A stretch of DNA of 64,000 nucleotides from Vulgatibacter sp. (lineage in GTDB: Bacteria > Myxococcota > Myxococcia > Myxococcales > Vulgatibacteraceae). The position numbers and the translations under genes were made by a program. The stretch is from NCBI GenBank assembly GCA_035565615.1, contig DATMSB010000114.1, forward strand, positions 989 through 64,988, read 5' to 3'. Positions within the stretch are counted from its first letter, which is position 1, and the number at the start of each line of letters is the position of its first letter. The notes under the pieces were generated by a model. That model was not told the origin of the DNA and made no database searches. It saw nothing but the letters and a program-made list of their open reading frames with translations. Shown here in pieces: positions 1 to 64,000 of this stretch.

Positions 1-681
1 CAGGTGGCGTTCGAGCGCTGGCGCACGGCGCTCGCCTACGGCGACCCCACCGATCCGGCGGACGTGGCGGAGGAGGCGAGGCGCTGCCACGCCCGGCTCC
101 GCGGGGAGGAGGGCGCGATCGAGTCGCAGGCGCGGGCGTGCGTGAACCTCCGCCACGAGCTGATCCGCAGGCTCGCGGGCCTCCCCTCGCCGGTGCCGTT
201 CGGCCTGGGCTCTCGCGGCAACCTGAACGTGAGCGATCTCGGTGCGCTCCTGGGGCGGTGCAAGGACGACGAGGACGGGCTGCGCTGCGACCTCGCTCCC
301 GAAGCGCTGGAGGAGCGGGCATGGCTGGGGCAGGGCAACCTCCTTGGCTGGGCGACCTTCGTGAAGCGCGACGGGGAGCTGCGCCTCGGCTCGCTGTTCG
401 TCTACCGCGTCGCCGACACCTGCTCGGACGCGGCGGCGACGGTCTCGCAGTGGTGGGGGAGGCTGGAGAAGCTCGCGGGGCCGACGCCGAGCGCCGCCCA
501 TCGCCTCCAGCACGATCGCCTCTGCACCCAGATCCGCTCCGCCCTCCAGATCGGTAGCCACAGGTTCGTCACCGGGACCGACGAGCTCGGCACCTCCGGC
601 AGGTACGTGGCGTTCGTCGAGATCACCTCGGAGCTCTGGGACCGCCAGCCCGTCCGCCAGAAGTTCGACCACTACGACTGA
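1..681 (+). CDS. hypothetical protein, 5'-partial
   Basis: Frame is open from base 1 to TGA at 679-681, with GC3-rich codons. No family motif recognised. The start probably lies upstream of the window. Confidence 0.55.
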   Translation, partial: QVAFERWRTALAYGDPTDPADVAEEARRCHARLRGEEGAIESQARACVNLRHELIRRLAGLPSPVPFGLGSRGNLNVSDLGALLGRCKDDEDGLRCDLAPEALEERAWLGQGNLLGWATFVKRDGELRLGSLFVYRVADTCSDAAATVSQWWGRLEKLAGPTPSAAHRLQHDRLCTQIRSALQIGSHRFVTGTDELGTSGRYVAFVEITSELWDRQPVRQKFDHYD

Positions 682-714
682 GGCGGCGCTGGGCCGGGGA
701 CCTTTCCAAAACGA

Positions 715-748
715 CCGCGCCCCTCGGCCGTGCGGGCGAGGGGCGCGG
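715..748. terminator. GC-rich hairpin between convergent genes (possible bidirectional terminator)
   Basis: Perfect 12-bp inverted repeat CCGCGCCCCTCG (715-726) / CGAGGGGCGCGG (737-748). No strong U-tract. Confidence 0.5.
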
Positions 749-772
749 AGAGAGTGCTTCTCGGATCCCGAA

Positions 773-1933
773 TCAGTCGAGCAGCTCGGTGTGCAGCGTC
801 ACGAGGTAGGTCGAGCGGGCCGCACCGCCGTCGGGCGTGCCGATCCAGGCCTCGACCTTCAGCTCGCAGGTCGCCGGGCGGCTGATCGTTCGATCCATCT
901 GGAAGAGGAAGCCGACCTGCTGCCCATGACCGCTCTCGACGGCCTCGAAGGTTCCGACCTTCTCCGTGTCCGTCGCGGAAGGCGTGTAGGACGTGGCGGG
1001 CGCGAACACGCCGTTGCAGTCGGACGACGAGAGCTTCCACTCGATGTCCGCGGTGTAGGGGTTGGGGTTGTTCGCCTTCAGCGTGCCGTACACCCAGGTG
1101 CCCTCGTTGTCGTTGAGGGTCCGCAGCTTCCCGTCGAGCGTCGGCGCGAAGTTGAAGGAGACGCTGGCCTCCATGGTCCCGTGCGCGGTGGCGACGAACG
1201 GAATGCTCATCTCGGCGACGTTGCCGTCGGCGTCGGTGACGACCAGGACGAAGCCCTGATCGGACGCCCAGCTCGGCGCCCGCATGTTGATGTAGCCCTT
1301 CTCGTTCGAGGTGAAGGTCGCCGGAACGACGCTCTCGGTCGTCCAGTGGTATTTCGGATCGAGCCCGCCCCAGTTCCGGGAGGAGAGCGTGTAGGGGCCG
1401 GTTCCGCCGCCGACGTTCACCCCGATGGTCGTGACGAGGCCCGTCGGGATCGGCGCACGCAGCCAGGAGAGCGAGCTGAAGAACGGCGCGACCCACTCGC
1501 GATCGCGCTGCTGGTTCACGAAGAGGGCGAGCACGACCGTCTCGTTCTCCTCGATGTCGACGATGGCCGGCTCGGACACCACGGTGGAAGGCGAGATGCC
1601 CGCCTTCATCTGCACGAGGGCGATGGCGGAGTAGGGGCCGGTGGGGAGAAAGGTCCTGGAGCCTTCCCACCAGGAGTTGGTCCCGTTGCGGGTGAGGGTG
1701 AACTGAATGATCTGCCGCCCGTCGATCGGCTCGATGGGGGTCAGCACCACGTCGACCTTCTCCACGTCATCGAGGAAGGAGAAGTTCTCCCCCGGCGCCG
1801 TCAGCGCCGACACCTGGACGTCGAGGCTTCCGTACGCGTCGGTGGCCTCGACCACCCCGTCGTCCATGCCACACGCCGCGAAGCCGAACCCCATCACCGA
1901 CGTCGCTGCGAGAGCGAGCAACTTCCTCGTCAT
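773..1933 (-). CDS. myxobacterial-type lipoprotein with probable Ig-like beta-sandwich domains
   Basis: Signal peptide MTRKLLALAATSVMGFGFAAC with lipobox FAAC. RBS AGGAGG upstream. Beta-rich, Thr/Val-rich mature sequence. Confidence 0.75.
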   Translation of the reverse strand: MTRKLLALAATSVMGFGFAACGMDDGVVEATDAYGSLDVQVSALTAPGENFSFLDDVEKVDVVLTPIEPIDGRQIIQFTLTRNGTNSWWEGSRTFLPTGPYSAIALVQMKAGISPSTVVSEPAIVDIEENETVVLALFVNQQRDREWVAPFFSSLSWLRAPIPTGLVTTIGVNVGGGTGPYTLSSRNWGGLDPKYHWTTESVVPATFTSNEKGYINMRAPSWASDQGFVLVVTDADGNVAEMSIPFVATAHGTMEASVSFNFAPTLDGKLRTLNDNEGTWVYGTLKANNPNPYTADIEWKLSSSDCNGVFAPATSYTPSATDTEKVGTFEAVESGHGQQVGFLFQMDRTISRPATCELKVEAWIGTPDGGAARSTYLVTLHTELLD

Positions 1934-2036
1934 CTTCGAACCTCCTGAAAAAAAGAAGGATCCACCCCGAGCTTCGAACCTCGGTGTGGGCGCTTATGCC
2001 ACCGGGTGGGAGAGCGTCGCCATCACAGGATCGTGT

Positions 2037-2064
2037 GTCGTTGGCTCATGGTCGTTGAGTCATG
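2037..2064. repeat. 14-bp tandem direct repeat upstream of the lipoprotein gene
   Basis: GTCGTTGGCTCATG (2037-2050) followed by GTCGTTGAGTCATG (2051-2064), 12/14 identical, intergenic. Confidence 0.5.
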
Positions 2065-2112
2065 GGAGCTGGCTCGTCGCCCCGAACGACCCGACGATCC
2101 TCGCGGCCCTCG

Positions 2113-5100
2113 TCAGACGGACGACTCGATGAGGTGCACGAGCTCGTCGGTGCCGAGCGCGCCGGCGTGATCGGCGCCCTCCAGGATCGACTCGACCAGC
2201 TCGCGCTTGTGCGCGTGGAGCGAGAGGATGCGCTCCTCGATCGTCCCGTGGGAGACGAGGCGGATCACGGTGACGGGCCGGGTCTGCCCGATGCGATGGG
2301 CGCGGTCGGAGGCCTGATCCTCGACGGCCGGATTCCACCACGGATCGAGGTGGAGGACGAAGTCGGCGGCGGTGAGGTTGAGGCCGAAGCCGCCGGCCTT
2401 GAGCGAGATGAGGAAGTGATCCGCCTCGCCGGACTGGAAGGCGTCGACCAGCTCCTGCCGCCTGGCGCCAGGGGTCTGCCCGTCCAGATAGAGCACCCGC
2501 AGGCCCGCCGCCTCGAGCGCTTCTCGCACGAGGCCGAGGTGCTTGGTGAACTGGCTGAACACCAGCGCCCGATGGCCCTCGGCGCGAAGCTCCGCGAGCA
2601 GCTCCACCGCGCGCTCGAGCTTGGACGAGGGCACGGCCGAGTCGGGGTCGTAGAGGGCCGGGTGGCACGCGGCGAGGCGAAGACGGGTGATGGCCGCGAG
2701 GACCTCGAAGCGCGCCTTCGCCGGCGGCATCGATCCGGCCAACCCCTTGATCCGCGCCACCGCCGCGAGGCGCGCCTGCTCGTAGAGCTCGCGCTCGGTC
2801 CTCGACAGCTCCACGAGCTCGTCGACCTCGGTCCGCGCGGGGAGCTCCGAGGCGACCTCCAGCTTGGTGCGGCGCAGGAGGAAGGGCCGGAAGATCCGGG
2901 AGAGCGCGGCCTTGCGATCGGCGTCGCCGTCCCGCTCGATCGCGAGGCCGAAGCGGTGGCGGAACTGCTCCCAGCTCCCCAGCAGGCCCGGCACCGTCAC
3001 CCGAAAGAGGCTCCACAGCTCGCCCACGTGGTTCTCCAGCGGCGTCCCGCTCAGCGCCACGCGGACGTCGGCCTGCAGCGCCCGCGCCGCCTTGGCGCGC
3101 TCGGTCTGCGGGTTCTTGATCGCCTGCGCCTCGTCGAGGACGAGGGTCGAGAACCGCCTCCCGCAGAGGAGCTCCCGCTCCCGCGCGAGGTAGGTGTAGC
3201 TGACGACGAGGACGTCCCGCGGGCCGAGCCCCGCGACGGTGGCGGCGCGATCGCCTTCGCCGAAGATCACCGGGCGCAAGGGAGGGGCGAAGCGCGCCGC
3301 CTCGCGGACCCAGTTGCCGCAGACGGAGGTGGGCGCGACCACGAGGGCGGGACCCTCCTCCATGCGGTGGACGAGGAGCGCCAGCGCCTGGACGGTCTTG
3401 CCGAGGCCCATGTCGTCGGCAAGGCAGCCGCCGCCGCCCCACGCCGCCAGCCGCGCCAGCCAGCGGAAGCCGTCCACCTGGTAGGGACGCAAGGTCGCCC
3501 GCAGCCCCTCCGGCACCTCGGGCTCGAAGCTCGCCGCTTCGCGCATCCGCTCGAGCATGGTGCGCAGCTCGAGGGCCGCCTCCAGCTCGCCGCCGCCGTC
3601 GACGAGGGCCTCGAGCGACGGGAGCGCCGCGAGGGACGCCTCGAGGCCTCCCCGCGAGGAGAAGGTCTGGTCGGCGGCCAGGGCGAGGCGCTCGCGGAGC
3701 TCGTCGCCCAGGGCGACCCAGGTGTCGCCCGAGACCTGCACGTAGCGGGCGCCGCGCCGGGCGGCGTCGAGGGCCTCGGCGATCCGGAGCTGCACGTCGT
3801 CGACCTCGATCTCGCCGTCGAGGCCGAGCCAGTCGCGGCGCGAGGCGAGGCGCAGGGAGACGTTCCCCGTGGTGGCGGCCCTCGTCACCCTCCAGCGATC
3901 GGAGCGCCACTCCACCCGCAGCGACTCGCTCGTCGGCAGCTCGCCCAGGCGCGCGAGGAGGTCGAGGGCGGCGTCGCCGTCGCGGACCCACGAGAACGAT
4001 CCCGCTTCCGCGTCCTCCAGATCGAGCGCCCGCTGCACGGCGCCCGCCGCTGCCAGCTCCGCGGTGAAGCTGCGGCGCACGAAGATCCGGCGCCGATCGA
4101 TCGAGCCGGACAGCACTTCGCCCCCCTGCCCCGGGACCAGCGCGGCGCCGCCGGGCGCCGGGGCGACGAGGAGCTGCACGGCGAGCGACACCGGACCTCG
4201 GCGCTCCACTCGCACCACCACCACGTCCCGGGCCGGGACCTCGTCGCCGAGGAGGCCCTCCGGGATCCGCATCGGCACGAGGGCCGCGAGCCTCGACGCC
4301 CGCTCCAGGACGGCGTGGGCCGCCTCCGCCGGGAACGCGCCGCCCCCCAGCGCCAGGAGCACCTCGCGGACCTTCGGGTCGACCCTGGCGACGAGGCAGC
4401 GGGCGGAGGGCTCGTCGAGGAGCACCACCGCGCCGTCGAAGGAGGAGGAGCGGAGCTGGGGGAGGATCGCTTCGGCAGGCGCGGCCGCCCCTTCGATCCA
4501 AGGGACGATGCGGACCGAGTCGCCGCGCTCCTCGACGGCGAGGCGGAGCGCAGCGGCGCGCAGGTCCAGCCTGCGGAGGGGCGGGCCCGAGAGGAAGACG
4601 TGGGGGTGGCCGCAGAGCTCCAGCAGGGCCTGCCGCGCGACGGCCTCGCGGGCGTGATCGGGCTGCCAGCCCTGCTGTCCCTGGAGCATCCGCACCACCC
4701 GCCGGTCGCGGGGATCGGCCACCTCGCCGAGGTCGTGGTGCCGCAGCGGCACCCCCGCGGAGAACCTCCCGCTCTTGAGGCGCCGCTGGACGATCACCGC
4801 CACCTCGGGGACGCCGGTGGCCGAGGGCGTGAGTCTCCACGCGATCCGGGTGTCGGCCTCGTCGCCCGCGATCGGGCCCGCCTCGAGCCGCGCGAGGGCC
4901 GCGTCCAGGCGGCCCAGCGCGCGCTGCCAGTCCGGCGCGCCAATGGCGGCGCGGAGCTCGTTCCGCAGGGAGGAGGATGGATCGAGGAGCCCCGCCAGGA
5001 GCGCGTCCAGCGCCGGCGCGACGTGGGGGCAGGCGAAGGCGCGGCAGGAGCACCAGGGCTCGGGCGGACCGGCGAGCTTGAACGTGACGGCGTGCTCGGC

Positions 5101-5643
5101 GCCGGCTCGCCACGGGTTGGAGCCGGCGACCTCGACGAAGATCTGCAGGCGCGACGGATCCTCGTGGAAGGCCCAGCGCAGGAGCCTGCTCTTGCGGGGG
5201 ACGCCCCGCGCGGCGGCGAAGCGGGCCCGCCGCAGGCGCACGAGGAGGGGGTCGAGGACGCGGTCGCCGGTGGGCGCCTCCGCCCACCACGCCTCGATCG
5301 CCTCCGCCGATCGACCCAGGCCGAGCCTGGCGAACGCCTTGTGATCCAGCCAGGTGCGTACCGCCTCCTGCGCGAGGCCGAACCCGCGGCCACCCAGTCG
5401 CACGCGCAGGCGGGAGAGCCCCTCCGGCGACGGCGTGGCCAGCTCCTCCATGGTCGCCAGGGCGTCGCGCAGCGCCCCGGCGGCCGGCTCGTCCTCCAGG
5501 CCGACGAGCGCCAGCATCGCCGGATCGCCCAGCTCCGCCTCGATGCCGGCGGCGCGCGCCCACCGGCGCAGCGCCTCACCGCTCTCCCAGCGGGCGTCGA
5601 AGAGGGAGGAGAGTCGGTCGGTCGGGGCGGGGTCGGGGCGCAA
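2113..5643 (-). CDS. SWIM zinc finger + SNF2-family DEAD/DEAH helicase
   Basis: SWIM motif WCSCRAFACPHV. SNF2 motifs LADDMGLGKT, DEAQAIKN, SGTPLENH, FSQF, SLKAGGFGLNLT, QASDRAHRIGQ. Start uncertain (TTG 5643 or ATG 5517); the track extension to 6117 overlaps the upstream gene. Confidence 0.88.
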   Translation of the reverse strand: MRPDPAPTDRLSSLFDARWESGEALRRWARAAGIEAELGDPAMLALVGLEDEPAAGALRDALATMEELATPSPEGLSRLRVRLGGRGFGLAQEAVRTWLDHKAFARLGLGRSAEAIEAWWAEAPTGDRVLDPLLVRLRRARFAAARGVPRKSRLLRWAFHEDPSRLQIFVEVAGSNPWRAGAEHAVTFKLAGPPEPWCSCRAFACPHVAPALDALLAGLLDPSSSLRNELRAAIGAPDWQRALGRLDAALARLEAGPIAGDEADTRIAWRLTPSATGVPEVAVIVQRRLKSGRFSAGVPLRHHDLGEVADPRDRRVVRMLQGQQGWQPDHAREAVARQALLELCGHPHVFLSGPPLRRLDLRAAALRLAVEERGDSVRIVPWIEGAAAPAEAILPQLRSSSFDGAVVLLDEPSARCLVARVDPKVREVLLALGGGAFPAEAAHAVLERASRLAALVPMRIPEGLLGDEVPARDVVVVRVERRGPVSLAVQLLVAPAPGGAALVPGQGGEVLSGSIDRRRIFVRRSFTAELAAAGAVQRALDLEDAEAGSFSWVRDGDAALDLLARLGELPTSESLRVEWRSDRWRVTRAATTGNVSLRLASRRDWLGLDGEIEVDDVQLRIAEALDAARRGARYVQVSGDTWVALGDELRERLALAADQTFSSRGGLEASLAALPSLEALVDGGGELEAALELRTMLERMREAASFEPEVPEGLRATLRPYQVDGFRWLARLAAWGGGGCLADDMGLGKTVQALALLVHRMEEGPALVVAPTSVCGNWVREAARFAPPLRPVIFGEGDRAATVAGLGPRDVLVVSYTYLARERELLCGRRFSTLVLDEAQAIKNPQTERAKAARALQADVRVALSGTPLENHVGELWSLFRVTVPGLLGSWEQFRHRFGLAIERDGDADRKAALSRIFRPFLLRRTKLEVASELPARTEVDELVELSRTERELYEQARLAAVARIKGLAGSMPPAKARFEVLAAITRLRLAACHPALYDPDSAVPSSKLERAVELLAELRAEGHRALVFSQFTKHLGLVREALEAAGLRVLYLDGQTPGARRQELVDAFQSGEADHFLISLKAGGFGLNLTAADFVLHLDPWWNPAVEDQASDRAHRIGQTRPVTVIRLVSHGTIEERILSLHAHKRELVESILEGADHAGALGTDELVHLIESSV

Positions 5644-5719
5644 GGTCTTTGGCTCGGGGGGAGACGGCGTTCCTACCAGAACTGCCGGCGCCCGTGGTTC
5701 ACTCGCGACGCGGCCGGGC

Positions 5720-6214
5720 TCAAGCGAACCGGGCCAGGGCCGTCGCGGCCAAGCCGGCGAGGAAGGCCAGGTCGATCGCCGCCGCCACCGCCGCGAGGAT
5801 CCGCGCCCGGCTCGACGTTTCCCCGGCGCGCTTCGCGAAGGAAAAGAGGGCGTCCAGGGAGACCATGGTGGCGATCGCCGGGACCACGGTGATCCCCAGG
5901 ATCGCCGCGACGAACGCTCGCCTCGCCAGCTTGTCGGCGGGGTGCGGCGGCGCGGGGGACGGCTCGTCGGGCTCGTCGTCCCGGAGGACGGGATCCGGCA
6001 CCACGTGGGGCGCCGCCAGGATGGCGAGGGCGTCCTTGCGCTCGGCGGGGTCGACCTGGAGGCGCACGCCGCCGACGGCGTTGGAGAGGTGGGGGGCCAC
6101 GCCGACCAGCCCATCATCCAGCACCCGCGCCCGGATCCCGTGCCCCTTCAGGAGGTCCCTGGCGAAGACCGCCTCGTACGGCAGGCCATAGGCCCGGATG
6201 GTGATCCACTCCAC
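5720..6214 (-). CDS. DUF2007-like (putative signal-transducing) domain membrane protein
   Basis: EWITIRAYGLPYEAVFARDLLKGHGIRARVLDD...GGVRLQVD pattern followed by two hydrophobic helices. GTG start at 6214 is the C-terminal part of track ORF 5720..7789. Confidence 0.65.
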   Translation of the reverse strand: MEWITIRAYGLPYEAVFARDLLKGHGIRARVLDDGLVGVAPHLSNAVGGVRLQVDPAERKDALAILAAPHVVPDPVLRDDEPDEPSPAPPHPADKLARRAFVAAILGITVVPAIATMVSLDALFSFAKRAGETSSRARILAAVAAAIDLAFLAGLAATALARFA

Positions 6215-6386
6215 GGCTTCCAGGTGCTCGGCGGCGATGGCGGTCCTCCTTCTCCGTTTTCTCCCACAGACGATACCGCTCCGGCGCCCGCCGGAGGTAC
6301 CGGGACGCTCGATCGAGCCGCCCTGCGCTTGCGCTCGCCCGCTTTGCGGCCTATAGGGCTGCGGTTTACCTGCACCACGCGGCGAC

Positions 6387-8243
6387 ATGCTCGAAAAGGC
6401 ATCCTCCTCCCTCCCAACAGACGTCCCCCCCGCAAACCGGGCCCTCGCGCGGCTGGCTCGGATCGCCACGGCGGCGCTCCACGCCAAGAACGCCCTGGCG
6501 ATCTCCCGAGACGGCGCCGAGGCGCTGGCGATCGGCACCTCCTGCGACGGCCGGCCGCTGGACGAGGCGATGATCGCCTCCCTCGTCGAGATCCGGAGGC
6601 CGCTCCTCGTCGAGGACGCCGACGAGCTGGGGGAGGGCGGCGCGAAGGCGCTCGCCGCCACCCTCGGCGCCCGATCCCTGGTGGCGGTCCCGTTCTCGCA
6701 GAAGGACAAGGCGCGGCACGGGGTGCTCCTGGTCTGCGACGCCAAGCCCCGAGACTGGGGAGGGAAGGCGTTCGCGCTCCTCGAGGATCTGGCGCAAGGG
6801 GCGCTCGCCAGGTGGGCGCTCCTGGAGGAGGTCGCGGCGAGGAAGCAGCGGGAGGAGGAGCTCCTCCTGCTGCAGTCGCTGACCGACGCGATCTTCGGCG
6901 CTCCGGACGTGGCGAGCGCGATCCTCGTCACCCTGCGCCGCGTCTGCGAATTCACCGGCTGGGAGTACGGCGAGGCGTGGCTCCCCGACGAGCACGATGA
7001 GCGCCTGGAGAGCGCGCCGGAGTGGTTCTCGTTCCGGGACGATCCCTTCATCAGCGTGAGCAGGACCCTCACCTTCGGCCGGGGGTACGGCCTGCCCGGG
7101 CGGGTCTGGGAGCAGAAGGTCCCGATCTGGGAGCGGGACATCGCGAGCAGCCGTTCGTACCCGCGGTTGAACCTCGCCGCGTTGGTGGGGATCAAGGCCG
7201 CGGTGGGGATCCCCGTGCTCTTCCAGGGGCGGGTGGTGGCGGTGCTCGTCTTCCACACCACGAGGCTCGTCGAGGAGGACCGCCGCCTCGTCCGCCTCAT
7301 CTCCACCGTGGCCTCGGAGCTGGGCGGCGCCGTGGCGGCGAAGCAGGCCGAGGATCGGCTGCGCGATTCCGAGGCGCGGCTCGCCGGTATCCTGGAGGTG
7401 GCGGCGGACTCGATCGTCTCCATCGACGGCTCGCAGCGGATCACGCTCTTCAACCGCGCCGCCGAGCGGATGTTCGGGTACGAGGCCGAAGAGGTGCTCG
7501 GCAGGCCCCTCGACATCCTGCTCCCGGAGGACGCGCGCGCGAACCACGTGGGGTACGTGCGCACCTTCGTGGAGTCGGGGCAGACCGCCCGCTTCATGAG
7601 AGAGCGGGGCGAGATCCGCGGCAGGCGCAAGAACGGCGAGATCTTCCCCGCCGAGGCGACCATCTCGGTGCTGCACCTGCGCGGCGAGCCCGTCTGCACC
7701 GTGGTCCTGCGCGACATCACCGCCCGCAAGGAGGCGGAGGCGGCGCTGAAGGCCCAGGCGATCCGCGACGACCTCACCGGCCTCCACAACCGGCGTGGCT
7801 TCCTCCTCCTCGCCGAGCAGAAGCTCCTCGCCGCGCGGCGCTCGGGTGTCTCCTGCGTGCTGCTCTACGTGGACATGGACGGCTTCAAGGCGATAAACGA
7901 CGAGCTCGGTCATCCGGCGGGGGACGCGGCGCTGGTCGAGGTGGCGCAGATCCTGCGCCGCACCTTCCGGGAGTCCGATGTGGTGGCGCGGCTGGGCGGC
8001 GACGAGTTCGTGGTCCTGGCCCGCTGCGACGCCGGTTCGGGGGAGGCGATGCGCGAGCGCCTCCGCGCACACTTCGAGGAGGCGAACGCAGCCTCGTCGC
8101 GCAGCCACCCCCTGTCGCTCAGCATCGGCGTGGCCTCCTGGGATCCGGCGGCGCCGGCGTCGCTCGAGGCGCTGCTCGCGGACGCCGACGCGGCGATGCT
8201 CGAGGCGAAGCGGCGGCGCAAGGCCGGCCTCGCGGGCGCATGA
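6387..8243 (+). CDS. diguanylate cyclase, GAF-GAF-PAS-GGDEF
   Basis: Intact RLGGDEF with RxxD I-site (RESD) five residues upstream, DDLTGLHNRRGF, PAS (FNRAAERMFGY...GRRKNGEIFP) and two GAF-like segments. Confidence 0.92.
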   Translation: MLEKASSSLPTDVPPANRALARLARIATAALHAKNALAISRDGAEALAIGTSCDGRPLDEAMIASLVEIRRPLLVEDADELGEGGAKALAATLGARSLVAVPFSQKDKARHGVLLVCDAKPRDWGGKAFALLEDLAQGALARWALLEEVAARKQREEELLLLQSLTDAIFGAPDVASAILVTLRRVCEFTGWEYGEAWLPDEHDERLESAPEWFSFRDDPFISVSRTLTFGRGYGLPGRVWEQKVPIWERDIASSRSYPRLNLAALVGIKAAVGIPVLFQGRVVAVLVFHTTRLVEEDRRLVRLISTVASELGGAVAAKQAEDRLRDSEARLAGILEVAADSIVSIDGSQRITLFNRAAERMFGYEAEEVLGRPLDILLPEDARANHVGYVRTFVESGQTARFMRERGEIRGRRKNGEIFPAEATISVLHLRGEPVCTVVLRDITARKEAEAALKAQAIRDDLTGLHNRRGFLLLAEQKLLAARRSGVSCVLLYVDMDGFKAINDELGHPAGDAALVEVAQILRRTFRESDVVARLGGDEFVVLARCDAGSGEAMRERLRAHFEEANAASSRSHPLSLSIGVASWDPAAPASLEALLADADAAMLEAKRRRKAGLAGA

Positions 8244-8323
8244 CCCGAAGGGGGAGGCGCCGCGGGCGGTTCCGGGCGCGATAGGATGAGCGCCATCCCC
8301 CTTTCCCAGCGAGTGGAGGCACC

Positions 8324-9256
8324 ATGCAGCCCCGGCTGGCGGCCGGCCTCTTGCCGATCGTCCTCGCGTCGTGCGTCGCGATCCCGCGGCCTCCCGCCGT
8401 GCTGGGGATGCCGCGCGACGATCCCGAGGCGCGGCTCTCCGCGGTGTGGATCGGGCACGCGACCGTGCTGCTCCGCCTCGGCGATCAGCGGGTGCTCACC
8501 GATCCCAACCTGAGCGGCCTGCTCTACATCGTGCCCCGCGACACGCCGGCGTCGGTGCGCGCGTACGAGATCCCGTTCGTGCACGCGGTGGTGATCAGCC
8601 ACATGCACTTCGATCACTTCGATCGGCCCACGCTGCGGTCGCTCTCGCCCTACTCCGCGCTCTTCTACCCGGACGGCGGGCAGCCCTACGCCATCTCGCT
8701 CACCCAGTATCGCCGCGAGCCGCTCGCACCCTGGCAGTCGGCGCGGGTGGGGAAGCTGACGATCACCGCTGTCCCGGTGCAGCACTTCGGCGGGCGCTAT
8801 GGGCTGGACGCGTTCTGGAACCGCTCGTACACGGGGTACGTGATCGAGGCCGACGGGCTGAAGGTCTTCTTCGCGGGGGACACGGGGAACGCGCCGGCGC
8901 TCTTTCGCGAGGTGGGCGAGCGGTTCCCCGGCATCGACCTGGCGCTGATCCCGATCGCGCCCTACCGCGGCGACAGGGGGAATCGGGTGCACGCCAACCC
9001 CTCCGACGCGCTGGAGATCTTCCGGGTGGTGGGCGCCCGCCACATGATCCCCATCCACTACGAGGGCTACTACGGAAACTGGGGCGGCTACGACAAGCCC
9101 AGGCGCCACCTCGAGGAGGCGCTGGCCCGGGAGGGGCTGGGGGATCGGGTGTTTGCGCTGCGGCCGGGCGAGCGCTGGATCCTCCGGGACGACGGGCCGG
9201 TGGTCACCCGGGAGCTGCGCCGCAGGCCCAAGGAGACGGGCGTGGCCGGCCGGTAG
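8324..9256 (+). CDS. metallo-beta-lactamase-fold hydrolase (NAPE-PLD/RomA-like), probable lipoprotein
   Basis: WIGHATVL, SHMHFDH (HxHxDH), FAGDT, IPIHY motifs. Lipobox-like LASC. Confidence 0.85.
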   Translation: MQPRLAAGLLPIVLASCVAIPRPPAVLGMPRDDPEARLSAVWIGHATVLLRLGDQRVLTDPNLSGLLYIVPRDTPASVRAYEIPFVHAVVISHMHFDHFDRPTLRSLSPYSALFYPDGGQPYAISLTQYRREPLAPWQSARVGKLTITAVPVQHFGGRYGLDAFWNRSYTGYVIEADGLKVFFAGDTGNAPALFREVGERFPGIDLALIPIAPYRGDRGNRVHANPSDALEIFRVVGARHMIPIHYEGYYGNWGGYDKPRRHLEEALAREGLGDRVFALRPGERWILRDDGPVVTRELRRRPKETGVAGR

Positions 9257-9274
9257 CCCGGAAGTCGCCTGGCA

Positions 9275-10363
9275 TCAGCGCGGAGGCACGAAGGCCCGGT
9301 TCTCTTCGGCCGCCGCCTTGGCGTCGAGCCCCTCCATCGCCGACTTGAGGCCGGCCAGGGACGCCACGAACGACGAGGCCTCGTAGGGGATGAAGAGCTT
9401 GTTGGCGGGGCCCGCCGCCATCGCCTGCAGGGCCTCGACGTACTTGAGCGCGAGGACCTCCGGCGTGGCGCGGCCCTGGTGGATCGCGTCGAAGACCTTG
9501 GCGATGGCCTCCGCCTCGCCCGCGGCCTTCAGCGCCTTGCCGCGCCCCTCGCCCTCCGACTCGAGGATCTCCGTCTCCCGGGCGGCCTCGGCGGCCATGA
9601 TCCGGGCCAGCTTGTCGGCCTCGGCGCGGAGGAGCTCGGCGGCCTTCTCCGCCTCCGCCTCGAGGATGCGCGCGGTCTTCTGGCCCTCCGCCTGCAGCAC
9701 CTTCGACTGGCGCTCGCCCTCCGCCTGGAGGATCTGCGCGGCCTTGAGGCCCTCGGCCTGGGTGACGCGGGCGCGGCGCTCCCGCTCCGCCGTCATCTGC
9801 AGCGCCATGGCGTTGCGGATCTCGAGGGGCGGCTCGATCTCCTTGAGCTCGACGCGGGTGACCTTCACGCCCCACTTCTCGCTGGCGTCGTCGAGGACCT
9901 CGCGGAGCCGGGTGTTGAGGGTGTCGCGGGAGGTGAGGGTCTCGTCCAGGGTGAGGCTGCCCATCACGTTGCGGATGTTCGTCTGGGTCAGTTCGTGGAT
10001 CGCGCGGGGCAGGTTCTCGATCTCGTAGACTGCCTTCACCGGATCGATGATCTGGTAGTAGATCACCGTCCCCACCTCCATGGTGACGTTGTCGCGGGTG
10101 ATCACGGGAACCTTCTCGAAGCCCATGATCTGCTCGCGGAGATCGATCCGAGGGGTGGAGACCACCATCCGCCCTTGGCCCGTCATGTACATGGACCGGG
10201 TGCTGTCGAGCAGCGGGATGATCACGTTGAAGCCGCTGCCCAGCACGCGGTGGAACCGGCCCAGCCGCTCGACGATCATCGCCTGCGACTGCGGGACGAT
10301 CCGCACGCCCATCATGATGGTGACGAACGCGAACAGCGCGAGGACGATCAGGATCACAGTCAT
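9275..10363 (-). CDS. SPFH/band-7 (stomatin/QmcA-like) membrane protein
   Basis: N-terminal TM, IVERLGRF, VITRDNV, WGVKVTRVELKEI and AEG-rich coiled coil. ATG 10363 overlaps the nfeD stop (ATGA). Confidence 0.92.
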   Translation of the reverse strand: MTVILIVLALFAFVTIMMGVRIVPQSQAMIVERLGRFHRVLGSGFNVIIPLLDSTRSMYMTGQGRMVVSTPRIDLREQIMGFEKVPVITRDNVTMEVGTVIYYQIIDPVKAVYEIENLPRAIHELTQTNIRNVMGSLTLDETLTSRDTLNTRLREVLDDASEKWGVKVTRVELKEIEPPLEIRNAMALQMTAERERRARVTQAEGLKAAQILQAEGERQSKVLQAEGQKTARILEAEAEKAAELLRAEADKLARIMAAEAARETEILESEGEGRGKALKAAGEAEAIAKVFDAIHQGRATPEVLALKYVEALQAMAAGPANKLFIPYEASSFVASLAGLKSAMEGLDAKAAAEENRAFVPPR

Positions 10364-10845
10364 CTTCCGACTCCCTCTCTGCGGGCCCCCGGGATCCGGT
10401 TCACCCTGAGTGTCAGCCCCTCGATGGCCTCGACCCGTACCCGCTCGCCGACGTCGATGGGCACGTCGGCCGCCGCCGACCACGTCTCGCCGCCCAGGCG
10501 GACCAGGCCGCGCTTGGCGCCGGGGCCGATGGCGTCCGTCACCTCGGCCTCCCGGCCGATGATGGCGTCGGCGTTGGTGCGGACGTCGCTGCTCCGGGTG
10601 GCGAGGTACTTGCGGAAGAGCGTCCGCGACAGCGCCAGCAGCACGAAGGACGTGGCGATGAAGGCGCCGAGCTGCGTGTTGAAGCTGGCGCCGAAATACG
10701 CCAACCCCGACGCGACGACGCACCCGGCGCTGAACATCACGATGAAGAAGCCGCCGGTGAGCGTCTCCGCGATCCCGAGCAGGATCGCGAGGGCCAGCCA
10801 GAGTTGATAGGCGTGGGTGGGCAGGTAGCTGTCCAGGCTCGACAT
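10360..10845 (-). CDS. NfeD-family (YbbJ-like) membrane protein
   Basis: Three TM helices, then an OB-fold C-terminus (GLVRLGGETWSAA...VRVEAIEGLTLRV). Directly upstream of the SPFH gene. Confidence 0.88.
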   Translation of the reverse strand: MSSLDSYLPTHAYQLWLALAILLGIAETLTGGFFIVMFSAGCVVASGLAYFGASFNTQLGAFIATSFVLLALSRTLFRKYLATRSSDVRTNADAIIGREAEVTDAIGPGAKRGLVRLGGETWSAAADVPIDVGERVRVEAIEGLTLRVNRIPGARREGVGR

Positions 10846-10869
10846 TCGCTCCTCTGGAGGAAGGAGCGA
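10846..10869 (-). promoter_or_regulatory. hairpin sequestering the nfeD Shine-Dalgarno sequence
   Basis: mRNA reads UCGCUCCU-UCCUCCAG-AGGAGCGA-AUG, an 8-bp stem that pairs the AGGAG SD. Confidence 0.4.
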
Positions 10870-10947
10870 TCTTCGCAGTTTCGGCGTGAGGAGTCGAGCG
10901 TCAGCTAGGCGTGGGCCCGGTCGATCGCCAGGGGCGAAGGGCGGGGA

Positions 10948-11271
10948 TCAGCGGGCGCGGGCGGGGGCCGGCGTGCCGACGTCGACGCGGGGCTGACGCG
11001 CGCCCGGGGCGATCTCGTCCAGGTGCTCCTCGAACCACTCGTCGGCCAGGCGCCCCGTGAAGATCACCGAGTCGGCGAGGACGGCGGCGAGGTAGAGCAG
11101 GCCGGCGCCGGCGACCGACCAGAGGGCCGTCGAGGTCGAAGAGCCGCCGACGGCCGTTTCGATCGACGCCGACGCGCCCCACACCACGGCGATGGCGCGG
11201 ATGATCTTGGTCGACCAGTGCTGCGAGCGTGGCATCGAGAGCGAGTCGTTCCAGTTCTTCGTCCAGTCCAT
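10948..11271 (-). CDS. small hypothetical membrane protein (107 aa)
   Basis: ATG 11271 (MDWTKNW...), two hydrophobic segments, coding-like codon usage. Divergent from the priming transferase. Confidence 0.5.
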   Translation of the reverse strand: MDWTKNWNDSLSMPRSQHWSTKIIRAIAVVWGASASIETAVGGSSTSTALWSVAGAGLLYLAAVLADSVIFTGRLADEWFEEHLDEIAPGARQPRVDVGTPAPARAR

Positions 11272-11470
11272 CGTGTACCTGCCGTGTGAGGAACGCTCCC
11301 TTTCTACCCGGCGGCGCCAGAAAGCGCAAGGATTCCAAATGGTTACACTGTATGCGCGGGTGGCCGCAGGTGCGAACGTGTGGTCGGGCGGCGCCGGCCC
11401 GCGGGCGTGGGGAGCGCGGAATCTCCCGTGAAATGCGTGACTTGCGCGTCCTCGGTCCGTGACATGGACG

Positions 11471-11486
11471 TGGGACAGACCCTGCT
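11471..11486 (+). promoter_or_regulatory. candidate sigma54 (-24/-12) promoter
   Basis: TGGGACAGACCCTGCT has GG-N10-GC spacing and lies 47 nt upstream of ATG 11534. Confidence 0.4.
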
Positions 11487-11533
11487 GCGAGGTGCGTGTA
11501 GGTAGTTGGGCCACGCAGAGAGGGAACGTCTCC

Positions 11534-12943
11534 ATGCTCAAGCAGAACGCACGCCTCGTCGATCTGGGGCTCCGTCTCACCGACTTGATCGTCCTCACGC
11601 TGACCCTACCGCTCGCGCACTGGGGCTACTCGGTCGCGCCCATGGCCCGCGCGGTCGCGCCGCCTCTGGCGGAGCTGTGGGGACCCTTCGTCGGCGTGCT
11701 CCTGCTGTGGATCGCGATCTCCGGCTCCTTCCAGGTGTACGGCGCCTACCGCACGCGGCGCATCTCCTGGGAGATCTTCCGCATCGCGAGGTCGATGGGC
11801 CTCCTCGCGCTGCTCGTGCTGGCCGGGATCTTCGTCGCCACGGATTCGAGGCTCCCTCGCATCTTCGTGGGCCTCTACTTCCTGGGAGCCTTCGCGATGA
11901 TGGCGGCGAGTCGTTTGGTGCTACGCGTGGCGGCCCGGCTGCTGCGCCGCCGCGGCTACAACGTGCGGCGGTACGCGATCGTCGGCGTGGGGATCGGCGC
12001 GGAGGAGATCGCGACCATCTTCGAGCGGCAGCCGCAGTGGGGCTACCGGCTGGCGGGCTACATCCTCCCCGACGGAAACGAGTTCGTGCTCCCGGGCGAG
12101 ACGATCCTCGGCACGCTGGACGAGCTCGATCGGATCCTCGATCAGCACGTGCTCGACGAGGTGGTCTTCGCGGTGCCGCGCGATCGGCTGCCCCTCATGG
12201 CCGACGCGATCCACACCTGCGAGGAGCAGGGCGTGCGCGTCGTCGTCTCCCTGCAGCCCCTCCAGCTCGGCACGGGGCGCATGTCGCTCCTCGAGCTCTC
12301 GGGCCTGTCGATGCTCGTCTTCGACCGCACCCCCAGCGATCCGATCGCGCTCGCGGCGAAGCGGGCCTTCGACGTGGTGGTCAGCGCGATCGCGCTGGTG
12401 GCGCTCTCCCCGCTCTTCGTCGCCGTGGCGGCGGCGATCAAGCTCGATTCGAAGGGGCCGGTCTTCTTCCGCCAGACCCGGGTGGGCCTCAACGGCCGCC
12501 CGTTCTCGATGGTGAAGTTCCGCTCCATGTACCAGGACGCGGAGGCGCGTCTGCAGGCCCTCCGCGATCAGAACGAGATGAGCGGGCCCGTCTTCAAGAT
12601 GAAGAACGATCCGCGGATCACGCGGGTGGGGCGCATCATCCGCAAGCTCTCCATCGACGAGCTGCCGCAGTTCTGGAACGTGCTCACCGGGACGATGAGC
12701 ATCGTCGGGCCCCGCCCGCCGCTGCCGGCCGAGGTGCGCCAGTACGAGCGGTGGCAGCGGCGGCGGCTCTCGGTGAGGCCGGGGATCACCTGCACCTGGC
12801 AGGTGAGCGGGCGGAACTCGATCCCGTTCGATCGCTGGATGGAGCTGGACCTCGAGTACATCGACAACTGGTCGCTCCAGCAGGACCTGAAGATCTTCCT
12901 GAAGACGATCCCGGCGGTGGTTTCCACGCGCGGGGCGCGTTGA
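11534..12943 (+). CDS. polyprenyl-phosphate glycosylphosphotransferase (WcaJ/EpsZ-type priming sugar transferase)
   Basis: N-terminal TMs, Rossmann-like middle domain, and the PGT core KRAFD...FRQTRVG...KFRSM...[21 protein letters not shown]...[12 protein letters not shown]...DLEYI. Confidence 0.93.
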
Positions 12944-12974
12944 CTTCGTCGGCGCGGGGCTTCGGTCAGTCCCC

Positions 12975-13853
12975 TCAGAGCTCCGCGTCCAGGAAGCCGA
13001 CCAGAATCTTCTCGTATTCGTCCGGAGCCGCCTGATCGAATCCGCCGTGCCCCGCGCCCGGGACGAGCCAGGTCCGGCTGCCCGGCGGAAGCGCCTGCTC
13101 CAGCAGGGGGATCATCCACTGTCCCTCGTCCTCGGATCCCGCGATGAGGAGCACGCGCCTTGGCGCGATGGCGCCGAGCACGTCCACGGGTCGGACGGCG
13201 TCGAGATCGATGCCGCGCAGATAGTAGGGGAGGAGCGCCCCCAGCCACGAGGGCAGGCCGTGGCTCGGGAAGTCGAGCTCCAGGTTCTCGCGAAGGCTCG
13301 TCCCGGGCGAGAGGAGCACGACGGCGCGGAGCCCCCGGTCGCGGGCCGCCGCGTGGGCCAGCGCGTTGGCGCCGATCGAGAAGCCGATGGCACCGAGGCG
13401 CTCCCGATCCACCTCGGGCCGCCGGCGCAGCCAGTCGGCAGCGGCCTCGATGTCGAGCTGCTCCTTCTCGCCCATGGTGACGGTCGAGCCTTCGCTCTCA
13501 CCGTGGCCGCGCAGATCGAAGAGGAGCACGCCGTATCCGGCACGCACGAGGTAGCGGGCCTCCGGCAGGAGCCCGAGTCGCCCCTGACCGAGCCCGTGTG
13601 CGAGGAGCACGGTCTTGCCTAGGCGCGGCGGAACGAACCAGCCAAAGAGCTGCAGGCCGTCGCTGGTGCGGAACCGAGCGTCCTCGATCGGGCAGCTCTC
13701 ACCGGGCGGGCAGAGGTCCTTCGGCCGCTCCGGTCGGTCGCGCCCCACGTGGAACTGTTGGTCGCTTCGCATCGCGCCGCGGCCGATGAGGGCCGCAAAG
13801 GCGAGGACGCCGATGCCCATGAAGGCGACCAGGACGCTGCGAGCAGATCTCAT
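12975..13853 (-). CDS. alpha/beta-fold serine hydrolase with N-terminal membrane anchor/signal
   Basis: Hydrophobic N-terminus, [13 protein letters not shown], nucleophile GFSIG, then D (GSED) and H (GAGHG). ATG 13853 overlaps the PPTase stop. Confidence 0.85.
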
Positions 13854-14581
13854 GCGGCACCCTCCACGACCAGATCCTCTCCGCTCCACAAGTGGAGCTG
13901 CGGCTCGCCTCCCTCGACGGCGAGCGCGGCGGCGTACCCTTCCGGTACGGGGAGATCCCGCAGCCACCAACGGCGCGGGTCCATCCCTTCGAGGAGCCGG
14001 GCATCGTCCCGGGCGAGGGTCACGGAGAAGGTGGTGGTGGGTAGGAGGAAGCCGCCGCCCTCGGCCTTGAGGATCGCCTCCTTCCGCGCCCACAGGCGGA
14101 AGAAGGCATCGGCCTGCGCGGAGGGCTCCATTTCGAGGAGCGCCGCCTGCTCGCGGGACGAGAAGACGGTGCTCGCGATCGAATGGATATCGACCCCGCT
14201 GTGTCGCTCGACGTCGACGCCGAGCTCGCGGTTGCGCGCGATCGCCACGAGGACCAGGTCGCCGGAGTGCGAGACGTTGAAGCCGACGCGGACTCCTGCG
14301 TCGGGTGCGAGCACGGGCTTTCCGTGTGGACCTTCTGCCAGCGGCACGCGCACCGGGCTGCAGCCGAGGATGCGGCCGAGGAGGAGGCGAAGCGAGACGC
14401 GGCCCGCCCGAAACCGGCGGCGGTCGATCTCGGCCCGAAACGCAGCGGAGCGCCGCCTCTCCCCCTCGTCCAGAAGGCCCTCCAGCCCCGCACCCGCGCC
14501 GGCCCCCGAGACGTCGATCCCGATGACGTGGACCGACCCTTCCGCGAAGTCGTCTGCGGCGAGCGCGGGCCAGTCGTTCAT
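13850..14581 (-). CDS. Sfp-type 4'-phosphopantetheinyl transferase
   Basis: GKP, FNVSHS, GVDVE and WARKEA motifs. ATG 14581 overlaps the upstream stop. Confidence 0.93.
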   Translation of the reverse strand: MNDWPALAADDFAEGSVHVIGIDVSGAGAGAGLEGLLDEGERRRSAAFRAEIDRRRFRAGRVSLRLLLGRILGCSPVRVPLAEGPHGKPVLAPDAGVRVGFNVSHSGDLVLVAIARNRELGVDVERHSGVDIHSIASTVFSSREQAALLEMEPSAQADAFFRLWARKEAILKAEGGGFLLPTTTFSVTLARDDARLLEGMDPRRWWLRDLPVPEGYAAALAVEGGEPQLHLWSGEDLVVEGAA

Positions 14582-15435
14582 GTGCCAGTCCGCAAAGATT
14601 GCTTCTCGCCGAATCGTTCCTCGATCCAAACGGCGAGCCGCTCCACCAGGGTTCGGCGGTGGTCCAGCACCGAGAAGAGGTGGTCGGCCTCCGGAACGAA
14701 GATCTCGTCGATGTGGCCCCGGAAGTCGCCCGGCAACATCTCGAAGAACTGTCCGCCGTAGCCGTAGGTGGGGTTGGCGCCGCCGGAGTAGACGGCGAGG
14801 ATCTGCACGCCGCGGTGCACGAGCTCCTCGAGCTGCCGCGAGAGCAGCTCCGGCGTCGGATAGTCGCGTCTGAAGATGCGATCCTCCTCGCCGATGCCGC
14901 GCTGCTGCTCGGCGGTGAGGCGAAGCCGTGCGAGCACGCTCCGGGCATAGCGGCGCCAGCGGCGGAGCGAGAGCAGCCGGGTCATGTACCAGCGCACGAG
15001 GAAACGGCGGGTGCGATAGGCGTAGCCTTCGATCCAGATCATCCCGGCCACGCGGGGATCCGCGAGGGCGACGCCGTGGGCGACGTCGGTGCCGGAGCAG
15101 AAGCCGATCACCACGAATTGCCTGACCCCGTGCTTGCGTTCGAGGTGGTCCATCGCGTCGCGCATGTCGAGGACGGCGCGCTCGGACTCGCTGGCACCGC
15201 CGATGCGGACGGCGCTGTCTCCCATGCCGGAGAGATCGAAGCGAAGCACGGGGAAGCCACTCGCGGCGAGGCGTCGGGCCAGCTCCACCCAGATCCGTCC
15301 CGGCCCGACGCGGGTCTGGATTCCTACGTTCGTCAGCAGGATCGCCGGCGCGTTCGCGATCCCGGCGGAGCGCGGCTCCGTGAGGATGCCGGTCAGGCCG
15401 CGGCGGGGCCCGAAAGCTTCGACCCGCTCCTTCAT
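14578..15435 (-). CDS. alpha/beta-hydrolase with Cys nucleophile (resembles exosortase-A-associated hydrolase 1)
   Basis: RVGPGRIWVELARRLAASGFPVLRFDLSGMGDS, elbow GFCSG, His in EADHLF. ATG 15435 overlaps the upstream stop. Confidence 0.8.
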   Translation of the reverse strand: MKERVEAFGPRRGLTGILTEPRSAGIANAPAILLTNVGIQTRVGPGRIWVELARRLAASGFPVLRFDLSGMGDSAVRIGGASESERAVLDMRDAMDHLERKHGVRQFVVIGFCSGTDVAHGVALADPRVAGMIWIEGYAYRTRRFLVRWYMTRLLSLRRWRRYARSVLARLRLTAEQQRGIGEEDRIFRRDYPTPELLSRQLEELVHRGVQILAVYSGGANPTYGYGGQFFEMLPGDFRGHIDEIFVPEADHLFSVLDHRRTLVERLAVWIEERFGEKQSLRTGT

Positions 15436-16180
15436 ACCTTTCCCTCTTGGAGCGCCGCGACCAGGGTGCGCAGCACCTCGTCTCCCAGTGCGCCCGAGGG
15501 TGCCGCCGGCTGGATGCGGAGCTCGATCGCCCGCGCCTCCCTCTCCAGTTGTCCGGCGAGCTCCCGCTGGTCGGGCCTGTCGTCCGCGGCGAGCATCACG
15601 ACCCGGCCCTTGAACCCGTCCGCCGCTCCGAGCAGGTCGAGGCCCGAGAGATCCTGCCGCAGGCCGTGCACCATGGGATACCCGAGGACGGCGTTCTCGT
15701 CGCGGGGGACGGGATGGCGTGACCAGCGGCGGCGGTCCTCCTCGAGGTCCTCCAACTCCTGCAGGTAGCGGCTTCCCCGTACCACGGGCTCCCACAGGAC
15801 GACGTCGCCCACGTCCTTGCGGGCGCAGGCCACCTCCAGCGCCAGCGCCGCGCCCAGACGAAGCCCGACGAGCGAGACGCTCCGCAGGCCGGCGAGCCCC
15901 TTGAGCTCGTCGATTGCAGCGCCGACGTCCCTTCGCCACGTCGCGAGGGAGCCCTCCTCGAGCTCGCCGGCCGAATCTCCGGTTCCCGTGTAGTCGAAGC
16001 GAAGGACGTGGAAGCCCGCGTGGGCGAGGCGTACCGCCAGTTTCCGGAAAGGCCAGTGGGCGTGCTCGTACTCCATGAAGAGCGGATAGCAGAGCACCAC
16101 GCCCGAGCGGCGATCGGCCGCGTCGGGCGGGTGGTAGACACCGAAAAGATGGTGCTCGCCGGGACCGAAGAAGAAGGGTG

Positions 16181-16184
<4 letters not shown>
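15432..16184 (-). CDS. catalytically degenerate alpha/beta-hydrolase (resembles exosortase-A-associated hydrolase 2)
   Basis: LRFDYTGTGDSAG and elbow GLRLG (Arg at the nucleophile position), no obvious C-terminal catalytic His. GTG 16184 overlaps the NRPS stop (GTGA). Confidence 0.78.
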
Positions 16185-22591
<6,407 letters not shown>

Positions 22592-22611
22592 GTTCGCTCC
22601 AAAATGACGGT

Positions 22612-25600
22612 TCAGGCCTCGAGCTTGACGTAGCGTCCCGGCCGGTCCGGGTCCAGTACGTACCAGGCGGGATTGCCCTCCGGATCACGACCGAGCCGCG
22701 CTCCGGGAACTGGGGGACGGCTGGCGTCGAACTCCGTCACCTCCGGCCGCGCCGGCGCCGGGAGGAAGCCGCCGTCCTGCAGCTCCGCGATCGCTTCGCG
22801 GAAGGCAGCGATGATCCGATCCACGTCGGCGTCGGTGTGCGCGGTGGTCAGGAAGCAGGGGGCTCCTTCGTAGACGTGCACACCGCGATCGCGAAGCGCG
22901 TAGTAGAGGAGGTCGCCGAGCGGCCGAGCGTCCTCGTAGACGGGCCTCCACATCGAGGCGAAGCGCTCGATCCGGAGCGGCGCACCCGCGAGCGTGAAGT
23001 GCGCGTTGAGGGTCGACGTCAAGCGCTCAGTGCGAGCGTTCAGCTCTTCCTGCAGCGCGGGACCCCGCTCCACCAGGTGCAGGAGCACCGCCTTCGCCGC
23101 GGCCATCGCCAGCGGATGGCGGACGAACGTCCCGGCGAGGCAGGTCACGCCGACGGAGGGAGCCGAGTCGTCGCCGAACTGCCAGGCGCCCCCGTCGAGG
23201 GCGTCCAAGAAGCGCCGCGATCCCGCGATGACCCCGATCGGCATGCCGCCGCCGACCACCTCGCCGTAGACGGCGATGTCCGCCCGGACGCCGAAATGCG
23301 CCTGTGCCCCGCCGGGATGGGAGCGGAAGCCGGTGATCGCCTCGTCGAAGATCAGCGCGGTACCCGCCTCGGCCGTGATCGCCCGGAGCTCTTGGAGGAA
23401 CTCGTGCGGCTGGAGGTCCGGCCGTCGACCCTGCACCGGCTCCACGAGCACCGCCGCCAGCTCCGAGGCGCGGTCGCGCAGGACCTCGAGAGCTCGGGGC
23501 TCGCCGTAGTCGAGGACGATCGCATCCTCGGGCCCCTCGGACAGGATCCTCGTAGCCGCCGGCAGCGCGCTCGCGATGTCCTCGTCGAAGATGCCGTGCG
23601 AGCTGCCCGAGAAGAGGGCGACGATGCCGCGACCGGTGACGGCGCGGGCCATGCGCACGGCGCCGATCACCGCCTCGGTGCCGGTGTTGCAGAAGGCCGC
23701 GCGCTCCATTCCCGTGAGCTCGCAGACGAGCGAGGCGACCTCGCCGGCCAGCGGCGTCTGCAGGCCGAGCTCGAACCCGTTCTCGAGTTGCTCCCGAATG
23801 GCGCGGACCACCGGCTCGGCGCCGTGGCCGAGGAGGTTCGAACCGAAGCCATTCAGCACGTCGACGTACTCGTTCCCGTCGACGTCCCAGACGCGCGACC
23901 CGCGGGAGCGGACGACGACGAGAGGGTAGGCGAGCTCCTTGGTCGCGGGGCGAAATCCGCTCACCACCCGAGGGTCGGCGAGGCGATCCCGGGACGCCTG
24001 TGCCGCCGCCTTCGAGCCCGACGTGCGCGCGCCGTACCGGCGGACGAAGCTGTCGAGGCGCGCCTTCTGAACCGGCGTGAGTTCCGGGGCGGACCCCGCG
24101 TGGGGGCGGGCGACGGTGCCGAAGGCCTTCTTCACGTCCTGGCGGACGGGACCCCGCTCCTCGTCCGACGCATCTACGGCCGCCCTCGCCGCTGCGGTCG
24201 CTGCAGGAACGGGTGCCTGGGCAGGATCCTCTTGCGTGAGGGGCTCGAGCGGGGCGTGCGCTTCCTGCGAAGCGGGTGCCACCCCGAGGACCGCGAGCTG
24301 CCGGGCCATGAGTTGGAGCTGTTGCTGGATCAGCGCCTGGATGTCGATCCCGTGGGCGGTGGTGGCCGGGAATCCTTCGAGGGTGGGGAAGGGGGTGGCC
24401 GTGGAGAGGTCGTTCACGGCGGGCAGGCCGGCGGTGGGGACGCTGCCTGCGGCGGGCAGGGAGGTGCCCTCGACCGGCGGCGCCTTCCGCTCCGATGCCG
24501 GTGCAGGCTCCGCCGGGAGCGAGGCATCCAGGTGGGCGGCGAGGGCATCCAACGTCGGGAGCTCCGTCATCAACTGGCGGAAGGTGATCGAGGCCGAATA
24601 CTTGCGTGAGATGGAGCGGGCGAGCTGCGTCAGCATCAGCGAATCGAAGCCTAGCTCCAGGAACGTGCCCGAGGGCTCGAGGTGCTCGCTCTCGATTCCG
24701 GAGATGTCGGCGCACAGCGCCCGCAGCTCGTCGAGCAGGCGGCTGATGCGGCCGGTGTCGCGGGGTTCCATGGCGGGAGGTGCCTCCGCGCTGCGGGGGG
24801 AGGGGGAAGCGGCTTCGGGAAGCGCGTTGGTCGTGACCCAGTGGCGCCGTCGCTCGAAGGGATAGGTGGGAAGTGGCAGGCGGTACCGCTCCCCGTAGGC
24901 GTGCAGGCTTTCGAAATCGAGGGGAAGGCCGGCGCAGAAGATCTCCCCCGCAGCACCGAGAAGTGAGGTCCACTCGTCGTCGCCCATGGCGGGGTTGCGC
25001 AGCGAAGCGACGCCGAGCTGGTCGCCGCGCAGCCGCTGCCGCGCGAGGGTCGTGAGCGTCGCCCGGGGACCGACCTCGAGGAGCAGGCGCGACGGCTCCT
25101 CCAGGAGCACGCCGAGCGCGTCCGCGAAGCGTACCGGCTCGCGAAGGTGGCGGGACCAGTACCCCGGATCGGTGGCCTCGCGCTCGCTCATCCAGCCGCC
25201 GGTGACGGTGGAGACGATGGGCAGGCGCGGCGCATGGAGCCGGACGGAGCGGACGGCCTCCTCGAAGGGTTCGACCACCGGATCCATCATCGGCGAGTGG
25301 AACGCGTGGGAGGTGACCAGCGGGCGGCAGGCGACGTCCTCCGCCTCGAGGTCCTTGCACAGCGATTCGAGCGCCTCGACCGGGCCCGCGACCACGCACT
25401 GGGTGGGTGCGTTCAGGGAGGCGATGGCGAGGTCGGGCGGGAGTCGCTCGCGGATGGCATCCGCCGAAGCGCGCACCGACAGCATGCCGCCCGGCGGGAG
25501 CGATTGCATGAGGCGACCGCGCTCGGCGACGAGGGCGAGGGCATCCTCCAGCGAGAACACCCCCGCGATGCAGGCGGCGACGAACTCCCCGACGCTGTGT

Positions 25601-28600
25601 CCCGCCATCGCCTCCGGACGGATGCCCCAGCCGAGCCAGATCTGCGCCAGTGCATATTCGACGACGAAGAGCGCGGGCTGGGTGAACGAGGTCTGGCGAA
25701 GAAGGTCCGCGGCCTCTTCCTCTCCACCAGGCGCCGGATAGAGGACGTCGCGCAGGTCGCGTCCGAGCTTCTCTTCGAGGAGGCCGGCGCAGCGGTCGAC
25801 CACCGAGCGGAAGGTCGGGTCCCAGCGGTAGAGGCCCTCGCCCATCCCCACCGATTGCGCACCCTGGCCCGGGAAGAGGAAGGCAGGCTTGGGCGGCGGC
25901 GTCGCCGCACGACGCGAGCTCACCCGTGCCGGATCCTCGCCGCGAAGGAGCTGGGCGAGCTCCCCGGTGGTAGCGGCGACCACGGCCCGGCGGTAGGGGA
26001 GCGCCCGCCGTCCCACGCCGAGCGTGTAGGAGATGTCGGCGAGGGGCCGATCCGGCTGCCGGCCGGCGTCCTCCGCGAGGCGGGAGGTCGCCTCCTCGAG
26101 CGCCTCGGGTGTGCGGCCGGAGAGGACCACGAGCTGGCGCGGGAGCGCGGCGCCGGAGGGGGCGCGGGCCGGCGCCTCCTCGAGCACCACGTGCGCGTTC
26201 GTTCCCCCGACGCCGAAGGAGCTGACGCCGGCGCGCCGCGGGCTCTCGCCGCGGGGCCAGGGGCGCCTCTCGCTCGTCACCACGAAGGGGCTCGCGGCGA
26301 AGTCGATGTGGGGGTTGGGCCGCTGGAAATGGAGCGTCGGGGGCAGCTCCTCGTTCTCGAGGGCGAGCACGGTCTTGATCAAGCCGGCGACGCCGGCAGC
26401 CGCCGTGAGATGACCGAAGTTGCTCTTGATGCTGCCGAGCTGGCAGAAGCCCGCGTCCTGCGTTCCGAGGCGGAAGGCACGCGTGAGCGCCTCGACCTCG
26501 ATGGGATCGCCGAGCGGCGTAGCCGTACCGTGCGCCTCCACGTACGAGATCGATCGCGGATCGATGCCGGCGTTGGCGTGCGCCATCGCGATGGCCGCCG
26601 CCTGCCCCTCCACGCTCGGCGCGCTGAAGCTGGCCTTGCCGCCGCCGTCGTTGCTCAGGCCCACGCCACGGAGGACGGCGCGGATGGGATCGCCGTCCCG
26701 GAGCGCGTCCGAGAGTCGCTTGAGGACCACTGCGCCGGCACCGTCGCTGAAGACCGTTCCGCTCGCCGCGGCGTCGAAGGGCCGGCAATGGCCGTCGGAC
26801 GAGAGCATCCCGCCTTCGTCGTAGACGTGCCCGGTGTGTTGGGGGACGGTGATCGCCGCTCCACCGGCGATCGCCATGTCGCATTGCCCGGTCCGAAGCG
26901 CGTGGAATGCCTGGGCCACCGCCACGAGCGAGGTCGAGCACGCCGTATGAATGCTGATCGCCGGGCCGCGGAGATCGAGGCGATGGGCGACGCGGGTGGC
27001 GACGTAATCCTTCTCGCTGGCGACCATCGCCAGGAGGTCGCCGACCTTCTCGATCACGTCCGGCCGCTGCGCCACCTGATTGGGGAAGTAGGTGTTGTTG
27101 TGTACCCCAGCGTAGACGCCCACGGCGCCGCAGATGCACTCGGGCACGTAGCCCGCCGACTCCAGCGCGGCCCACGCCACCTCGAGGAAGACCCGCTGCT
27201 GGGGATCGAGGACCTCCGCCTCGGCCGGCGAGATGCCGAAGAACGCCGCGTCGAACCGATCGGCGTCGGCGAGGATCCCGCGGGCGCGGACGTAGCGCGG
27301 ATCGCTGGCGAGGGCCTTGGGCACGGCGGGATCGAGCTCGTCGGGACCGAAGAAGGTGATCGACTCGACGCCTTCGACGAGGTTGTTCCAAAGCTGGTGC
27401 AGATCGGCGGCGCCCGGGAAGCGGGCCGCCATGCCGACGATGGCCACCGGCTCGTCGTCCCGGCCCCTCGCGCCGGCCGCCCTGGCGAGCAGCGCTCGAT
27501 CCAAGGCCGATCCGTCGCCAACCGCGGCGAGGATGCTACGGATGGTCGGATGCTGGAAGAGCTGGGGGATGGTCACCGCCTCGAGGCCCTCGCGCTGCAT
27601 CCGCCCGACCGCCTCGACGGCCAACAGCGAAGTCCCGCCCAGATCGAAGAAGCTGTCGTCGACGCCGATGGTGTCGATGCCGAGAACCTCTCTCCAGATC
27701 CCGGCCACGAGGGCCTCGTCGGAGGTGGACGCGGCGGCGAAGGGAACGGCGAGTGCGGGGCGTTCCCGGCCCGGGGCGGGCAGCGCCTTGCGGTCGATCT
27801 TCCCCGAGGGGGTGCGAGGGAAAGCGTCGACCACTACGATGCGGCTCGGGACCAGGTACTCGGGGAGCCGCTCCAGCAGGAAGTTGCGCAGGGCGGTCGC
27901 CGCGCCGTCGAGGGCGTCGCCGAGCTGCACGTAGCCATACAGCCGCTTGTCGCCCGGTCGCTCCTCGCGGACGAGGGCGACGGCGTGGGACACCGACGGA
28001 TGGGACGCGAGCGCGACCTCGACCTCGCCGAGCTCGATCCGGAAGCCGCGGACCTTCACCTGATCGTCGGTGCGCCCCAGAAATTCCAGGGCGCCGTCGT
28101 CGCTTCTTCGGACGAGATCGCCGGTCCGGTAGAGGCGCTCCAACGCATCGCCGTCGCCGGTCACCAGGACGAAGCGCTCCGCCGTCAGCTCGGGCTGGTC
28201 GAGGTAGCCGCGCGCCAGGCAGCGACCGCCGAGGTAGAGCTCCCCCGGCGAACCGTCGGGGACAGGGCGGAGCCCATCGTCCAGGACCCGGGCGATGATG
28301 CCGGGCAGCGGCCGGCCGATCGGCGGGAGCGCGGGCCAGGTGTCCGGCGGACCCTCGAGGGTGAACGCCGTCGCGACGTGGGTCTCGGAGGGGCCGTAGT
28401 GGTTGTGGAGCGTCGCCTCCGGCATGCGGCGGAAGAAGGCGGCGATGGCCCGCGTGATCTGGAGCTGCTCGCCGGCGGTCACGACCTCGCGCAGGTGGCT
28501 GGGGACGCGCGACGCGTTCTCGGCCGCCTCGGCGAGGGCCTGGAGCGCGACGAAAGGGAGGAAGACGCGCTCGATCCGCTCCTGCTCCAGGAGCTCGAGG

Positions 28601-29277
28601 AGCCTCATGGAGTCGAGGCGATCCTCCTCGTCGAGGAGGACCAGCGTCCCGCCGGCGCCGAGCGTCGAGAAGATCTCCTGGAAGTGCACGTCGAAGCTGA
28701 GCGGTGCGAACTGCAGCGTGCGCCCCTCGCCAGACGAGGATGCCTCGAGCTGCCAGGTGACGAGGTTCGCCAAGGGACCGTGGGGCATGGCGACGGCCTT
28801 GGGCCGCCCCGTCGATCCCGAGGTGTAGATGACGTACGCGAGATCTTCGCTCCCGGGCTCGGGGAGATCGAGCCCGGCCGCCTCCCCGAGGAAGGGCAGC
28901 TCCACCACCTCCGCCACGGGAGGCAGCGAGGCGCGCAGCGCGCTCGTGGTGATCAGAATCCGGGCGCCGCTGTCTTCGAGCATGAAGGCGAGGCGGTCCT
29001 GCGGATAGGTGGGATCGAGCGGGACGTAGGCGCCGCCGGCCATGAGGACGCCCAGGACCGCGACGATTCCGTCGAAGGATCGAGGCAGGCAGATGGCGAC
29101 GGGGACGTCGGCCTCGACGCCGAGGCGCCGCAGGTGCCGCGCGAGCGATCGGGCGCGCGCCTCCAGCTCTCGATACGAGAGCGAATCACCAGCGTGGACG
29201 AGCGCTGCGCGGTCCCGCGTGCGACCGGCTTGGGTCACGAACCTCTTCACACACGTCGGGTCGTATGGCGCAGACAT
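22612..29277 (-). CDS. hybrid NRPS/type I PKS: A(Pro)-T-KS-AT-ACP-class III aminotransferase
   Basis: A domain FDVHFQE/NHYGPSETHVA (code DVQFVAHVAK, Pro-type by eye). T FFDLGGTSL. KS TACSTS/HGTAT/KSNFGH intact. AT GHSVG + HAFH (malonyl type). ACP LGFDSL. GSA-like aminotransferase (DVDGNEYVD, IFDEAITGFR, GGGMPIG). Confidence 0.95.
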   Translation of the reverse strand: MSAPYDPTCVKRFVTQAGRTRDRAALVHAGDSLSYRELEARARSLARHLRRLGVEADVPVAICLPRSFDGIVAVLGVLMAGGAYVPLDPTYPQDRLAFMLEDSGARILITTSALRASLPPVAEVVELPFLGEAAGLDLPEPGSEDLAYVIYTSGSTGRPKAVAMPHGPLANLVTWQLEASSSGEGRTLQFAPLSFDVHFQEIFSTLGAGGTLVLLDEEDRLDSMRLLELLEQERIERVFLPFVALQALAEAAENASRVPSHLREVVTAGEQLQITRAIAAFFRRMPEATLHNHYGPSETHVATAFTLEGPPDTWPALPPIGRPLPGIIARVLDDGLRPVPDGSPGELYLGGRCLARGYLDQPELTAERFVLVTGDGDALERLYRTGDLVRRSDDGALEFLGRTDDQVKVRGFRIELGEVEVALASHPSVSHAVALVREERPGDKRLYGYVQLGDALDGAATALRNFLLERLPEYLVPSRIVVVDAFPRTPSGKIDRKALPAPGRERPALAVPFAAASTSDEALVAGIWREVLGIDTIGVDDSFFDLGGTSLLAVEAVGRMQREGLEAVTIPQLFQHPTIRSILAAVGDGSALDRALLARAAGARGRDDEPVAIVGMAARFPGAADLHQLWNNLVEGVESITFFGPDELDPAVPKALASDPRYVRARGILADADRFDAAFFGISPAEAEVLDPQQRVFLEVAWAALESAGYVPECICGAVGVYAGVHNNTYFPNQVAQRPDVIEKVGDLLAMVASEKDYVATRVAHRLDLRGPAISIHTACSTSLVAVAQAFHALRTGQCDMAIAGGAAITVPQHTGHVYDEGGMLSSDGHCRPFDAAASGTVFSDGAGAVVLKRLSDALRDGDPIRAVLRGVGLSNDGGGKASFSAPSVEGQAAAIAMAHANAGIDPRSISYVEAHGTATPLGDPIEVEALTRAFRLGTQDAGFCQLGSIKSNFGHLTAAAGVAGLIKTVLALENEELPPTLHFQRPNPHIDFAASPFVVTSERRPWPRGESPRRAGVSSFGVGGTNAHVVLEEAPARAPSGAALPRQLVVLSGRTPEALEEATSRLAEDAGRQPDRPLADISYTLGVGRRALPYRRAVVAATTGELAQLLRGEDPARVSSRRAATPPPKPAFLFPGQGAQSVGMGEGLYRWDPTFRSVVDRCAGLLEEKLGRDLRDVLYPAPGGEEEAADLLRQTSFTQPALFVVEYALAQIWLGWGIRPEAMAGHSVGEFVAACIAGVFSLEDALALVAERGRLMQSLPPGGMLSVRASADAIRERLPPDLAIASLNAPTQCVVAGPVEALESLCKDLEAEDVACRPLVTSHAFHSPMMDPVVEPFEEAVRSVRLHAPRLPIVSTVTGGWMSEREATDPGYWSRHLREPVRFADALGVLLEEPSRLLLEVGPRATLTTLARQRLRGDQLGVASLRNPAMGDDEWTSLLGAAGEIFCAGLPLDFESLHAYGERYRLPLPTYPFERRRHWVTTNALPEAASPSPRSAEAPPAMEPRDTGRISRLLDELRALCADISGIESEHLEPSGTFLELGFDSLMLTQLARSISRKYSASITFRQLMTELPTLDALAAHLDASLPAEPAPASERKAPPVEGTSLPAAGSVPTAGLPAVNDLSTATPFPTLEGFPATTAHGIDIQALIQQQLQLMARQLAVLGVAPASQEAHAPLEPLTQEDPAQAPVPAATAAARAAVDASDEERGPVRQDVKKAFGTVARPHAGSAPELTPVQKARLDSFVRRYGARTSGSKAAAQASRDRLADPRVVSGFRPATKELAYPLVVVRSRGSRVWDVDGNEYVDVLNGFGSNLLGHGAEPVVRAIREQLENGFELGLQTPLAGEVASLVCELTGMERAAFCNTGTEAVIGAVRMARAVTGRGIVALFSGSSHGIFDEDIASALPAATRILSEGPEDAIVLDYGEPRALEVLRDRASELAAVLVEPVQGRRPDLQPHEFLQELRAITAEAGTALIFDEAITGFRSHPGGAQAHFGVRADIAVYGEVVGGGMPIGVIAGSRRFLDALDGGAWQFGDDSAPSVGVTCLAGTFVRHPLAMAAAKAVLLHLVERGPALQEELNARTERLTSTLNAHFTLAGAPLRIERFASMWRPVYEDARPLGDLLYYALRDRGVHVYEGAPCFLTTAHTDADVDRIIAAFREAIAELQDGGFLPAPARPEVTEFDASRPPVPGARLGRDPEGNPAWYVLDPDRPGRYVKLEA

Positions 29278-29317
29278 TGACCCCCCTGGAGGGTTCGACT
29301 GAACTCATGGTGCGCGG

Positions 29318-29346
29318 ATGATCGCGGCGGTCGGATCGGCCGTCAA
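29318..29346 (-). promoter_or_regulatory. candidate sigma70-type promoter for the NRPS/PKS operon
   Basis: Minus strand TTGACG-N17-GATCAT, about 40 nt upstream of ATG 29277. Confidence 0.35.
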
Positions 29347-29373
29347 TACCGCTTCCATGGGATCGAAGGGGCT

Positions 29374-30045
29374 TTAGAGCAGTACGCACCCTGCGATCCG
29401 GTCGCGTCCAATCAGCTCGATGGATCGCCGCAGATCCCTCATCTTCGTCGTCCCGAGCTCCACGCCGAGGACGACCGCGTCCGCGGCCTGGGCGACGGCG
29501 AGGGCGACCGGCTCGGCCACCACCGAAGGAACGCCGATGATGAGCTGTCCGAAGGAGGGGAGGAGATCCCCCTCGACCCTCGTGGGGCTGGTGGAAGGGG
29601 TCGCGGCGACCTCGATGACCTCCTCCCCCGGCCAGAGCAGCTTCTGCCGCCCGCGCACGTCCTGAGCCAGCGACGCGAGGGCGCGCGCGGATCCCGTCTC
29701 GAGCGCGTCCACCGTCACGGCGGAGACCGGCAGGTCGCTCAGGCTCGTGCCGATGTCCGCGAGTGAACAAGCAAGCGCCTTGGTGGAACCGCTTGCATGC
29801 GCCGGAAGCACGACCAGCGAGGTCCACTCCCGCTTGGCGAGCAGAAGCCAGATCTCCTGCATCTGCCGGATGGCGCCAGGTGCCAGGTCCGGGGTTTCGT
29901 CGGGCCTGGGCACGACGAGGTCCGTCTTCTTGCTCTTTCGTTTCTTTCTCAAGCCTTGCGCATGTGACGCGGAAGTCGGGGACAGGTCAAGCTTCCGGAC
30001 GGGACCGCGGTCCGGATACGTGCCGATCGGCAACCTGGCCGGCAC
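29374..30045 (-). CDS. stand-alone degenerate BY-kinase-like (Wze/CapB-like pseudokinase) protein
   Basis: SLVVLPAHASGSTKALA in place of Walker A, and a C-terminus ALAVAQAADAVVLGVELGTT..RDLRRSIELIGRDRIAGCVL typical of BY-kinase/ParA-like tails. No Tyr cluster. Start uncertain (GTG 30045 or ATG 29862). Confidence 0.6.
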   Translation of the reverse strand: MPARLPIGTYPDRGPVRKLDLSPTSASHAQGLRKKRKSKKTDLVVPRPDETPDLAPGAIRQMQEIWLLLAKREWTSLVVLPAHASGSTKALACSLADIGTSLSDLPVSAVTVDALETGSARALASLAQDVRGRQKLLWPGEEVIEVAATPSTSPTRVEGDLLPSFGQLIIGVPSVVAEPVALAVAQAADAVVLGVELGTTKMRDLRRSIELIGRDRIAGCVLL

Positions 30046-30112
30046 CGGCGACGAATTGTGCCTGGGCGCCGATTCGATGCTATGACCGCCCACCTTCGGA
30101 GCGACGAGAGCG

Positions 30113-32053
30113 ATGTGCGGGATTGCAGGGATTGTCGGGCGGTTGGACGAGAGCGGTCGTACCGCCCTCGGGCGCATGAGCGAGGCGATGCGCCACCGCG
30201 GCCCCGACGGTCACGGCGTGTGGGAGTCGGATCGGGACGAGAGGGGCTGGGGCGTCCTGCTGGCGCACCGCCGCCTCGCGACGCTCGACCTCTCTCCCGC
30301 GGCGGCGCAGCCGATGACGGATCCGGTCACGAACCGCACGATCGTCTTCAACGGGGAGATCTACAACTACGTCGAGCTGCGCGATCGCCTGGCCTCGGAG
30401 GGCCAGCACTTCGAGTCGAGCGGCGATACGGCGGTGATGCTGCGAGCGCTCGGCCTGCATGGGCCCGAGGCGTTGGGGTGGCTCCGGGGCATGTTCGCCT
30501 TCGCGTGCTGGAACCCCGAGAGTCGGCGGCTCCTGCTCGCACGCGACCCGCTCGGGATCAAGCCGCTGTACGTGGCGCGCAACCCCGATCCGAAGGGCAG
30601 CTGGTCGATCGCGTTCGCTTCGGAGCTGCGTGCGCTCCTCACCTCGGGGTTGTTGGGGAAGCCGAGGCTCGAACCGGGCGCCGTCGCATCGGTCATCTGG
30701 AACGGCTTCGTGGTGGGGCCGCAGACCGCGGTCGCCGGCGTCGAGCTCCTCCCCGGTGGGCGGCTCCTCGAGCTCGACGGGAATGGTCGCGAGATTGCGA
30801 GCTCCGACTTCTGGACGATCCCTCCCGTCCAGCCTGGTCCATCGCTGGACGAGGAAGAGCTGGGGTCCATCCTGGAAGAGAGCGTGCGGCTTCACCTCTC
30901 GAGCGACGTGCCCCTGGCGGTGTTCCTGTCCAGCGGCGTGGACTCCTCGGCCGTCGCCAACCTGGCCCAGCGCACATCGGGCAACCAGGTGCACACCTTC
31001 ACCCTGGCCTTCGAGTCCGCCGAGATGAACGAGGGGCCGGTGGCCCGCCAGATCGCGGAGGCGATCGGCTCCGCTCACCACGAGGTGGTGCTCTCCGAGG
31101 GCGAATTCGTCGAGCGGCTCGAACCTGCGCTCGACAGCCTCGATCAGCCGACCTTCGACGGCCTGAACTCCTACTTCATGTCGCGCGCGATCCACGACGC
31201 GGGCTTCAAGGTCGCGCTCGTGGGTACCGGAGGCGACGAGCTCTTCGGCGGCTACCGATCCTTCCGCGATCTCCCGGTGCTCCAGCGTTGGTCGAGGCGA
31301 ACTCGGTTCCTCCCCAAGCGGCTCCTGGCCCAAGCCGCGCATCTGGCGCTCGGGTCGTCGTCGAGGCGCGGAGCTTCGATCCCGCCGCAGACGCGCTGGG
31401 CCAAGCTCCCCCACTTGATCCGGCGGGGCGAGGATCTCCTCGGCCTCTACCAGCTCGCCTACGCCCTCTTCCTGCCGGAATTCCAGGGCCACCTCCTCGA
31501 CCCCGAGTTCGGCGAGGTCCTCCACGATGGCATGTCGGCGGCGGCGCGCGACCGGCTGGCAGGGGAGACGCGCTCCCGCTCGCCCTTGTCGGCTTTGAGC
31601 GTCATGGAGCTGCGGCTCTTCCTGGGTGAGAGGCTCCTCCGGGACAACGACGCCGCCAGCATGGCCGCGTCCATCGAGCAGCGGCTCCCGTTCGTGGATC
31701 AGGAGCTTTTCCAGAGCGTCGATCGGCTGCCGGACGCCGTGCGCTACGATCCGCTCGGGAAGAAGGCGATCCTGCGGCGGCTCGGGCTGCGCGGGCTGCC
31801 GCAGAAGCTGTTCGACCGGCCCAAGCGCGGCTTCGAGCTGCCGTACGACACGTGGATTCGGCGGGGCCTGCGGAAGTCCATCGACGAGACCATGCGGGAT
31901 CCCGAGGCGGCGCGGGCCGCGGGGTTGCGGCCCGAGGGAGTCCGGCGGCTCTGGCAGGGGTTCCTCGAGGGCGCTCCGGGCCTTTACTGGTCCCGCGTCT
32001 GGGCGATCTTCGTCCTTCTGCGCTGGTGCCAGAGGAACCAGGTCGTGCGCTGA
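30113..32053 (+). CDS. asnB: asparagine synthase (glutamine-hydrolysing)-family amidotransferase, polysaccharide-locus type
   Basis: N-terminal MCGIAG (Cys2), HRGPD, FNGEIYN, RDPLGIKPLY, LSSGVDSS, GTGGDELFGGY, RPKRGF. Confidence 0.92.
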   Translation: MCGIAGIVGRLDESGRTALGRMSEAMRHRGPDGHGVWESDRDERGWGVLLAHRRLATLDLSPAAAQPMTDPVTNRTIVFNGEIYNYVELRDRLASEGQHFESSGDTAVMLRALGLHGPEALGWLRGMFAFACWNPESRRLLLARDPLGIKPLYVARNPDPKGSWSIAFASELRALLTSGLLGKPRLEPGAVASVIWNGFVVGPQTAVAGVELLPGGRLLELDGNGREIASSDFWTIPPVQPGPSLDEEELGSILEESVRLHLSSDVPLAVFLSSGVDSSAVANLAQRTSGNQVHTFTLAFESAEMNEGPVARQIAEAIGSAHHEVVLSEGEFVERLEPALDSLDQPTFDGLNSYFMSRAIHDAGFKVALVGTGGDELFGGYRSFRDLPVLQRWSRRTRFLPKRLLAQAAHLALGSSSRRGASIPPQTRWAKLPHLIRRGEDLLGLYQLAYALFLPEFQGHLLDPEFGEVLHDGMSAAARDRLAGETRSRSPLSALSVMELRLFLGERLLRDNDAASMAASIEQRLPFVDQELFQSVDRLPDAVRYDPLGKKAILRRLGLRGLPQKLFDRPKRGFELPYDTWIRRGLRKSIDETMRDPEAARAAGLRPEGVRRLWQGFLEGAPGLYWSRVWAIFVLLRWCQRNQVVR

Positions 32054-32108
32054 CCGCACGGGCGGCATCGATTGGATTGACCGGAACCGTCATGCTAGGT
32101 TCCGCGCG

Positions 32109-33527
32109 GTGCGCGACTACGATCAGCGAAGCGGCCCACCGACCGCTGCAGACGCCGACCTGTTCGACCTTGCCCTCGTTTGGCATGCGGTCCTTTTCGC
32201 CCTGCGATCCCCGCTGCGGCATCCTTGGCTCGCCATCTCCGCCTTCGTCGCAATTTTCGCCGCGTCGCTCGGGGGCTTGCTCCTCTACCCCCAGCGATAC
32301 GAGGTCTCGACGACCATTCTGGCCGGATCGCCTCTCACCGGCGCGCTCGTCGGAGATCATCAGTTCGAACGCGATGCTCCCACCCGGGCTGCTCGGGAGA
32401 TCCTGCTTCGCCGAGAGAACCTGGAAGCGCTCGCCAAGGAGGTCAATTTTGCGGAGCGGTATCTCACCCAGCGGCCTCCTGCGATCCGGATGGTCCACTC
32501 GTTCTTCGACACGCTGAACGGGAAGGAGCGAGACGCCAAGAGCGTGATGGACGACCTGGTGGAGACGCTCGAAGACCGTCTCTGGGTCAACGTGAACAGT
32601 GAAAATACCGTCACCATCATCTTCCACTGGTGGGATACGCAGATCGCTTACGACGTCGTCGCTGCCGCAGCTCAGAGCTTTCTCGAGATGCGGCATGCCG
32701 CGGAGATCAAGACCGTGGCCGAGTCGATCGCGATCCTGGAAGAGCATAGGTCGGGCCTCGAGAAGCAGATCGAAGAGCGAATCGCGGCCATCGAGGAGCG
32801 AGAGGAGAAGGAAGGCAAGAAACGGGAGGTGGCTCCATCACCCATTCAACGCGTAGCGCCGCGAGCGGATCCCGAGCTCACCCGCTTGCAGTCGATGCTC
32901 GCGGCGAATCGGCGTGCGGTCGCCGACCTAGAGTCGGCCCGCCAGCAGCGCGTCCAGCAGCTCCAGGCGGACCTGATTCAGCAACAGACGATTTACGCGC
33001 CGGATCATCCTTCCATCGCGGCCACCAAGCGCATGCTGAGCTCGCTGCAGCAGCCTTCGGCGCAGATGGTCGAGCTGCAGGAGGGAATCCGCCGGCTAGA
33101 GGCGGAGATCCTCGGTCGCAGCGGGGGGAGGATGTCCGTGTCCACGGCGGCGTCCTCTCCGCGAATTTCCGAGGCCGCATCGCTTCTGTTCGAACAGGAC
33201 CCTCGGGATGATTACGAGAGGGGGCAGCTCCGGCACCTCCTTTCGCAGCTCGCCGAGATCAACGATCGGATCGCCTCGTCGAGCCTACACATGGAGACTG
33301 CGGCTGCCGCGTTCAAGCATCGCTACTCGGTCGTGACGCCGCCCCGGATTCCGAAGGGGCCGATCAAACCGTACACGAGGTTGTTCCTCGCGAGCGGATT
33401 CCTGGGCGGCATCATGCTCGCGCTCCTCGCCTCCGTGGCGGCCGATCTACGTGGCGGTCGGGTGCTGGAGCCCTGGCAGCTCGAGCACCAACTCGGCGTG
33501 ACCGTTCTGGGGCGGTTGGAGCGGTAG
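32109..33527 (+). CDS. polysaccharide co-polymerase (Wzc/GumC/EpsV-like) lacking a kinase domain
   Basis: N-terminal TM, long coiled-coil periplasmic region (YAPDHPSI), PxxPxKP, second TM, short tail. GTG 32109 start is inferred. Confidence 0.82.
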   Translation: MRDYDQRSGPPTAADADLFDLALVWHAVLFALRSPLRHPWLAISAFVAIFAASLGGLLLYPQRYEVSTTILAGSPLTGALVGDHQFERDAPTRAAREILLRRENLEALAKEVNFAERYLTQRPPAIRMVHSFFDTLNGKERDAKSVMDDLVETLEDRLWVNVNSENTVTIIFHWWDTQIAYDVVAAAAQSFLEMRHAAEIKTVAESIAILEEHRSGLEKQIEERIAAIEEREEKEGKKREVAPSPIQRVAPRADPELTRLQSMLAANRRAVADLESARQQRVQQLQADLIQQQTIYAPDHPSIAATKRMLSSLQQPSAQMVELQEGIRRLEAEILGRSGGRMSVSTAASSPRISEAASLLFEQDPRDDYERGQLRHLLSQLAEINDRIASSSLHMETAAAAFKHRYSVVTPPRIPKGPIKPYTRLFLASGFLGGIMLALLASVAADLRGGRVLEPWQLEHQLGVTVLGRLER

Positions 33528-33672
33528 CTTGTTCCCTTTGGCGGACACCAGCAGGCACCGCCCTAGTTCATGTCCATTGCCGCGTGTCGAGCTACGTCCG
33601 GAAAACTTCGTGAGCGCCACGATCAACTCAACGTTTCCATGCGCTGGTTTCGAGCAGTCCAGGAGATGAATC

Positions 33673-34824
33673 TTGCCGATTACCACACACCCCACGGCGT
33701 CATCGCGATTGGCTCCTTCATCCCCGCCATTGCGGATCGTTCAGATGGGTCCGACGGGACCCAAGGGCGGGGTTTCAGCTGTCGTGACCCAGCTCTCAGC
33801 GGAGCTGGCCCGGCAGGGACATCAGGTACTGGTTATCGGGGACGGCGCGAACAAGCTGAAGCCAGCGCTCGAGGCAGGGGCGAGCTACGAGGAGGTCATC
33901 TATTCTCGCAGATTGCGGGTGCTCGCAGCTCAGCTGGGCCGTGTGCGTAAATTGCTTCGAGAGTTCGAACCCGACGTGATCCACGTTCATGGTCGCGCCC
34001 AGGCCTTGTTGGTTCGCTGGTCAGGTCTCCAGCCCGATTGGTTTACTCTCCACAACACCCATTTCACTGAGCAAGTATCGTGGTATGACCGGGGCGCCTT
34101 GCGTCGCTTTCTGTCACCGCTGGGACGCAAGATATTCGCCCTCGACCCACGAGCCATCGACTACCTTCGCGTGCACTTCGGTGTTGATTCGGAGCGAGTC
34201 CACATCGTTCCGAACGGTGTGGATTGCAACGCCTTCGTTCCCCTCTCGGAACCCGACCGTAGTGCTGCACGAGCCAGATTTCGAGTCGCTCCAGACGACG
34301 TACTCGGGGTCTTCGTTGGTCGCTTTCACGAGCAGAAGAACCCCCAGGCCGTGATCAAGCTCGCTGCAGCGGCCAAAGCACGAGGGATGAGCGCCCTCAA
34401 GACCATTATGATCGGAGAGGGGCCTCTCGAGGGTGAGGTTCGTTCGATGATCCAAGAGCGGGGGCTTTCTGACCGAGTTCAACTCCTTGGATGGTCTGAT
34501 CCGCGAATCGCGATTCAAGCCGCAGATGTCTTCTTGATGCCGAGCCGATATGAAGGGTTTCCGCTCGCTGCGGTCGAGGCGCTGGCGTGTGGGACGCCCG
34601 TCCTACGAACGCGAACGGGGGGGGTTGCCCAAATGATTGTGGAGGGGCAGACGGGTTGGGGATGCGATCCAGAAGACGACGACGACTTCATTTCCAAGTC
34701 GCTCGACGTGCTCAGTCGTCCTGAAGATCTCGGGAAGATGCGCGCCGCTTGTAGGAAGCACGCGGTCGAACAGTTGAGCCTCAGCGTTCAGGCGCACCGC
34801 ACCGTTCAGGCTTATCGGTCATAG
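33673..34824 (+). CDS. GT4-family glycosyltransferase
   Basis: GGVS..V, IHVHG, FVGRFHEQKN, FLMPSRYEGFPLAAVEALACG. Start approximate. Confidence 0.9.
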   Translation: MPITTHPTASSRLAPSSPPLRIVQMGPTGPKGGVSAVVTQLSAELARQGHQVLVIGDGANKLKPALEAGASYEEVIYSRRLRVLAAQLGRVRKLLREFEPDVIHVHGRAQALLVRWSGLQPDWFTLHNTHFTEQVSWYDRGALRRFLSPLGRKIFALDPRAIDYLRVHFGVDSERVHIVPNGVDCNAFVPLSEPDRSAARARFRVAPDDVLGVFVGRFHEQKNPQAVIKLAAAAKARGMSALKTIMIGEGPLEGEVRSMIQERGLSDRVQLLGWSDPRIAIQAADVFLMPSRYEGFPLAAVEALACGTPVLRTRTGGVAQMIVEGQTGWGCDPEDDDDFISKSLDVLSRPEDLGKMRAACRKHAVEQLSLSVQAHRTVQAYRS

Positions 34825-34915
34825 GCTTGAAATATTCAGAGCATTGACCGGCACCCTCTCGATCATGAAGCCGGTCATCGCTCCAGGTGAAAATCGAGTT
34901 GGGTGCCGGGCAACA

Positions 34916-36439
34916 CTACCCGGCTCGTCGGCTCAATACGCTGCGAAGTGCTGCAAGGTCTTCTCGGCTGAGAAGTCCTGTCGCAATCGCCATCCCGCAG
35001 AAAACGACCAGAAAAACCGGAATTCCGACCAATGGAGTCGACGTAGGTAGCGAGAGCACGACAAAGGCAGCGACGCCAGCCGACAGAGCCGATCGGAGAA
35101 AGTCGACGAACATCCTTGGCCTTAGAACACCACTCGGAACCAAAGAGGCGGTCCCCACGAGTACGACCAGTTCACCAAGCGCACTCGCGGCAAGTGCCCC
35201 GATGGCGCCGTTTCCCCACCTGGCCTGGGACAATGGAATGAAATGCCAGTTGAGACCAGCGACCAGGGCCATCGTCACGACACGAATGGCAGCGGCCTGG
35301 TTCGTCCGACCCACAATGATTGCAACTGCGCCGAACAACATGTTCAAGAAAATGAGAAACAGACCGACTGACATGAGCTGAAGGATCGTCGTCGACGGAC
35401 CATACATTTCCCGCCCGTAAATCAATCCAATCGCGACGTCTGCGAATAGCGCCGTCCCAGCTGCGACCAATACGCCCAGAACCAGAACTGGCCGAAGGGC
35501 GTTGGCAAGCTCCTCACGCAGCATTACCGGATCGCTGGCCGCCCTGGATAGTACGGGGAACGATGCGGTGATGAGGATCGAGGCCGGCATGACGAGCGTG
35601 TTCGTGATTGTCCTTGCAGCGCCGTACCATCCAAGAACCTCGGAGATCGCCAGTGCGGAGAGCATCAATGTCTCTACATACAATTGGGCGTGAGAGAGCA
35701 CGCCCGTCACGAGCACCGGTGCTCCTTCCCGCAAGAGGTGGCGGACGGACTCTCCGGCGACTCGGGCACGAGCAAAACCGGCTCTGTGTGCTTGGCGAAT
35801 CGAGTATATGAGCGCGCCGGTCCCGGCTACACCAAGTGATAAGATCACCGAAACTAGACGCCCACCCAAACCAAACGCCGCAAGCACGATTCCGACGTGC
35901 ATCACCTTGTTGACTACAGTAGCACGGGCGTCGAGATCCATTCGCTGATGACCGCGGAAGATCTGGCCATAGGTGTGCAATAGCGAATTCGGAATCCATG
36001 CGACGATCGTGAGGGCCATCAACACCTGCGTCCGCGTATCATAGTCGAGGCCTCTCACGACAAGTACGCCGATCACCGTTGCCGGGACAGCCAGAACCGT
36101 TCGGATCACGATGGCGCTGCCCAATAGCCTCGATGTTAGATCGGGAAACCTCGCCACATCCCGCATGAGAATCGAGCCTTGACCCCACTCGACGAAGGTA
36201 TGAGCGAAGTAGGTGGATGTTAGCAAGAAGAAGTAGAGGCCGAAGTCATTTACTCCAAGGGTCCTTCCGAGTTGAGAATTCAATAGAATCGAGAGAACAG
36301 TTGTGATCACTTGTCCGGATAACAGATGAAATGCACTGCGCGCTACTTTTCCTCGCGCAGGCTGTCCGGATGCCGGATTCGCGTCTGCCTCCGTCGACGT
36401 TGTCGAATCTTCCTGTCTCTGAGCGGAAACCTGGCTCAT
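34916..36439 (-). CDS. wzx: Wzx polysaccharide flippase
   Basis: Multi-TM MOP-fold protein: LGRTLGVNDFGLYF, VLGWYGAA, FPVLSR, GAIGALAAS. Confidence 0.88.
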   Translation of the reverse strand: MSQVSAQRQEDSTTSTEADANPASGQPARGKVARSAFHLLSGQVITTVLSILLNSQLGRTLGVNDFGLYFFLLTSTYFAHTFVEWGQGSILMRDVARFPDLTSRLLGSAIVIRTVLAVPATVIGVLVVRGLDYDTRTQVLMALTIVAWIPNSLLHTYGQIFRGHQRMDLDARATVVNKVMHVGIVLAAFGLGGRLVSVILSLGVAGTGALIYSIRQAHRAGFARARVAGESVRHLLREGAPVLVTGVLSHAQLYVETLMLSALAISEVLGWYGAARTITNTLVMPASILITASFPVLSRAASDPVMLREELANALRPVLVLGVLVAAGTALFADVAIGLIYGREMYGPSTTILQLMSVGLFLIFLNMLFGAVAIIVGRTNQAAAIRVVTMALVAGLNWHFIPLSQARWGNGAIGALAASALGELVVLVGTASLVPSGVLRPRMFVDFLRSALSAGVAAFVVLSLPTSTPLVGIPVFLVVFCGMAIATGLLSREDLAALRSVLSRRAG

Positions 36440-36506
36440 TCCACCACCGATGGCGATGTCTTATGGTAAGCCAAAATCATTCTGGCCATTCTCGCAACAA
36501 ACCTGC

Positions 36507-38060
36507 TCAAGCGGTTTGTCTGCTCTGAGGCCACGCTCCAGTCGCCACCGCCAGCTTAGAGGCGAGCGACATCGAAAGAGCCGCAGCGAGTTTGTATTGA
36601 ATGAAATGCGAGCCCGTATCTCCCCATGCTACCGCAAGACAAGCAACGACGCTCGCGATGCAAATGGCCGCAGCAATTCTTTCGAATAGAGTTCGTGAGA
36701 ACCGCTCTGCGCGAACGGCAAGGAAGACGACGAACAAATAGGGCAGCCATAAGGCCGCAAATCCTGGAAGGCCGGCGAGCAACAGGAGGCCAAGAATCGT
36801 GTTGTGTGGCCATCCCTTGTAGTCGGCGTAGTGTTGAGAGATGTCATCGTTGAACATGTGCTCGACATACTCTCCGCCTAGGCCGATTCCAAGGATGGAA
36901 CTCTCTCGAATGCTCACGGCGATGTTCCAGGTCTCTCTTTCTCGCCACAGCGTCGAGTGGTCCACCTTCGAATCCAACATCGTCCGAATCTTGGCGATCG
37001 GTACGAAGAGACCCCCTAACTGCGTGTTATTCCATCCGATGGCGAGGTATGCCAGAAGCAATGGTGCAGAGATTGCGGAAATTCTAACTATCCTAGACTT
37101 CCACGGTCTCCAACTCGAACAGAGAAAGACGACAACCATCGCCATGGCGAGAATGGCCCAAACTAGCCTTCGGCCGTTTAGGACCATCCCCCATATGGGA
37201 AGCGGCAGGAGAATCGCGGCCCATACGATCGAGCGCCAAGTCCATGTCTCCAGCACGGAAATCACCAAGACGAGCACCGCCAGAGCGAAAAGGATGGAGT
37301 CTCCATGGTTGGTGGCAGTCGCTAGCATGCCACCGGTCAGCTTCGGCGCGACAACGAGCTGTACATATGCTGCGATTAGCGCCTTGACTTGAGCTGCAGC
37401 CACCAGCGCCAATCCGATCGCATGGAAATCCTCAGGGTGTCGAAGCGTGGTTTGGAAGAGCAGGAAAAACATGGGGATATGAAGCAGATAGCGAACCTTC
37501 CAAAGCGCGAGGCCATGACCATTCAGTAGGCTCATGCCAACAGCGAAGAGACACCCTGCCACGAGGAGAATGATGCAGCTTCGCATCACGCCCGCGGTCT
37601 GGACGGCTCGACGTCCCTCGAAGTCGGGGCGGGTCGCCCGTCGGAAGGCGGCAATGGCCAAGAGCACGACGGTGACCACTTCGAATCCGGCAACTGGAAG
37701 GCGACTTACATTGGAGAACCCATATCCCAATAGATCGCCGATGTGAACCAAGGGGCTTGCCCAGATGCCGTGCGCATCGGTCGAAATCTCGAGCGAGAGA
37801 ATCAGGAACACGAGGACCGTGGCGGACCAGCGCAGTGGAACCCGCGCCAAGACGAAGAGCAGCCCCACAACGAGTGGTGGCGCGACAGCCATTACAGGGT
37901 TCCCGCCGGTCGCGACCACACCTACGACGATCAGCAGGCCCGTCCCCAGCGCGACGACCGTAGCGAGCGACCCGTCGAGCGCATTGGCCGGAAACTCGCG
38001 AGTTTCGTAGGTAGGCCCTACGGCGTCAGCCGTGCGGAACGAAGAACCGCGTGTGCCCAT
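36507..38060 (-). CDS. wzy: Wzy polymerase / O-antigen ligase-family membrane protein
   Basis: Multi-TM protein with NGRRLVW, periplasmic loop STLWRERE...LGIGLGGEY...PHNTILGL (Wzy_C-like). Adjacent to wzx. Confidence 0.82.
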   Translation of the reverse strand: MGTRGSSFRTADAVGPTYETREFPANALDGSLATVVALGTGLLIVVGVVATGGNPVMAVAPPLVVGLLFVLARVPLRWSATVLVFLILSLEISTDAHGIWASPLVHIGDLLGYGFSNVSRLPVAGFEVVTVVLLAIAAFRRATRPDFEGRRAVQTAGVMRSCIILLVAGCLFAVGMSLLNGHGLALWKVRYLLHIPMFFLLFQTTLRHPEDFHAIGLALVAAAQVKALIAAYVQLVVAPKLTGGMLATATNHGDSILFALAVLVLVISVLETWTWRSIVWAAILLPLPIWGMVLNGRRLVWAILAMAMVVVFLCSSWRPWKSRIVRISAISAPLLLAYLAIGWNNTQLGGLFVPIAKIRTMLDSKVDHSTLWRERETWNIAVSIRESSILGIGLGGEYVEHMFNDDISQHYADYKGWPHNTILGLLLLAGLPGFAALWLPYLFVVFLAVRAERFSRTLFERIAAAICIASVVACLAVAWGDTGSHFIQYKLAAALSMSLASKLAVATGAWPQSRQTA

Positions 38061-38208
38061 ATGCCACGTAATAGTAGTAGATTACTAAAAAAGTAAGGAA
38101 CCAGGCGACCATTCTCAGGCTACCCTTTACCGGATCGGGATGTCTTGCCGCGATCGCCGGGATTGCAAAGGTCATCCAAATTATGGACATCAGTAGAAGT
38201 GTTTTCAC
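38026..38208 (-). CDS. small 60-aa two-TM membrane protein overlapping the wzy start
   Basis: MKTLLLMSIIWMTFAIPAIAARHPDPVKGSLRMVAWFLTFLVIYYYYVAYG: helix-(RHPDPVKG)-helix. GTG start, 35-nt overlap with wzy. Confidence 0.65.
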   Translation of the reverse strand: MKTLLLMSIIWMTFAIPAIAARHPDPVKGSLRMVAWFLTFLVIYYYYVAYGHTRFFVPHG

Positions 38209-38345
38209 CTATATGCCGGTCCTATAGCGCAGAGCATCTTCGCATCGAGTGCCGGAACCGGTGGAGGCCGGTTTGAAATGGTATTGGCTCCCGCCGGAGG
38301 CTTGCCTGGGGCTCAAGCACTTTCGGAGGTGATGAGCGCTGCAGT

Positions 38346-41045
38346 TCAGGGACCCATGAGCTGATCGAAGCGTTCGTACGCTGGAAGCCCTCCCAGGACC
38401 TCCCCATCGTCGCTTTCAGGCGTAACCCACGGCCAATTCTTGTCGCCAAAGAACGGGGGCTTTGCCTCGAGGTAGAGAGATGGAGGAAGGTCCTGTCTCT
38501 GAATCCCGGCGTCCCAGACGATTCCGCGAGTCACGAAGTCGTAATTGCCATGACGAATCGTGGTTGCTACCACTTGAGCGTCCTGACCGTTCTTTCCCGC
38601 GTTGTGTTCTACTCCGACCGCCCATATGGGGACTGGATCCCATTTCCAAGGAGGCGAAACCCGCTCGTAGATGAAGCCTGACTGCGGTGCTGCCACCATG
38701 TCGCTGCTGCCCAGTACGTTTCCGATGAAGGTGGTCCAAAGCTGCCATTCAGGAACCTCCACGAAACGACGTGCAATCTCGTCCGTCAGTTGCAGCGGCG
38801 GCACAGAGCGCCGTCTGCCGTTTACGTGATTGCGGAAGAACGTTATGTAGATGCTGTTTCCCCAGTACGCATCGCCCCCGATGTTCCAGGTCTCGTTTCC
38901 CTCGAAGAGCTCGTGATGCGGAGCGGCGTAGTGAGCCGCACTTAGACCGACTTCTGGAATATTGGGATAACCTGCACCCCATCCATCTTCGAAATAGTTG
39001 TAGCCGATGACGTTACCACCTCCGCTTGCACGCATTGTTATGACTTTGTTGAAATTCCAGACGATGTTGTTCTCGAGGAGGTTGTCGGCCGAATACGTGG
39101 TGATGTCTATGCCGTAGCCACCGCCGCCGGGGTTCGGGTTGACCGTGCTGTGAATGAACGAATCGCGGAGGACGCTTCGGAAGGCGTAGGTAAAGGACAC
39201 GCTGCTACCCTCACTCCGAACCGACTCGACGTTCTTCGCCCACGAGTAGGAGGTTCCGGTAAAGGGAATGTTGCCCTGCCCTCCGCTACCTCCGTCGACC
39301 AGGATATCCTCAAGACCGATCCACTTTCGTGTAGGCCTGACGGGCCCACCGGGCTCATCTCCTGAGAACCGAACGATCTGTGCTTCGTTGGAGGTGTAGT
39401 ATGTCAATCGAAGGGGCGTGGTGAAGGTGAGGGTGTTGCCGTCTACCCCGGCGATCTCCAGGACCTGCCCGGTCGGGCGATTCTGTCGGCAGAACCACCT
39501 GCGATTTCCATCGTTCGGGTCGGTCTGGTTGACCGTGTTCCACCAAGAGCCGACCCGGTCGGTGTCCACTAGCTGATCGATGAACACCAGCTCACCGACC
39601 GAATAGCCGGGGTTGTTGACTACGGTTACTTGCGTCGCGCCGTGGGGCGCGTCCGCGGCAAGGTCGATGGGAGTCGAGAACTTGATCCATAACTGCCCGA
39701 TCTGAACCACAGGCATGTTGGATCCTGGCGCCTTGATCAGTCGGGTCGCGTTGGCGCCGCGCGGCCCCTGGCCACGCAAAGTTACGAAGCTGGGAATGAC
39801 CAAACCATTTCCACGGATGAAGTAGTCGCCGGCCGCCAGAAATACGATTTTCCGCGCGTTCTCTCTGGCAATCGCTCCGGCTGCATTGAGCGCAGCTTGA
39901 ATGGCATTGGATGCGTCCGTGGTTCCGTTCGCGAGTGCGGGGTCGACAGAAAAACCGCTGAATGGGTCTCCGTCCGGGACATAGACGGTTGCAGGGCGAA
40001 CGGGATCTGAGTCCAATGGGATTCCGCCGACGGCGTTCAAGCCTGGGTTCCACCGCGTCTGTCGGTCCGGCGGCAAGAGGCCCGTGGCGTCCGTGCTACT
40101 CGGACGAACAACGGCGACCTCGGCGACCGCGCTCTTCGACGGGTCGACAACGCTCGTCGCGACGATATTGAACGAACCCGGATTCGGAGGCGCGGAGTAG
40201 ACTCCGTTCGAGTCGATCGAGCCTCCCGTGTCACCTTCCTGTACTTTCCATGTAACTGCTTGGTTGTCGGTGCCGCGCAGTCTTGCCTGAAACTGGACGC
40301 TCCCGTTGGTCACGACCTCGACGATCGCTGGCTCGATTGTAACGGAGATTGGTTCGCGGACCGAAACGGTTGCAGTCCCACGAGCACTCGGATCAAATGT
40401 AGAGGTGGCGACGACTGTGAACGTACCTGCCGAAGGGGGTGCCGTATATTGTCCGCTCGAATCGATTTTCCCGCCGGCATCCCCTTGCTCGACCGTCCAC
40501 GTCACGGATTGGTCGGAAATCCCAGTGACGACTGCCTTGAACTGCTGCGTTCCGAGAGAGGAGACTTCGACTTCCGCTGGCTCTATTTTGATCTGGGCGT
40601 GGTGGTGTCCGGATCCGCCTGCTCCTCCGGACCCGCCTATTCCTCCGGTTCCGCCAACTCCTCCGGCGCCACCGGCCCCCCCCGTTCCAGGAACGACCTC
40701 TCGGACAATCACCTTCGCAGTGCCTTGTAGCCTTGGATCTATGATGCTGACAGCGATGACGGTGAACACCCCTGGAGAAGATGGAGCGGTGTAGAAGCCA
40801 TTCGGGTCGATTGTGCCCCCATCGGGTTCTGCAATACTCCATGTAACCGCGTTCGCGCTCGCATCGTTTACGGTCGCCGTGAACTGCTGAGTCTCGCCAC
40901 TGCTGACGTCCGCCTGCGCCGGATGGACCTCGACCGTGATCGCGTTGGGCGGACCCAAGACGCGCTCTTGCTTCGCTGTGCATGCGGCGCCGACGGAGAG
41001 GAAGGCGAGCGGTAGGACCATTGGGGCCAAGCGAACGCGAATCAT
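38346..41045 (-). CDS. lipoprotein: 3 Ig-like repeats + right-handed beta-helix (pectate-lyase-like) domain
   Basis: GGAGG RBS before ATG 41045, lipobox GAAC, three ~80-aa repeats (V.P....V....QF.A.V......VTW......G.ID..G.Y.AP...G.F...A.S..DP), a Gly-rich linker, then TDASNAIQAALNAA...IVFLAAGDY and Asn-rich beta-helix coils. Confidence 0.82.
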   Translation of the reverse strand: MIRVRLAPMVLPLAFLSVGAACTAKQERVLGPPNAITVEVHPAQADVSSGETQQFTATVNDASANAVTWSIAEPDGGTIDPNGFYTAPSSPGVFTVIAVSIIDPRLQGTAKVIVREVVPGTGGAGGAGGVGGTGGIGGSGGAGGSGHHHAQIKIEPAEVEVSSLGTQQFKAVVTGISDQSVTWTVEQGDAGGKIDSSGQYTAPPSAGTFTVVATSTFDPSARGTATVSVREPISVTIEPAIVEVVTNGSVQFQARLRGTDNQAVTWKVQEGDTGGSIDSNGVYSAPPNPGSFNIVATSVVDPSKSAVAEVAVVRPSSTDATGLLPPDRQTRWNPGLNAVGGIPLDSDPVRPATVYVPDGDPFSGFSVDPALANGTTDASNAIQAALNAAGAIARENARKIVFLAAGDYFIRGNGLVIPSFVTLRGQGPRGANATRLIKAPGSNMPVVQIGQLWIKFSTPIDLAADAPHGATQVTVVNNPGYSVGELVFIDQLVDTDRVGSWWNTVNQTDPNDGNRRWFCRQNRPTGQVLEIAGVDGNTLTFTTPLRLTYYTSNEAQIVRFSGDEPGGPVRPTRKWIGLEDILVDGGSGGQGNIPFTGTSYSWAKNVESVRSEGSSVSFTYAFRSVLRDSFIHSTVNPNPGGGGYGIDITTYSADNLLENNIVWNFNKVITMRASGGGNVIGYNYFEDGWGAGYPNIPEVGLSAAHYAAPHHELFEGNETWNIGGDAYWGNSIYITFFRNHVNGRRRSVPPLQLTDEIARRFVEVPEWQLWTTFIGNVLGSSDMVAAPQSGFIYERVSPPWKWDPVPIWAVGVEHNAGKNGQDAQVVATTIRHGNYDFVTRGIVWDAGIQRQDLPPSLYLEAKPPFFGDKNWPWVTPESDDGEVLGGLPAYERFDQLMGP

Positions 41046-41532
41046 CGAAACCTCCAGCCGTTCCAGAATCCGGCCCCCAAGGTCTATTGCGGAGTCGCAC
41101 TGGATGATAGCTCCAGCGAACACTTCGTCGGTTGGGCCCTGGCGCGCCCAAGATAGCATCCTTTCGGCGGCATGCACGCTCGCCTTGCGTGCTGGCCAAC
41201 GCCAACGGCTCATGCCACGGCGGCGTCAGGGCATGCCTCCGAGCCCGGATCCAGTGGCGCAGGCTCTTCGCGGCCGCGGGCGTCGCGGACCCCCTGCCGG
41301 CAACCGCGGTGACGAATTTGCGGCTCTCGGCCGAGCTGACCGGTCAGACGGTGACCAGCCGCGTTTCGAGGCACTTCCCTATAGGGGCCGCGCTCCAGGG
41401 AGCTGATAGAGCGGATCGAATGGGAGGCGCGAGCCCCGTCGCGGAGGCCTGGCTGGCTAGGTATGGCGACCCGTGGTAGGGTGCCGCGCTGCCGAACAAG
41501 AGCGCCCGATCCGATCTTCTGTGAAGCCCCTC

Positions 41533-42171
41533 ATGCTTGCCCGCCCCTTCCGAACAACGGCTCTGGGCCCCATCGCTGCCCTTCTCCTGGTCATCCCCTT
41601 CGGTTTCTCGCTGCAAGGCTGCGCGACCAGCGCGCCGTATCGGTGGGTCGACGACGCGCCGGCCGGGCACGAGGACCCGAACGTGTACCGGATCGCCGCT
41701 CGCGACGTGATCAGCGTCCGCGTCTGGAACCAGGAATCCATGGGAATGGAGCGGGCACGGGTCCGCGAGGACGGGAAGATCTCGCTTCCGTTCCTGAAGG
41801 ACGTGAGCGTCGTGGGGATGACGCCGAACGAGCTCAGCGAGAAGTTGCAGAAGGAGCTGGTGTCCCTGATCGTCGAACCGATCGTGACCGTGACCCTGGA
41901 GGAGCCCGCTCCCCTGAACGTCTCGGTGATCGGCGAGGTCGCGACCGCTGGGGCCTTCACGATGCCGCGGCCTGCCGGCGTGCTGCAGGCGATCGCCGCC
42001 GCAGGTGGCCTCACCCCCTACGCGGATCGCGACAGCATCTACGTGCTGAGGCGGCTCGCGCCGGCGATCCCTCCCACTCGGATCCGCTTCCGCTATCGAG
42101 ACCTCACGAGCGGTGGAACCCCGGCTGCCGCCTTCCTCCTCAAGAGCGGCGATGTCGTCGTCGTGGAGTGA
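41533..42171 (+). CDS. wza: short OPX/Wza-family polysaccharide export lipoprotein (EpsY-like)
   Basis: Lipobox LQGC, YRIAARDVISVRVW, VREDGKISLPFL (Poly_export), a single SLBB (VSVIGEV...LQAIAAAGGLT). Ends at LKSGDVVVVE with no OM helix. Confidence 0.9.
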   Translation: MLARPFRTTALGPIAALLLVIPFGFSLQGCATSAPYRWVDDAPAGHEDPNVYRIAARDVISVRVWNQESMGMERARVREDGKISLPFLKDVSVVGMTPNELSEKLQKELVSLIVEPIVTVTLEEPAPLNVSVIGEVATAGAFTMPRPAGVLQAIAAAGGLTPYADRDSIYVLRRLAPAIPPTRIRFRYRDLTSGGTPAAAFLLKSGDVVVVE

Positions 42172-43388
42172 CCTTGATCGCGGCGCTCCTCGGCGCAATC
42201 TCGCTGTTCTCGCTCGGTCCGCTCGGGGACATCGAGGCGGATGCAGGGGTTCAAGCGGGTTCGAGGCTGCGGGTCGTCGACGAGCAGGAGCGGCCGGGCC
42301 AGGGGACTTCATCTCAGGATCGCAGGGTCGGCGAGTTCGACCTGGGGCCACGCCTCACGCTCACGAATGACGCGAGATTGCGGCTCGCTCTCACCTACGC
42401 ACCCACCTTGCACGTGCCGATGGAGCTGGCGCCTGCGGAAACGCCCGAGGGCCAGACTCTCTCTCAGGTGGAAGGTGCGACCTACCTGCACAACGCGGAG
42501 CTTCGTGCAGAACGGCCTCTGGGTCGCTGGGTGCTCCGCGGCAGCGCCGGTGCCTCGTATGGGTCCCTCGACCCGCTCGCTTCCGGCGCACTGCCGGGAC
42601 AACCCCTCGTCGGTACGGCGCGGATTCCGTACCGGGCCCTCACGCTTTCCGCTGGCGTCACTTTGACTCCGTCGTCGCGCACGCTCGTGTCCCTCGACGC
42701 CGGCGCGTCCTCGAGCGGCGGCGATGGGACGGTGGCGGAGCAATCGCTACCGACGCAGCGCGACCTCCGTGTCGACGGCGCGTTCGACCTGCGAGCCACG
42801 CGGAGGGACACCTATGGGGCGCTGCTCTCCTTCGCTGGCGCTCGCGTCCAGCGAGGAAGCGACTCGGTCGCCCTGCGAGCCGGAGGAAGTTGGACGCGCG
42901 GACTGACGCCACGTCATTCGCTGCGCCTCTCCGGTGGCGCCGCGGTGGCGCGGGAACAGAGCTTGGGTGGCGACAACCCCGGCGTCCTGCCTTGGGCGGA
43001 GGGTTCGCTCGCGTATTCGCCCGGTGAGCGACGCCCCACCCTCGCGGTGACGCTGGGGGCCCAGCCCGCGATCGACCGCCTCACGGGTGCCGTGGACGTC
43101 CGCGGGTTCGTCGAGGCTCGGTCGGCGTGGGCGCCGGCTCGTGACTGGGCGTTCGGCGTCTCGGGCCAGGCGGCCGTTCTCGAACCCTGGCTCGGCTATC
43201 AGGGGCAGGAGGTTTCGCGGACCTGGACGGGAGGGGTGGGGATTCGAATGGATCGATCCCTCGGCAGGTTCCTGACCGCCGGCGCCGGAGTGTTCTCGAC
43301 GTGGCAGCGCAGCGGTCGCGAGGATCTGGCGACGTTCCGCGAGGTCGTCGCCATGCTGGATCTGGTCGCGACACTGTCGCCGCGCTGA
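42168..43388 (+). CDS. probable outer-membrane beta-barrel partner of OPX (EpsX/Wzp-like)
   Basis: GTG overlaps the OPX stop. Signal peptide followed by alternating amphipathic beta-strands (RLRLALTYAP, LSAGVTLTP, SWTRGLT, FLTAGAGV). Confidence 0.7.
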   Translation: MTLIAALLGAISLFSLGPLGDIEADAGVQAGSRLRVVDEQERPGQGTSSQDRRVGEFDLGPRLTLTNDARLRLALTYAPTLHVPMELAPAETPEGQTLSQVEGATYLHNAELRAERPLGRWVLRGSAGASYGSLDPLASGALPGQPLVGTARIPYRALTLSAGVTLTPSSRTLVSLDAGASSSGGDGTVAEQSLPTQRDLRVDGAFDLRATRRDTYGALLSFAGARVQRGSDSVALRAGGSWTRGLTPRHSLRLSGGAAVAREQSLGGDNPGVLPWAEGSLAYSPGERRPTLAVTLGAQPAIDRLTGAVDVRGFVEARSAWAPARDWAFGVSGQAAVLEPWLGYQGQEVSRTWTGGVGIRMDRSLGRFLTAGAGVFSTWQRSGREDLATFREVVAMLDLVATLSPR

Positions 43389-43542
43389 CGCCCGCCGGTC
43401 GCCTTCCGGGCGGTCCGGCTCGCCCATGCCTTTCGCTCGATCGTGGTCCCGCATTCGTGGGAGTGACGGCCGACGATGGCGTGGGTACGTTCCGCCCCGC
43501 TGACTACCGCAGGCCACCCAAGGTCAGATCGGGGTCCAAGTC

Positions 43543-44580
43543 ATGGGTGAACGCTGCACCGGAACGTCGAGACGCTACGTCTTGATCTCACCTTGCCGCA
43601 ACGAGGCGGCCTTCATCCGTCGCACGCTCGACAGCGTGGCGGCCCAGACCGTTCCGCCTGCGCTCTGGGTGATCGTGGACGACGGTTCGTCGGACGACAC
43701 GCCGAGGATTCTCGAGGAGTACTCCAAGAAGCTTCCCTACCTTCGAGTGATTCGGCGCAGCGATCGGGGTCGCCGCGCCGTGGGGCCGGGCGTGGTCGAG
43801 GCGTTCTACGAAGGTCTCGGAACGCTGGACCTCGACGAGTACGACTACGTCTGCAAGCTCGACGTCGACCTCGAGCTGCCCGAGCGCTACTTCGAGCTCC
43901 TCATGGTGCGCATGGAGGCCGATCCACGGCTCGGGACCTGCTCCGGTAAGCCCTGGTTCCATCACCCGATCGGCGATCACCTCGTCCCCGAGACCTGCGG
44001 CGACGAGATGTCGGTGGGGATGTCCAAATTCTACAGGGTGGAGTGCTTCCGTGAGATCGGTGGGTTCGTCCGGCAGGTGATGTGGGACGGCATCGACTGC
44101 CACCGTGCGCGGATGCTCGGGTGGATCGCGCAGGCCTTCAACGACGAGGCGCTCAGGTTCATCCACCTGCGGGCCATGGGTTCGAGCGACCGAGGGATCC
44201 TCACGGGACGCGTTCGCTACGGCTTCGGTCAGTACTTCATGGGAACGTCCCCCCTTTTCCTCGTGGCGAGCGCGGTGTTCCGCATGCTCAAGCACCCGGC
44301 GATCACGGGGAGCATGGCCACGCTCTGGGGCTTTTTCTGGAGCGCGGTGAAGGGACTCCCCCGCTACGAGGACCCGGAGTTCAGAAAGTTCGTCCGCCGC
44401 TACCAGCACATGGCCTTGCTGATGGGCAAGCGCCGGGCGATCGCGAGGTTGAATCGCGAGCGAGCCACCGTGTGGGAAGCGCGTCAACGGCGCCGAGTTT
44501 CGGCGAATAGTGCCGCACCCGCTTTGGTGAAGGCCCCGGTTCAGGCGCAGGCCCGCGTTGCGGGCGGCATCCGGGCTTGA
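43543..44580 (+). CDS. GT2-family glycosyltransferase
   Basis: ISPCRNEA, WVIVDDGSSDDT, KLDVD (DxD). Confidence 0.9.
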   Translation: MGERCTGTSRRYVLISPCRNEAAFIRRTLDSVAAQTVPPALWVIVDDGSSDDTPRILEEYSKKLPYLRVIRRSDRGRRAVGPGVVEAFYEGLGTLDLDEYDYVCKLDVDLELPERYFELLMVRMEADPRLGTCSGKPWFHHPIGDHLVPETCGDEMSVGMSKFYRVECFREIGGFVRQVMWDGIDCHRARMLGWIAQAFNDEALRFIHLRAMGSSDRGILTGRVRYGFGQYFMGTSPLFLVASAVFRMLKHPAITGSMATLWGFFWSAVKGLPRYEDPEFRKFVRRYQHMALLMGKRRAIARLNRERATVWEARQRRRVSANSAAPALVKAPVQAQARVAGGIRA

Positions 44581-45968
44581 GCGATAGCAAAGTGCGCGTC
44601 CTCCTCCTCGCAGAAAGCGCCAATCCGGAATATTCGAGCGTCGCACTCGTCGGCTGGAGCCTCGCTCAGGCGATTGGCGGATCCGCGGATGCCCACCTCG
44701 TCACCAACGTCCACAACGTCGATGGAATCGAGAGGGCGGGCTGGCGCGAGGGCCGCGAGTTCACCGCGGTGGACCCAAGTCGCGTCCAGCGCCCGATCTA
44801 CCGGGTGGAGGAAGCGATCCGCAAGGCGACGGGGCTGGGCTGGACCTTCAAGACGGCGCTTTCGACGATCCCGTACGCCTACTTCGAACATCTCGTTTGG
44901 CGCAGGTTCGGTGAAGCGATTCGGCGGCGCGAGTTCGACCTGGTGCATCGGCTCACGCCAGTGAGCCCGGCCGTCCCGAGCCCGATCGCGCTGCACTGCA
45001 GGGCGGTAGGAGTGCCGTTCGTCCTGGGCCCGATCAACGGCGGCGTTCCGTGGCCGAAGGAGTTTCGCGGGGCCCAGCGGAGCGAGGGCGAATGGCTCTC
45101 GTATCTCAGGGGGCTGCTGGGGCTGATGCCTGGTTTTCACTCCACGAGGCGAGCGTCGTCGGCCATCCTCGCCGGATCGCGGCAAACCTGGAGTGAGCTG
45201 GAGCGGTACCGCGCAAAGAGCATCTACCTCCCCGAGAACGCCGTCGACCCAATCCGTGTCTCGGCGGTGCGCGGCTCGCGCGGCAGCTCACCGTTGCGCG
45301 TCGCCTATGTGGGACGTCTCGTGGCGCTCAAGGGCGTGGACATGTTGATCGAGGCGGGTGCCCCGCTGATCCGCTCGGGACGGATGACGCTCGACATCAT
45401 CGGCGACGGACCCGAGATGCCGAATCTGCGCCGGCAGATCGCACAGGAAGGGATCGAGGCCGGGGTCACGATGTCGGGATGGATTCACGATCAGCGCGAG
45501 ATCGCGCCCCGGCTGGCTCGTGCCGACGTGTTCGGATTCCCGAGCATCCGAGAATTCGGTGGTGGGGCCGTGCTCGAGGCCATGGCGATTGGGCTCGCGC
45601 CCGTCGTCGTGGATTACGCGGGCCCCAGCGAGTTGGTCACGGATGCAACCGGATTTCGAGTTCCGATCGGCCCACGAGACTCGATCGTGGCCGGGTTTCG
45701 ACGAATCCTCGAGCGGCTGATCGACCAGCCCGAGCTGGCGAGAGCGGTGGGCGAGAAGGCGCGGGCGCGGGTGTACCGGTACTTCACGTGGGACGTGAAG
45801 GTCCGGCAGATCGTCGAAGTGTACCGTTGGGTGTTGGGGCGAGGCGATCGCCCCGACTTCGGGATGCCGTTCCCGGACGTGGACGAGCCCGAAGGGGAAG
45901 TGGCGTCGGGCCAGGGCGGGCAGGTGCCCGCGCCGACCAAGGAAGGCCGTTCGCGCGAAGCCTCCTAG
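44577..45968 (+). CDS. GT4-family glycosyltransferase
   Basis: YVGRLVALKG, FPSIREFGGGAVLEAMAIG. TTG start overlaps the GT2 stop. Confidence 0.9.
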   Translation: MSDSKVRVLLLAESANPEYSSVALVGWSLAQAIGGSADAHLVTNVHNVDGIERAGWREGREFTAVDPSRVQRPIYRVEEAIRKATGLGWTFKTALSTIPYAYFEHLVWRRFGEAIRRREFDLVHRLTPVSPAVPSPIALHCRAVGVPFVLGPINGGVPWPKEFRGAQRSEGEWLSYLRGLLGLMPGFHSTRRASSAILAGSRQTWSELERYRAKSIYLPENAVDPIRVSAVRGSRGSSPLRVAYVGRLVALKGVDMLIEAGAPLIRSGRMTLDIIGDGPEMPNLRRQIAQEGIEAGVTMSGWIHDQREIAPRLARADVFGFPSIREFGGGAVLEAMAIGLAPVVVDYAGPSELVTDATGFRVPIGPRDSIVAGFRRILERLIDQPELARAVGEKARARVYRYFTWDVKVRQIVEVYRWVLGRGDRPDFGMPFPDVDEPEGEVASGQGGQVPAPTKEGRSREAS

Positions 45969-47230
45969 CCCGACGCGGTCATGGCCTCGGAGGTCGTCTG
46001 TCGAACCGATCCTCGAAGCTCCCGCAGGAACCCTTCCATCCGCTCGGCGATCGCGGCCCAGGAGTATGTGGTTTCCACGACCTTCCGACCCGCGTCGCCC
46101 AGCCGGTGTGCGAGAGCGGGATCTTCGAGCAATCGAAGGGCCGCCGAGGAAAACGCCTCCGGGTCGTCGGCGATGAGGATGTGCCGTTCGGCTTCGAGGG
46201 CGATTCCCTCCGCTCCGAGCGCGGTCGAGACGATCGCCTTTCCCATCGCGAGCGACTCCAGGATCTTCAACCTCGTACCGCCACCGATTCGCAGCGGTAC
46301 GATGATCGCCGTGGCCTCCGCGAGGTGCCGCTGCAGGTCGTCGACCAGGCCCGCGATCTCCACGTCGGGGCCGTGTTGTGCCAGGACGTCCGGCGGGGGG
46401 TGAGAGCCGATGATCTTCAGTCGAACGTCCGGACTCCGCTTCGCAATCCGGGGCCAGATGTCGCCCAGCAGCCAACGGACGGCGTCGAGGTTCGGAAAAT
46501 AATTCATGGTTCCGAAAAACAGGAGCGTCGGCCTTGCGTCCGGTGCAGCGTTCCGAGGTCGGAACTGCTCGGTGTCGACGCCGTTTGGAACGACCGCCGA
46601 TCGGATCTCGGGGTAGAACGCGCGCGCCCGGGCCTCGTCGTCGGGGGAGGTGAACGCGACTCCGTCCACCATGCGCCACGCACGAAGCTCTTCCCGCCGA
46701 AGTTTTCGCCAATTGAGTGCGTGATAAACCCGGCGCGAGAGGCCGGTCGACATTTCACCGTATTGCCTCGCGAGATCGAACTCGACGTTGTGTGCATCCA
46801 CGATCACGTGAGGGGGCGGGTGCCCTGGAGGAGCGGATCGAAATCGGCTGAAGGCCATGAAGGGGGTTTCGACGCTCACCACGTCGAACGGACGAGCACG
46901 GAGAATCCGATCGAGCTCGCGCTGAAGCCCCGGCTGGTTCATGTACCGGCGTTCGTAGCTCTTCGTCGATCCCAGGGAGCGGAGTTGGGAGATCCTCTTC
47001 GATCGCCCGGCTGCCTCTCGACAGGGTACGAGGACGACCTCGTCGCAGTATTCCCGCATGGCCCGATAGGCGACGTCCCGGTCGAAATCCGGGGGACAAA
47101 GGCCCACGAACGACACTCTGTTTCGGGAGGCGAGCGACCGCATCAGGCCCTCGAGACGACGTTGGGCGCCGAAGGTCGCCGGGCTAGCGGGGAACGACGA
47201 GACGAACAGCAGTTTCAGAGCCGAGGGCAT
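45965..47230 (-). CDS. GT4-family glycosyltransferase (polysaccharide-locus type)
   Basis: VPNGVD, FFGTMNYFPNLDA, VPLRIGGGTRLKILESLAMG. Confidence 0.9.
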   Translation of the reverse strand: MPSALKLLFVSSFPASPATFGAQRRLEGLMRSLASRNRVSFVGLCPPDFDRDVAYRAMREYCDEVVLVPCREAAGRSKRISQLRSLGSTKSYERRYMNQPGLQRELDRILRARPFDVVSVETPFMAFSRFRSAPPGHPPPHVIVDAHNVEFDLARQYGEMSTGLSRRVYHALNWRKLRREELRAWRMVDGVAFTSPDDEARARAFYPEIRSAVVPNGVDTEQFRPRNAAPDARPTLLFFGTMNYFPNLDAVRWLLGDIWPRIAKRSPDVRLKIIGSHPPPDVLAQHGPDVEIAGLVDDLQRHLAEATAIIVPLRIGGGTRLKILESLAMGKAIVSTALGAEGIALEAERHILIADDPEAFSSAALRLLEDPALAHRLGDAGRKVVETTYSWAAIAERMEGFLRELRGSVRQTTSEAMTASG

Positions 47231-47401
47231 GACGAATCGTATCCTACGGCGAGCAGGGAAGGAACCTGAGAACGCATGCCCGGCCTGAGAGCGAGCGGGC
47301 GAGCCGGTTACCCGCGTCCACCCGCTCGTCGGGGATGCGGGCCGTCGGCTTTCGTGCTTTCATCGGCGCCTTTTTCCCAGCGCACGAAAGTGAGCCGGAC
47401 C

Positions 47402-49291
47402 ATGACCGCACCCTCGATCCGCCCCGAGCCGACCCCGCCCGCCTCCGCTGCGGGCGCCGCGGTGGCGCTACCCGAAGATCCCGAGCTCCGCTGGCTCGCG
47501 ACCACCTACCGCCACGGCGAGCGCCAGCTCACCGTCCGGGCCGTGATCTCCGGCATGCTCCTCGGCGGGATCATGTGCCTGTCGAACCTCTACGTGGTGC
47601 TGAAGACGGGCTGGAGCCTCGGTGTCACCCTGACCGCGTGCATCCTCGCCTTCGCGATCTTCCGGGGCCTGAAGGCGACGCGGATGGTGAAGGAGGACTT
47701 CACCATCCTCGAAAACAACGCCATGGGCTCGGTGGCGTCGGCGGCCGGGTTCATGACCGGCGGCGGCAACATGGCCGCCCTGCCCGCGCTCCTCATGCTC
47801 ACGACGGTGCGCCCCGACGGGCTCTCGCTCTTCCTCTGGTTCGTGGTGATCGCCGGCCTGGGCGTGTTCGCCGCGATCCCGGTGAAGCGCCAGCTCATCA
47901 ACCGGGAGCAGCTCGCGTTCCCCACCGGCACCGCCACCGCGGAGACACTGAAGTCGCTGCACGAGGCGTCCCACGCCAAGGAGGGCGGGGGAGGCGACAA
48001 GGCGAAGCTCTTGGGCATGGCGGCCGGCATCGGCGCGCTGCTCGCGTGGTTCCGCGACGCCCGCGGCGCCTTCATGCCGTTCAACCTGCCGGACTCCATC
48101 GCCTTGCCGTTCCAGATCGCCGGTCGGGCCGCGAAGGACTGGACGCTGACGCTGAAGAGCGAGCTGGTGCTCTTCGGCGCCGGCGCGCTGATGAGCTTTC
48201 GCACCGGCTGGTCCCTGCTCCTGGGGGCGATCCTCACCTACGTCTTCCTCGCCCCGTCGCTCCTGGCGAGCGGCCAGATCGCGGAGCCCTCGTACAAGGC
48301 GATCGTCGCCTGGACCCTGTGGCCGGGCGCCGCGGTGCTGGTGGCCTCGGGGCTGACCAGCTTCGCCCTCGACTGGAGGAGCATCTCCCGCTCGTTCGCC
48401 GGCCTGTCGGGGATGTTCCGCAAGAAGAAGGAGGTGGCGGCCGACGATCCCCTTGCCGCGGTGGAGGTCCCGGACACCTGGTTCCCGATGGGCTTCGCCA
48501 TCCTGGGGCCGATCGTCGTCTTCCTGATGTGGAAGCTCTTCGACATCCCCTTCTGGGCGGGCGCGATCGCGGTGCCGCTGGCGGTGGTGATGGGCTTCGT
48601 CGCCTCCCGGGTCACCGGCGAGACCGACGTGACGCCGACGAAGGCGCTGGGGCCGGTGACCCAGCTCGTGTACGGCGTGATCACCCCCGGGAACCTCCCC
48701 GGCAACCTGATGAGCGCCAACGTCACCGGCGGCATCGGCCTCCACGCGGCGGACCTCCTCACCGATCTGAAGAGCGGCTACCTCCTCGGCGCGAACCCTC
48801 GCCAGCAGTTCATCGGCCAACTCTTCGGCGTGCTGGCCGGCGCGGCGGTGGTGGTGCCGGCGTTCTGGCTGCTGATACCCGACCCCGCGGTGCTCGGCAG
48901 CGAGGAGTGGCCCGCGCCCTCCGCCCTCGTGTGGGCGGGGGTCTCGCAGGCCTTCTCGGAGGGCATCGGGGCGCTCCCCCCGTCGGCGCGGCAGGCGACG
49001 CTCGTCGGCGGACTCTTGGGCGTGGCCCTCGCGCTGGGGGAGAAGCTCGCGCCCCGCCGGCTGAAGGCGTGGGTTCCCTCGGCGTCGGGCCTCGGGATCG
49101 CCCTGGTGATCCCGGGCAGCAACGCGATCTCGATGTTCCTCGGCTCCCTCGTGGCGGAGGGCGTGCGCCGCTTCCGGCCCAGGCTCGCCGAGCGGGCGAT
49201 CGTCCCGGTGAGCTCCGGCTTCATCGCCGGCGAGAGCCTCATGGGGATCGCCATCGCCCTCCTGGTCGTGATGGGCGTGCTCTCCCGCTGA
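47402..49291 (+). CDS. OPT-family oligopeptide transporter
   Basis: QLTVRAV, NLYVVLKTG, ENN, FPTGTATA, GETDVTP, DLKSGYLLGA, GFIAGESLMG. Confidence 0.92.
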   Translation: MTAPSIRPEPTPPASAAGAAVALPEDPELRWLATTYRHGERQLTVRAVISGMLLGGIMCLSNLYVVLKTGWSLGVTLTACILAFAIFRGLKATRMVKEDFTILENNAMGSVASAAGFMTGGGNMAALPALLMLTTVRPDGLSLFLWFVVIAGLGVFAAIPVKRQLINREQLAFPTGTATAETLKSLHEASHAKEGGGGDKAKLLGMAAGIGALLAWFRDARGAFMPFNLPDSIALPFQIAGRAAKDWTLTLKSELVLFGAGALMSFRTGWSLLLGAILTYVFLAPSLLASGQIAEPSYKAIVAWTLWPGAAVLVASGLTSFALDWRSISRSFAGLSGMFRKKKEVAADDPLAAVEVPDTWFPMGFAILGPIVVFLMWKLFDIPFWAGAIAVPLAVVMGFVASRVTGETDVTPTKALGPVTQLVYGVITPGNLPGNLMSANVTGGIGLHAADLLTDLKSGYLLGANPRQQFIGQLFGVLAGAAVVVPAFWLLIPDPAVLGSEEWPAPSALVWAGVSQAFSEGIGALPPSARQATLVGGLLGVALALGEKLAPRRLKAWVPSASGLGIALVIPGSNAISMFLGSLVAEGVRRFRPRLAERAIVPVSSGFIAGESLMGIAIALLVVMGVLSR

Positions 49292-49348
49292 CGGCCCCGC
49301 GCCGTCGGCGGGACCGTCGGATGGTGCGCAGGCCACCCGGCCGCCACC

Positions 49349-49369
49349 GTCGCAGGGCGCGCCTGCGAC
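49349..49369. terminator. hairpin between convergent genes
   Basis: GTCGCAGG-gcgcg-CCTGCGAC, an 8-bp perfect stem flanked by CCGGCCG/CGGCCGG. Confidence 0.4.
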
Positions 49370-49384
49370 CCGGCCGGGAGGCCG

Positions 49385-49675
49385 TCAGACGGTGCGCCTG
49401 CGACCCAGGTGGTGGCCGGCGCCCATGCGCTTGGTGAGGAACTCCCAGGCGAAGAGGACGAGCACCGACCCTGCCACCGCCAGCAGCAGGCTCCAGAGCG
49501 TGAAGCCGGTGAGGCCCTCACCCGAGATGGCGCCGCCGATGAGGCCGCCCACGATCCCGCCGACCACGCCGAGTAGCAGGGTGGAGACGATGCCGCCCCC
49601 CTGCTTGCCCGGGACGATCGCCTTGGCGATCGCGCCGGCGAGTAGTCCGATGATGATCCATGCGATGATTCCCAC
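49385..49675 (-). CDS. GlsB/YeaQ/YmgE-family (transglycosylase-associated) stress membrane protein
   Basis: GIIAWIIIGLLAGAIAKAIVPG...LGVVGGIVGG...AVAGSVLVL. Confidence 0.9.
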   Translation of the reverse strand: MGIIAWIIIGLLAGAIAKAIVPGKQGGGIVSTLLLGVVGGIVGGLIGGAISGEGLTGFTLWSLLLAVAGSVLVLFAWEFLTKRMGAGHHLGRRRTV

Positions 49676-49712
49676 TTCCTAACCCCCCTCGTGGTCCGCC
49701 CCATGAAGTTGA

Positions 49713-51605
<1,893 letters not shown>

Positions 51606-51608
51606 ATC

Positions 51609-52433
51609 ATGGTGCGCTGCAGGATTCGGGACGACGTCGTCCTCGGGGACGGCCGGAAGCTCGTGCTGGTGGTCGGCCCCGACGTGGTGGAGACCGAGGA
51701 GCAGGTGATGCGGACGGCGCGCGAGGTGAAGCGCGTCGCCGAGAAGTACGACCTGCCCGCGGTCTTCAAGTGCTCCTTCGACAAGGCCAACCGCACCTCG
51801 CTGTCGTCGTACCGCGGCCCCGGCCTCGAGAAGGCGCTGCCCCTCTTCGAGAAGGTGAAGGCGGAGACGGGCCTGCCGGTGGTCACCGACGTCCACGAGG
51901 CCTGGCAGGCGGCGGAGGCGGCGAAGGTGGTGGACCTCCTGCAGGTGCCCGCCTTCCTCTGCCGCCAGACGGATCTGCTCGTCGCCTGCGCCCGGACGGG
52001 CAAGCCGGTACAGGTGAAGAAGGGGCAGATGGTCGCTCCGAAGGACATGCGCCACGCGGTGGGCAAGCTGCGCGAGAGCGGCTGCGAGGACGTCTTCCTC
52101 ACCGAGCGCGGCGCGACCTTCGGCTACAACAACCTCGTAGTCGACATGCGGGGCCTCGCCCTGATGCGGGACATCGGGGTCCCGGTGTGCATGGACGCCA
52201 CACACGCCGTGCAGCTCCCCTCGGCGGCGGGAGGCAGTTCCGGCGGCGAGCGCCGCTTCGTGGCGGGCCTCGCCCGGGCGGCGGCGGCCTTCGGGATCGA
52301 CGCCCTCTTCCTGGAGGTGCACCCCGATCCGGACAACGCCCTCTGCGACGGGCCCAACTCCCTGGACTTCGCCGGCTTCGACGAGGTGGTGGGCCAGGTG
52401 GTGGCGATCCGCCGCGCCCTCGGGCAGCCGTAG
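51609..52433 (+). CDS. kdsA: 3-deoxy-8-phosphooctulonate (KDO8P) synthase
   Basis: FDKANRTS, QVPAFLCRQTDL, VKKGQ, ERGATFGYNNLVVD, DATHAVQ, EVHPDPD..LCDG. Confidence 0.96.
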   Translation: MVRCRIRDDVVLGDGRKLVLVVGPDVVETEEQVMRTAREVKRVAEKYDLPAVFKCSFDKANRTSLSSYRGPGLEKALPLFEKVKAETGLPVVTDVHEAWQAAEAAKVVDLLQVPAFLCRQTDLLVACARTGKPVQVKKGQMVAPKDMRHAVGKLRESGCEDVFLTERGATFGYNNLVVDMRGLALMRDIGVPVCMDATHAVQLPSAAGGSSGGERRFVAGLARAAAAFGIDALFLEVHPDPDNALCDGPNSLDFAGFDEVVGQVVAIRRALGQP

Positions 52434-52502
52434 CGCCCCGCGGGCGCGCCCGCCTCGGGCCCACGCCTCCCGGGCAGCGCGGGCCCCGCCCCCCTCGCGG
52501 GC

Positions 52503-53493
52503 CTACGCCGCGAGCCGCGCCGACGGATCCTCCGCGAGGCGATCGCCGTCGCGCGGAGGCTCGATCCACGCCAGGCCGGCCGACGCCGAGGAGGAGCGGG
52601 TAGAGGGGCAGGAGCAGCCGGACCTCGTGCCAGACGCCGAAGACGCCGATGGCCCCCAGGTAGGGGATGCCCAGGAGCGACGCCCGGCGGAGGAAGGCCG
52701 GCGCCCGCCCGGCACCGCGGAAGGCGAAGAGCCACCATCCTCCCAGCAGCACCGCCCACAGGCCGATCGCCTTCGAGAAGGTCTTCGCGCTCCCCGAGAG
52801 GATCTCGCCGAGCGGCTGAAAGTGGGCGGCCCATCCCAGGCCGAGCCGCAGGCCCACGAGGATGGCGGCGCTCCCCGCCAGGGTGGTCGCGCCGAGCGCG
52901 AGGAGGCGCCTGCGCTCCGACGTCGAGGCCGCGCCTTTGGGCAGGGCGTCGAGGAAGGGGAGGAGGCCCAGGAGCACGCCGGTCTCCCGATTCAGCGACG
53001 CGGCCGCGACCACGGCCGCGAACCACGCGAGCCGGCGATCGTGGAGGAGCCGGAGTGCGACGGCGACCAGCGCCGCCTCGGGCTGGGGTCCAGGGCTGGT
53101 ACCAGTGATCCCGGAAGGTGAGACCGCGAGGGCCGCCGCACCGAAGAGGGTGGCGACGAGCGACGCCTCCAGCGAGTACCAGCGGCGCAGGAGCGAGAGC
53201 AGCGCGGCGAGGAAGCCGACGAAGCCCGCGATCTCGAGGATCGCGTGGGAGGCGTCGAAGGCGGAGCGGGCGGTGGAGAAGGGCGCGAGGATCGCCTGCA
53301 GGCCCGCGGAGAGCGCCGGCACCAGGATCCGGTAGCGGTAGGGCGAGGGGACGTCGCCGCGGAGGGGGGCGTCCTGGAACTCCATCTGCGCCGCGGTGTT
53401 CGGCGCGTCGATCACCGTGTGATAGGTCTGGGCGACCGCGAGCCCCGCGGACACGACGAGGATCCAGGCGTGGCGAGGCGCGATCCGAGCCAT
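52503..53493 (-). pseudogene. multi-TM membrane protein (GT-C-like?) with apparent frameshifts
   Basis: Starts MARIAPRHAW; contains PYRYRIL and NRETG. Near 53085-53125 another frame reads TFRDHWYQPW, and near 52585 the protein-like tail AGLAWIEPP...ARLAA* continues in another frame to stop 52503, while the main frame runs into antisense kdsA. Confidence 0.6.
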
Positions 53494-53524
53494 CGCGAAC
53501 CTCTGCCGGCGCCCCGATCCGGGT

Positions 53525-54625
53525 TCAACCGGGTCGGCGCAGCTCGCGGAAGACCGCGGCGATGCGCTCGCCGGCCTTGCCGTCCCAGAGCGGCGGGATC
53601 CGGCCCTGCTTGCCGCCGCCCCCGAGCACCTCGTGGGCGGCGGCGAGGATCCGCTTGGGATCCACCCCCACCACGGTGTTGGTGCCCTCGGTGACGGTGA
53701 CCGGCCGCTCCGTGTTCTCGCGGAGGGTGAGGCAGGGGACGCCGAGGGCCGTCGTCTCCTCCTGCAGGCCGCCGGAGTCGGTGAGGACCAGGAGCGCCTG
53801 CGAGGTGAGGCCGAGGAACTCGAGGTAGCCGAGGGGCTCGCAGACGTGGAGCGCCTGCATGTCGGCGACCCGATCGGCGAAGCCCAGCGAGTCGATGCGG
53901 GCGCGGGTGCGGGGGTGCACCGGGAAGACCACGGGGATCTTGCGCTGGATTTCCCGGACGGCGCCGAGCAGCCCGTCCAGCACCTCGGGATCGTCCACGT
54001 TGGAGGGGCGGTGCAGGGTGAGCACGGCGTAGCCGCCCGGGGAGAGGCCGAGGTTCTGGGGCGCGCCGGTGGCCTTGGCCCTGGGCAGGTGGGCGAGCAG
54101 CGAGTCGATCATCACGTTGCCCACGAAGCGGATCCGCTCGGGGGGCGTCCCCTCCCGCAGGAGGTTTTCGTCGCCGTCCCGCGACGGCGTCAGCAGCGGA
54201 TCGCAGATGCGGTCGGTGAGAACGCGGTTCACCTCCTCCGGCATGCGCATGTCGCCGGAGCGCAGGCCCGCCTCCACGTGGGCGCAGCGGATCCCCAGCT
54301 TGGCGGCCACCAGCGCGGCGGCGATGGTGGAGTTGACGTCGCCCGCGACCACGACCAGATCCGGCTCCTCTTCGAGGCAGATCTTCTCGAAGCCGATCAT
54401 CACCTTGGCGGTCTGCTCGGCGTGGGAGCCCGAGCCCACCCCAAGGAAGATGTCGGGGCGGGGCATGCCCAGATCGGTGAAGAACACGTCCGACATCGAG
54501 GCGTCGTAGTGCTGCCCCGTATGGACGAGCCGATGCTCGGCGAAGCCCGCCCGATCCACCGCCTGGAGGATCGGGGCGATCTTCATGAAGTTGGGCCTGG
54601 CGCCGACCACGTGCACGATCTTCAT
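53525..54625 (-). CDS. wecB: UDP-N-acetylglucosamine 2-epimerase (non-hydrolysing)
   Basis: [49 protein letters not shown]. Confidence 0.95.
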
Positions 54626-54678
54626 GCAGGCAACCTACCGATGGAGTGGCGGACCGGCAACGTGCTAAGTCGGCTGAC

Positions 54679-55398
54679 ATGCGCACTGCCGTCGTGATCC
54701 CCGCACGCTTCGCCAGCGAGAGGCTCCCGGGGAAGCCCCTCGCCGATCTCCACGGGAAGCCGATGATCGTGCGGGTGCTGGAGCGGGCCCGCGCCGCACG
54801 CGGGGTGGACGCGGTGGTGGTGGCCACCGACGACGAGCGCATCGCCGCGGCGGTGCGCGAGGCGGGCGGCCAGGTGGTGATGACCCCTCCGGACTGCCCC
54901 TCCGGCTCCGATCGCTGCGCCCACGCGGCGAGGCAGCTCGGGGACCTCGACCTGGTGGTGAACGTGCAAGGAGACGAGCCGCTCCTGGATCCCGCCGCGA
55001 TCGAGGAGCTCGTCGGCGCCTTTTCGGATCCCGCGGTGGAGATGGCGACGCTGGCGCGCCCGCTCGAGGCGGGGGAGGCGGAGAACCCCAACGTGGTGAA
55101 GGTGGTGCGCGACCTGCGGGGGGACGCCCTCTACTTCTCCCGGGCGGCGATCCCCTACCGCCGCGGCGACGATGCCGCCGCCAGGGCCCACGTGGGGATT
55201 TACGCCTTCCGGGCCGCCTTCCTGCAGGCCTTTACCCGGCTCGCGCCCACGCCGCTCGAGCGCACCGAGCGCCTCGAGCAGCTCAGGGCGCTGGAGCACG
55301 GGCACGCCATCCGCGTGCTCGACACGGCCTACCACTCGCTGGGCGTGGACACGCCCGAGGATCTCGAGCGGGTGAGGGCGCTCCTCGCCGCCGGCTGA
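54679..55398 (+). CDS. kdsB: CMP-KDO synthetase
   Basis: [53 protein letters not shown]. Confidence 0.96.
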
Positions 55399-55446
55399 TC
55401 GCCGGGGCCGGCGAAGCGATCGTTCAGAGGCGACGACCCGCTGGCC

Positions 55447-56388
55447 TCACGCCTCTCGCAGCCACTCCGCGAAGCGGCGCAGGCCCTCCGGGAACGGCGT
55501 GCGCGGCAGCTCGCCCAGGAGCGAGGTGGCCCGCGCCATGCTCGCCCAGGTCTGCGGCACGTCGCCGGGCTGGTCGGGGTGCCGCTCGATGCGGGCCTTC
55601 ACGCCGAGGGTCTCCTCGAGCAGCGCCACCAGCTCGGAGAGGGTGATGGTGCGGTCGTTGCCGAGGTTGATCACCTCGTACGCGCTGCGGTCGTAGCGGA
55701 TGGACCGCACGATCCCCTCGACGATGTCGTCGACGAAGCTGTAGTCGCGGCGGCTGGAGCCGTCGCCGTACACGGGGATCGGCCGCCCCTCCCGCATCAG
55801 CCGCGCGAACTTGTGGATGGCGAGGTCGGGGCGCTGCCGGGGCCCGTACACGGTGAAGAAGCGCAGGGCCACGAAGCGGATCCCGTGGAGGTGGCTGTAG
55901 ACGTGGCCGAGGAGCTCGCCGCTCACCTTGGTGCTGGCGTAGGGGCTGATCGGGAGGAGCACGTGATCGTCCTCCCGCCAGGGGACGTCCGGGTTGATGC
56001 CGTAGACGCTGCTGGACGAGGCGAAGACGAACTGGCGCACGCCCCGCTCGCGGGCGAGCTCGAGGACGTTCTGGGAGCCGCGGACGTTGACCTCCTGGTA
56101 GCCGACGGGATCGGCGATGGAGGGGCGCACGCCCGCGCGGGCGGCGAGGTGGACGATGACGTCGACGCCACCGGGCAGGCGGCGGAGCGCCTCCATGTCG
56201 CGGATGTCCGCCTCCACCAGTGCGTATCGATCGTGGCCGAGGTGCGGCGCGACGTTCCGCCGCTTGATGGCCGGGTCGTAGAACGGGTCGAAGTCGTCGA
56301 CCGCCGTGACCCGCTCGCCGTCTGCGAGGAGCCTGTCGACGAGGTGGCTGCCGATGAAGCCGGCGCCGCCGGTCACGAGCACGTGCAT
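55447..56388 (-). CDS. NAD-dependent nucleotide-sugar epimerase (UDP-glucuronate 4-epimerase-like SDR)
   Basis: TGGAGFIGSH, HLAARAGVRPS, SSSSVYG, YASTK, RFFTVYGPRQRPDLA. Confidence 0.92.
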   Translation of the reverse strand: MHVLVTGGAGFIGSHLVDRLLADGERVTAVDDFDPFYDPAIKRRNVAPHLGHDRYALVEADIRDMEALRRLPGGVDVIVHLAARAGVRPSIADPVGYQEVNVRGSQNVLELARERGVRQFVFASSSSVYGINPDVPWREDDHVLLPISPYASTKVSGELLGHVYSHLHGIRFVALRFFTVYGPRQRPDLAIHKFARLMREGRPIPVYGDGSSRRDYSFVDDIVEGIVRSIRYDRSAYEVINLGNDRTITLSELVALLEETLGVKARIERHPDQPGDVPQTWASMARATSLLGELPRTPFPEGLRRFAEWLREA

Positions 56389-56458
56389 CGCGTCTCTTCC
56401 TTCTCGGTGGGCATCTCCGGGGGATGCTTCGTGGGGCCCGGTGCCATGCCTATGCGAA

Positions 56459-56487
56459 TTGACAGGTCTTCACCACTCTCGGATAAC
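56459..56487 (+). promoter_or_regulatory. candidate sigma70 promoter for ugd
   Basis: TTGACA-N17-GATAAC, 25 nt upstream of ATG 56513. Confidence 0.5.
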
Positions 56488-56512
56488 CGCCCAGGCCGAA
56501 AGGAACCTTCGC

Positions 56513-57832
56513 ATGAGAGTGGCAGTCATCGGAACCGGCTATGTGGGCCTCGTGGCGGGGACCTGCTTCGCCGACAGCGGCAACGACGTCATCTGCGTCG
56601 ACGTGGACGAGGCGAAGATCGAGGCGCTGCAGCGCGGCGTGGTGCCCATCTACGAGCCGGGGCTCGAGGAGCTGATCGCCCGCAGCGTGGGGGCGGGGCG
56701 GCTCTCGTTCACCACGGATCTGGCCTCCGCCGTGAAGGACGCCGAGGTGGTCTTCATCGCGGTGGGGACCCCGCAGGGCGAGGACGGCTCCGCGGACCTC
56801 CAGTACGTGCTGGCGGCCGCCCGGTCGATCGGCCGCAACCTCGGCGACCACTACACCGTCATCGTCGACAAGAGCACCGTGCCGGTGGGAACCTCCCGCA
56901 AGGTCGCCGCCGAGATCCGCGAGGTGGCGCCGGACAAGGACTTCGACGTGGTGTCGAACCCGGAGTTCATGAAGGAGGGCGCCGCCATCGAGGACTTCCT
57001 CTCGCCGGACCGGGTGGTGATCGGCTCCGACAGCGAGCGGGCCCGGGCGATCATGGGGGAGCTGTACGCCCCGTTCTCGCGGCGGTCGAACCGGATCCTC
57101 TACATGGATCCCGAGTCGGCGGAGCTGACGAAGTACGCGTCGAACGCGATGCTGGCCACCCGCATCTCGTTCATGAACGAGCTGGCCGGCCTCTGCGAGA
57201 AGGTGGGGGCGGACGTCGACCACGTGCGCCTGGGCATGGGCACCGACAGCCGCATCGGTCTGTCGTTCCTCTTCCCGGGGCCCGGGTTCGGCGGCTCCTG
57301 CTTCCCCAAGGACATCCGCGCCCTCCACTCCACCGCCCGGGAGAACGGCCTCGAGTTCGCGCTGCTCGCCTCGGTGGATCGGGTGAACGAGCTGCAGAAG
57401 CAGGTGCTGCTCAAGAAGGCGCTCAAGTATTTCGGCGGGGACCTCGCCGGAAAGCGCTTCGGCGTCTGGGGGCTCGCCTTCAAGCCGAAGACGGACGACT
57501 TGCGCGAGTCCCCGTCGATCCCGCTGATCGAGGGCCTCCTCGGCAAGGGCGCCCGGGTGGCCGCCCACGATCCGGTGGCCCACGTGACCGCCCGGCGCGT
57601 GTTCGGCGACCGCATCGGCTACGCCGACACGCCGTACGGCGCCGCCGAGGGGGCGGACGCCCTCTTCATCGTCACCGAGTGGAACGAGTTCCGCCGGCCG
57701 GACTTCGATCGCCTCAAGGCGTCGATGGCGGCGCCGGTGATCTTCGACGGCCGCAACGTCTTCGATCCGGTCCGGATGAAGAAGCGGGGCTTCACCTACT
57801 TCGGGATCGGCCGGGGCGCCGTCGTCGGCTGA
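56513..57832 (+). CDS. ugd: UDP-glucose 6-dehydrogenase
   Basis: IGTGYVGL, KSTVPVGT, NPEFMKEG, KYASN, GFGGSCFPKD, FKPKTDDLRESP, FDGRN. Confidence 0.96.
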   Translation: MRVAVIGTGYVGLVAGTCFADSGNDVICVDVDEAKIEALQRGVVPIYEPGLEELIARSVGAGRLSFTTDLASAVKDAEVVFIAVGTPQGEDGSADLQYVLAAARSIGRNLGDHYTVIVDKSTVPVGTSRKVAAEIREVAPDKDFDVVSNPEFMKEGAAIEDFLSPDRVVIGSDSERARAIMGELYAPFSRRSNRILYMDPESAELTKYASNAMLATRISFMNELAGLCEKVGADVDHVRLGMGTDSRIGLSFLFPGPGFGGSCFPKDIRALHSTARENGLEFALLASVDRVNELQKQVLLKKALKYFGGDLAGKRFGVWGLAFKPKTDDLRESPSIPLIEGLLGKGARVAAHDPVAHVTARRVFGDRIGYADTPYGAAEGADALFIVTEWNEFRRPDFDRLKASMAAPVIFDGRNVFDPVRMKKRGFTYFGIGRGAVVG

Positions 57833-57934
57833 AACCTCCGCGGCAGGCGGGAGCTCCGCGCGCGGGCGCCGCCGTCGGTCGAGAGCGGGCGACCGGCGCG
57901 CGGTTCGCGCAGCCGGCCGCCTCTCGAACCCGCC

Positions 57935-58873
57935 TTACTGGTAGGTCGCCACCACGATCGACACGAAGGTGGGCCCGCACGGGCCGTTCGAGTTGAAGTA
58001 CATCTTCGTGCCCGAGTGGCGGATGTGCCAGTTGTCCACGAAGCGATCGTGGCCGGACTTCAGCGGCCCGCTGATCTCGATCTCCGGATCGAAGGGTCCG
58101 AACAGCGGGGAGTCGAGGGCGTAGATCTGCACCTCGTCGAAGGCCCTGCCGCAGCTCTGCCGATCCCGCTGCTTGTACCAGCACTGGGGGACGAACCCGA
58201 GGGTGGGGCCGCCGAACGGCAGCGCGGTGAGCTCGGCGCTGCCGGGCGGATGGTCGGAGTACGACCGGTACAGCGCGGCGGCGTTGCCGCCGGTGTCGAG
58301 GACGGTCCAGTCCCCCTCCTGGTAGAGCTCGACCTCCCGGAGGAGCTCCAGCGTCTCGTCGATCTTCACCGTGAAGCGGACGTGGATCCACTGCTGCTCC
58401 TCGTCGACGTCGTCGCAGAGGTACTTGGGCTTCTCGCCCGGATCGCCGATGTCGGGATTCGGATCGCGCCCCGGGTTCTCCGGATCCAGGACGGGCTCGT
58501 GTCGGCAGACGCCGACCAGGTCGTCCTCGAGCTTGTAGATCCAGCCCTCGAACCTGCTGTCGGTGCCCCACTCCGGGTCGGAGACGCCGGCGAACATCTC
58601 GGCGTTCGCCAGGACGCCGGACGTGCGCGAGCGGTCCTCGAGCTCGCACTCGTCGCCCTCGAACTCCCAGCCACCACCGCCGTCGCCGCCGGTGCCACCG
58701 GTGCCGCCGCTGCCGCCGCTGCCGCCGGTCCCACCGTCGCCGCCCGCTCCTCCGGTGGAGGGGCCGCTGCCGCCGGAGCCGCCGCCGCCGTCGTCGTCCG
58801 AGGAGCAGGCCGAGGCCAGGGCGACGAGGGACACGGCGAGCGCCGCCGCCATGAGAATTCGGTTCAGTCGCAT
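57935..58873 (-). CDS. hypothetical lipoprotein with Gly-rich linker
   Basis: MRLNRILMAAALAVSLVALASAC lipobox, then a GGSGG/GGTGG repeat linker and a Cys-containing unknown domain. Confidence 0.75.
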   Translation of the reverse strand: MRLNRILMAAALAVSLVALASACSSDDDGGGGSGGSGPSTGGAGGDGGTGGSGGSGGTGGTGGDGGGGWEFEGDECELEDRSRTSGVLANAEMFAGVSDPEWGTDSRFEGWIYKLEDDLVGVCRHEPVLDPENPGRDPNPDIGDPGEKPKYLCDDVDEEQQWIHVRFTVKIDETLELLREVELYQEGDWTVLDTGGNAAALYRSYSDHPPGSAELTALPFGGPTLGFVPQCWYKQRDRQSCGRAFDEVQIYALDSPLFGPFDPEIEISGPLKSGHDRFVDNWHIRHSGTKMYFNSNGPCGPTFVSIVVATYQ

Positions 58874-58976
58874 GTCCGCTGCATCCTTTGCTGGGGATTC
58901 GTCCCTTTCTACACCAGCCGTCGCCGCTGCCCAAGGGGGCCGGCGTCTGGTAAGAGACGGCCCGGAGGCGGAGGCG

Positions 58977-59525
58977 ATGTCGATCTCGGAAGAAGTGGCG
59001 AGGCGCGCCCGCGCGGTGAGGCTCCTGGTCCTCGACGTGGACGGCGTCCTCACCGACGGATCCCTGTATTACGGACCCCAGGGCGAGGAGCTGAAGCGCT
59101 TCGACGTCAAGGACGGGCACGGGATCGTGCTCTGGCGCGAGCTGGGGAACCCCACCGCGATCCTCACCGCGCGCAGCTCCGCGATCGTCGCCACCCGGGC
59201 CGCCGAACTGGGGATCCGCCACGTGCTGCAGGGGCAGCGCGACAAGGGCAGGGGCTTCGACAGGCTGCTCGAGCAGGCCGGCGTGCGGGCCGAGGAGGTC
59301 GCGTACATCGGCGACGACATCAACGACGTCCCCGTCCTGCGCCGGGCGGGCTTCGCCGCCACCCCGGCCGACGGCGTGCCGGAGGTGCGCGAATACGTGC
59401 ACTACGTGTGCAAGGCGGGAGGCGGGAGGGGCGCGATCCGCGAGGTCTGCGAGCTGCTGATCCGGGCGCAGGGGCGGTGGGACGAGGCGACGGCGAGGTT
59501 CTTCGCCGAGCGGGCGGGGGCTTGA
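58977..59525 (+). CDS. kdsC: KDO8P phosphatase (HAD family)
   Basis: LVLDVDGVLTDG, FDVKDGHG, YIGDDINDV, GGRGAIREVCE. RBS GGAGG. Confidence 0.95.
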   Translation: MSISEEVARRARAVRLLVLDVDGVLTDGSLYYGPQGEELKRFDVKDGHGIVLWRELGNPTAILTARSSAIVATRAAELGIRHVLQGQRDKGRGFDRLLEQAGVRAEEVAYIGDDINDVPVLRRAGFAATPADGVPEVREYVHYVCKAGGGRGAIREVCELLIRAQGRWDEATARFFAERAGA

Positions 59526-60469
59526 GCAGATCGGCCGCGCCGCCGCTGCGCAAGCGGGTGAAGCGCGCGGTGCGCACCTGGCTCGTGCGCGCCCTGCTCC
59601 TGGTCCTGCGGCTCCTGCCGCTGCGCCTCGCCCTCGCGCTGGGGCGCGCCGGCGGCGGGATGGCGTACCGGATCCTGGGCGGCCAGCGGCGGCTGGCGCT
59701 GGAGCACCTGGCCATCGCGTTCCCGGACCTGCCCGAGGCCGAGCGGGAGCGGATCGCACGGGAGAGCTTCCGCTCCCTGGGTGAGCTGGCGATGGAGGTG
59801 GCGCAGATCCGAAAGCTCGACCGGCGGATCGATCGCTACGTGGAACTCGGCCCCGAGGCGGCGGCGGTGCTCGACGGCGCGCGCCGCGGAAACGGCGTGG
59901 TGGCGGTGACCGGCCACATCGGCAACTGGGAGCTCCTCTTCCGCCGGATCGTGAGGAGCGGGCGGCCGGCGTACGCGGTGGGGGCGGAGCTCTCCCACGG
60001 CGGCCTGACGGCGATCGTGGAGCGGATCCGCGGCCCCGGCCTCACCATCTGGCGGGGCGCCCCGGGCTCGTCCCGCAAGCTCCTCCGCGCGTTCCGAGAG
60101 GACGCCTACCTGGCGATGCTCATCGACCAGGACACCAAGGTGCAGGGGGTTTTCGTGCCGTTCTTCGGCCGGCTGGCCCACACGCCCCGGGCCGCGGCGG
60201 ATCTGGCCCGGCGCACGGGGGCCGGGGTGGTGACGGTGTTCATCCACCGGAAGGCCGAGGGCGGCCACCGGATCACCGCCAGGCGGATCGATTGGGAGCC
60301 GACCGAGGATGCGGACGCCGACGCGATCGCGCTCACGGCGGAGATGACGGCGGCGATCGAGGCCGAGATCCGCGCGGTGCCCCACGAGTGGGTGTGGATG
60401 CACCGCCGCTGGAAGACCCGGCCGGAGGCGACGGATCAGAATGGCGCCTCATCTCGCGTGGTTGCTTAG
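59522..60469 (+). CDS. lpxL: lipid A late (lauroyl/palmitoleoyl) acyltransferase family
   Basis: TGHIGNWE, LIDQD, VPFFG, PHEWVWMHRRWK. TTG start overlaps the kdsC stop. Confidence 0.85.
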   Translation: MSRSAAPPLRKRVKRAVRTWLVRALLLVLRLLPLRLALALGRAGGGMAYRILGGQRRLALEHLAIAFPDLPEAERERIARESFRSLGELAMEVAQIRKLDRRIDRYVELGPEAAAVLDGARRGNGVVAVTGHIGNWELLFRRIVRSGRPAYAVGAELSHGGLTAIVERIRGPGLTIWRGAPGSSRKLLRAFREDAYLAMLIDQDTKVQGVFVPFFGRLAHTPRAAADLARRTGAGVVTVFIHRKAEGGHRITARRIDWEPTEDADADAIALTAEMTAAIEAEIRAVPHEWVWMHRRWKTRPEATDQNGASSRVVA

Positions 60470-60499
60470 CAAGGACCATGCCCCGCCCTCGATGTGTTC

Positions 60500-60528
60500 T
60501 TTACCGGGGAGGGGCCGGATGCTACGGT
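60500..60528 (+). promoter_or_regulatory. candidate sigma70 promoter for lptCAB-rpoN
   Basis: TTTACC-N17-TACGGT with an extended -10 TG, 10 nt upstream of ATG 60539. Confidence 0.35.
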
Positions 60529-60538
60529 TTGGCCACGC

Positions 60539-61126
60539 ATGTCGCCTGGAACAACTGAAATTCGGCGGTTTTTCGGGGCCGGCGCCGGGGTTGGCGCGGG
60601 TCTTGCGTCGGCGCTCGCGCTCGGGGCCTGCAGCCCTCCGTCCGGGCCGACGAGCCCCCCGCCGCCCGCCATCGTCCTCACCGACGTGACCCTGCGCCAC
60701 TACCCGATGGAGGGGACGCCGCGCGTCGCCCATGCCGCGGAGGTGACCTTCGATCGGGAGACGGCCGAGCTCCACGCCGAGACGATCACCGCCCGGGTCC
60801 CGCCGTCGCCGGGGGTGAGGCGGGGCGGGGCGACGCTGACGGCTCCCTCGGGAGCGGGGGACGTCCATGGCAAGCGGGCGGAGGCCTTCGGCCGGATCGT
60901 GGTCGAGACCGGGGCGGGCGACAGGGCCGAGACGGAGGGCGCGGTCTGGGACGCGGAGGCCGATCTGCTCACGGGGGAGGCGCCCCTGCAGGTGAGCGGT
61001 CCCGGGTACTCGATCGACGGCCGCTCGTTCCGGCTCCACGTGGGCGAGCAGCGCCTCGAGCTAGGGGGAGGGGTGGAGGCCCACACCCGCGCCACCCCGG
61101 ACACCCGGCTGCGGGAGGCGGAGTGA
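60539..61126 (+). CDS. lptC: LPS export protein LptC (lipoprotein-type N-terminus)
   Basis: Position before lptA-lptB, beta-jellyroll-type strands (AETEGAVWDAEADLLTGEAPLQVSGPG..IDG), lipobox LALGAC. Confidence 0.75.
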   Translation: MSPGTTEIRRFFGAGAGVGAGLASALALGACSPPSGPTSPPPPAIVLTDVTLRHYPMEGTPRVAHAAEVTFDRETAELHAETITARVPPSPGVRRGGATLTAPSGAGDVHGKRAEAFGRIVVETGAGDRAETEGAVWDAEADLLTGEAPLQVSGPGYSIDGRSFRLHVGEQRLELGGGVEAHTRATPDTRLREAE

Positions 61127-61995
61127 TGCGCGCGGCGCTCCTCCTCGCCCTCCTGGCGTCGACCTCGAGCGAGGCGGTCGAGGAGGCCCGGGCCATGGCG
61201 CCCCAGGAGATCGACCTGGTGAGCGAGACGCTCGTGGTGGAGCACAAGCTGCACCGGGCGACCTTCGGCGGAGGCGTGATCGCCACCCGCGGCGACCTCG
61301 AGGTGCGCTGCCCCACCGTGGTGGCGCACTACGACAAGCGGGCGAAGATCCGCGAGGTGGTCTGCGAGGGCCCGGTGTCCGCGACCCAGGGCGGAAAGAC
61401 GATGACCTCGCAGGCGGGCTCCTTCGATAACGCCACGGGCATGCTCCACCTCGAAGGCGGCACCACGCTCGTCGAGGCGGGCCGCCGCTTCTCCGGCGAG
61501 CGGCTGGACTTCGACGTGGGGACGAGCCTCGCCACGCTCTCGCGCGGCCAGGCGGACCTGCCCGGCTCCGAGGACCTGGGGCCGCTCCGCACCGAGGACG
61601 TGGCGCCCTTCCGGATCACGGCGGACAAGGTGACCCACGACTTCGACGAGCGCCGCACCACCTTCGCCGGCAACGTGGAGGCGACCCGCGGCGACCTCGT
61701 CATGCGGGCGAGCCGCCTGGTGGTGGTGGGCGCCGGCGACGGCAAGGTCGAGCGGGCGTGGACGGAGGGCGGCCCGGTGCGGGTGGAACAGGGGGAGCGA
61801 CGCGGCTCGGCCCGGCGCGGCACCTTCCTGGGCGGCGGGCAGCGGCTGGTCCTCGAGGGCGATCCGGTGGTGACGGAGCGGGACTCTTCGCTGCGCGGAG
61901 ATCGGGTGATCTTCCACGTGGGCGAGGGCCGCGTGGAGGTGGAGCGGCCGCGGGCGGTCTTCCCCCTCGACCGGGCGAGGAGGGCAGGGGAATGA
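61123..61995 (+). CDS. lptA: LptA/OstA-family protein with two tandem jellyroll domains
   Basis: Signal peptide, then two homologous units (ATFGGGVIATRGDLEVRC / TTFAGNVEATRGDLVMRA). Lies between lptC and lptB. Confidence 0.8.
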   Translation: MMRAALLLALLASTSSEAVEEARAMAPQEIDLVSETLVVEHKLHRATFGGGVIATRGDLEVRCPTVVAHYDKRAKIREVVCEGPVSATQGGKTMTSQAGSFDNATGMLHLEGGTTLVEAGRRFSGERLDFDVGTSLATLSRGQADLPGSEDLGPLRTEDVAPFRITADKVTHDFDERRTTFAGNVEATRGDLVMRASRLVVVGAGDGKVERAWTEGGPVRVEQGERRGSARRGTFLGGGQRLVLEGDPVVTERDSSLRGDRVIFHVGEGRVEVERPRAVFPLDRARRAGE

Positions 61996-62747
61996 GCGCC
62001 GTCGCGACCCTGCCCGGGCGCCCGCTCCTGCGCGCCGAAGGGCTGGTGAAGATCTACCGCGGCAGGCGCGTGGTGGACGGCGTCACCCTGCACGTGGAGC
62101 CGGGGGAGGTGGTCGGGCTCCTGGGCCCCAACGGCGCCGGCAAGTCCACCACCTTCAACATGGTGGTGGGGATGGTGCGGCCCGACGCCGGGCGGGTGGG
62201 CCTGGGGGACGTCGACCTCACCAACGAGCCCATGTTCCGGCGGGCCCGGGCGGGGATCGGCTACCTCCCCCAGGAGGCGTCGATCTTCCGCAAGCTCACC
62301 GTGCGGGAGAACTTTCTCGCGGTGCTCGAGCGCATGCCGGTGTCCAAGGCCGAGCGGCTGGCGGCGAGCGACGAGCTCCTCGAGGAGTTCGGCCTGCAGA
62401 AGGTGGCCGACTCGCTGGGGGAGACGCTGTCGGGGGGCGAGCGGAGGCGCTGCGAGATCGCGCGCTCGCTCATCCCGCGGCCGACCTTCATGCTCTTCGA
62501 CGAGCCGTTCGCCGGCGTGGATCCGATCAACGTGGGCGAGATCCAGAAGCAGATCGCCGACCTGAAGCGGCGGGGGCTCGGCGTGCTCATCACCGACCAC
62601 AGCGTGCGCGACACGCTGGGGATCTGCGATCGGGCCTACATCATCGCGTCGGGGAGGATCCTCGAGGAGGGCACGCCGGCGCAGGTCGCGGCGAGCGAGA
62701 GGGCGAGGTCGACGTACCTGGGAGAGAAGTTCCGGCTGGATTCGTGA
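61992..62747 (+). CDS. lptB: LPS export ABC transporter ATPase
   Basis: GLLGPNGAGKST, GYLPQEASIFRKLTV, LSGGERRRCEIAR, DEPFAGVDP, ITDH. ATG 61992. Confidence 0.96.
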   Translation: MSAVATLPGRPLLRAEGLVKIYRGRRVVDGVTLHVEPGEVVGLLGPNGAGKSTTFNMVVGMVRPDAGRVGLGDVDLTNEPMFRRARAGIGYLPQEASIFRKLTVRENFLAVLERMPVSKAERLAASDELLEEFGLQKVADSLGETLSGGERRRCEIARSLIPRPTFMLFDEPFAGVDPINVGEIQKQIADLKRRGLGVLITDHSVRDTLGICDRAYIIASGRILEEGTPAQVAASERARSTYLGEKFRLDS

Positions 62748-62785
62748 GGCGCTTCGCACTGGAGAGATTCGTTCAAGGGTAGGAG

Positions 62786-64000
62786 ATGTCGTTCGAGCTC
62801 AAGCAGCACCTGAAGATGTCGCAGCAACTGGTGATGACCCCCCAGTTGCAGCAGGCGATCAAGCTCCTGCAGCTCTCGCGGCTGGAGCTGGAGTCCCTGA
62901 TCCGCGACGAGATCGAACAGAACCCGCTGCTCGAGGAGCCGACGACCACCGACGCGGACGACCGCGAGGAGGCGGCGCAGGAGCTGACGTCGATCGAGCG
63001 CTTCGTGGAGCAGGAGGGTGCCGCGCTCGAGGCGGATCCGGACCGGTCGGAGGAGGTGAAGGGGGACGGCCAGAACGAGATCGACTGGAACGACTACCTC
63101 AACAGCTACCAGCTCTCGCCGACGACGCCGTCGAACAAGAACCTCTCCGACGAGCTGCCCCCCTTCGAGGCGAACCTCACCCGCGGGACCTCGCTGACCG
63201 AGCACCTCGCCGAGCAGATCCGGCACCTGCCGCTCACCGACGACGAGAAGAAGGTGGCGGCACTCATCGTCGGCAACCTCGACGACGACGGCTACTTCCG
63301 GATGGAGGACGTCGAGGGGGATCCGCTGATCCAGGTGGCCTCCGACGCGGGGGTCGGCCTCGCGGTGGCGGCGGGCACGCTGGCCAAGCTGCAGAAGCTG
63401 GATCCGCTCGGCGTCTGCGCCCGCGACCTCCAGGAGTGCCTGCTCATCCAGGCGCGGGCGTGGGGCGAGGAGGGGAGCCTGGTCGGCACGATCATCCGCC
63501 GGCACCTCAAGCACCTCGAGTCGCGAAACCGCGCCGCGCTCGTGAAGGACCTGGCCAAGGAGTGGACCGGGGACAAGGAGGAGCTCGAGGCGGAGGTGAC
63601 CGAGGCGCTGAAGACGATCGCCGAGATGGAGCCGAAGCCGGCACGCCACTTCGTCACCGACGATCCGCAGTACATCACCCCGGACGTCTACGTGCACAAG
63701 GTCGGCGACGAATACGTGGTGGTGGTGAACGACGACGGCTTATCGAAGCTGCGGATCAGCAACCACTACCGGGACGCCCTGCGCAACGGGGACGCCAAGT
63801 CCGCCGGCTCGAAGGAGTTCATCCAGGAGAAGCTGCGGTCGGCGATGTGGCTCATCCGCTCGATTCACCAGCGCCAGCGCACCATCCACAAGGTCACCGA
63901 GTCGATCGTCAAGTTCCAGCGGGACTTCCTGGACCACGGCGTGGCGCACCTGAAGCCGCTCATCCTCAAGGATGTGGCGGAAGACATCGAGATGCACGAG
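62786..64000 (+). CDS. rpoN: RNA polymerase sigma-54 factor, 3'-partial
   Basis: MSFELKQHLKMSQQLVMTPQLQQAIKLLQLSRLEL...NPLLEE...DPLGVCARDLQECL...LKPLILKDVAEDIEMHE. Open to the window end, so absent from the ORF track. Confidence 0.97.
   Translation, partial: MSFELKQHLKMSQQLVMTPQLQQAIKLLQLSRLELESLIRDEIEQNPLLEEPTTTDADDREEAAQELTSIERFVEQEGAALEADPDRSEEVKGDGQNEIDWNDYLNSYQLSPTTPSNKNLSDELPPFEANLTRGTSLTEHLAEQIRHLPLTDDEKKVAALIVGNLDDDGYFRMEDVEGDPLIQVASDAGVGLAVAAGTLAKLQKLDPLGVCARDLQECLLIQARAWGEEGSLVGTIIRRHLKHLESRNRAALVKDLAKEWTGDKEELEAEVTEALKTIAEMEPKPARHFVTDDPQYITPDVYVHKVGDEYVVVVNDDGLSKLRISNHYRDALRNGDAKSAGSKEFIQEKLRSAMWLIRSIHQRQRTIHKVTESIVKFQRDFLDHGVAHLKPLILKDVAEDIEMHE

What the first reader, a model, noticed from the sequence alone, without database searches (positions are those of the whole stretch)
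11534..47230. NRPS/PKS assembly line embedded in a complete Wzx/Wzy exopolysaccharide locus: candidate peptide-polyketide decoration of a polysaccharide
Seen: a ~16 kb co-oriented block (hybrid NRPS-PKS, NRPS, two odd hydrolases, PPTase, exported hydrolase) sits between the priming PGT (11534) and the Wze-like/asnB/wzc genes. The rest of a full EPS pathway follows (wzx, wzy, OPX, beta-barrel, 4 GTs). The line has no thioesterase, and no dedicated exporter, resistance gene or oxidative tailoring enzyme of a small-molecule BGC was seen. Its last five genes are translationally coupled by ATGA/GTGA overlaps. Established: carrier-based amino-acid transfer to glycopolymers exists (DltA/DltC on teichoic acid), and exosortase-A/PEP-CTERM EPS loci carry hydrolase 1/2, acyl ligase, ACP and AsnB-type genes. 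Inference: a full modular line builds a Pro-ketide-Gly-Gly acyl unit that is transacylated onto an EPS sugar or lipid-linked repeat unit. I know of no characterised example.
Basis: partly seen in the sequence, partly recalled or inferred. Interest (0 to 1): 0.92.

Follow-up and report, generated by a model that had tools for sequence, protein, structure and literature searches.

The report
Peptide-polyketide assembly line inside polysaccharide locus
A small peptide-polyketide factory with no normal release domain sits inside a surface-polysaccharide gene cluster, and relatives in at least five bacterial phyla or classes sit next to sugar-polymer genes too, so it probably makes an undescribed peptide-sugar conjugate.

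Summary
A minus-strand operon (29931-12975) encodes a degenerate kinase-like protein, A-T-KS-AT-ACP-AMT, C-A-T-C-A-T (Pro, Gly, Gly), two odd alpha/beta-fold proteins, a PPTase and an exported hydrolase. It lies between the priming PGT and AsnB/PCP/Wzx/Wzy/OPX/4 GTs. AMT is the hallmark of a family found in at least 577 species, but in this window it is decayed (catalytic Lys to Glu, a 6-aa deletion, 10 hits at near-invariant columns).

The two "hydrolases" are homologues of exosortase-A hydrolase 2 and hydrolase 1. One has an invariant Arg where the nucleophile should be; the other has an invariant Cys-His. Elsewhere they occur fused to each other, or fused directly after the last carrier domain of an NRPS or PKS. 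They therefore act as a two-part release unit in place of a thioesterase.

Of 70 related loci, 42 show at least one glycan gene (PGT, GT2, Wzy_C, Wzx, deacetylase) in a narrow view. These are often in the same operon and come from Xanthomonadales, Burkholderiales, Bacteroidota, Cyanobacteria, Myxococcota and Gemmatimonadota. Corallococcus, most Variovorax-like Burkholderiales loci and a Flavobacteriales MAG lack them.

Attachment of the product to a lipid-linked glycan is the best-supported reading, but it is unproven. No description was found in the literature searched.

The parts
11534..12943 (+). Priming polyprenyl-phosphate glycosylphosphotransferase (PGT; WbaP/EpsZ-like, CoA_binding_3 + Bac_transf). 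It is convergent with the assembly-line operon.
   Evidence: Pfam PF02397 at 241 bits and PF13727. TIGR03025 at 425 bits against a cut-off of 295.55. The ATG at 11534 gives 469 aa, close to the 468-aa orthologue in L001. PGT homologues lie beside related lines in about 20 loci.
12975..13853 (-). Exported or membrane-anchored Ser alpha/beta hydrolase (S15/S33-like, GFSIG nucleophile, N-terminal hydrophobic segment). Last gene of the operon.
   Evidence: Pfam Peptidase_S15, Abhydrolase_1 and Hydrolase_4. Sequence. ATGA overlap with the PPTase gene. Conserved next to the line in L001, L004, L005, L038, L062 and L091. The signal or anchor segment was judged by eye.
13850..14581 (-). Sfp/HetI-type 4'-phosphopantetheinyl transferase.
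   Evidence: PF01648 and PF22624. NF042922 HetI at 125 bits, below its cut-off. A PPTase accompanies the line in about 20 related loci.
14578..15435 (-). hyd1: alpha/beta-fold protein with a Cys nucleophile (GFCSG) and a conserved Asp-His. Putative catalytic half of the release unit.
   Evidence: Best NCBIfam hit is TIGR03100 hydr1_PEP at 86 bits, cut-off 168. C113 and H252 are invariant in 120 of 120 homologues and D251 in 116 of 120. AF2 model pLDDT 91 with an alpha/beta-hydrolase fold.
15432..16184 (-). hyd2: alpha/beta-fold protein whose nucleophile elbow reads G-L-R-L-G (Arg where the Ser should be). Putative carrier-docking, non-nucleophilic half of the release unit.
   Evidence: Best NCBIfam hit is TIGR03101 hydr2_PEP at 109 bits, cut-off 203. 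The Arg is invariant in 120 of 120 homologues and present in 135 of 145 representatives. Fusions T-hyd2, C-A-T-C-T-hyd2, ER-KR-ACP-hyd2 and hyd2-hyd1. GTGA overlap with the NRPS stop. AF2 pLDDT 93.
16181..22591 (-). NRPS C-A(Gly)-T-C-A(Gly)-T, 2136 aa, with no TE, R or terminal C domain and a roughly 50-aa C-terminal tail.
   Evidence: Pfam on two halves. HHxxxDG motifs and the GGHS carrier serines are visible. Both A-domain codes read DILQLGMVW.
22612..29277 (-). Hybrid NRPS-PKS A(Pro)-T-KS-AT(malonyl, HAFH)-ACP-AMT, 2221 aa, plus a conserved C-terminal tail (PPVPGARLGRDPxGNPAW...). The AMT domain (about 22700-24040) is degenerate.
   Evidence: Pfam and sequence. A-domain code DVQFVAHVA. The AMT has Lys to Glu at aa 2006 (codon GAG, 23260-23262), a 6-aa deletion at about 23545-23589, and differs at 10 of 112 columns that are at least 96% conserved. 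KS, AT and ACP differ at 0 such columns, and seven other homologues differ at 0 in the AMT. An identical contig occurs in soil metagenome run X1.
29374..29931 (-). Small protein upstream of the NRPS-PKS, about 96 nt away on the same strand. By eye it is a degenerate BY-kinase/ParA-like fold with no intact Walker A or B motif.
   Evidence: No Pfam or NCBIfam hit and no meaningful PDB sequence hit. A 60%-identical orthologue holds the same position in L090. The resemblance to Wze is by eye only.
30113..32053 (+). AsnB-type glutamine-dependent amidotransferase, divergent from the operon.
   Evidence: PF00733 and the GATase domains. TIGR01536 at 386 bits, above its cut-off; TIGR03108 (XrtA-system amidotransferase) at 329 bits, below its cut-off of 817. 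AsnB homologues also flank the line in L004, L016, L060, L090 and L091.
32109..33527 (+). Polysaccharide co-polymerase (PCP) with no kinase domain.
   Evidence: NF041864 EpsV at 252 bits, below its cut-off; TIGR03007 hit is weak. Start codon. A 60% orthologue is present in L090.
33673..34824 (+). GT4 glycosyltransferase.
   Evidence: PF00534 and PF13439.
34916..36439 (-). Wzx-type flippase (MOP/Polysacc_synt).
   Evidence: PF01943 at 98 bits.
36507..38060 (-). Wzy-type polymerase / O-antigen-ligase family protein.
   Evidence: PF04932 Wzy_C at 35.2 bits against a cut-off of 31.7.
38346..41213 (-). 955-aa protein with Big_2 (Ig-like) and pectate-lyase-like beta-helix parts. Possibly a glycan-modifying or glycan-degrading enzyme.
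   Evidence: PF02368; PF12708 is below its cut-off. A 58% orthologue is present in L090.
41473..42171 (+). Short OPX protein (Poly_export + SLBB).
   Evidence: PF02563 at 72 bits and PF10531.
42174..43388 (+). 404-aa protein of unknown family directly after the OPX gene. Possibly an outer-membrane beta-barrel partner; not verified.
   Evidence: No Pfam or NCBIfam hit. Sequence.
43543..47230 (.). Three glycosyltransferases: GT2 43543-44580 (+), GT4 44577-45968 (+), GT4 45965-47230 (-).
   Evidence: Pfam. GT2 and GT4c have orthologues at 72% and 63% identity in L090.

Best explanation
The operon is a complete assembly line without a thioesterase. It builds a short acyl chain that is probably passed to a lipid-linked sugar or glycan started by the neighbouring PGT, then exported by the Wzx/Wzy/PCP/OPX machinery.

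Steps shown by domain content:
1. The PPTase primes four carrier domains.
2. A1 loads Pro.
3. KS and AT extend it with malonyl, giving a beta-keto acyl-ACP.
4. Two C-A-T modules add Gly and Gly.

In the wider family the AMT domain turns the beta-keto group into a beta-amine. That would give a 3,4-diamino acid when the starter is Val, Thr or Ser. In this window the AMT has lost its catalytic Lys, so the keto group probably stays.

Release (inferred): hyd2, which has Arg in place of a nucleophile, docks on the last carrier domain. hyd1, with its Cys-His pair, takes the chain as a thioester and hands it to an acceptor.

Acceptor (inferred from conserved gene neighbourhood): a hydroxyl or amine on a polyprenyl-PP-linked sugar or repeat unit.

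The exported Ser hydrolase would then act on the conjugate outside the cytoplasm, by trimming, transfer or removal.
For: - Architecture and A-domain codes.
- Every other catalytic motif is intact and the genes are translationally coupled.
- hyd2 and hyd1 stand in for a TE. They follow the last T domain in the window and in at least 28 of 70 related loci. Elsewhere they are fused as T-hyd2, C-A-T-C-T-hyd2, ER-KR-ACP-hyd2 and hyd2-hyd1, and the fusions keep GxRxG and GLCSG.
- The Cys and His of hyd1 are invariant in 120 of 120 homologues.
- Their nearest curated families are the hydrolase 1/2 pair defined by membership of exosortase-A EPS loci.
- Glycan link: a PGT lies beside the line in the window lineage, Polyangiaceae, many Xanthomonadales, Ideonella and a Bacteroidetes MAG. 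In Xanthomonadales it is sandwiched between the line's PPTase and the NRPS-PKS.
- Wzx, or GT2 / polysaccharide deacetylase / Wzy_C, follow on the same strand.
- 42 of 70 loci have one or more glycan genes in a narrow view.
- L004 and L091 add GT2 genes, an ACP, a ligase, AsnB and UDP-glucose dehydrogenase.
- A Gemmatimonadaceae NRPS ending in hyd2/hyd1 sits among GT2, WecG, GT4, GT9, Wzy_C and Wzz genes.
Against: - There is no biochemical or genetic evidence for transfer to a sugar.
- Corallococcus (L003, L005, L008), 6 of the 10 Burkholderiales loci (L030, L035, L037, L042, L048, L087; Variovorax, Xenophilus, Lautropia) and a Flavobacteriales MAG (L088, with a TE) show no glycan gene within about 10 kb.
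- In Archangium and a Myxococcota MAG the only glycan-type neighbour is a MOP-family protein, which could simply be an exporter.
- The Xanthomonadales loci are related by descent, so the count overstates the number of independent events.
- The fold search gives only generic esterases and lipases for hyd1.
- The decayed AMT shows that selection on part of the line has relaxed in this lineage.
Confidence: 0.5

Rival explanations
1. The line makes a free, small, polar peptide-ketide (Pro-ketide-Gly-Gly here; diamino-acyl-Gly(-Gly) elsewhere). hyd2/hyd1 release it by hydrolysis or cyclisation, and a MOP- or OPT-type transporter exports it. The position next to polysaccharide genes would reflect co-regulation, a shared role in the matrix or cell surface, or island structure, not covalent attachment.
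For: - Lines occur without visible glycan genes in Corallococcus, in 6 of the 10 Burkholderiales loci and in a Flavobacteriales MAG.
- TE-bearing relatives exist (and the PF00975-containing hits).
- A lone Polysacc_synt gene lies next to the line in L006 and L089.
- An OPT transporter adjoins the window's locus.
- The starter amino acid varies as it does in ordinary specialised metabolism.
Against: - A free metabolite does not need a polyprenyl-phosphate sugar-phosphate transferase. Yet a PGT is operonic with the line's own PPTase in many Xanthomonadales and adjacent to the line in Polyangiaceae, Ideonella, a Bacteroidetes MAG and the window.
- GT2-deacetylase-Wzy_C follow the NRPS directly in a second operon type that shows no other release enzyme in view.
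- The hyd pair's nearest curated relatives are defined by EPS loci.
Confidence: 0.3
2. The coupling runs the other way. The peptide is exported, and a Wzy_C-family ligase (WaaL/PglL-like) transfers the polyprenyl-PP-linked glycan onto it, or onto another envelope acceptor that carries it, in the periplasm. The result would be a secreted or surface glycopeptide rather than an acylated polysaccharide.
For: - Wzy_C-family genes recur downstream of the line in 12 loci.
- A minimal set of PGT, Wzx and the line, with no polymerase in view, occurs in the Lysobacter-type operons.
- The exported hydrolase conserved in Myxococcota points to a periplasmic step.
Against: - The window has a full polymer-export set (PCP, OPX, Wzy), which suits a polymer.
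- No exporter for the free peptide is conserved across the family.
- hyd1's Cys-thioester chemistry fits cytoplasmic transfer directly from the carrier domain.
Confidence: 0.12
3. In this particular organism the line is a decaying relic, and the EPS locus works without it.
For: The AMT domain has lost its catalytic Lys, carries a 6-aa deletion, and differs at 10 near-invariant columns.
Against: - A, T, KS, AT, ACP and C motifs are all intact. KS, AT and ACP differ at 0 of 187 near-invariant columns.
- There are no frameshifts or stops in 13 kb, and translational coupling is kept.
- The damage is confined to one tailoring domain, which fits a change in chemistry rather than loss of the pathway.
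Confidence: 0.08

Closest known systems
Exosortase A (XrtA/EpsH) PEP-CTERM EPS loci: hydrolase 1 (TIGR03100), hydrolase 2 (TIGR03101), AsnB-type amidotransferase (TIGR03108). An acyl-CoA ligase, an ACP and a PLP decarboxylase are also listed from my own knowledge of these loci.
   Same: hyd1 and hyd2 have these two families as their best NCBIfam hits, and an AsnB-type gene and an EPS pathway are adjacent. Relatives L004 and L091 also carry a ligase, an ACP and an Orn/DAP-type decarboxylase next to the line.
   Different: All scores fall below the curated cut-offs. No exosortase or PEP-CTERM gene was seen among the scanned genes. A six-domain PKS-NRPS and a two-module NRPS replace the single ligase and ACP. 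The function of the exosortase cassette is itself uncharacterised as far as I could find.
Beta-amino-acid-forming PKS/NRPS hybrids with an integrated aminotransferase domain (mycosubtilin MycA / iturin ItuA, microcystin McyE). Cited from established knowledge.
   Same: KS-(AT)-ACP-AMT, followed by a C domain that carries the chain into an NRPS.
   Different: The starter is an amino acid loaded by an A domain (Pro, Val, Thr or Ser across the family) rather than a fatty or polyketide chain. There is no TE or macrocyclisation, the product is very short, and the neighbourhood is glycan genes. In this window the AMT lacks the catalytic Lys.
Carrier-protein-dependent acylation of glycans: DltABCD (D-alanylation of teichoic acids) and NodF/NodE/NodA with NodB/NodC (N-acylation of a deacetylated chito-oligosaccharide). 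Cited from established knowledge.
   Same: The logic is the same: an acyl or aminoacyl group is activated on a phosphopantetheinyl carrier and then moved to a sugar polymer. The Dyella/Rhodanobacter-type operons even pair the line with a membrane GT2 and a NodB-family deacetylase.
   Different: No MBOAT (DltB), DltD or NodA homologue was seen. The donor is a multi-module line, and the proposed transferase is a Cys-His alpha/beta-fold protein with an Arg-bearing partner.
Myxococcus xanthus Wzx/Wzy pathways (EPS, BPS, spore coat): EpsZ and EpsV. A short OPX with a separate beta-barrel is cited from my own knowledge.
   Same: The PGT and PCP hit the EpsZ and EpsV NCBIfam models (356 and 252 bits). 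A short OPX is followed by an unassigned 404-aa protein.
   Different: Scores are far below the equivalog cut-offs of 800 bits. To my knowledge no NRPS/PKS is described inside those M. xanthus loci.
Short NRPS (C-A-PCP-TE, Gly) overlapping a glycosyltransferase gene in Xanthomonas albilineans and Alcanivorax borkumensis (PMC3849588), and Collimonas carenaemins, which need an NRPS/PKS locus plus a separate Wzy-type locus (PMC8313283).
   Same: An NRPS-made unit, often containing Gly, is genetically tied to glycosyl transfer.
   Different: The architectures differ: those have a TE, lack KS-AT-ACP-AMT and lack the hyd2/hyd1 pair. Their predicted products are small glycolipid-like or diffusible molecules. 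In Collimonas the two loci are unlinked.

Membership tests
Wzx/Wzy-dependent polysaccharide pathway | Priming polyprenyl-phosphate glycosylphosphotransferase | tested here: met
   TIGR03025 at 425 bits against a cut-off of 295.55; PF02397 at 241 bits.
Wzx/Wzy-dependent polysaccharide pathway | Wzx flippase and Wzy polymerase | tested here: met
   PF01943 at 98 bits. PF04932 at 35.2 bits against a cut-off of 31.7, which is marginal.
Wzx/Wzy-dependent polysaccharide pathway | PCP and OPX export proteins | tested here: met
   OPX: PF02563 at 72 bits and SLBB. PCP: NF041864 at 252 bits, a homologue below the equivalog cut-off.
Wzx/Wzy-dependent polysaccharide pathway | BY-kinase (Wze/Wzc kinase domain) | tested here: inconclusive
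   The protein at 29374-29931 has no Pfam, NCBIfam or PDB hit. By eye it resembles the fold but has degenerate Walker motifs.
Exosortase A / PEP-CTERM EPS system | hydr1_PEP (TIGR03100) and hydr2_PEP (TIGR03101) at equivalog level | tested here: not met
   86 bits against a cut-off of 168, and 109 bits against 203. They are the best hits but fall below the cut-offs.
Exosortase A / PEP-CTERM EPS system | XrtA-system versions of the amidotransferase, chain-length determinant and glycosyltransferase | tested here: not met
   TIGR03108 at 329 bits against 817; TIGR03007 at 48 against 279; TIGR03013 at 232 against 393.
Exosortase A / PEP-CTERM EPS system | Exosortase (EpsH/XrtA) gene and PEP-CTERM substrates in the locus | tested here: not met
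   None of the genes called between 9 and 49 kb gave an exosortase hit in the Pfam scans. PEP-CTERM proteins were not searched for genome-wide.
Modular type I PKS/NRPS hybrid with an AMT (beta-amino-acid module) | Domain order KS-AT-ACP-aminotransferase feeding a C domain | tested here: met
   Pfam on pieces of the 2221-aa and 2136-aa proteins.
Modular type I PKS/NRPS hybrid with an AMT (beta-amino-acid module) | Catalytic PLP-binding Lys in the AMT | tested here: not met
   YGKV has become YGEV. At that column 16 of 16 aligned relatives, and at least 96% of 49 full-length homologues, have Lys.
Modular type I PKS/NRPS hybrid with an AMT (beta-amino-acid module) | Integrated release domain (TE, R or terminal C) | tested here: not met
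   No PF00975 or reductase hit, and the NRPS ends after T3. The hyd2/hyd1 pair occupies that position.
Ser-His-Asp alpha/beta hydrolases (type II thioesterase-like) | G-x-S-x-G serine nucleophile | tested here: not met
   hyd2 has G-x-R-x-G, with the Arg in 120 of 120 homologues. hyd1 has G-x-C-S-G, with the Cys in 120 of 120. Only the exported hydrolase has GFSIG.
Dlt-type D-alanylation system | DltB (MBOAT) and DltD partners | tested here: not met
   No MBOAT or DltD family hit among the scanned genes. The resemblance is in logic only.

The most novel reading that the evidence does not exclude
A widespread, so far undescribed class of glycoconjugates. An amino-acid-primed PKS-NRPS line makes a short (diamino)acyl-Gly(-Gly) unit. 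A two-protein Arg/Cys alpha/beta-fold release unit, used instead of a thioesterase, moves that unit onto polyprenyl-PP-linked sugars, giving peptide-ketide-decorated surface polysaccharides. The class would occur in Myxococcota, Xanthomonadales, Burkholderiales, Bacteroidota, Cyanobacteria and Gemmatimonadota. The same release unit would explain the unassigned hydrolase 1/2 genes of exosortase-A EPS loci.
Probability: 0.4. Interest if true: 0.9.

Novelty: new variant of a known kind. Interest (0 to 1): 0.8.

Why it matters
If the chain is really attached to a glycan, this would link two large fields: assembly-line natural products and surface polysaccharides.

- It would add a new type of polysaccharide substituent. 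In the AMT-active relatives the substituent would be cationic and peptide-like.
- It would give a function to the hydrolase 1/2 pair of exosortase-A EPS loci. The hyd2 family alone has 4,483 sequence clusters (one representative per 50%-identity cluster) at E <= 1e-30.
- It would define a thioesterase-free release mechanism that genome-mining tools do not currently recognise.
- At least 577 species carry the AMT-type line, and they include culturable Lysobacter, Dyella, Variovorax, Mucilaginibacter, Nostoc and Corallococcus strains. The question can therefore be tested directly.

Tried and rejected
- **PDB sequence searches and Foldseek.** PDB sequence searches with hyd1 and hyd2, and a Foldseek search with the hyd1 model, gave only generic lipases and feruloyl esterases, with LuxD at rank 47. 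They say nothing about the acceptor. The hyd2 model was not sent to a fold search because the same result was expected.
- **The 'Wze-like' protein and the 404-aa protein.** Pfam, NCBIfam and PDB sequence searches found nothing for the first, and Pfam and NCBIfam found nothing for the second. Their labels remain by-eye guesses.
- **Literature.** Seven full-text searches found no paper on this family or on the hydrolase pair. One search was poorly designed and returned only community surveys. The Collimonas and Xanthomonas papers describe different systems.
- **Organism name.** Cluster look-up gave no names. I infer Myxococcota from the closest named relatives (Polyangiaceae, Sorangiineae, Corallococcus, Archangium) and from the EpsZ/EpsV/SglT model hits.
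- **Assembly error as the cause of the AMT changes.** Rejected. The differences are 10 substitutions and an in-frame deletion confined to one domain. The same sequence is on record on contigs of different lengths, and an identical 11-kb contig is present in an independent Logan assembly.
- **Membership of an exosortase-A system.** Rejected on the cut-offs and on the absence of an exosortase.
- **Method caveats.** My tblastn screen missed the divergent Wzx genes that Pfam found in L006 and L089, so the counts are lower bounds. The Stachelhaus read-out made with the A1 query is shifted by one residue at positions 299 and 301, so DVQFVT.. should be read as DVQFVA...

Full report
**What is in the window**

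The window is about 70% G+C, dropping to 57-63% between 32 and 41 kb. Third-position GC and ORF listing, with Pfam and NCBIfam scans, give this map.
- A PGT at 11534-12943 (+): Bac_transf; TIGR03025 at 425 bits, above its cut-off.
- Convergent with it, a minus-strand operon. Read 5' to 3' it encodes:
  - a small unassigned protein (29931-29374);
  - a 2221-aa hybrid with domains A-T-KS-AT-ACP-aminotransferase (29277-22612);
  - a 2136-aa NRPS, C-A-T-C-A-T (22591-16181);
  - two alpha/beta-fold proteins (hyd2 16184-15432, hyd1 15435-14578);
  - an Sfp/HetI-type PPTase (14581-13850);
  - a Ser hydrolase with an N-terminal hydrophobic segment (13853-12975).
- The NRPS stop and the hyd2 start share GTGA. 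The next three junctions share ATGA.
- Divergent from the operon: AsnB, a PCP (EpsV-like), GT4, then Wzx, Wzy_C and a 955-aa Ig-like/beta-helix protein on the minus strand, then a short OPX, an unassigned 404-aa protein, GT2, GT4 and GT4.

No thioesterase, reductase or terminal C domain is present. Three corrections apply.
- The class-III aminotransferase (AMT) domain at the end of the hybrid was missed.
- The 'Wze-like' and 'beta-barrel' labels cannot be confirmed by any model.
- An OPT-family transporter lies immediately beyond the stated range.

**Predicted chemistry**

Specificity codes read from the sequence give DVQFVAHVA (Pro) for A1 and DILQLGMVW (Gly) for A2 and A3. The AT has the malonyl HAFH motif. 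KS, AT, carrier and C-domain motifs are intact.

An AMT after KS-AT-ACP is the arrangement that makes beta-amino acids in mycosubtilin/iturin and microcystin synthetases (established knowledge). Here, however, the AMT is damaged.
- In an alignment with 16 relatives, and then with 49 full-length homologues, the window's protein has Glu where the others have the Schiff-base Lys (YGKV to YGEV; aa 2006, codon 23260-23262).
- It lacks six residues.
- It differs at 10 of 112 columns that are at least 96% conserved. It differs at none of 187 such columns in KS, AT and ACP.
- Seven other homologues differ at none in the AMT.
- The sequence is identical on an 11-kb contig of an independent assembly of a soil run.

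I conclude that this lineage has lost the transamination step. Its chain is most likely 3-oxo-3-(pyrrolidin-2-yl)propanoyl-Gly-Gly. This is inference.

**The two 'odd hydrolases'**

Their best NCBIfam hits are hydrolase 2 and hydrolase 1 of exosortase-A systems, both below the curated cut-offs.
- hyd2 has G-x-R-x-G at the nucleophile elbow. The Arg is invariant in 120 of 120 homologues and present in 135 of 145 representatives.
- hyd1 has G-x-C-S-G with an invariant Cys and an invariant His near the C-terminus (120 of 120).
- Both fold confidently as alpha/beta hydrolases (pLDDT 91 and 93). Structural neighbours are only generic esterases.
- A profile search of 1.84 billion representative proteins finds 4,483 clusters at E <= 1e-30.
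- Among these are natural fusions: C-A-T-C-T-hyd2, ER-KR-ACP-hyd2, T-hyd2 and hyd2-hyd1, all keeping the Arg and Cys motifs.

These fusions put hyd2 exactly where a TE normally sits and tie it to hyd1. The pair is therefore best read as a two-part chain-release unit. hyd2 would bind the carrier without a nucleophile, and hyd1 would take the chain on Cys. A Cys acyl-enzyme suits transfer to an acceptor as well as hydrolysis (inference).

**Relatives of the line**

Close homologues of the 2221-aa hybrid with the same domain set occur in Corallococcus, Polyangiaceae, Archangium and many metagenomes. A scan of one genome per species with the AMT alignment found at least 577 species. They include Xanthomonadales, Burkholderiales, Nostoc and other cyanobacteria, Bacteroidota and Myxococcota.

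The starter A domain varies: Pro; Val-like DALWLGGTF; Thr; Ser. The next module is mostly Gly, and so is a third module when present.

**Is the position among polysaccharide genes conserved?**

Evidence that it is:
- In the 84%-identical relative, the line lies between the PGT and psK/AsnB/GT2/PCP/GT4/Ig-like genes. Their order differs, and they are 58-72% identical against 79-88% for the line.
- A 62-63% relative has GT2 genes, an Orn/DAP-type decarboxylase, hexapeptide transferases, an ACP, AsnB and an AMP-ligase upstream, and UDP-glucose dehydrogenase downstream.
- I clustered the non-megasynthase ORFs of 84 related loci and scanned representatives against Pfam. The recurrent neighbours were a cupin/JmjC-like protein (25 loci), PPTase (20), PGT (19), hyd2 (18), GT2 (14), hyd1 (12), Wzy_C (12), Wzx (6), polysaccharide deacetylase (6) and Acyl_transf_3 (6).
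- Xanthomonadales show two same-strand layouts:
  - PPTase-PGT-line-hyd2-hyd1-(GINT1_N-like)-Wzx-DUF218;
  - PGT-...-cupin-line-GT2-deacetylase-Wzy_C-(CapK/PaaK-like ligase).
- Of 70 loci of at least 15 kb, 42 have one or more glycan genes and 21 have two or more (24 of 27 in Xanthomonadales). The view reached only about 5 kb upstream and 2-4 kb downstream, and the screen missed divergent Wzx genes.
- A Gemmatimonadaceae NRPS ending in hyd2/hyd1 is embedded among GT2, WecG, GT4, GT9, Wzy_C and Wzz genes.
- A protein that JGI names 'exosortase A-associated hydrolase 2' follows an NRPS next to GT2, DUF218 and cupin genes.

Exceptions:
- Corallococcus.
- Six of the 10 Burkholderiales loci of at least 15 kb (Variovorax, Xenophilus, Lautropia).
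- A Flavobacteriales MAG whose NRPS has a TE.

**Interpretation**

A polyprenyl-phosphate sugar-phosphate transferase has no obvious role in making a free peptide. Yet it is operonic with the line's own PPTase in one order, and adjacent to the line in four other lineages. The conjugate model is therefore the best-supported one (confidence 0.5).
- The chain is released by hyd2/hyd1 onto a PGT-primed, lipid-linked sugar or repeat unit and exported by Wzx/Wzy/PCP/OPX.
- The exported Ser hydrolase, conserved with the line in Myxococcota, would act on the conjugate outside the cytoplasm.

Rivals:
- A free metabolite with a merely neighbouring EPS locus (0.3).
- The reverse coupling, in which a Wzy_C-type ligase puts the glycan on the exported peptide (0.12).
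- A decaying relic in this organism (0.08).

The transfer step, the acceptor and the role of AsnB are all inferred.

**Comparison with known systems and novelty**

- The locus meets the defining features of a Wzx/Wzy pathway, except for a recognisable BY-kinase.
- It fails the membership tests for an exosortase-A system: all scores are below the cut-offs and there is no exosortase.
- It has the KS-AT-ACP-AMT order of beta-amino-acid modules, but lacks their catalytic Lys and a release domain.
- In logic it resembles Dlt and NodF/E/A-type carrier-dependent acylation of glycans, but shares none of their transferases.
- Seven literature searches found no description of this family or of the hydrolase pair.
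- The nearest papers concern a C-A-PCP-TE gene overlapping a glycosyltransferase gene in Xanthomonas/Alcanivorax (PMC3849588), and Collimonas carenaemins, which need unlinked NRPS/PKS and Wzy-type loci (PMC8313283).

I rate it a new variant of a known kind (carrier-protein-based decoration of glycans) with an interest of 0.8. The association is broad and the release unit is unusual. It can be tested directly in culturable relatives. The chemistry of the link is not shown.

Noticed in passing
window 32000-41000: A block of lower G+C (57-63% against about 70%) covers PCP, GT4, Wzx, Wzy and the Ig-like/beta-helix gene. In the 84% relative (L090) the EPS genes next to the line are in a different order (AsnB-GT2-PCP-GT4-Ig-like). 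They are 58-72% identical, against 79-88% for the line. This suggests a faster-evolving or exchanged cassette.
   Followed up: partly
window 47276-49291 (+): An OPT-family oligopeptide transporter (PF03169, 293 bits) lies directly beside the last GT gene. It could import or export a small peptide. Its conservation near related lines was not checked.
   Followed up: no
window 53525-57832: UDP-GlcNAc 2-epimerase (-), KdsB (+), an NAD-dependent epimerase/dehydratase (-) and a UDP-sugar dehydrogenase (+) lie among kdsA, lptA and rpoN. The epimerase and dehydrogenase together could supply a uronic acid such as ManNAcA. UDP-glucose dehydrogenase also follows the line in L004 and L091.
   Followed up: no
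window 22612-22760 (C-terminal ~50 aa of the NRPS-PKS); all homologues: A strongly conserved tail after the AMT domain (PPVPGARLGRDPxGNPAWFVPxPxxPGKYxKL) is kept from Myxococcota to Bacteroidota, and also here where the AMT itself has decayed. It may be a docking element for the downstream C domain.
   Followed up: partly
L025, L039, L046, L047, L051, L058, L068 (Dyella, Luteibacter and related): This operon type has no hyd2/hyd1 or TE in view. The NRPS is followed directly by a membrane GT2, a NodB-family deacetylase, a Wzy_C protein and, at least in L047 and L051 where the view reaches that far, a CapK/PaaK-like adenylating enzyme. The combination recalls Nod-factor logic: deacetylate, then N-acylate.
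   Followed up: partly
25 related loci, e.g. L012, L017, L022, L025, L038: A cupin_8/JmjC-like protein of about 320 aa, sometimes in two copies, is the commonest neighbour of the line. It is probably a hydroxylase acting on a carrier-bound residue. The window has no homologue.
   Followed up: partly
window 6387-8243 (+), 9275-10845 (-), 2113-6117 (-): A GAF-PAS-GGDEF diguanylate cyclase, an NfeD/SPFH pair and a 1334-aa SNF2-family helicase flank the locus on the left. The cyclase and the NfeD/SPFH pair are syntenic in the 84% relative (L001). The cyclase could regulate EPS through c-di-GMP.
   Followed up: no
P0379 (1184 aa): A single protein carries several alpha/beta-fold domains, three with GxRxG elbows and one with GLCSG. 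This is a multi-domain version of the release unit.
   Followed up: no
L022, L032, L036, L069 (Nostoc): In Nostoc the hybrid is split into A-T and KS-AT-ACP-AMT proteins. An 891-aa phosphodiesterase/RTX-repeat protein precedes it, and cupin and Acyl_transf_3 genes lie between it and the NRPS.
   Followed up: no

Follow-up and report, generated by a model that had tools for sequence, protein, structure and literature searches.

The window, by which we mean the whole 64,000-nucleotide stretch of Vulgatibacter sp. DNA that was analyzed, encodes on its reverse strand an operon of two megasynthases followed by two α/β-fold proteins (H_A and H_B), a phosphopantetheinyl transferase (PPTase) and a third hydrolase (H_C), flanked by genes of polysaccharide type. 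The features are as follows, in window coordinates:

22612..29277, minus strand: first megasynthase, A(Pro-like)-T-KS-AT-ACP-aminotransferase (Pfam domains)
16181..22591, minus strand: NRPS2, C-A(Gly)-T-C-A(Gly)-T (Pfam)
16307..16519, minus strand: terminal carrier domain T2 of NRPS2, with the phosphopantetheine-bearing Ser2061 at 16411..16409 in GGHSL
16184..16243, minus strand: C-terminal tail of NRPS2, SFAERMLGRLWRGFAGQKRS, a basic amphipathic helix motif
15432..16184, minus strand: H_A, α/β-fold protein of 250 aa; GLRLG (residues 107-111) at 15866..15852
14578..15435, minus strand: H_B, α/β-fold protein of 285 aa; GFCSG (residues 111-115) at 15105..15091
13850..14581, minus strand: Sfp/HetI-type 4'-phosphopantetheinyl transferase (4PPT_HetI, ACPS, AASDHPPT_N)
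12975..13853, minus strand: H_C, third α/β hydrolase (Pfam Peptidase_S15, Abhydrolase_1, Hydrolase_4)
11459..12943, plus strand: polyprenyl-phosphate sugar-phosphate transferase (Bac_transf and CoA_binding_3), convergent with the operon
30113..32053, plus strand: asparagine-synthase-type amidotransferase, divergent from the operon (TIGR01536, 386 bits)
33673..47230, no strand assigned: Wzx/Wzy-type exopolysaccharide genes (best NCBIfam matches, all below curated cut-offs)

Start and stop codons overlap by 4 nt at all four junctions between NRPS2, H_A, H_B, the PPTase and H_C: the GTG start of H_A overlaps the NRPS2 stop (GTGA), the ATG of the PPTase overlaps the H_B stop (ATGA), and the ATG of H_C overlaps the PPTase stop. 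The PPTase matches NCBIfam 4PPT_HetI at 124.6 bits, in addition to Pfam ACPS and AASDHPPT_N. H_C has a Ser nucleophile of the normal type (GFSIGA) and a C-terminal His, and its N-terminal segment is hydrophobic, which points to the membrane or periplasm as its location. The convergent arrangement with the sugar-phosphate transferase is also present in an 82%-identical relative (L090). The divergent amidotransferase scores 329 bits against the XrtA/PEP-CTERM model TIGR03108, below its cut-off of 817, and the exopolysaccharide genes comprise a GT4, a Wzy_EPS-like polymerase, an EpsY-like exporter, a GT2, an EpsH-like GT and an stp1-like GT. An Rfam scan of the window gave no matches, and the window sequence occurs only in DNA sequencing runs from soil and other metagenomes.

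NRPS2 contains two Condensation, two AMP-binding and two PP-binding domains and no other Pfam domain at E ≤ 1e-5; there is no Thioesterase, reductase or terminal C domain by Pfam, and just 41 residues (2096-2136) follow T2. Pfam detected no thioesterase in either synthetase of the window, in keeping with the first-pass annotation, which had placed two α/β-fold genes directly after the final T domain of a thioesterase-less NRPS. Both A domains of NRPS2 carry the code DILQLGMVWK, close to DILQLGLIWK, which we take to be the Gly signature. The loading A domain of the first megasynthase has a Pro-like code (DVQFVAHVAK), and the KS Cys (HTACSTS), AT Ser and ACP Ser motifs of this protein are all present; it is predicted to make a β-amino acid starter from an amino acid and malonate. 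The peptide chain is predicted to be small and cationic, with a Pro-derived 3-amino acid ahead of Gly-Gly, and no lipid moiety is predicted in it. A fatty acyl-AMP ligase as loading domain, with a lipopeptide as product, was ruled out because the specificity code is of the amino-acid type. All four carrier domains of the operon lie within the two synthetases, and no gene for a separate PP-binding protein turned up beside them.

For the tail of NRPS2, the hydrophobic moment is 0.91 and the charge +4. By eye, a similar motif follows a Pro/Ala-rich linker in most of 45 terminal-T tails from several phyla (18 of the 45 under a strict numeric cut-off), and it is absent where the T domain is fused directly to H_A. 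The tail is a candidate docking element or membrane-binding element; it could act as a membrane anchor instead of as a docking helix.

H_A and H_B both exceed the gathering scores of Pfam Hydrolase_4 and Abhydrolase_6, and their AF2 models are confident α/β folds (mean pLDDT 93.3 and 90.7, respectively). Their profiles match each other at 97.7% probability, indicating paralogy. Foldseek ranks esterases and lipases highest for both (E 1e-11 to 1e-15); no solved homologue with the Cys/Arg arrangement was returned by sequence or fold searches, which found generic Ser hydrolases only.

In H_A, Arg109 (15860..15858) sits on the nucleophile elbow and aligns exactly on the Ser of GxSxG in profile alignments to solved serine hydrolases. 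It is kept in 120/120 homologues, in an alignment with a mean column identity of just 49%, and no column after strand β8 holds a conserved His; with Arg as the nucleophile and no conserved His, the catalytic triad is absent. H_A is probably a non-catalytic adaptor subunit. Cys32 of H_A was considered as a relocated nucleophile and rejected: it is retained in 120/120 close homologues and in H_A-H_B fusions, and it is not essential, given that Val or Leu stands there in three T-H_A fusions.

In H_B, by contrast, the nucleophile and the His are in place. Against solved serine hydrolases, Cys113 (15099..15097) falls on the GxSxG Ser and His252 (14682..14680, inside EADHLF) on the catalytic His; each is kept in 120/120 of the H_B homologues, whose alignment has a mean column identity of just 42%. 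The canonical acid position (221) is Asn in the window protein and Asp or Glu in 89/120 homologues, and Gln229 is invariant. The score of H_B against dienelactone hydrolase (DLH, Cys-His-Asp, PF01738) is 17.3 bits, below the 21-bit cut-off. H_B is probably the catalytic, acyl-accepting subunit. The motifs named in the first-pass annotation (GLRLG at 15852-15866, GFCSG at 15091-15105, and EADHLF), along with its reading of an Arg protein with no clear His and of a Cys protein that has one, are borne out by alignment as well as by position.

That annotation had also likened the two genes to exosortase-A-associated hydrolases 1 and 2 (TIGR03100 and TIGR03101), a resemblance that holds for rank and fails for score. 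In the HMM search, these two NCBIfam 'hypothetical equivalogs' are the best-scoring families: H_A matches TIGR03101 at 109.5 bits against a cut-off of 202.75 (E 2e-31; residues 4-147 align only), and H_B matches TIGR03100 at 85.9 bits against 168.45 (E 2.7e-24), with residues 29-272 on model positions 26-273 of 274. Relatives and fusions reach 79-113 bits with TIGR03101, below cut-off, and natural H_A-H_B fusions match TIGR03101 in their N half and TIGR03100 in their C half. The homologues fetched score 52-113 bits, all below the cut-offs of the two families; they include a JGI-named 'exosortase A-associated hydrolase 2', plasmid and chromid matches, and L079, a gammaproteobacterial locus without an NRPS. 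With scores at roughly half the curated thresholds, H_A and H_B are placed as a sister group of TIGR03101 and TIGR03100 and not as members. TIGR03100 and TIGR03101 are described in TIGRFAMs as always a neighboring pair, and their partner is a free acyl-CoA ligase with an ACP. H_A and H_B are likewise neighbors, yet they fall below cut-off, no exosortase/PEP-CTERM gene was found in the window, and their partner is instead a modular NRPS/PKS.

No exosortase family match was obtained among the window ORFs scanned with Pfam and NCBIfam, and matches to XrtA-associated glycosyltransferase and amidotransferase models are sub-threshold only. Polysaccharide genes lie within 10 kb of the pair in only 13/80 related loci, and a universal EPS linkage was rejected on this count.

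The pair is widespread: a collection with one genome per species yields about 500 stretches that match it, and there are 2,999 clusters at 50% identity (E ≤ 1e-30). We compared 80 related loci from several phyla, 72 of which could be judged for PKS/NRPS domains. H_A is directly upstream of H_B in 77 of the 80, 70 of the 72 contain PKS/NRPS domains, and in 75/78 cases no more than 108 residues follow the terminal T domain, too short for a thioesterase. Immediately ahead of the pair, the A domain is mostly of the Gly type (DILQLGMVWK was seen 45 times), and many loci include an aminotransferase-domain module alongside the pair. In Corallococcus the operon consists of two synthetases and the H_A/H_B pair, and nothing else. 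Unbiased clustering of flanking ORFs recovered no conserved flanking genes beyond PPTases and genus-level synteny. Neither the pair nor the gene cluster is described in any paper that a literature search brought up; the myxofacycline cluster, considered as a match, differs in having a thioesterase and no hydrolase pair.

Natural fusions tie these genes to one another and to the carrier domain. In three loci (L059, L063, and L068), T and H_A form a single polypeptide, placing H_A in the slot of a cis thioesterase. H_A-H_B fusions occur in NRPS loci (P0287, P0319, P0331, and P0349), and the P0287 fusion begins 2 nt after a C-A-T NRPS gene. In Azospirillum and Mycetohabitans, an H_A-H_B fusion is found in an operon with a carrier-protein amino-acid ligase, comprising an ACP, an acyl-CoA-dehydrogenase-like gene, an amino acid--[ACP] ligase, DUF1839 and a GH2 glycosidase. 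By tblastn, loci of Cupriavidus and Burkholderia match the H_A-H_B fusion, and the Cupriavidus loci also match the ligase, DUF1839 or GH2 genes. The ligase of these cassettes is a seryl-tRNA-synthetase-like amino acid--[ACP] ligase, and cassettes of the fused form were seen in rhizobia, Azospirillum and Burkholderiales.

The adjacency in 77/80 loci, the 4-nt overlaps and the H_A-H_B fusions support the view that H_A and H_B work together. Similarly, the PKS/NRPS linkage (70/72), the short tails (75/78) and the T-H_A fusions support an assignment of the pair to the last T domain of assembly lines that lack a thioesterase. The proposal of the first-pass annotation, a heterodimer whose Cys enzyme takes the chain from T2 and hands it to an acceptor in place of a TE, is thereby supported in part. 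The same observations make it exceedingly improbable that the adjacency to the NRPS is coincidental and that both hydrolases act on exopolysaccharide, for example as esterases. An EPS-rich window and the annotation of the nearest named families as exosortase/EPS-associated would fit such a role; against it, the pair and its PKS/NRPS linkage recur mostly without EPS genes, the T-H_A fusions are in-frame, and neither H_A nor H_B has a signal peptide-like N-terminus (by eye).

We posit that H_A and H_B constitute a two-subunit, trans-acting off-loading module that replaces the missing thioesterase, an explanation that, taken as a whole, we hold to have a slightly better than even chance of being correct. 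Gene order, invariant residues, fold, fusions and thioesterase absence are observed, and from them we infer every chemical step. H_A and H_B would form a heterodimer, the fusions and the gene order being what suggests it. H_A, as a catalytically dead paralogue of H_B, would bind T2, probably via the basic amphipathic C-terminal helix of NRPS2; its invariant Arg may in addition contact the phosphopantetheine arm, which is anionic, or an anionic acceptor. In H_B, the thiolate of Cys113, which would pair with His252 and be oriented by Asn221 and Gln229, would then attack the T2 thioester to give an acyl-S-Cys enzyme. In the last and least certain step, an amine or hydroxyl, not water, would resolve the acyl-enzyme, and the peptide would in this way be moved onto a cytoplasm-accessible acceptor; in the window, this acceptor would most plausibly be an intermediate of the adjoining exopolysaccharide pathway.

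NRPS/PKS thioesterases (PF00975) resemble H_A/H_B in their α/β fold, in their position after the terminal T domain and in occupying the chain-release slot; the pair differs in having Cys in place of Ser, and in consisting of two subunits, one of them without nucleophile and His. Both hydrolytic release and cyclization are also compatible with a Cys nucleophile. If water were the sole acceptor, the pair would be a plain hydrolytic thioesterase that yields the free linear peptide acid, with H_A as a structural partner. The positional and fusion evidence fits this alternative equally, no conserved acceptor-supplying gene was found alongside the pair in related loci, most of which are without nearby polysaccharide genes, and the nearest neighbors of both proteins among solved structures are esterases and lipases of the ordinary kind. 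We nevertheless regard plain hydrolysis as unlikely: Ser suffices for hydrolytic release, yet it is never tolerated in place of Cys (120/120), and the conserved Arg-bearing pocket of H_A has no obvious role in hydrolysis. Where α/β enzymes work on carrier thioesters with a Cys, they are typically transferases or cyclases.

A cyclizing role, in which acyl-Cys113 is caught by the chain's own amine (the β-amino group or the pyrrolidine N) to give a small lactam or a head-to-tail dimer, is quite improbable. The aminotransferase-domain module of many loci would supply such an internal amine, which iturin-type lines use to close their ring, and Cys thioesterases have precedent in NRPS lines that form β-lactones and β-lactams. 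However, the pair also occurs in lines without an aminotransferase domain (L004, L058, and L064), the single-aminoacyl carrier cassettes of Azospirillum and Mycetohabitans cannot form such a ring, and the 10-membered ring expected from three residues would be strained.

A chemical precedent for an off-loading module of this kind is provided by CmaE and SyrC, α/β-fold enzymes with an active-site Cys. Acting in trans, they take an aminoacyl group off a carrier thioester and pass it onward without hydrolysis, as CmaE-type aminoacyltransferases do in shuttling aminoacyl groups between T domains (PMC8748450), and the same chemistry is proposed for H_B. Unlike H_A/H_B, CmaE and SyrC are single proteins without an Arg-bearing dead partner, and they deliver mid-pathway to a second carrier, whereas H_A/H_B follow the last carrier and no acceptor carrier is present. 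It is conceivable, with a low probability that we put on a par with cyclization, that the pair has an editing or shuttling role (type II thioesterase- or CmaE-like) and that release is spontaneous or performed by the Ser hydrolase H_C, which is translationally coupled in the same operon; movement of groups between carrier domains by enzymes of the CmaE/SyrC type (PMC8748450) would be in line with this. Several observations argue otherwise: H_C is found by tblastn in a minority of related loci only, whereas the pair is nearly universal; the hydrophobic N-terminal segment of H_C suggests a membrane or periplasmic place; the operon has no free-standing acceptor carrier protein; the T-H_A fusions put the pair specifically at the terminal carrier domain; and none of H_A, H_B and H_C matches PF00975 at E ≤ 0.01.

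For an off-loading module made of one active and one dead subunit, the ketosynthase/chain-length-factor of type II PKS offers an analogy only: there too, a subunit with an active Cys and a dead paralogue are encoded by adjacent, coupled genes, although the thiolase fold is unrelated and the reaction forms C-C bonds.

As to the acceptor, it is a tentative and on balance doubtful proposal that the pair transfers peptidyl or aminoacyl groups, moving Gly-terminated chains from the carrier onto an envelope glycan or lipid-linked intermediate at the inner membrane face. Polysaccharide genes adjoin the cassette in the window, in Gemmatimonadaceae loci and in Variovorax loci, and the carrier-ligase cassette that holds the fused pair has been predicted by neighborhood analysis to decorate a cell-surface sugar (PMC2922099). 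Dlt D-alanylation and the AlmEFG glycine addition to Vibrio lipid A follow a similar logic, in that a carrier-loaded amino acid is delivered to a surface glycan or lipid, and most pair-associated lines carry Gly on the thioester, comparable to the glycine of AlmEFG. The transfer enzymes of those systems (the MBOAT DltB with DltD, and the acyltransferase AlmG) are unrelated to H_A/H_B, and the glycan link that characterizes them is absent from most pair-related loci. If true, transfer to the envelope would represent an NRPS-fed counterpart of teichoic-acid D-alanylation, and one reaction would be common to the NRPS-linked pairs, the fused ligase-cassette form and the exosortase-A-linked hydrolases 1 and 2, so that all these orphan families would gain a function; carrying the release function over to TIGR03100/TIGR03101 would be an extrapolation.

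Chain release determines the product of an assembly line, and thioesterase-less lines are a recurring puzzle in genome mining. The two-gene signature described here, GxRxG followed by GxC[ST]G...[DE]H, is widespread and would mark the release step of one class of such lines. It joins three orphan systems, namely the NRPS-linked pairs, the fused ligase-cassette form and, as nearest named families, TIGR03100/TIGR03101. It also provides precise residues for mutation, for which Corallococcus is a culturable host with a minimal four-gene operon. Should a surface glycan prove to be the acceptor, the pair would constitute a new route by which non-ribosomal peptides decorate bacterial polysaccharides.

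The operon occupies the minus strand of the window (G+C ~70%; from a soil metagenome) between about 29.3 and 13.0 kb, and includes a PPTase gene in addition to the following:

29277..22612, minus strand: first megasynthase (Pfam: AMP-binding, PP-binding, KS, AT, PP-binding, class-III aminotransferase)
22591..16181, minus strand: NRPS2, a synthetase with the Pfam order C-A-T-C-A-T and no further domain
16184-16243, minus strand: C-terminal tail of NRPS2, ending ...ERMLGRLWRGFAGQKRS
16184..15432, minus strand: H_A, alpha/beta-hydrolase-fold protein of 250 aa
15435..14578, minus strand: H_B, alpha/beta-hydrolase-fold protein of 285 aa
12975-13853, minus strand: H_C, a third alpha/beta hydrolase with an ordinary Ser (GFSIGA) and a hydrophobic stretch at the N terminus

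The NRPS2 stop and the H_A start share a GTG overlap (GTGA at 16184..16181), and the ATG of each of H_B, the PPTase and H_C overlaps the stop of the gene before it (ATGA); H_C is translationally coupled to the PPTase. The terminal carrier domain of NRPS2 (T2) is followed by only 41 residues (2096-2136), which leaves no room for a thioesterase; the first-pass annotation had called the NRPS TE-less. As a Ser hydrolase of the same operon, H_C could contribute to release; it was detected in a minority of related loci only. Near the operon, and likewise in an 82%-identical relative (L090), lie genes for a large SNF2-family helicase (2113-6117, minus strand) and a GAF-PAS-GGDEF diguanylate cyclase (6387-8243, plus strand); through the cyclase, the locus could be tied to c-di-GMP control.

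H_A and H_B both score above Pfam gathering thresholds for alpha/beta-hydrolase families, their AlphaFold models are confident (mean pLDDT 93.3 and 90.7, respectively), and capped esterases and lipases are the nearest matches among solved structures. In profile alignments to solved serine hydrolases, the Ser of GxSxG aligns exactly with Cys113 of H_B (GFCSG, residues 111-115, 15105..15091) and Arg109 of H_A (GLRLG, residues 107-111, 15866..15852), and the catalytic His aligns with His252 of H_B, within EADHLF. Each window protein's 120 best homologues are mostly 40-50% identical to it, yet Cys113 and Arg109 are each present in 120/120, and His252 and Gln229 of H_B are likewise invariant. These data bear out both the positions and the assignment in the first-pass annotation of a Cys nucleophile with a His to one gene, and an Arg without a clear His to the other. 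At the canonical acid position, H_B has Asn in the window protein and Asp or Glu in 89/120 homologues; a thiol nucleophile can work with Asn, as in the papain-type Cys-His-Asn arrangement, and by this analogy the Asn would be acceptable. Past strand beta8, no His is conserved in the H_A homologue alignment, and conservation fades beyond residue 184; by the canonical definition H_A is thus a predicted dead hydrolase, with a would-be active-site region that is still conserved. The H_A and H_B profiles are related over the N-terminal 131 columns (97.7% probability, E 1.9e-12), which would make the two an inactive/active paralogous pair. The cap helices of H_B (residues ~143-182; 14920-15040) are extremely rich in Arg and Trp (AYRTRRFLVRWYMTRLLSLRRWRRYARSVLARLRL), and the H_B family consensus retains Arg or Trp at several of these positions; the region may offer a binding surface to an acidic carrier domain or to anionic lipids.

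The pair had been likened to the exosortase-associated families TIGR03100 and TIGR03101. These are indeed the best NCBIfam matches (H_A to TIGR03101, 109.5 bits; H_B to TIGR03100, 85.9 bits), but neither reaches the curated cut-off (202.75 and 168.45, respectively), and all relatives tested also fall below. No exosortase was found among the scanned ORFs of the window. On these scores, H_A and H_B are best placed as a sister group of the two families, not as members.

When one genome per species was scanned, H_B relatives were found encoded in 507 stretches, and an exhaustive profile search returned 2,999 clusters at 50% identity (E<=1e-30). The 80 best loci, which were compared here, derive from Myxococcota, Gemmatimonadota, Acidobacteriota, several Gammaproteobacteria, Caldimonas, and others. 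H_A immediately precedes H_B, in the same orientation, in 77/80 loci, and PKS/NRPS domains occur in 70 of the 72 loci judged; in 39 loci a T domain directly precedes H_A (median gap 150 nt). The terminal T is followed by <=108 residues in 75/78 cases. Some genomes have a second pair inside the same locus (L018 17029-18291, L055 10901-12549). A gene for a Cupin_8/JmjC-type oxygenase, which may serve as a tailoring enzyme that hydroxylates the carrier-bound chain, adjoins the pair in unrelated taxa (L001 8254-9204, L004 14150-14671, L072 8055-9086).

The three exceptions to the short tails, from Granulosicoccaceae and an uncultured bacterium, are in-frame T-H_A fusions with the Arg elbow intact (L059 8955-10000, L063 8929-10000, L068 8973-10000). 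The T frame runs straight into H_A, and H_A therefore fills the slot of a cis thioesterase; H_B remains a separate gene. These fusions have Val or Leu in place of Cys32 of H_A, a residue that does not vary among the close homologues. NRPS-type loci also encode H_A-H_B fusions, H_A first. In four examples (P0287, P0319, P0331, P0349), the N half retains GLRxG, and GLC[ST]G and [DE]H are retained in the C half; the P0287 fusion begins 2 nt past a C-A-T NRPS gene. The fusions of T to H_A and of H_A to H_B argue that H_A would be an adaptor holding the terminal carrier domain, with H_B as the catalyst.

Where T and H_A are separate proteins, the terminal T bears a Pro/Ala-rich linker; judged by eye, this linker closes with a short amphipathic helix of basic character in most of the 45 tails that were compared (...ERMLGRLWRGFAGQKRS in the window; e.g., ...GRLFRKVQKTLRGS and ...RVLRGFKGLFGGK in other pair-associated lines), and 18/45 pass a strict numeric threshold for charge and hydrophobic moment. 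T-H_A fusions lack the motif, a pattern that fits a putative docking helix; the alternative is a membrane-binding or membrane-targeting helix.

The chain on T2 can be predicted from specificity codes. Both A domains of NRPS2 have the code DILQLGMVWK, close to the glycine signature DILQLGLIWK; the former was found 45 times in related loci, and is the usual code just before the pair. The first megasynthase has the order A-T-KS-AT-ACP-aminotransferase, with KS, AT and both carrier motifs intact, and is predicted to convert an amino acid to a 3,4-diamino-type acid. Its loading domain carries a proline-like amino-acid code (DVQFVAHVAK), which rules out a fatty acyl-AMP ligase; relatives often load a Val-type residue instead (DAFWLGGTFK). 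The predicted chain is thus a Pro-derived 3-amino acid followed by Gly-Gly, small and cationic, with no predicted lipid moiety. We know of no described product for this megasynthase architecture followed by Gly-Gly. In a second class of pair-associated NRPS (L002, L005, L015, L024, L034, L036, L038, L039, L046, L047, L050, L053, L078, L081), the first A domain has the code DISDITGVWK, to which no specificity was assigned; the second, where readable, is usually degenerate, mostly without Asp235 and Lys517 (e.g., PLVFLGL-GR), and is probably inactive or non-canonical.

We propose that the chain would pass by thioester exchange from phosphopantetheine to Cys113, forming an acyl-S-enzyme that would be captured by an amine or hydroxyl acceptor. 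Transfer rather than hydrolysis is inferred because the Cys is strictly required, because a second pocket with Arg109 is conserved, and because there is precedent in CmaE/SyrC-type enzymes, which have an active-site Cys. As proposed for H_B, these enzymes take aminoacyl groups off T domains (PMC8748450). The recurrent, not universal, embedding of the pair in polysaccharide loci (the window, Gemmatimonadaceae, Variovorax) is also in favor of transfer. In Variovorax, one strand encodes synthetases, PPTase, H_A, H_B, Wza, Wzc, an initiating transferase, glycosyltransferases and a flippase. For the carrier-ligase cassette described below, an earlier neighborhood analysis independently predicted that an amino acid is attached to a sugar on the cell surface (PMC2922099). 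Polysaccharide genes lie within 10 kb in only 13/80 loci, the Corallococcus operon consists of two synthetases and the pair and nothing more, and no other universally associated gene was found among related loci; hydrolytic or cyclizing release by the pair therefore stay live. Of the earlier proposal, the coupling of a putative off-loading pair to an NRPS is upheld by adjacency, PKS/NRPS context and fusions, but the link to exopolysaccharide is not general. In the window, a block of lower G+C (~32000-41500; from about 0.70 to 0.57-0.63) bears a GT4 glycosyltransferase, a Wzy-type polymerase and a 955-aa Big_2 domain protein (38346-41213), and looks like a horizontally exchanged, serotype-like portion of the EPS locus.

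H_A-H_B fusions also occur as single 596-616-aa "alpha/beta fold hydrolases" in Azospirillum and Mycetohabitans, in a conserved operon downstream of genes for an ACP, an acyl-CoA-dehydrogenase-like protein, a seryl-tRNA-synthetase-like amino acid--[acyl-carrier-protein] ligase, DUF1839 and a GH2 glycosidase:

L085 5303-12954: fusion cassette, Azospirillum oryzae plasmid
L086 4947-12948: fusion cassette, Mycetohabitans endofungorum
L088, L095: fusion cassette

By tblastn, Cupriavidus and Burkholderia loci match the fusion too, and those of Cupriavidus in addition match the ligase, DUF1839 or GH2 genes. What the NRPS-linked and ligase-cassette settings have in common is a carrier-protein thioester.

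Trans-acting hydrolase-fold enzymes at NRPS termini are of a known kind. A full-text literature search found no publications on the pair or cluster type, and the two-subunit form, a putative invariant-Cys catalyst with an invariant-Arg dead paralogue, which is widespread and shows various fusions between the subunits and with the carrier domain, appears to be an undescribed variant. In the orphan pathway of the carrier-protein amino-acid ligase, the fused H_A-H_B is a candidate for an enzyme acting downstream, and the proposed role offers a concrete, testable function for relatives of two long-standing "hypothetical equivalog" families.
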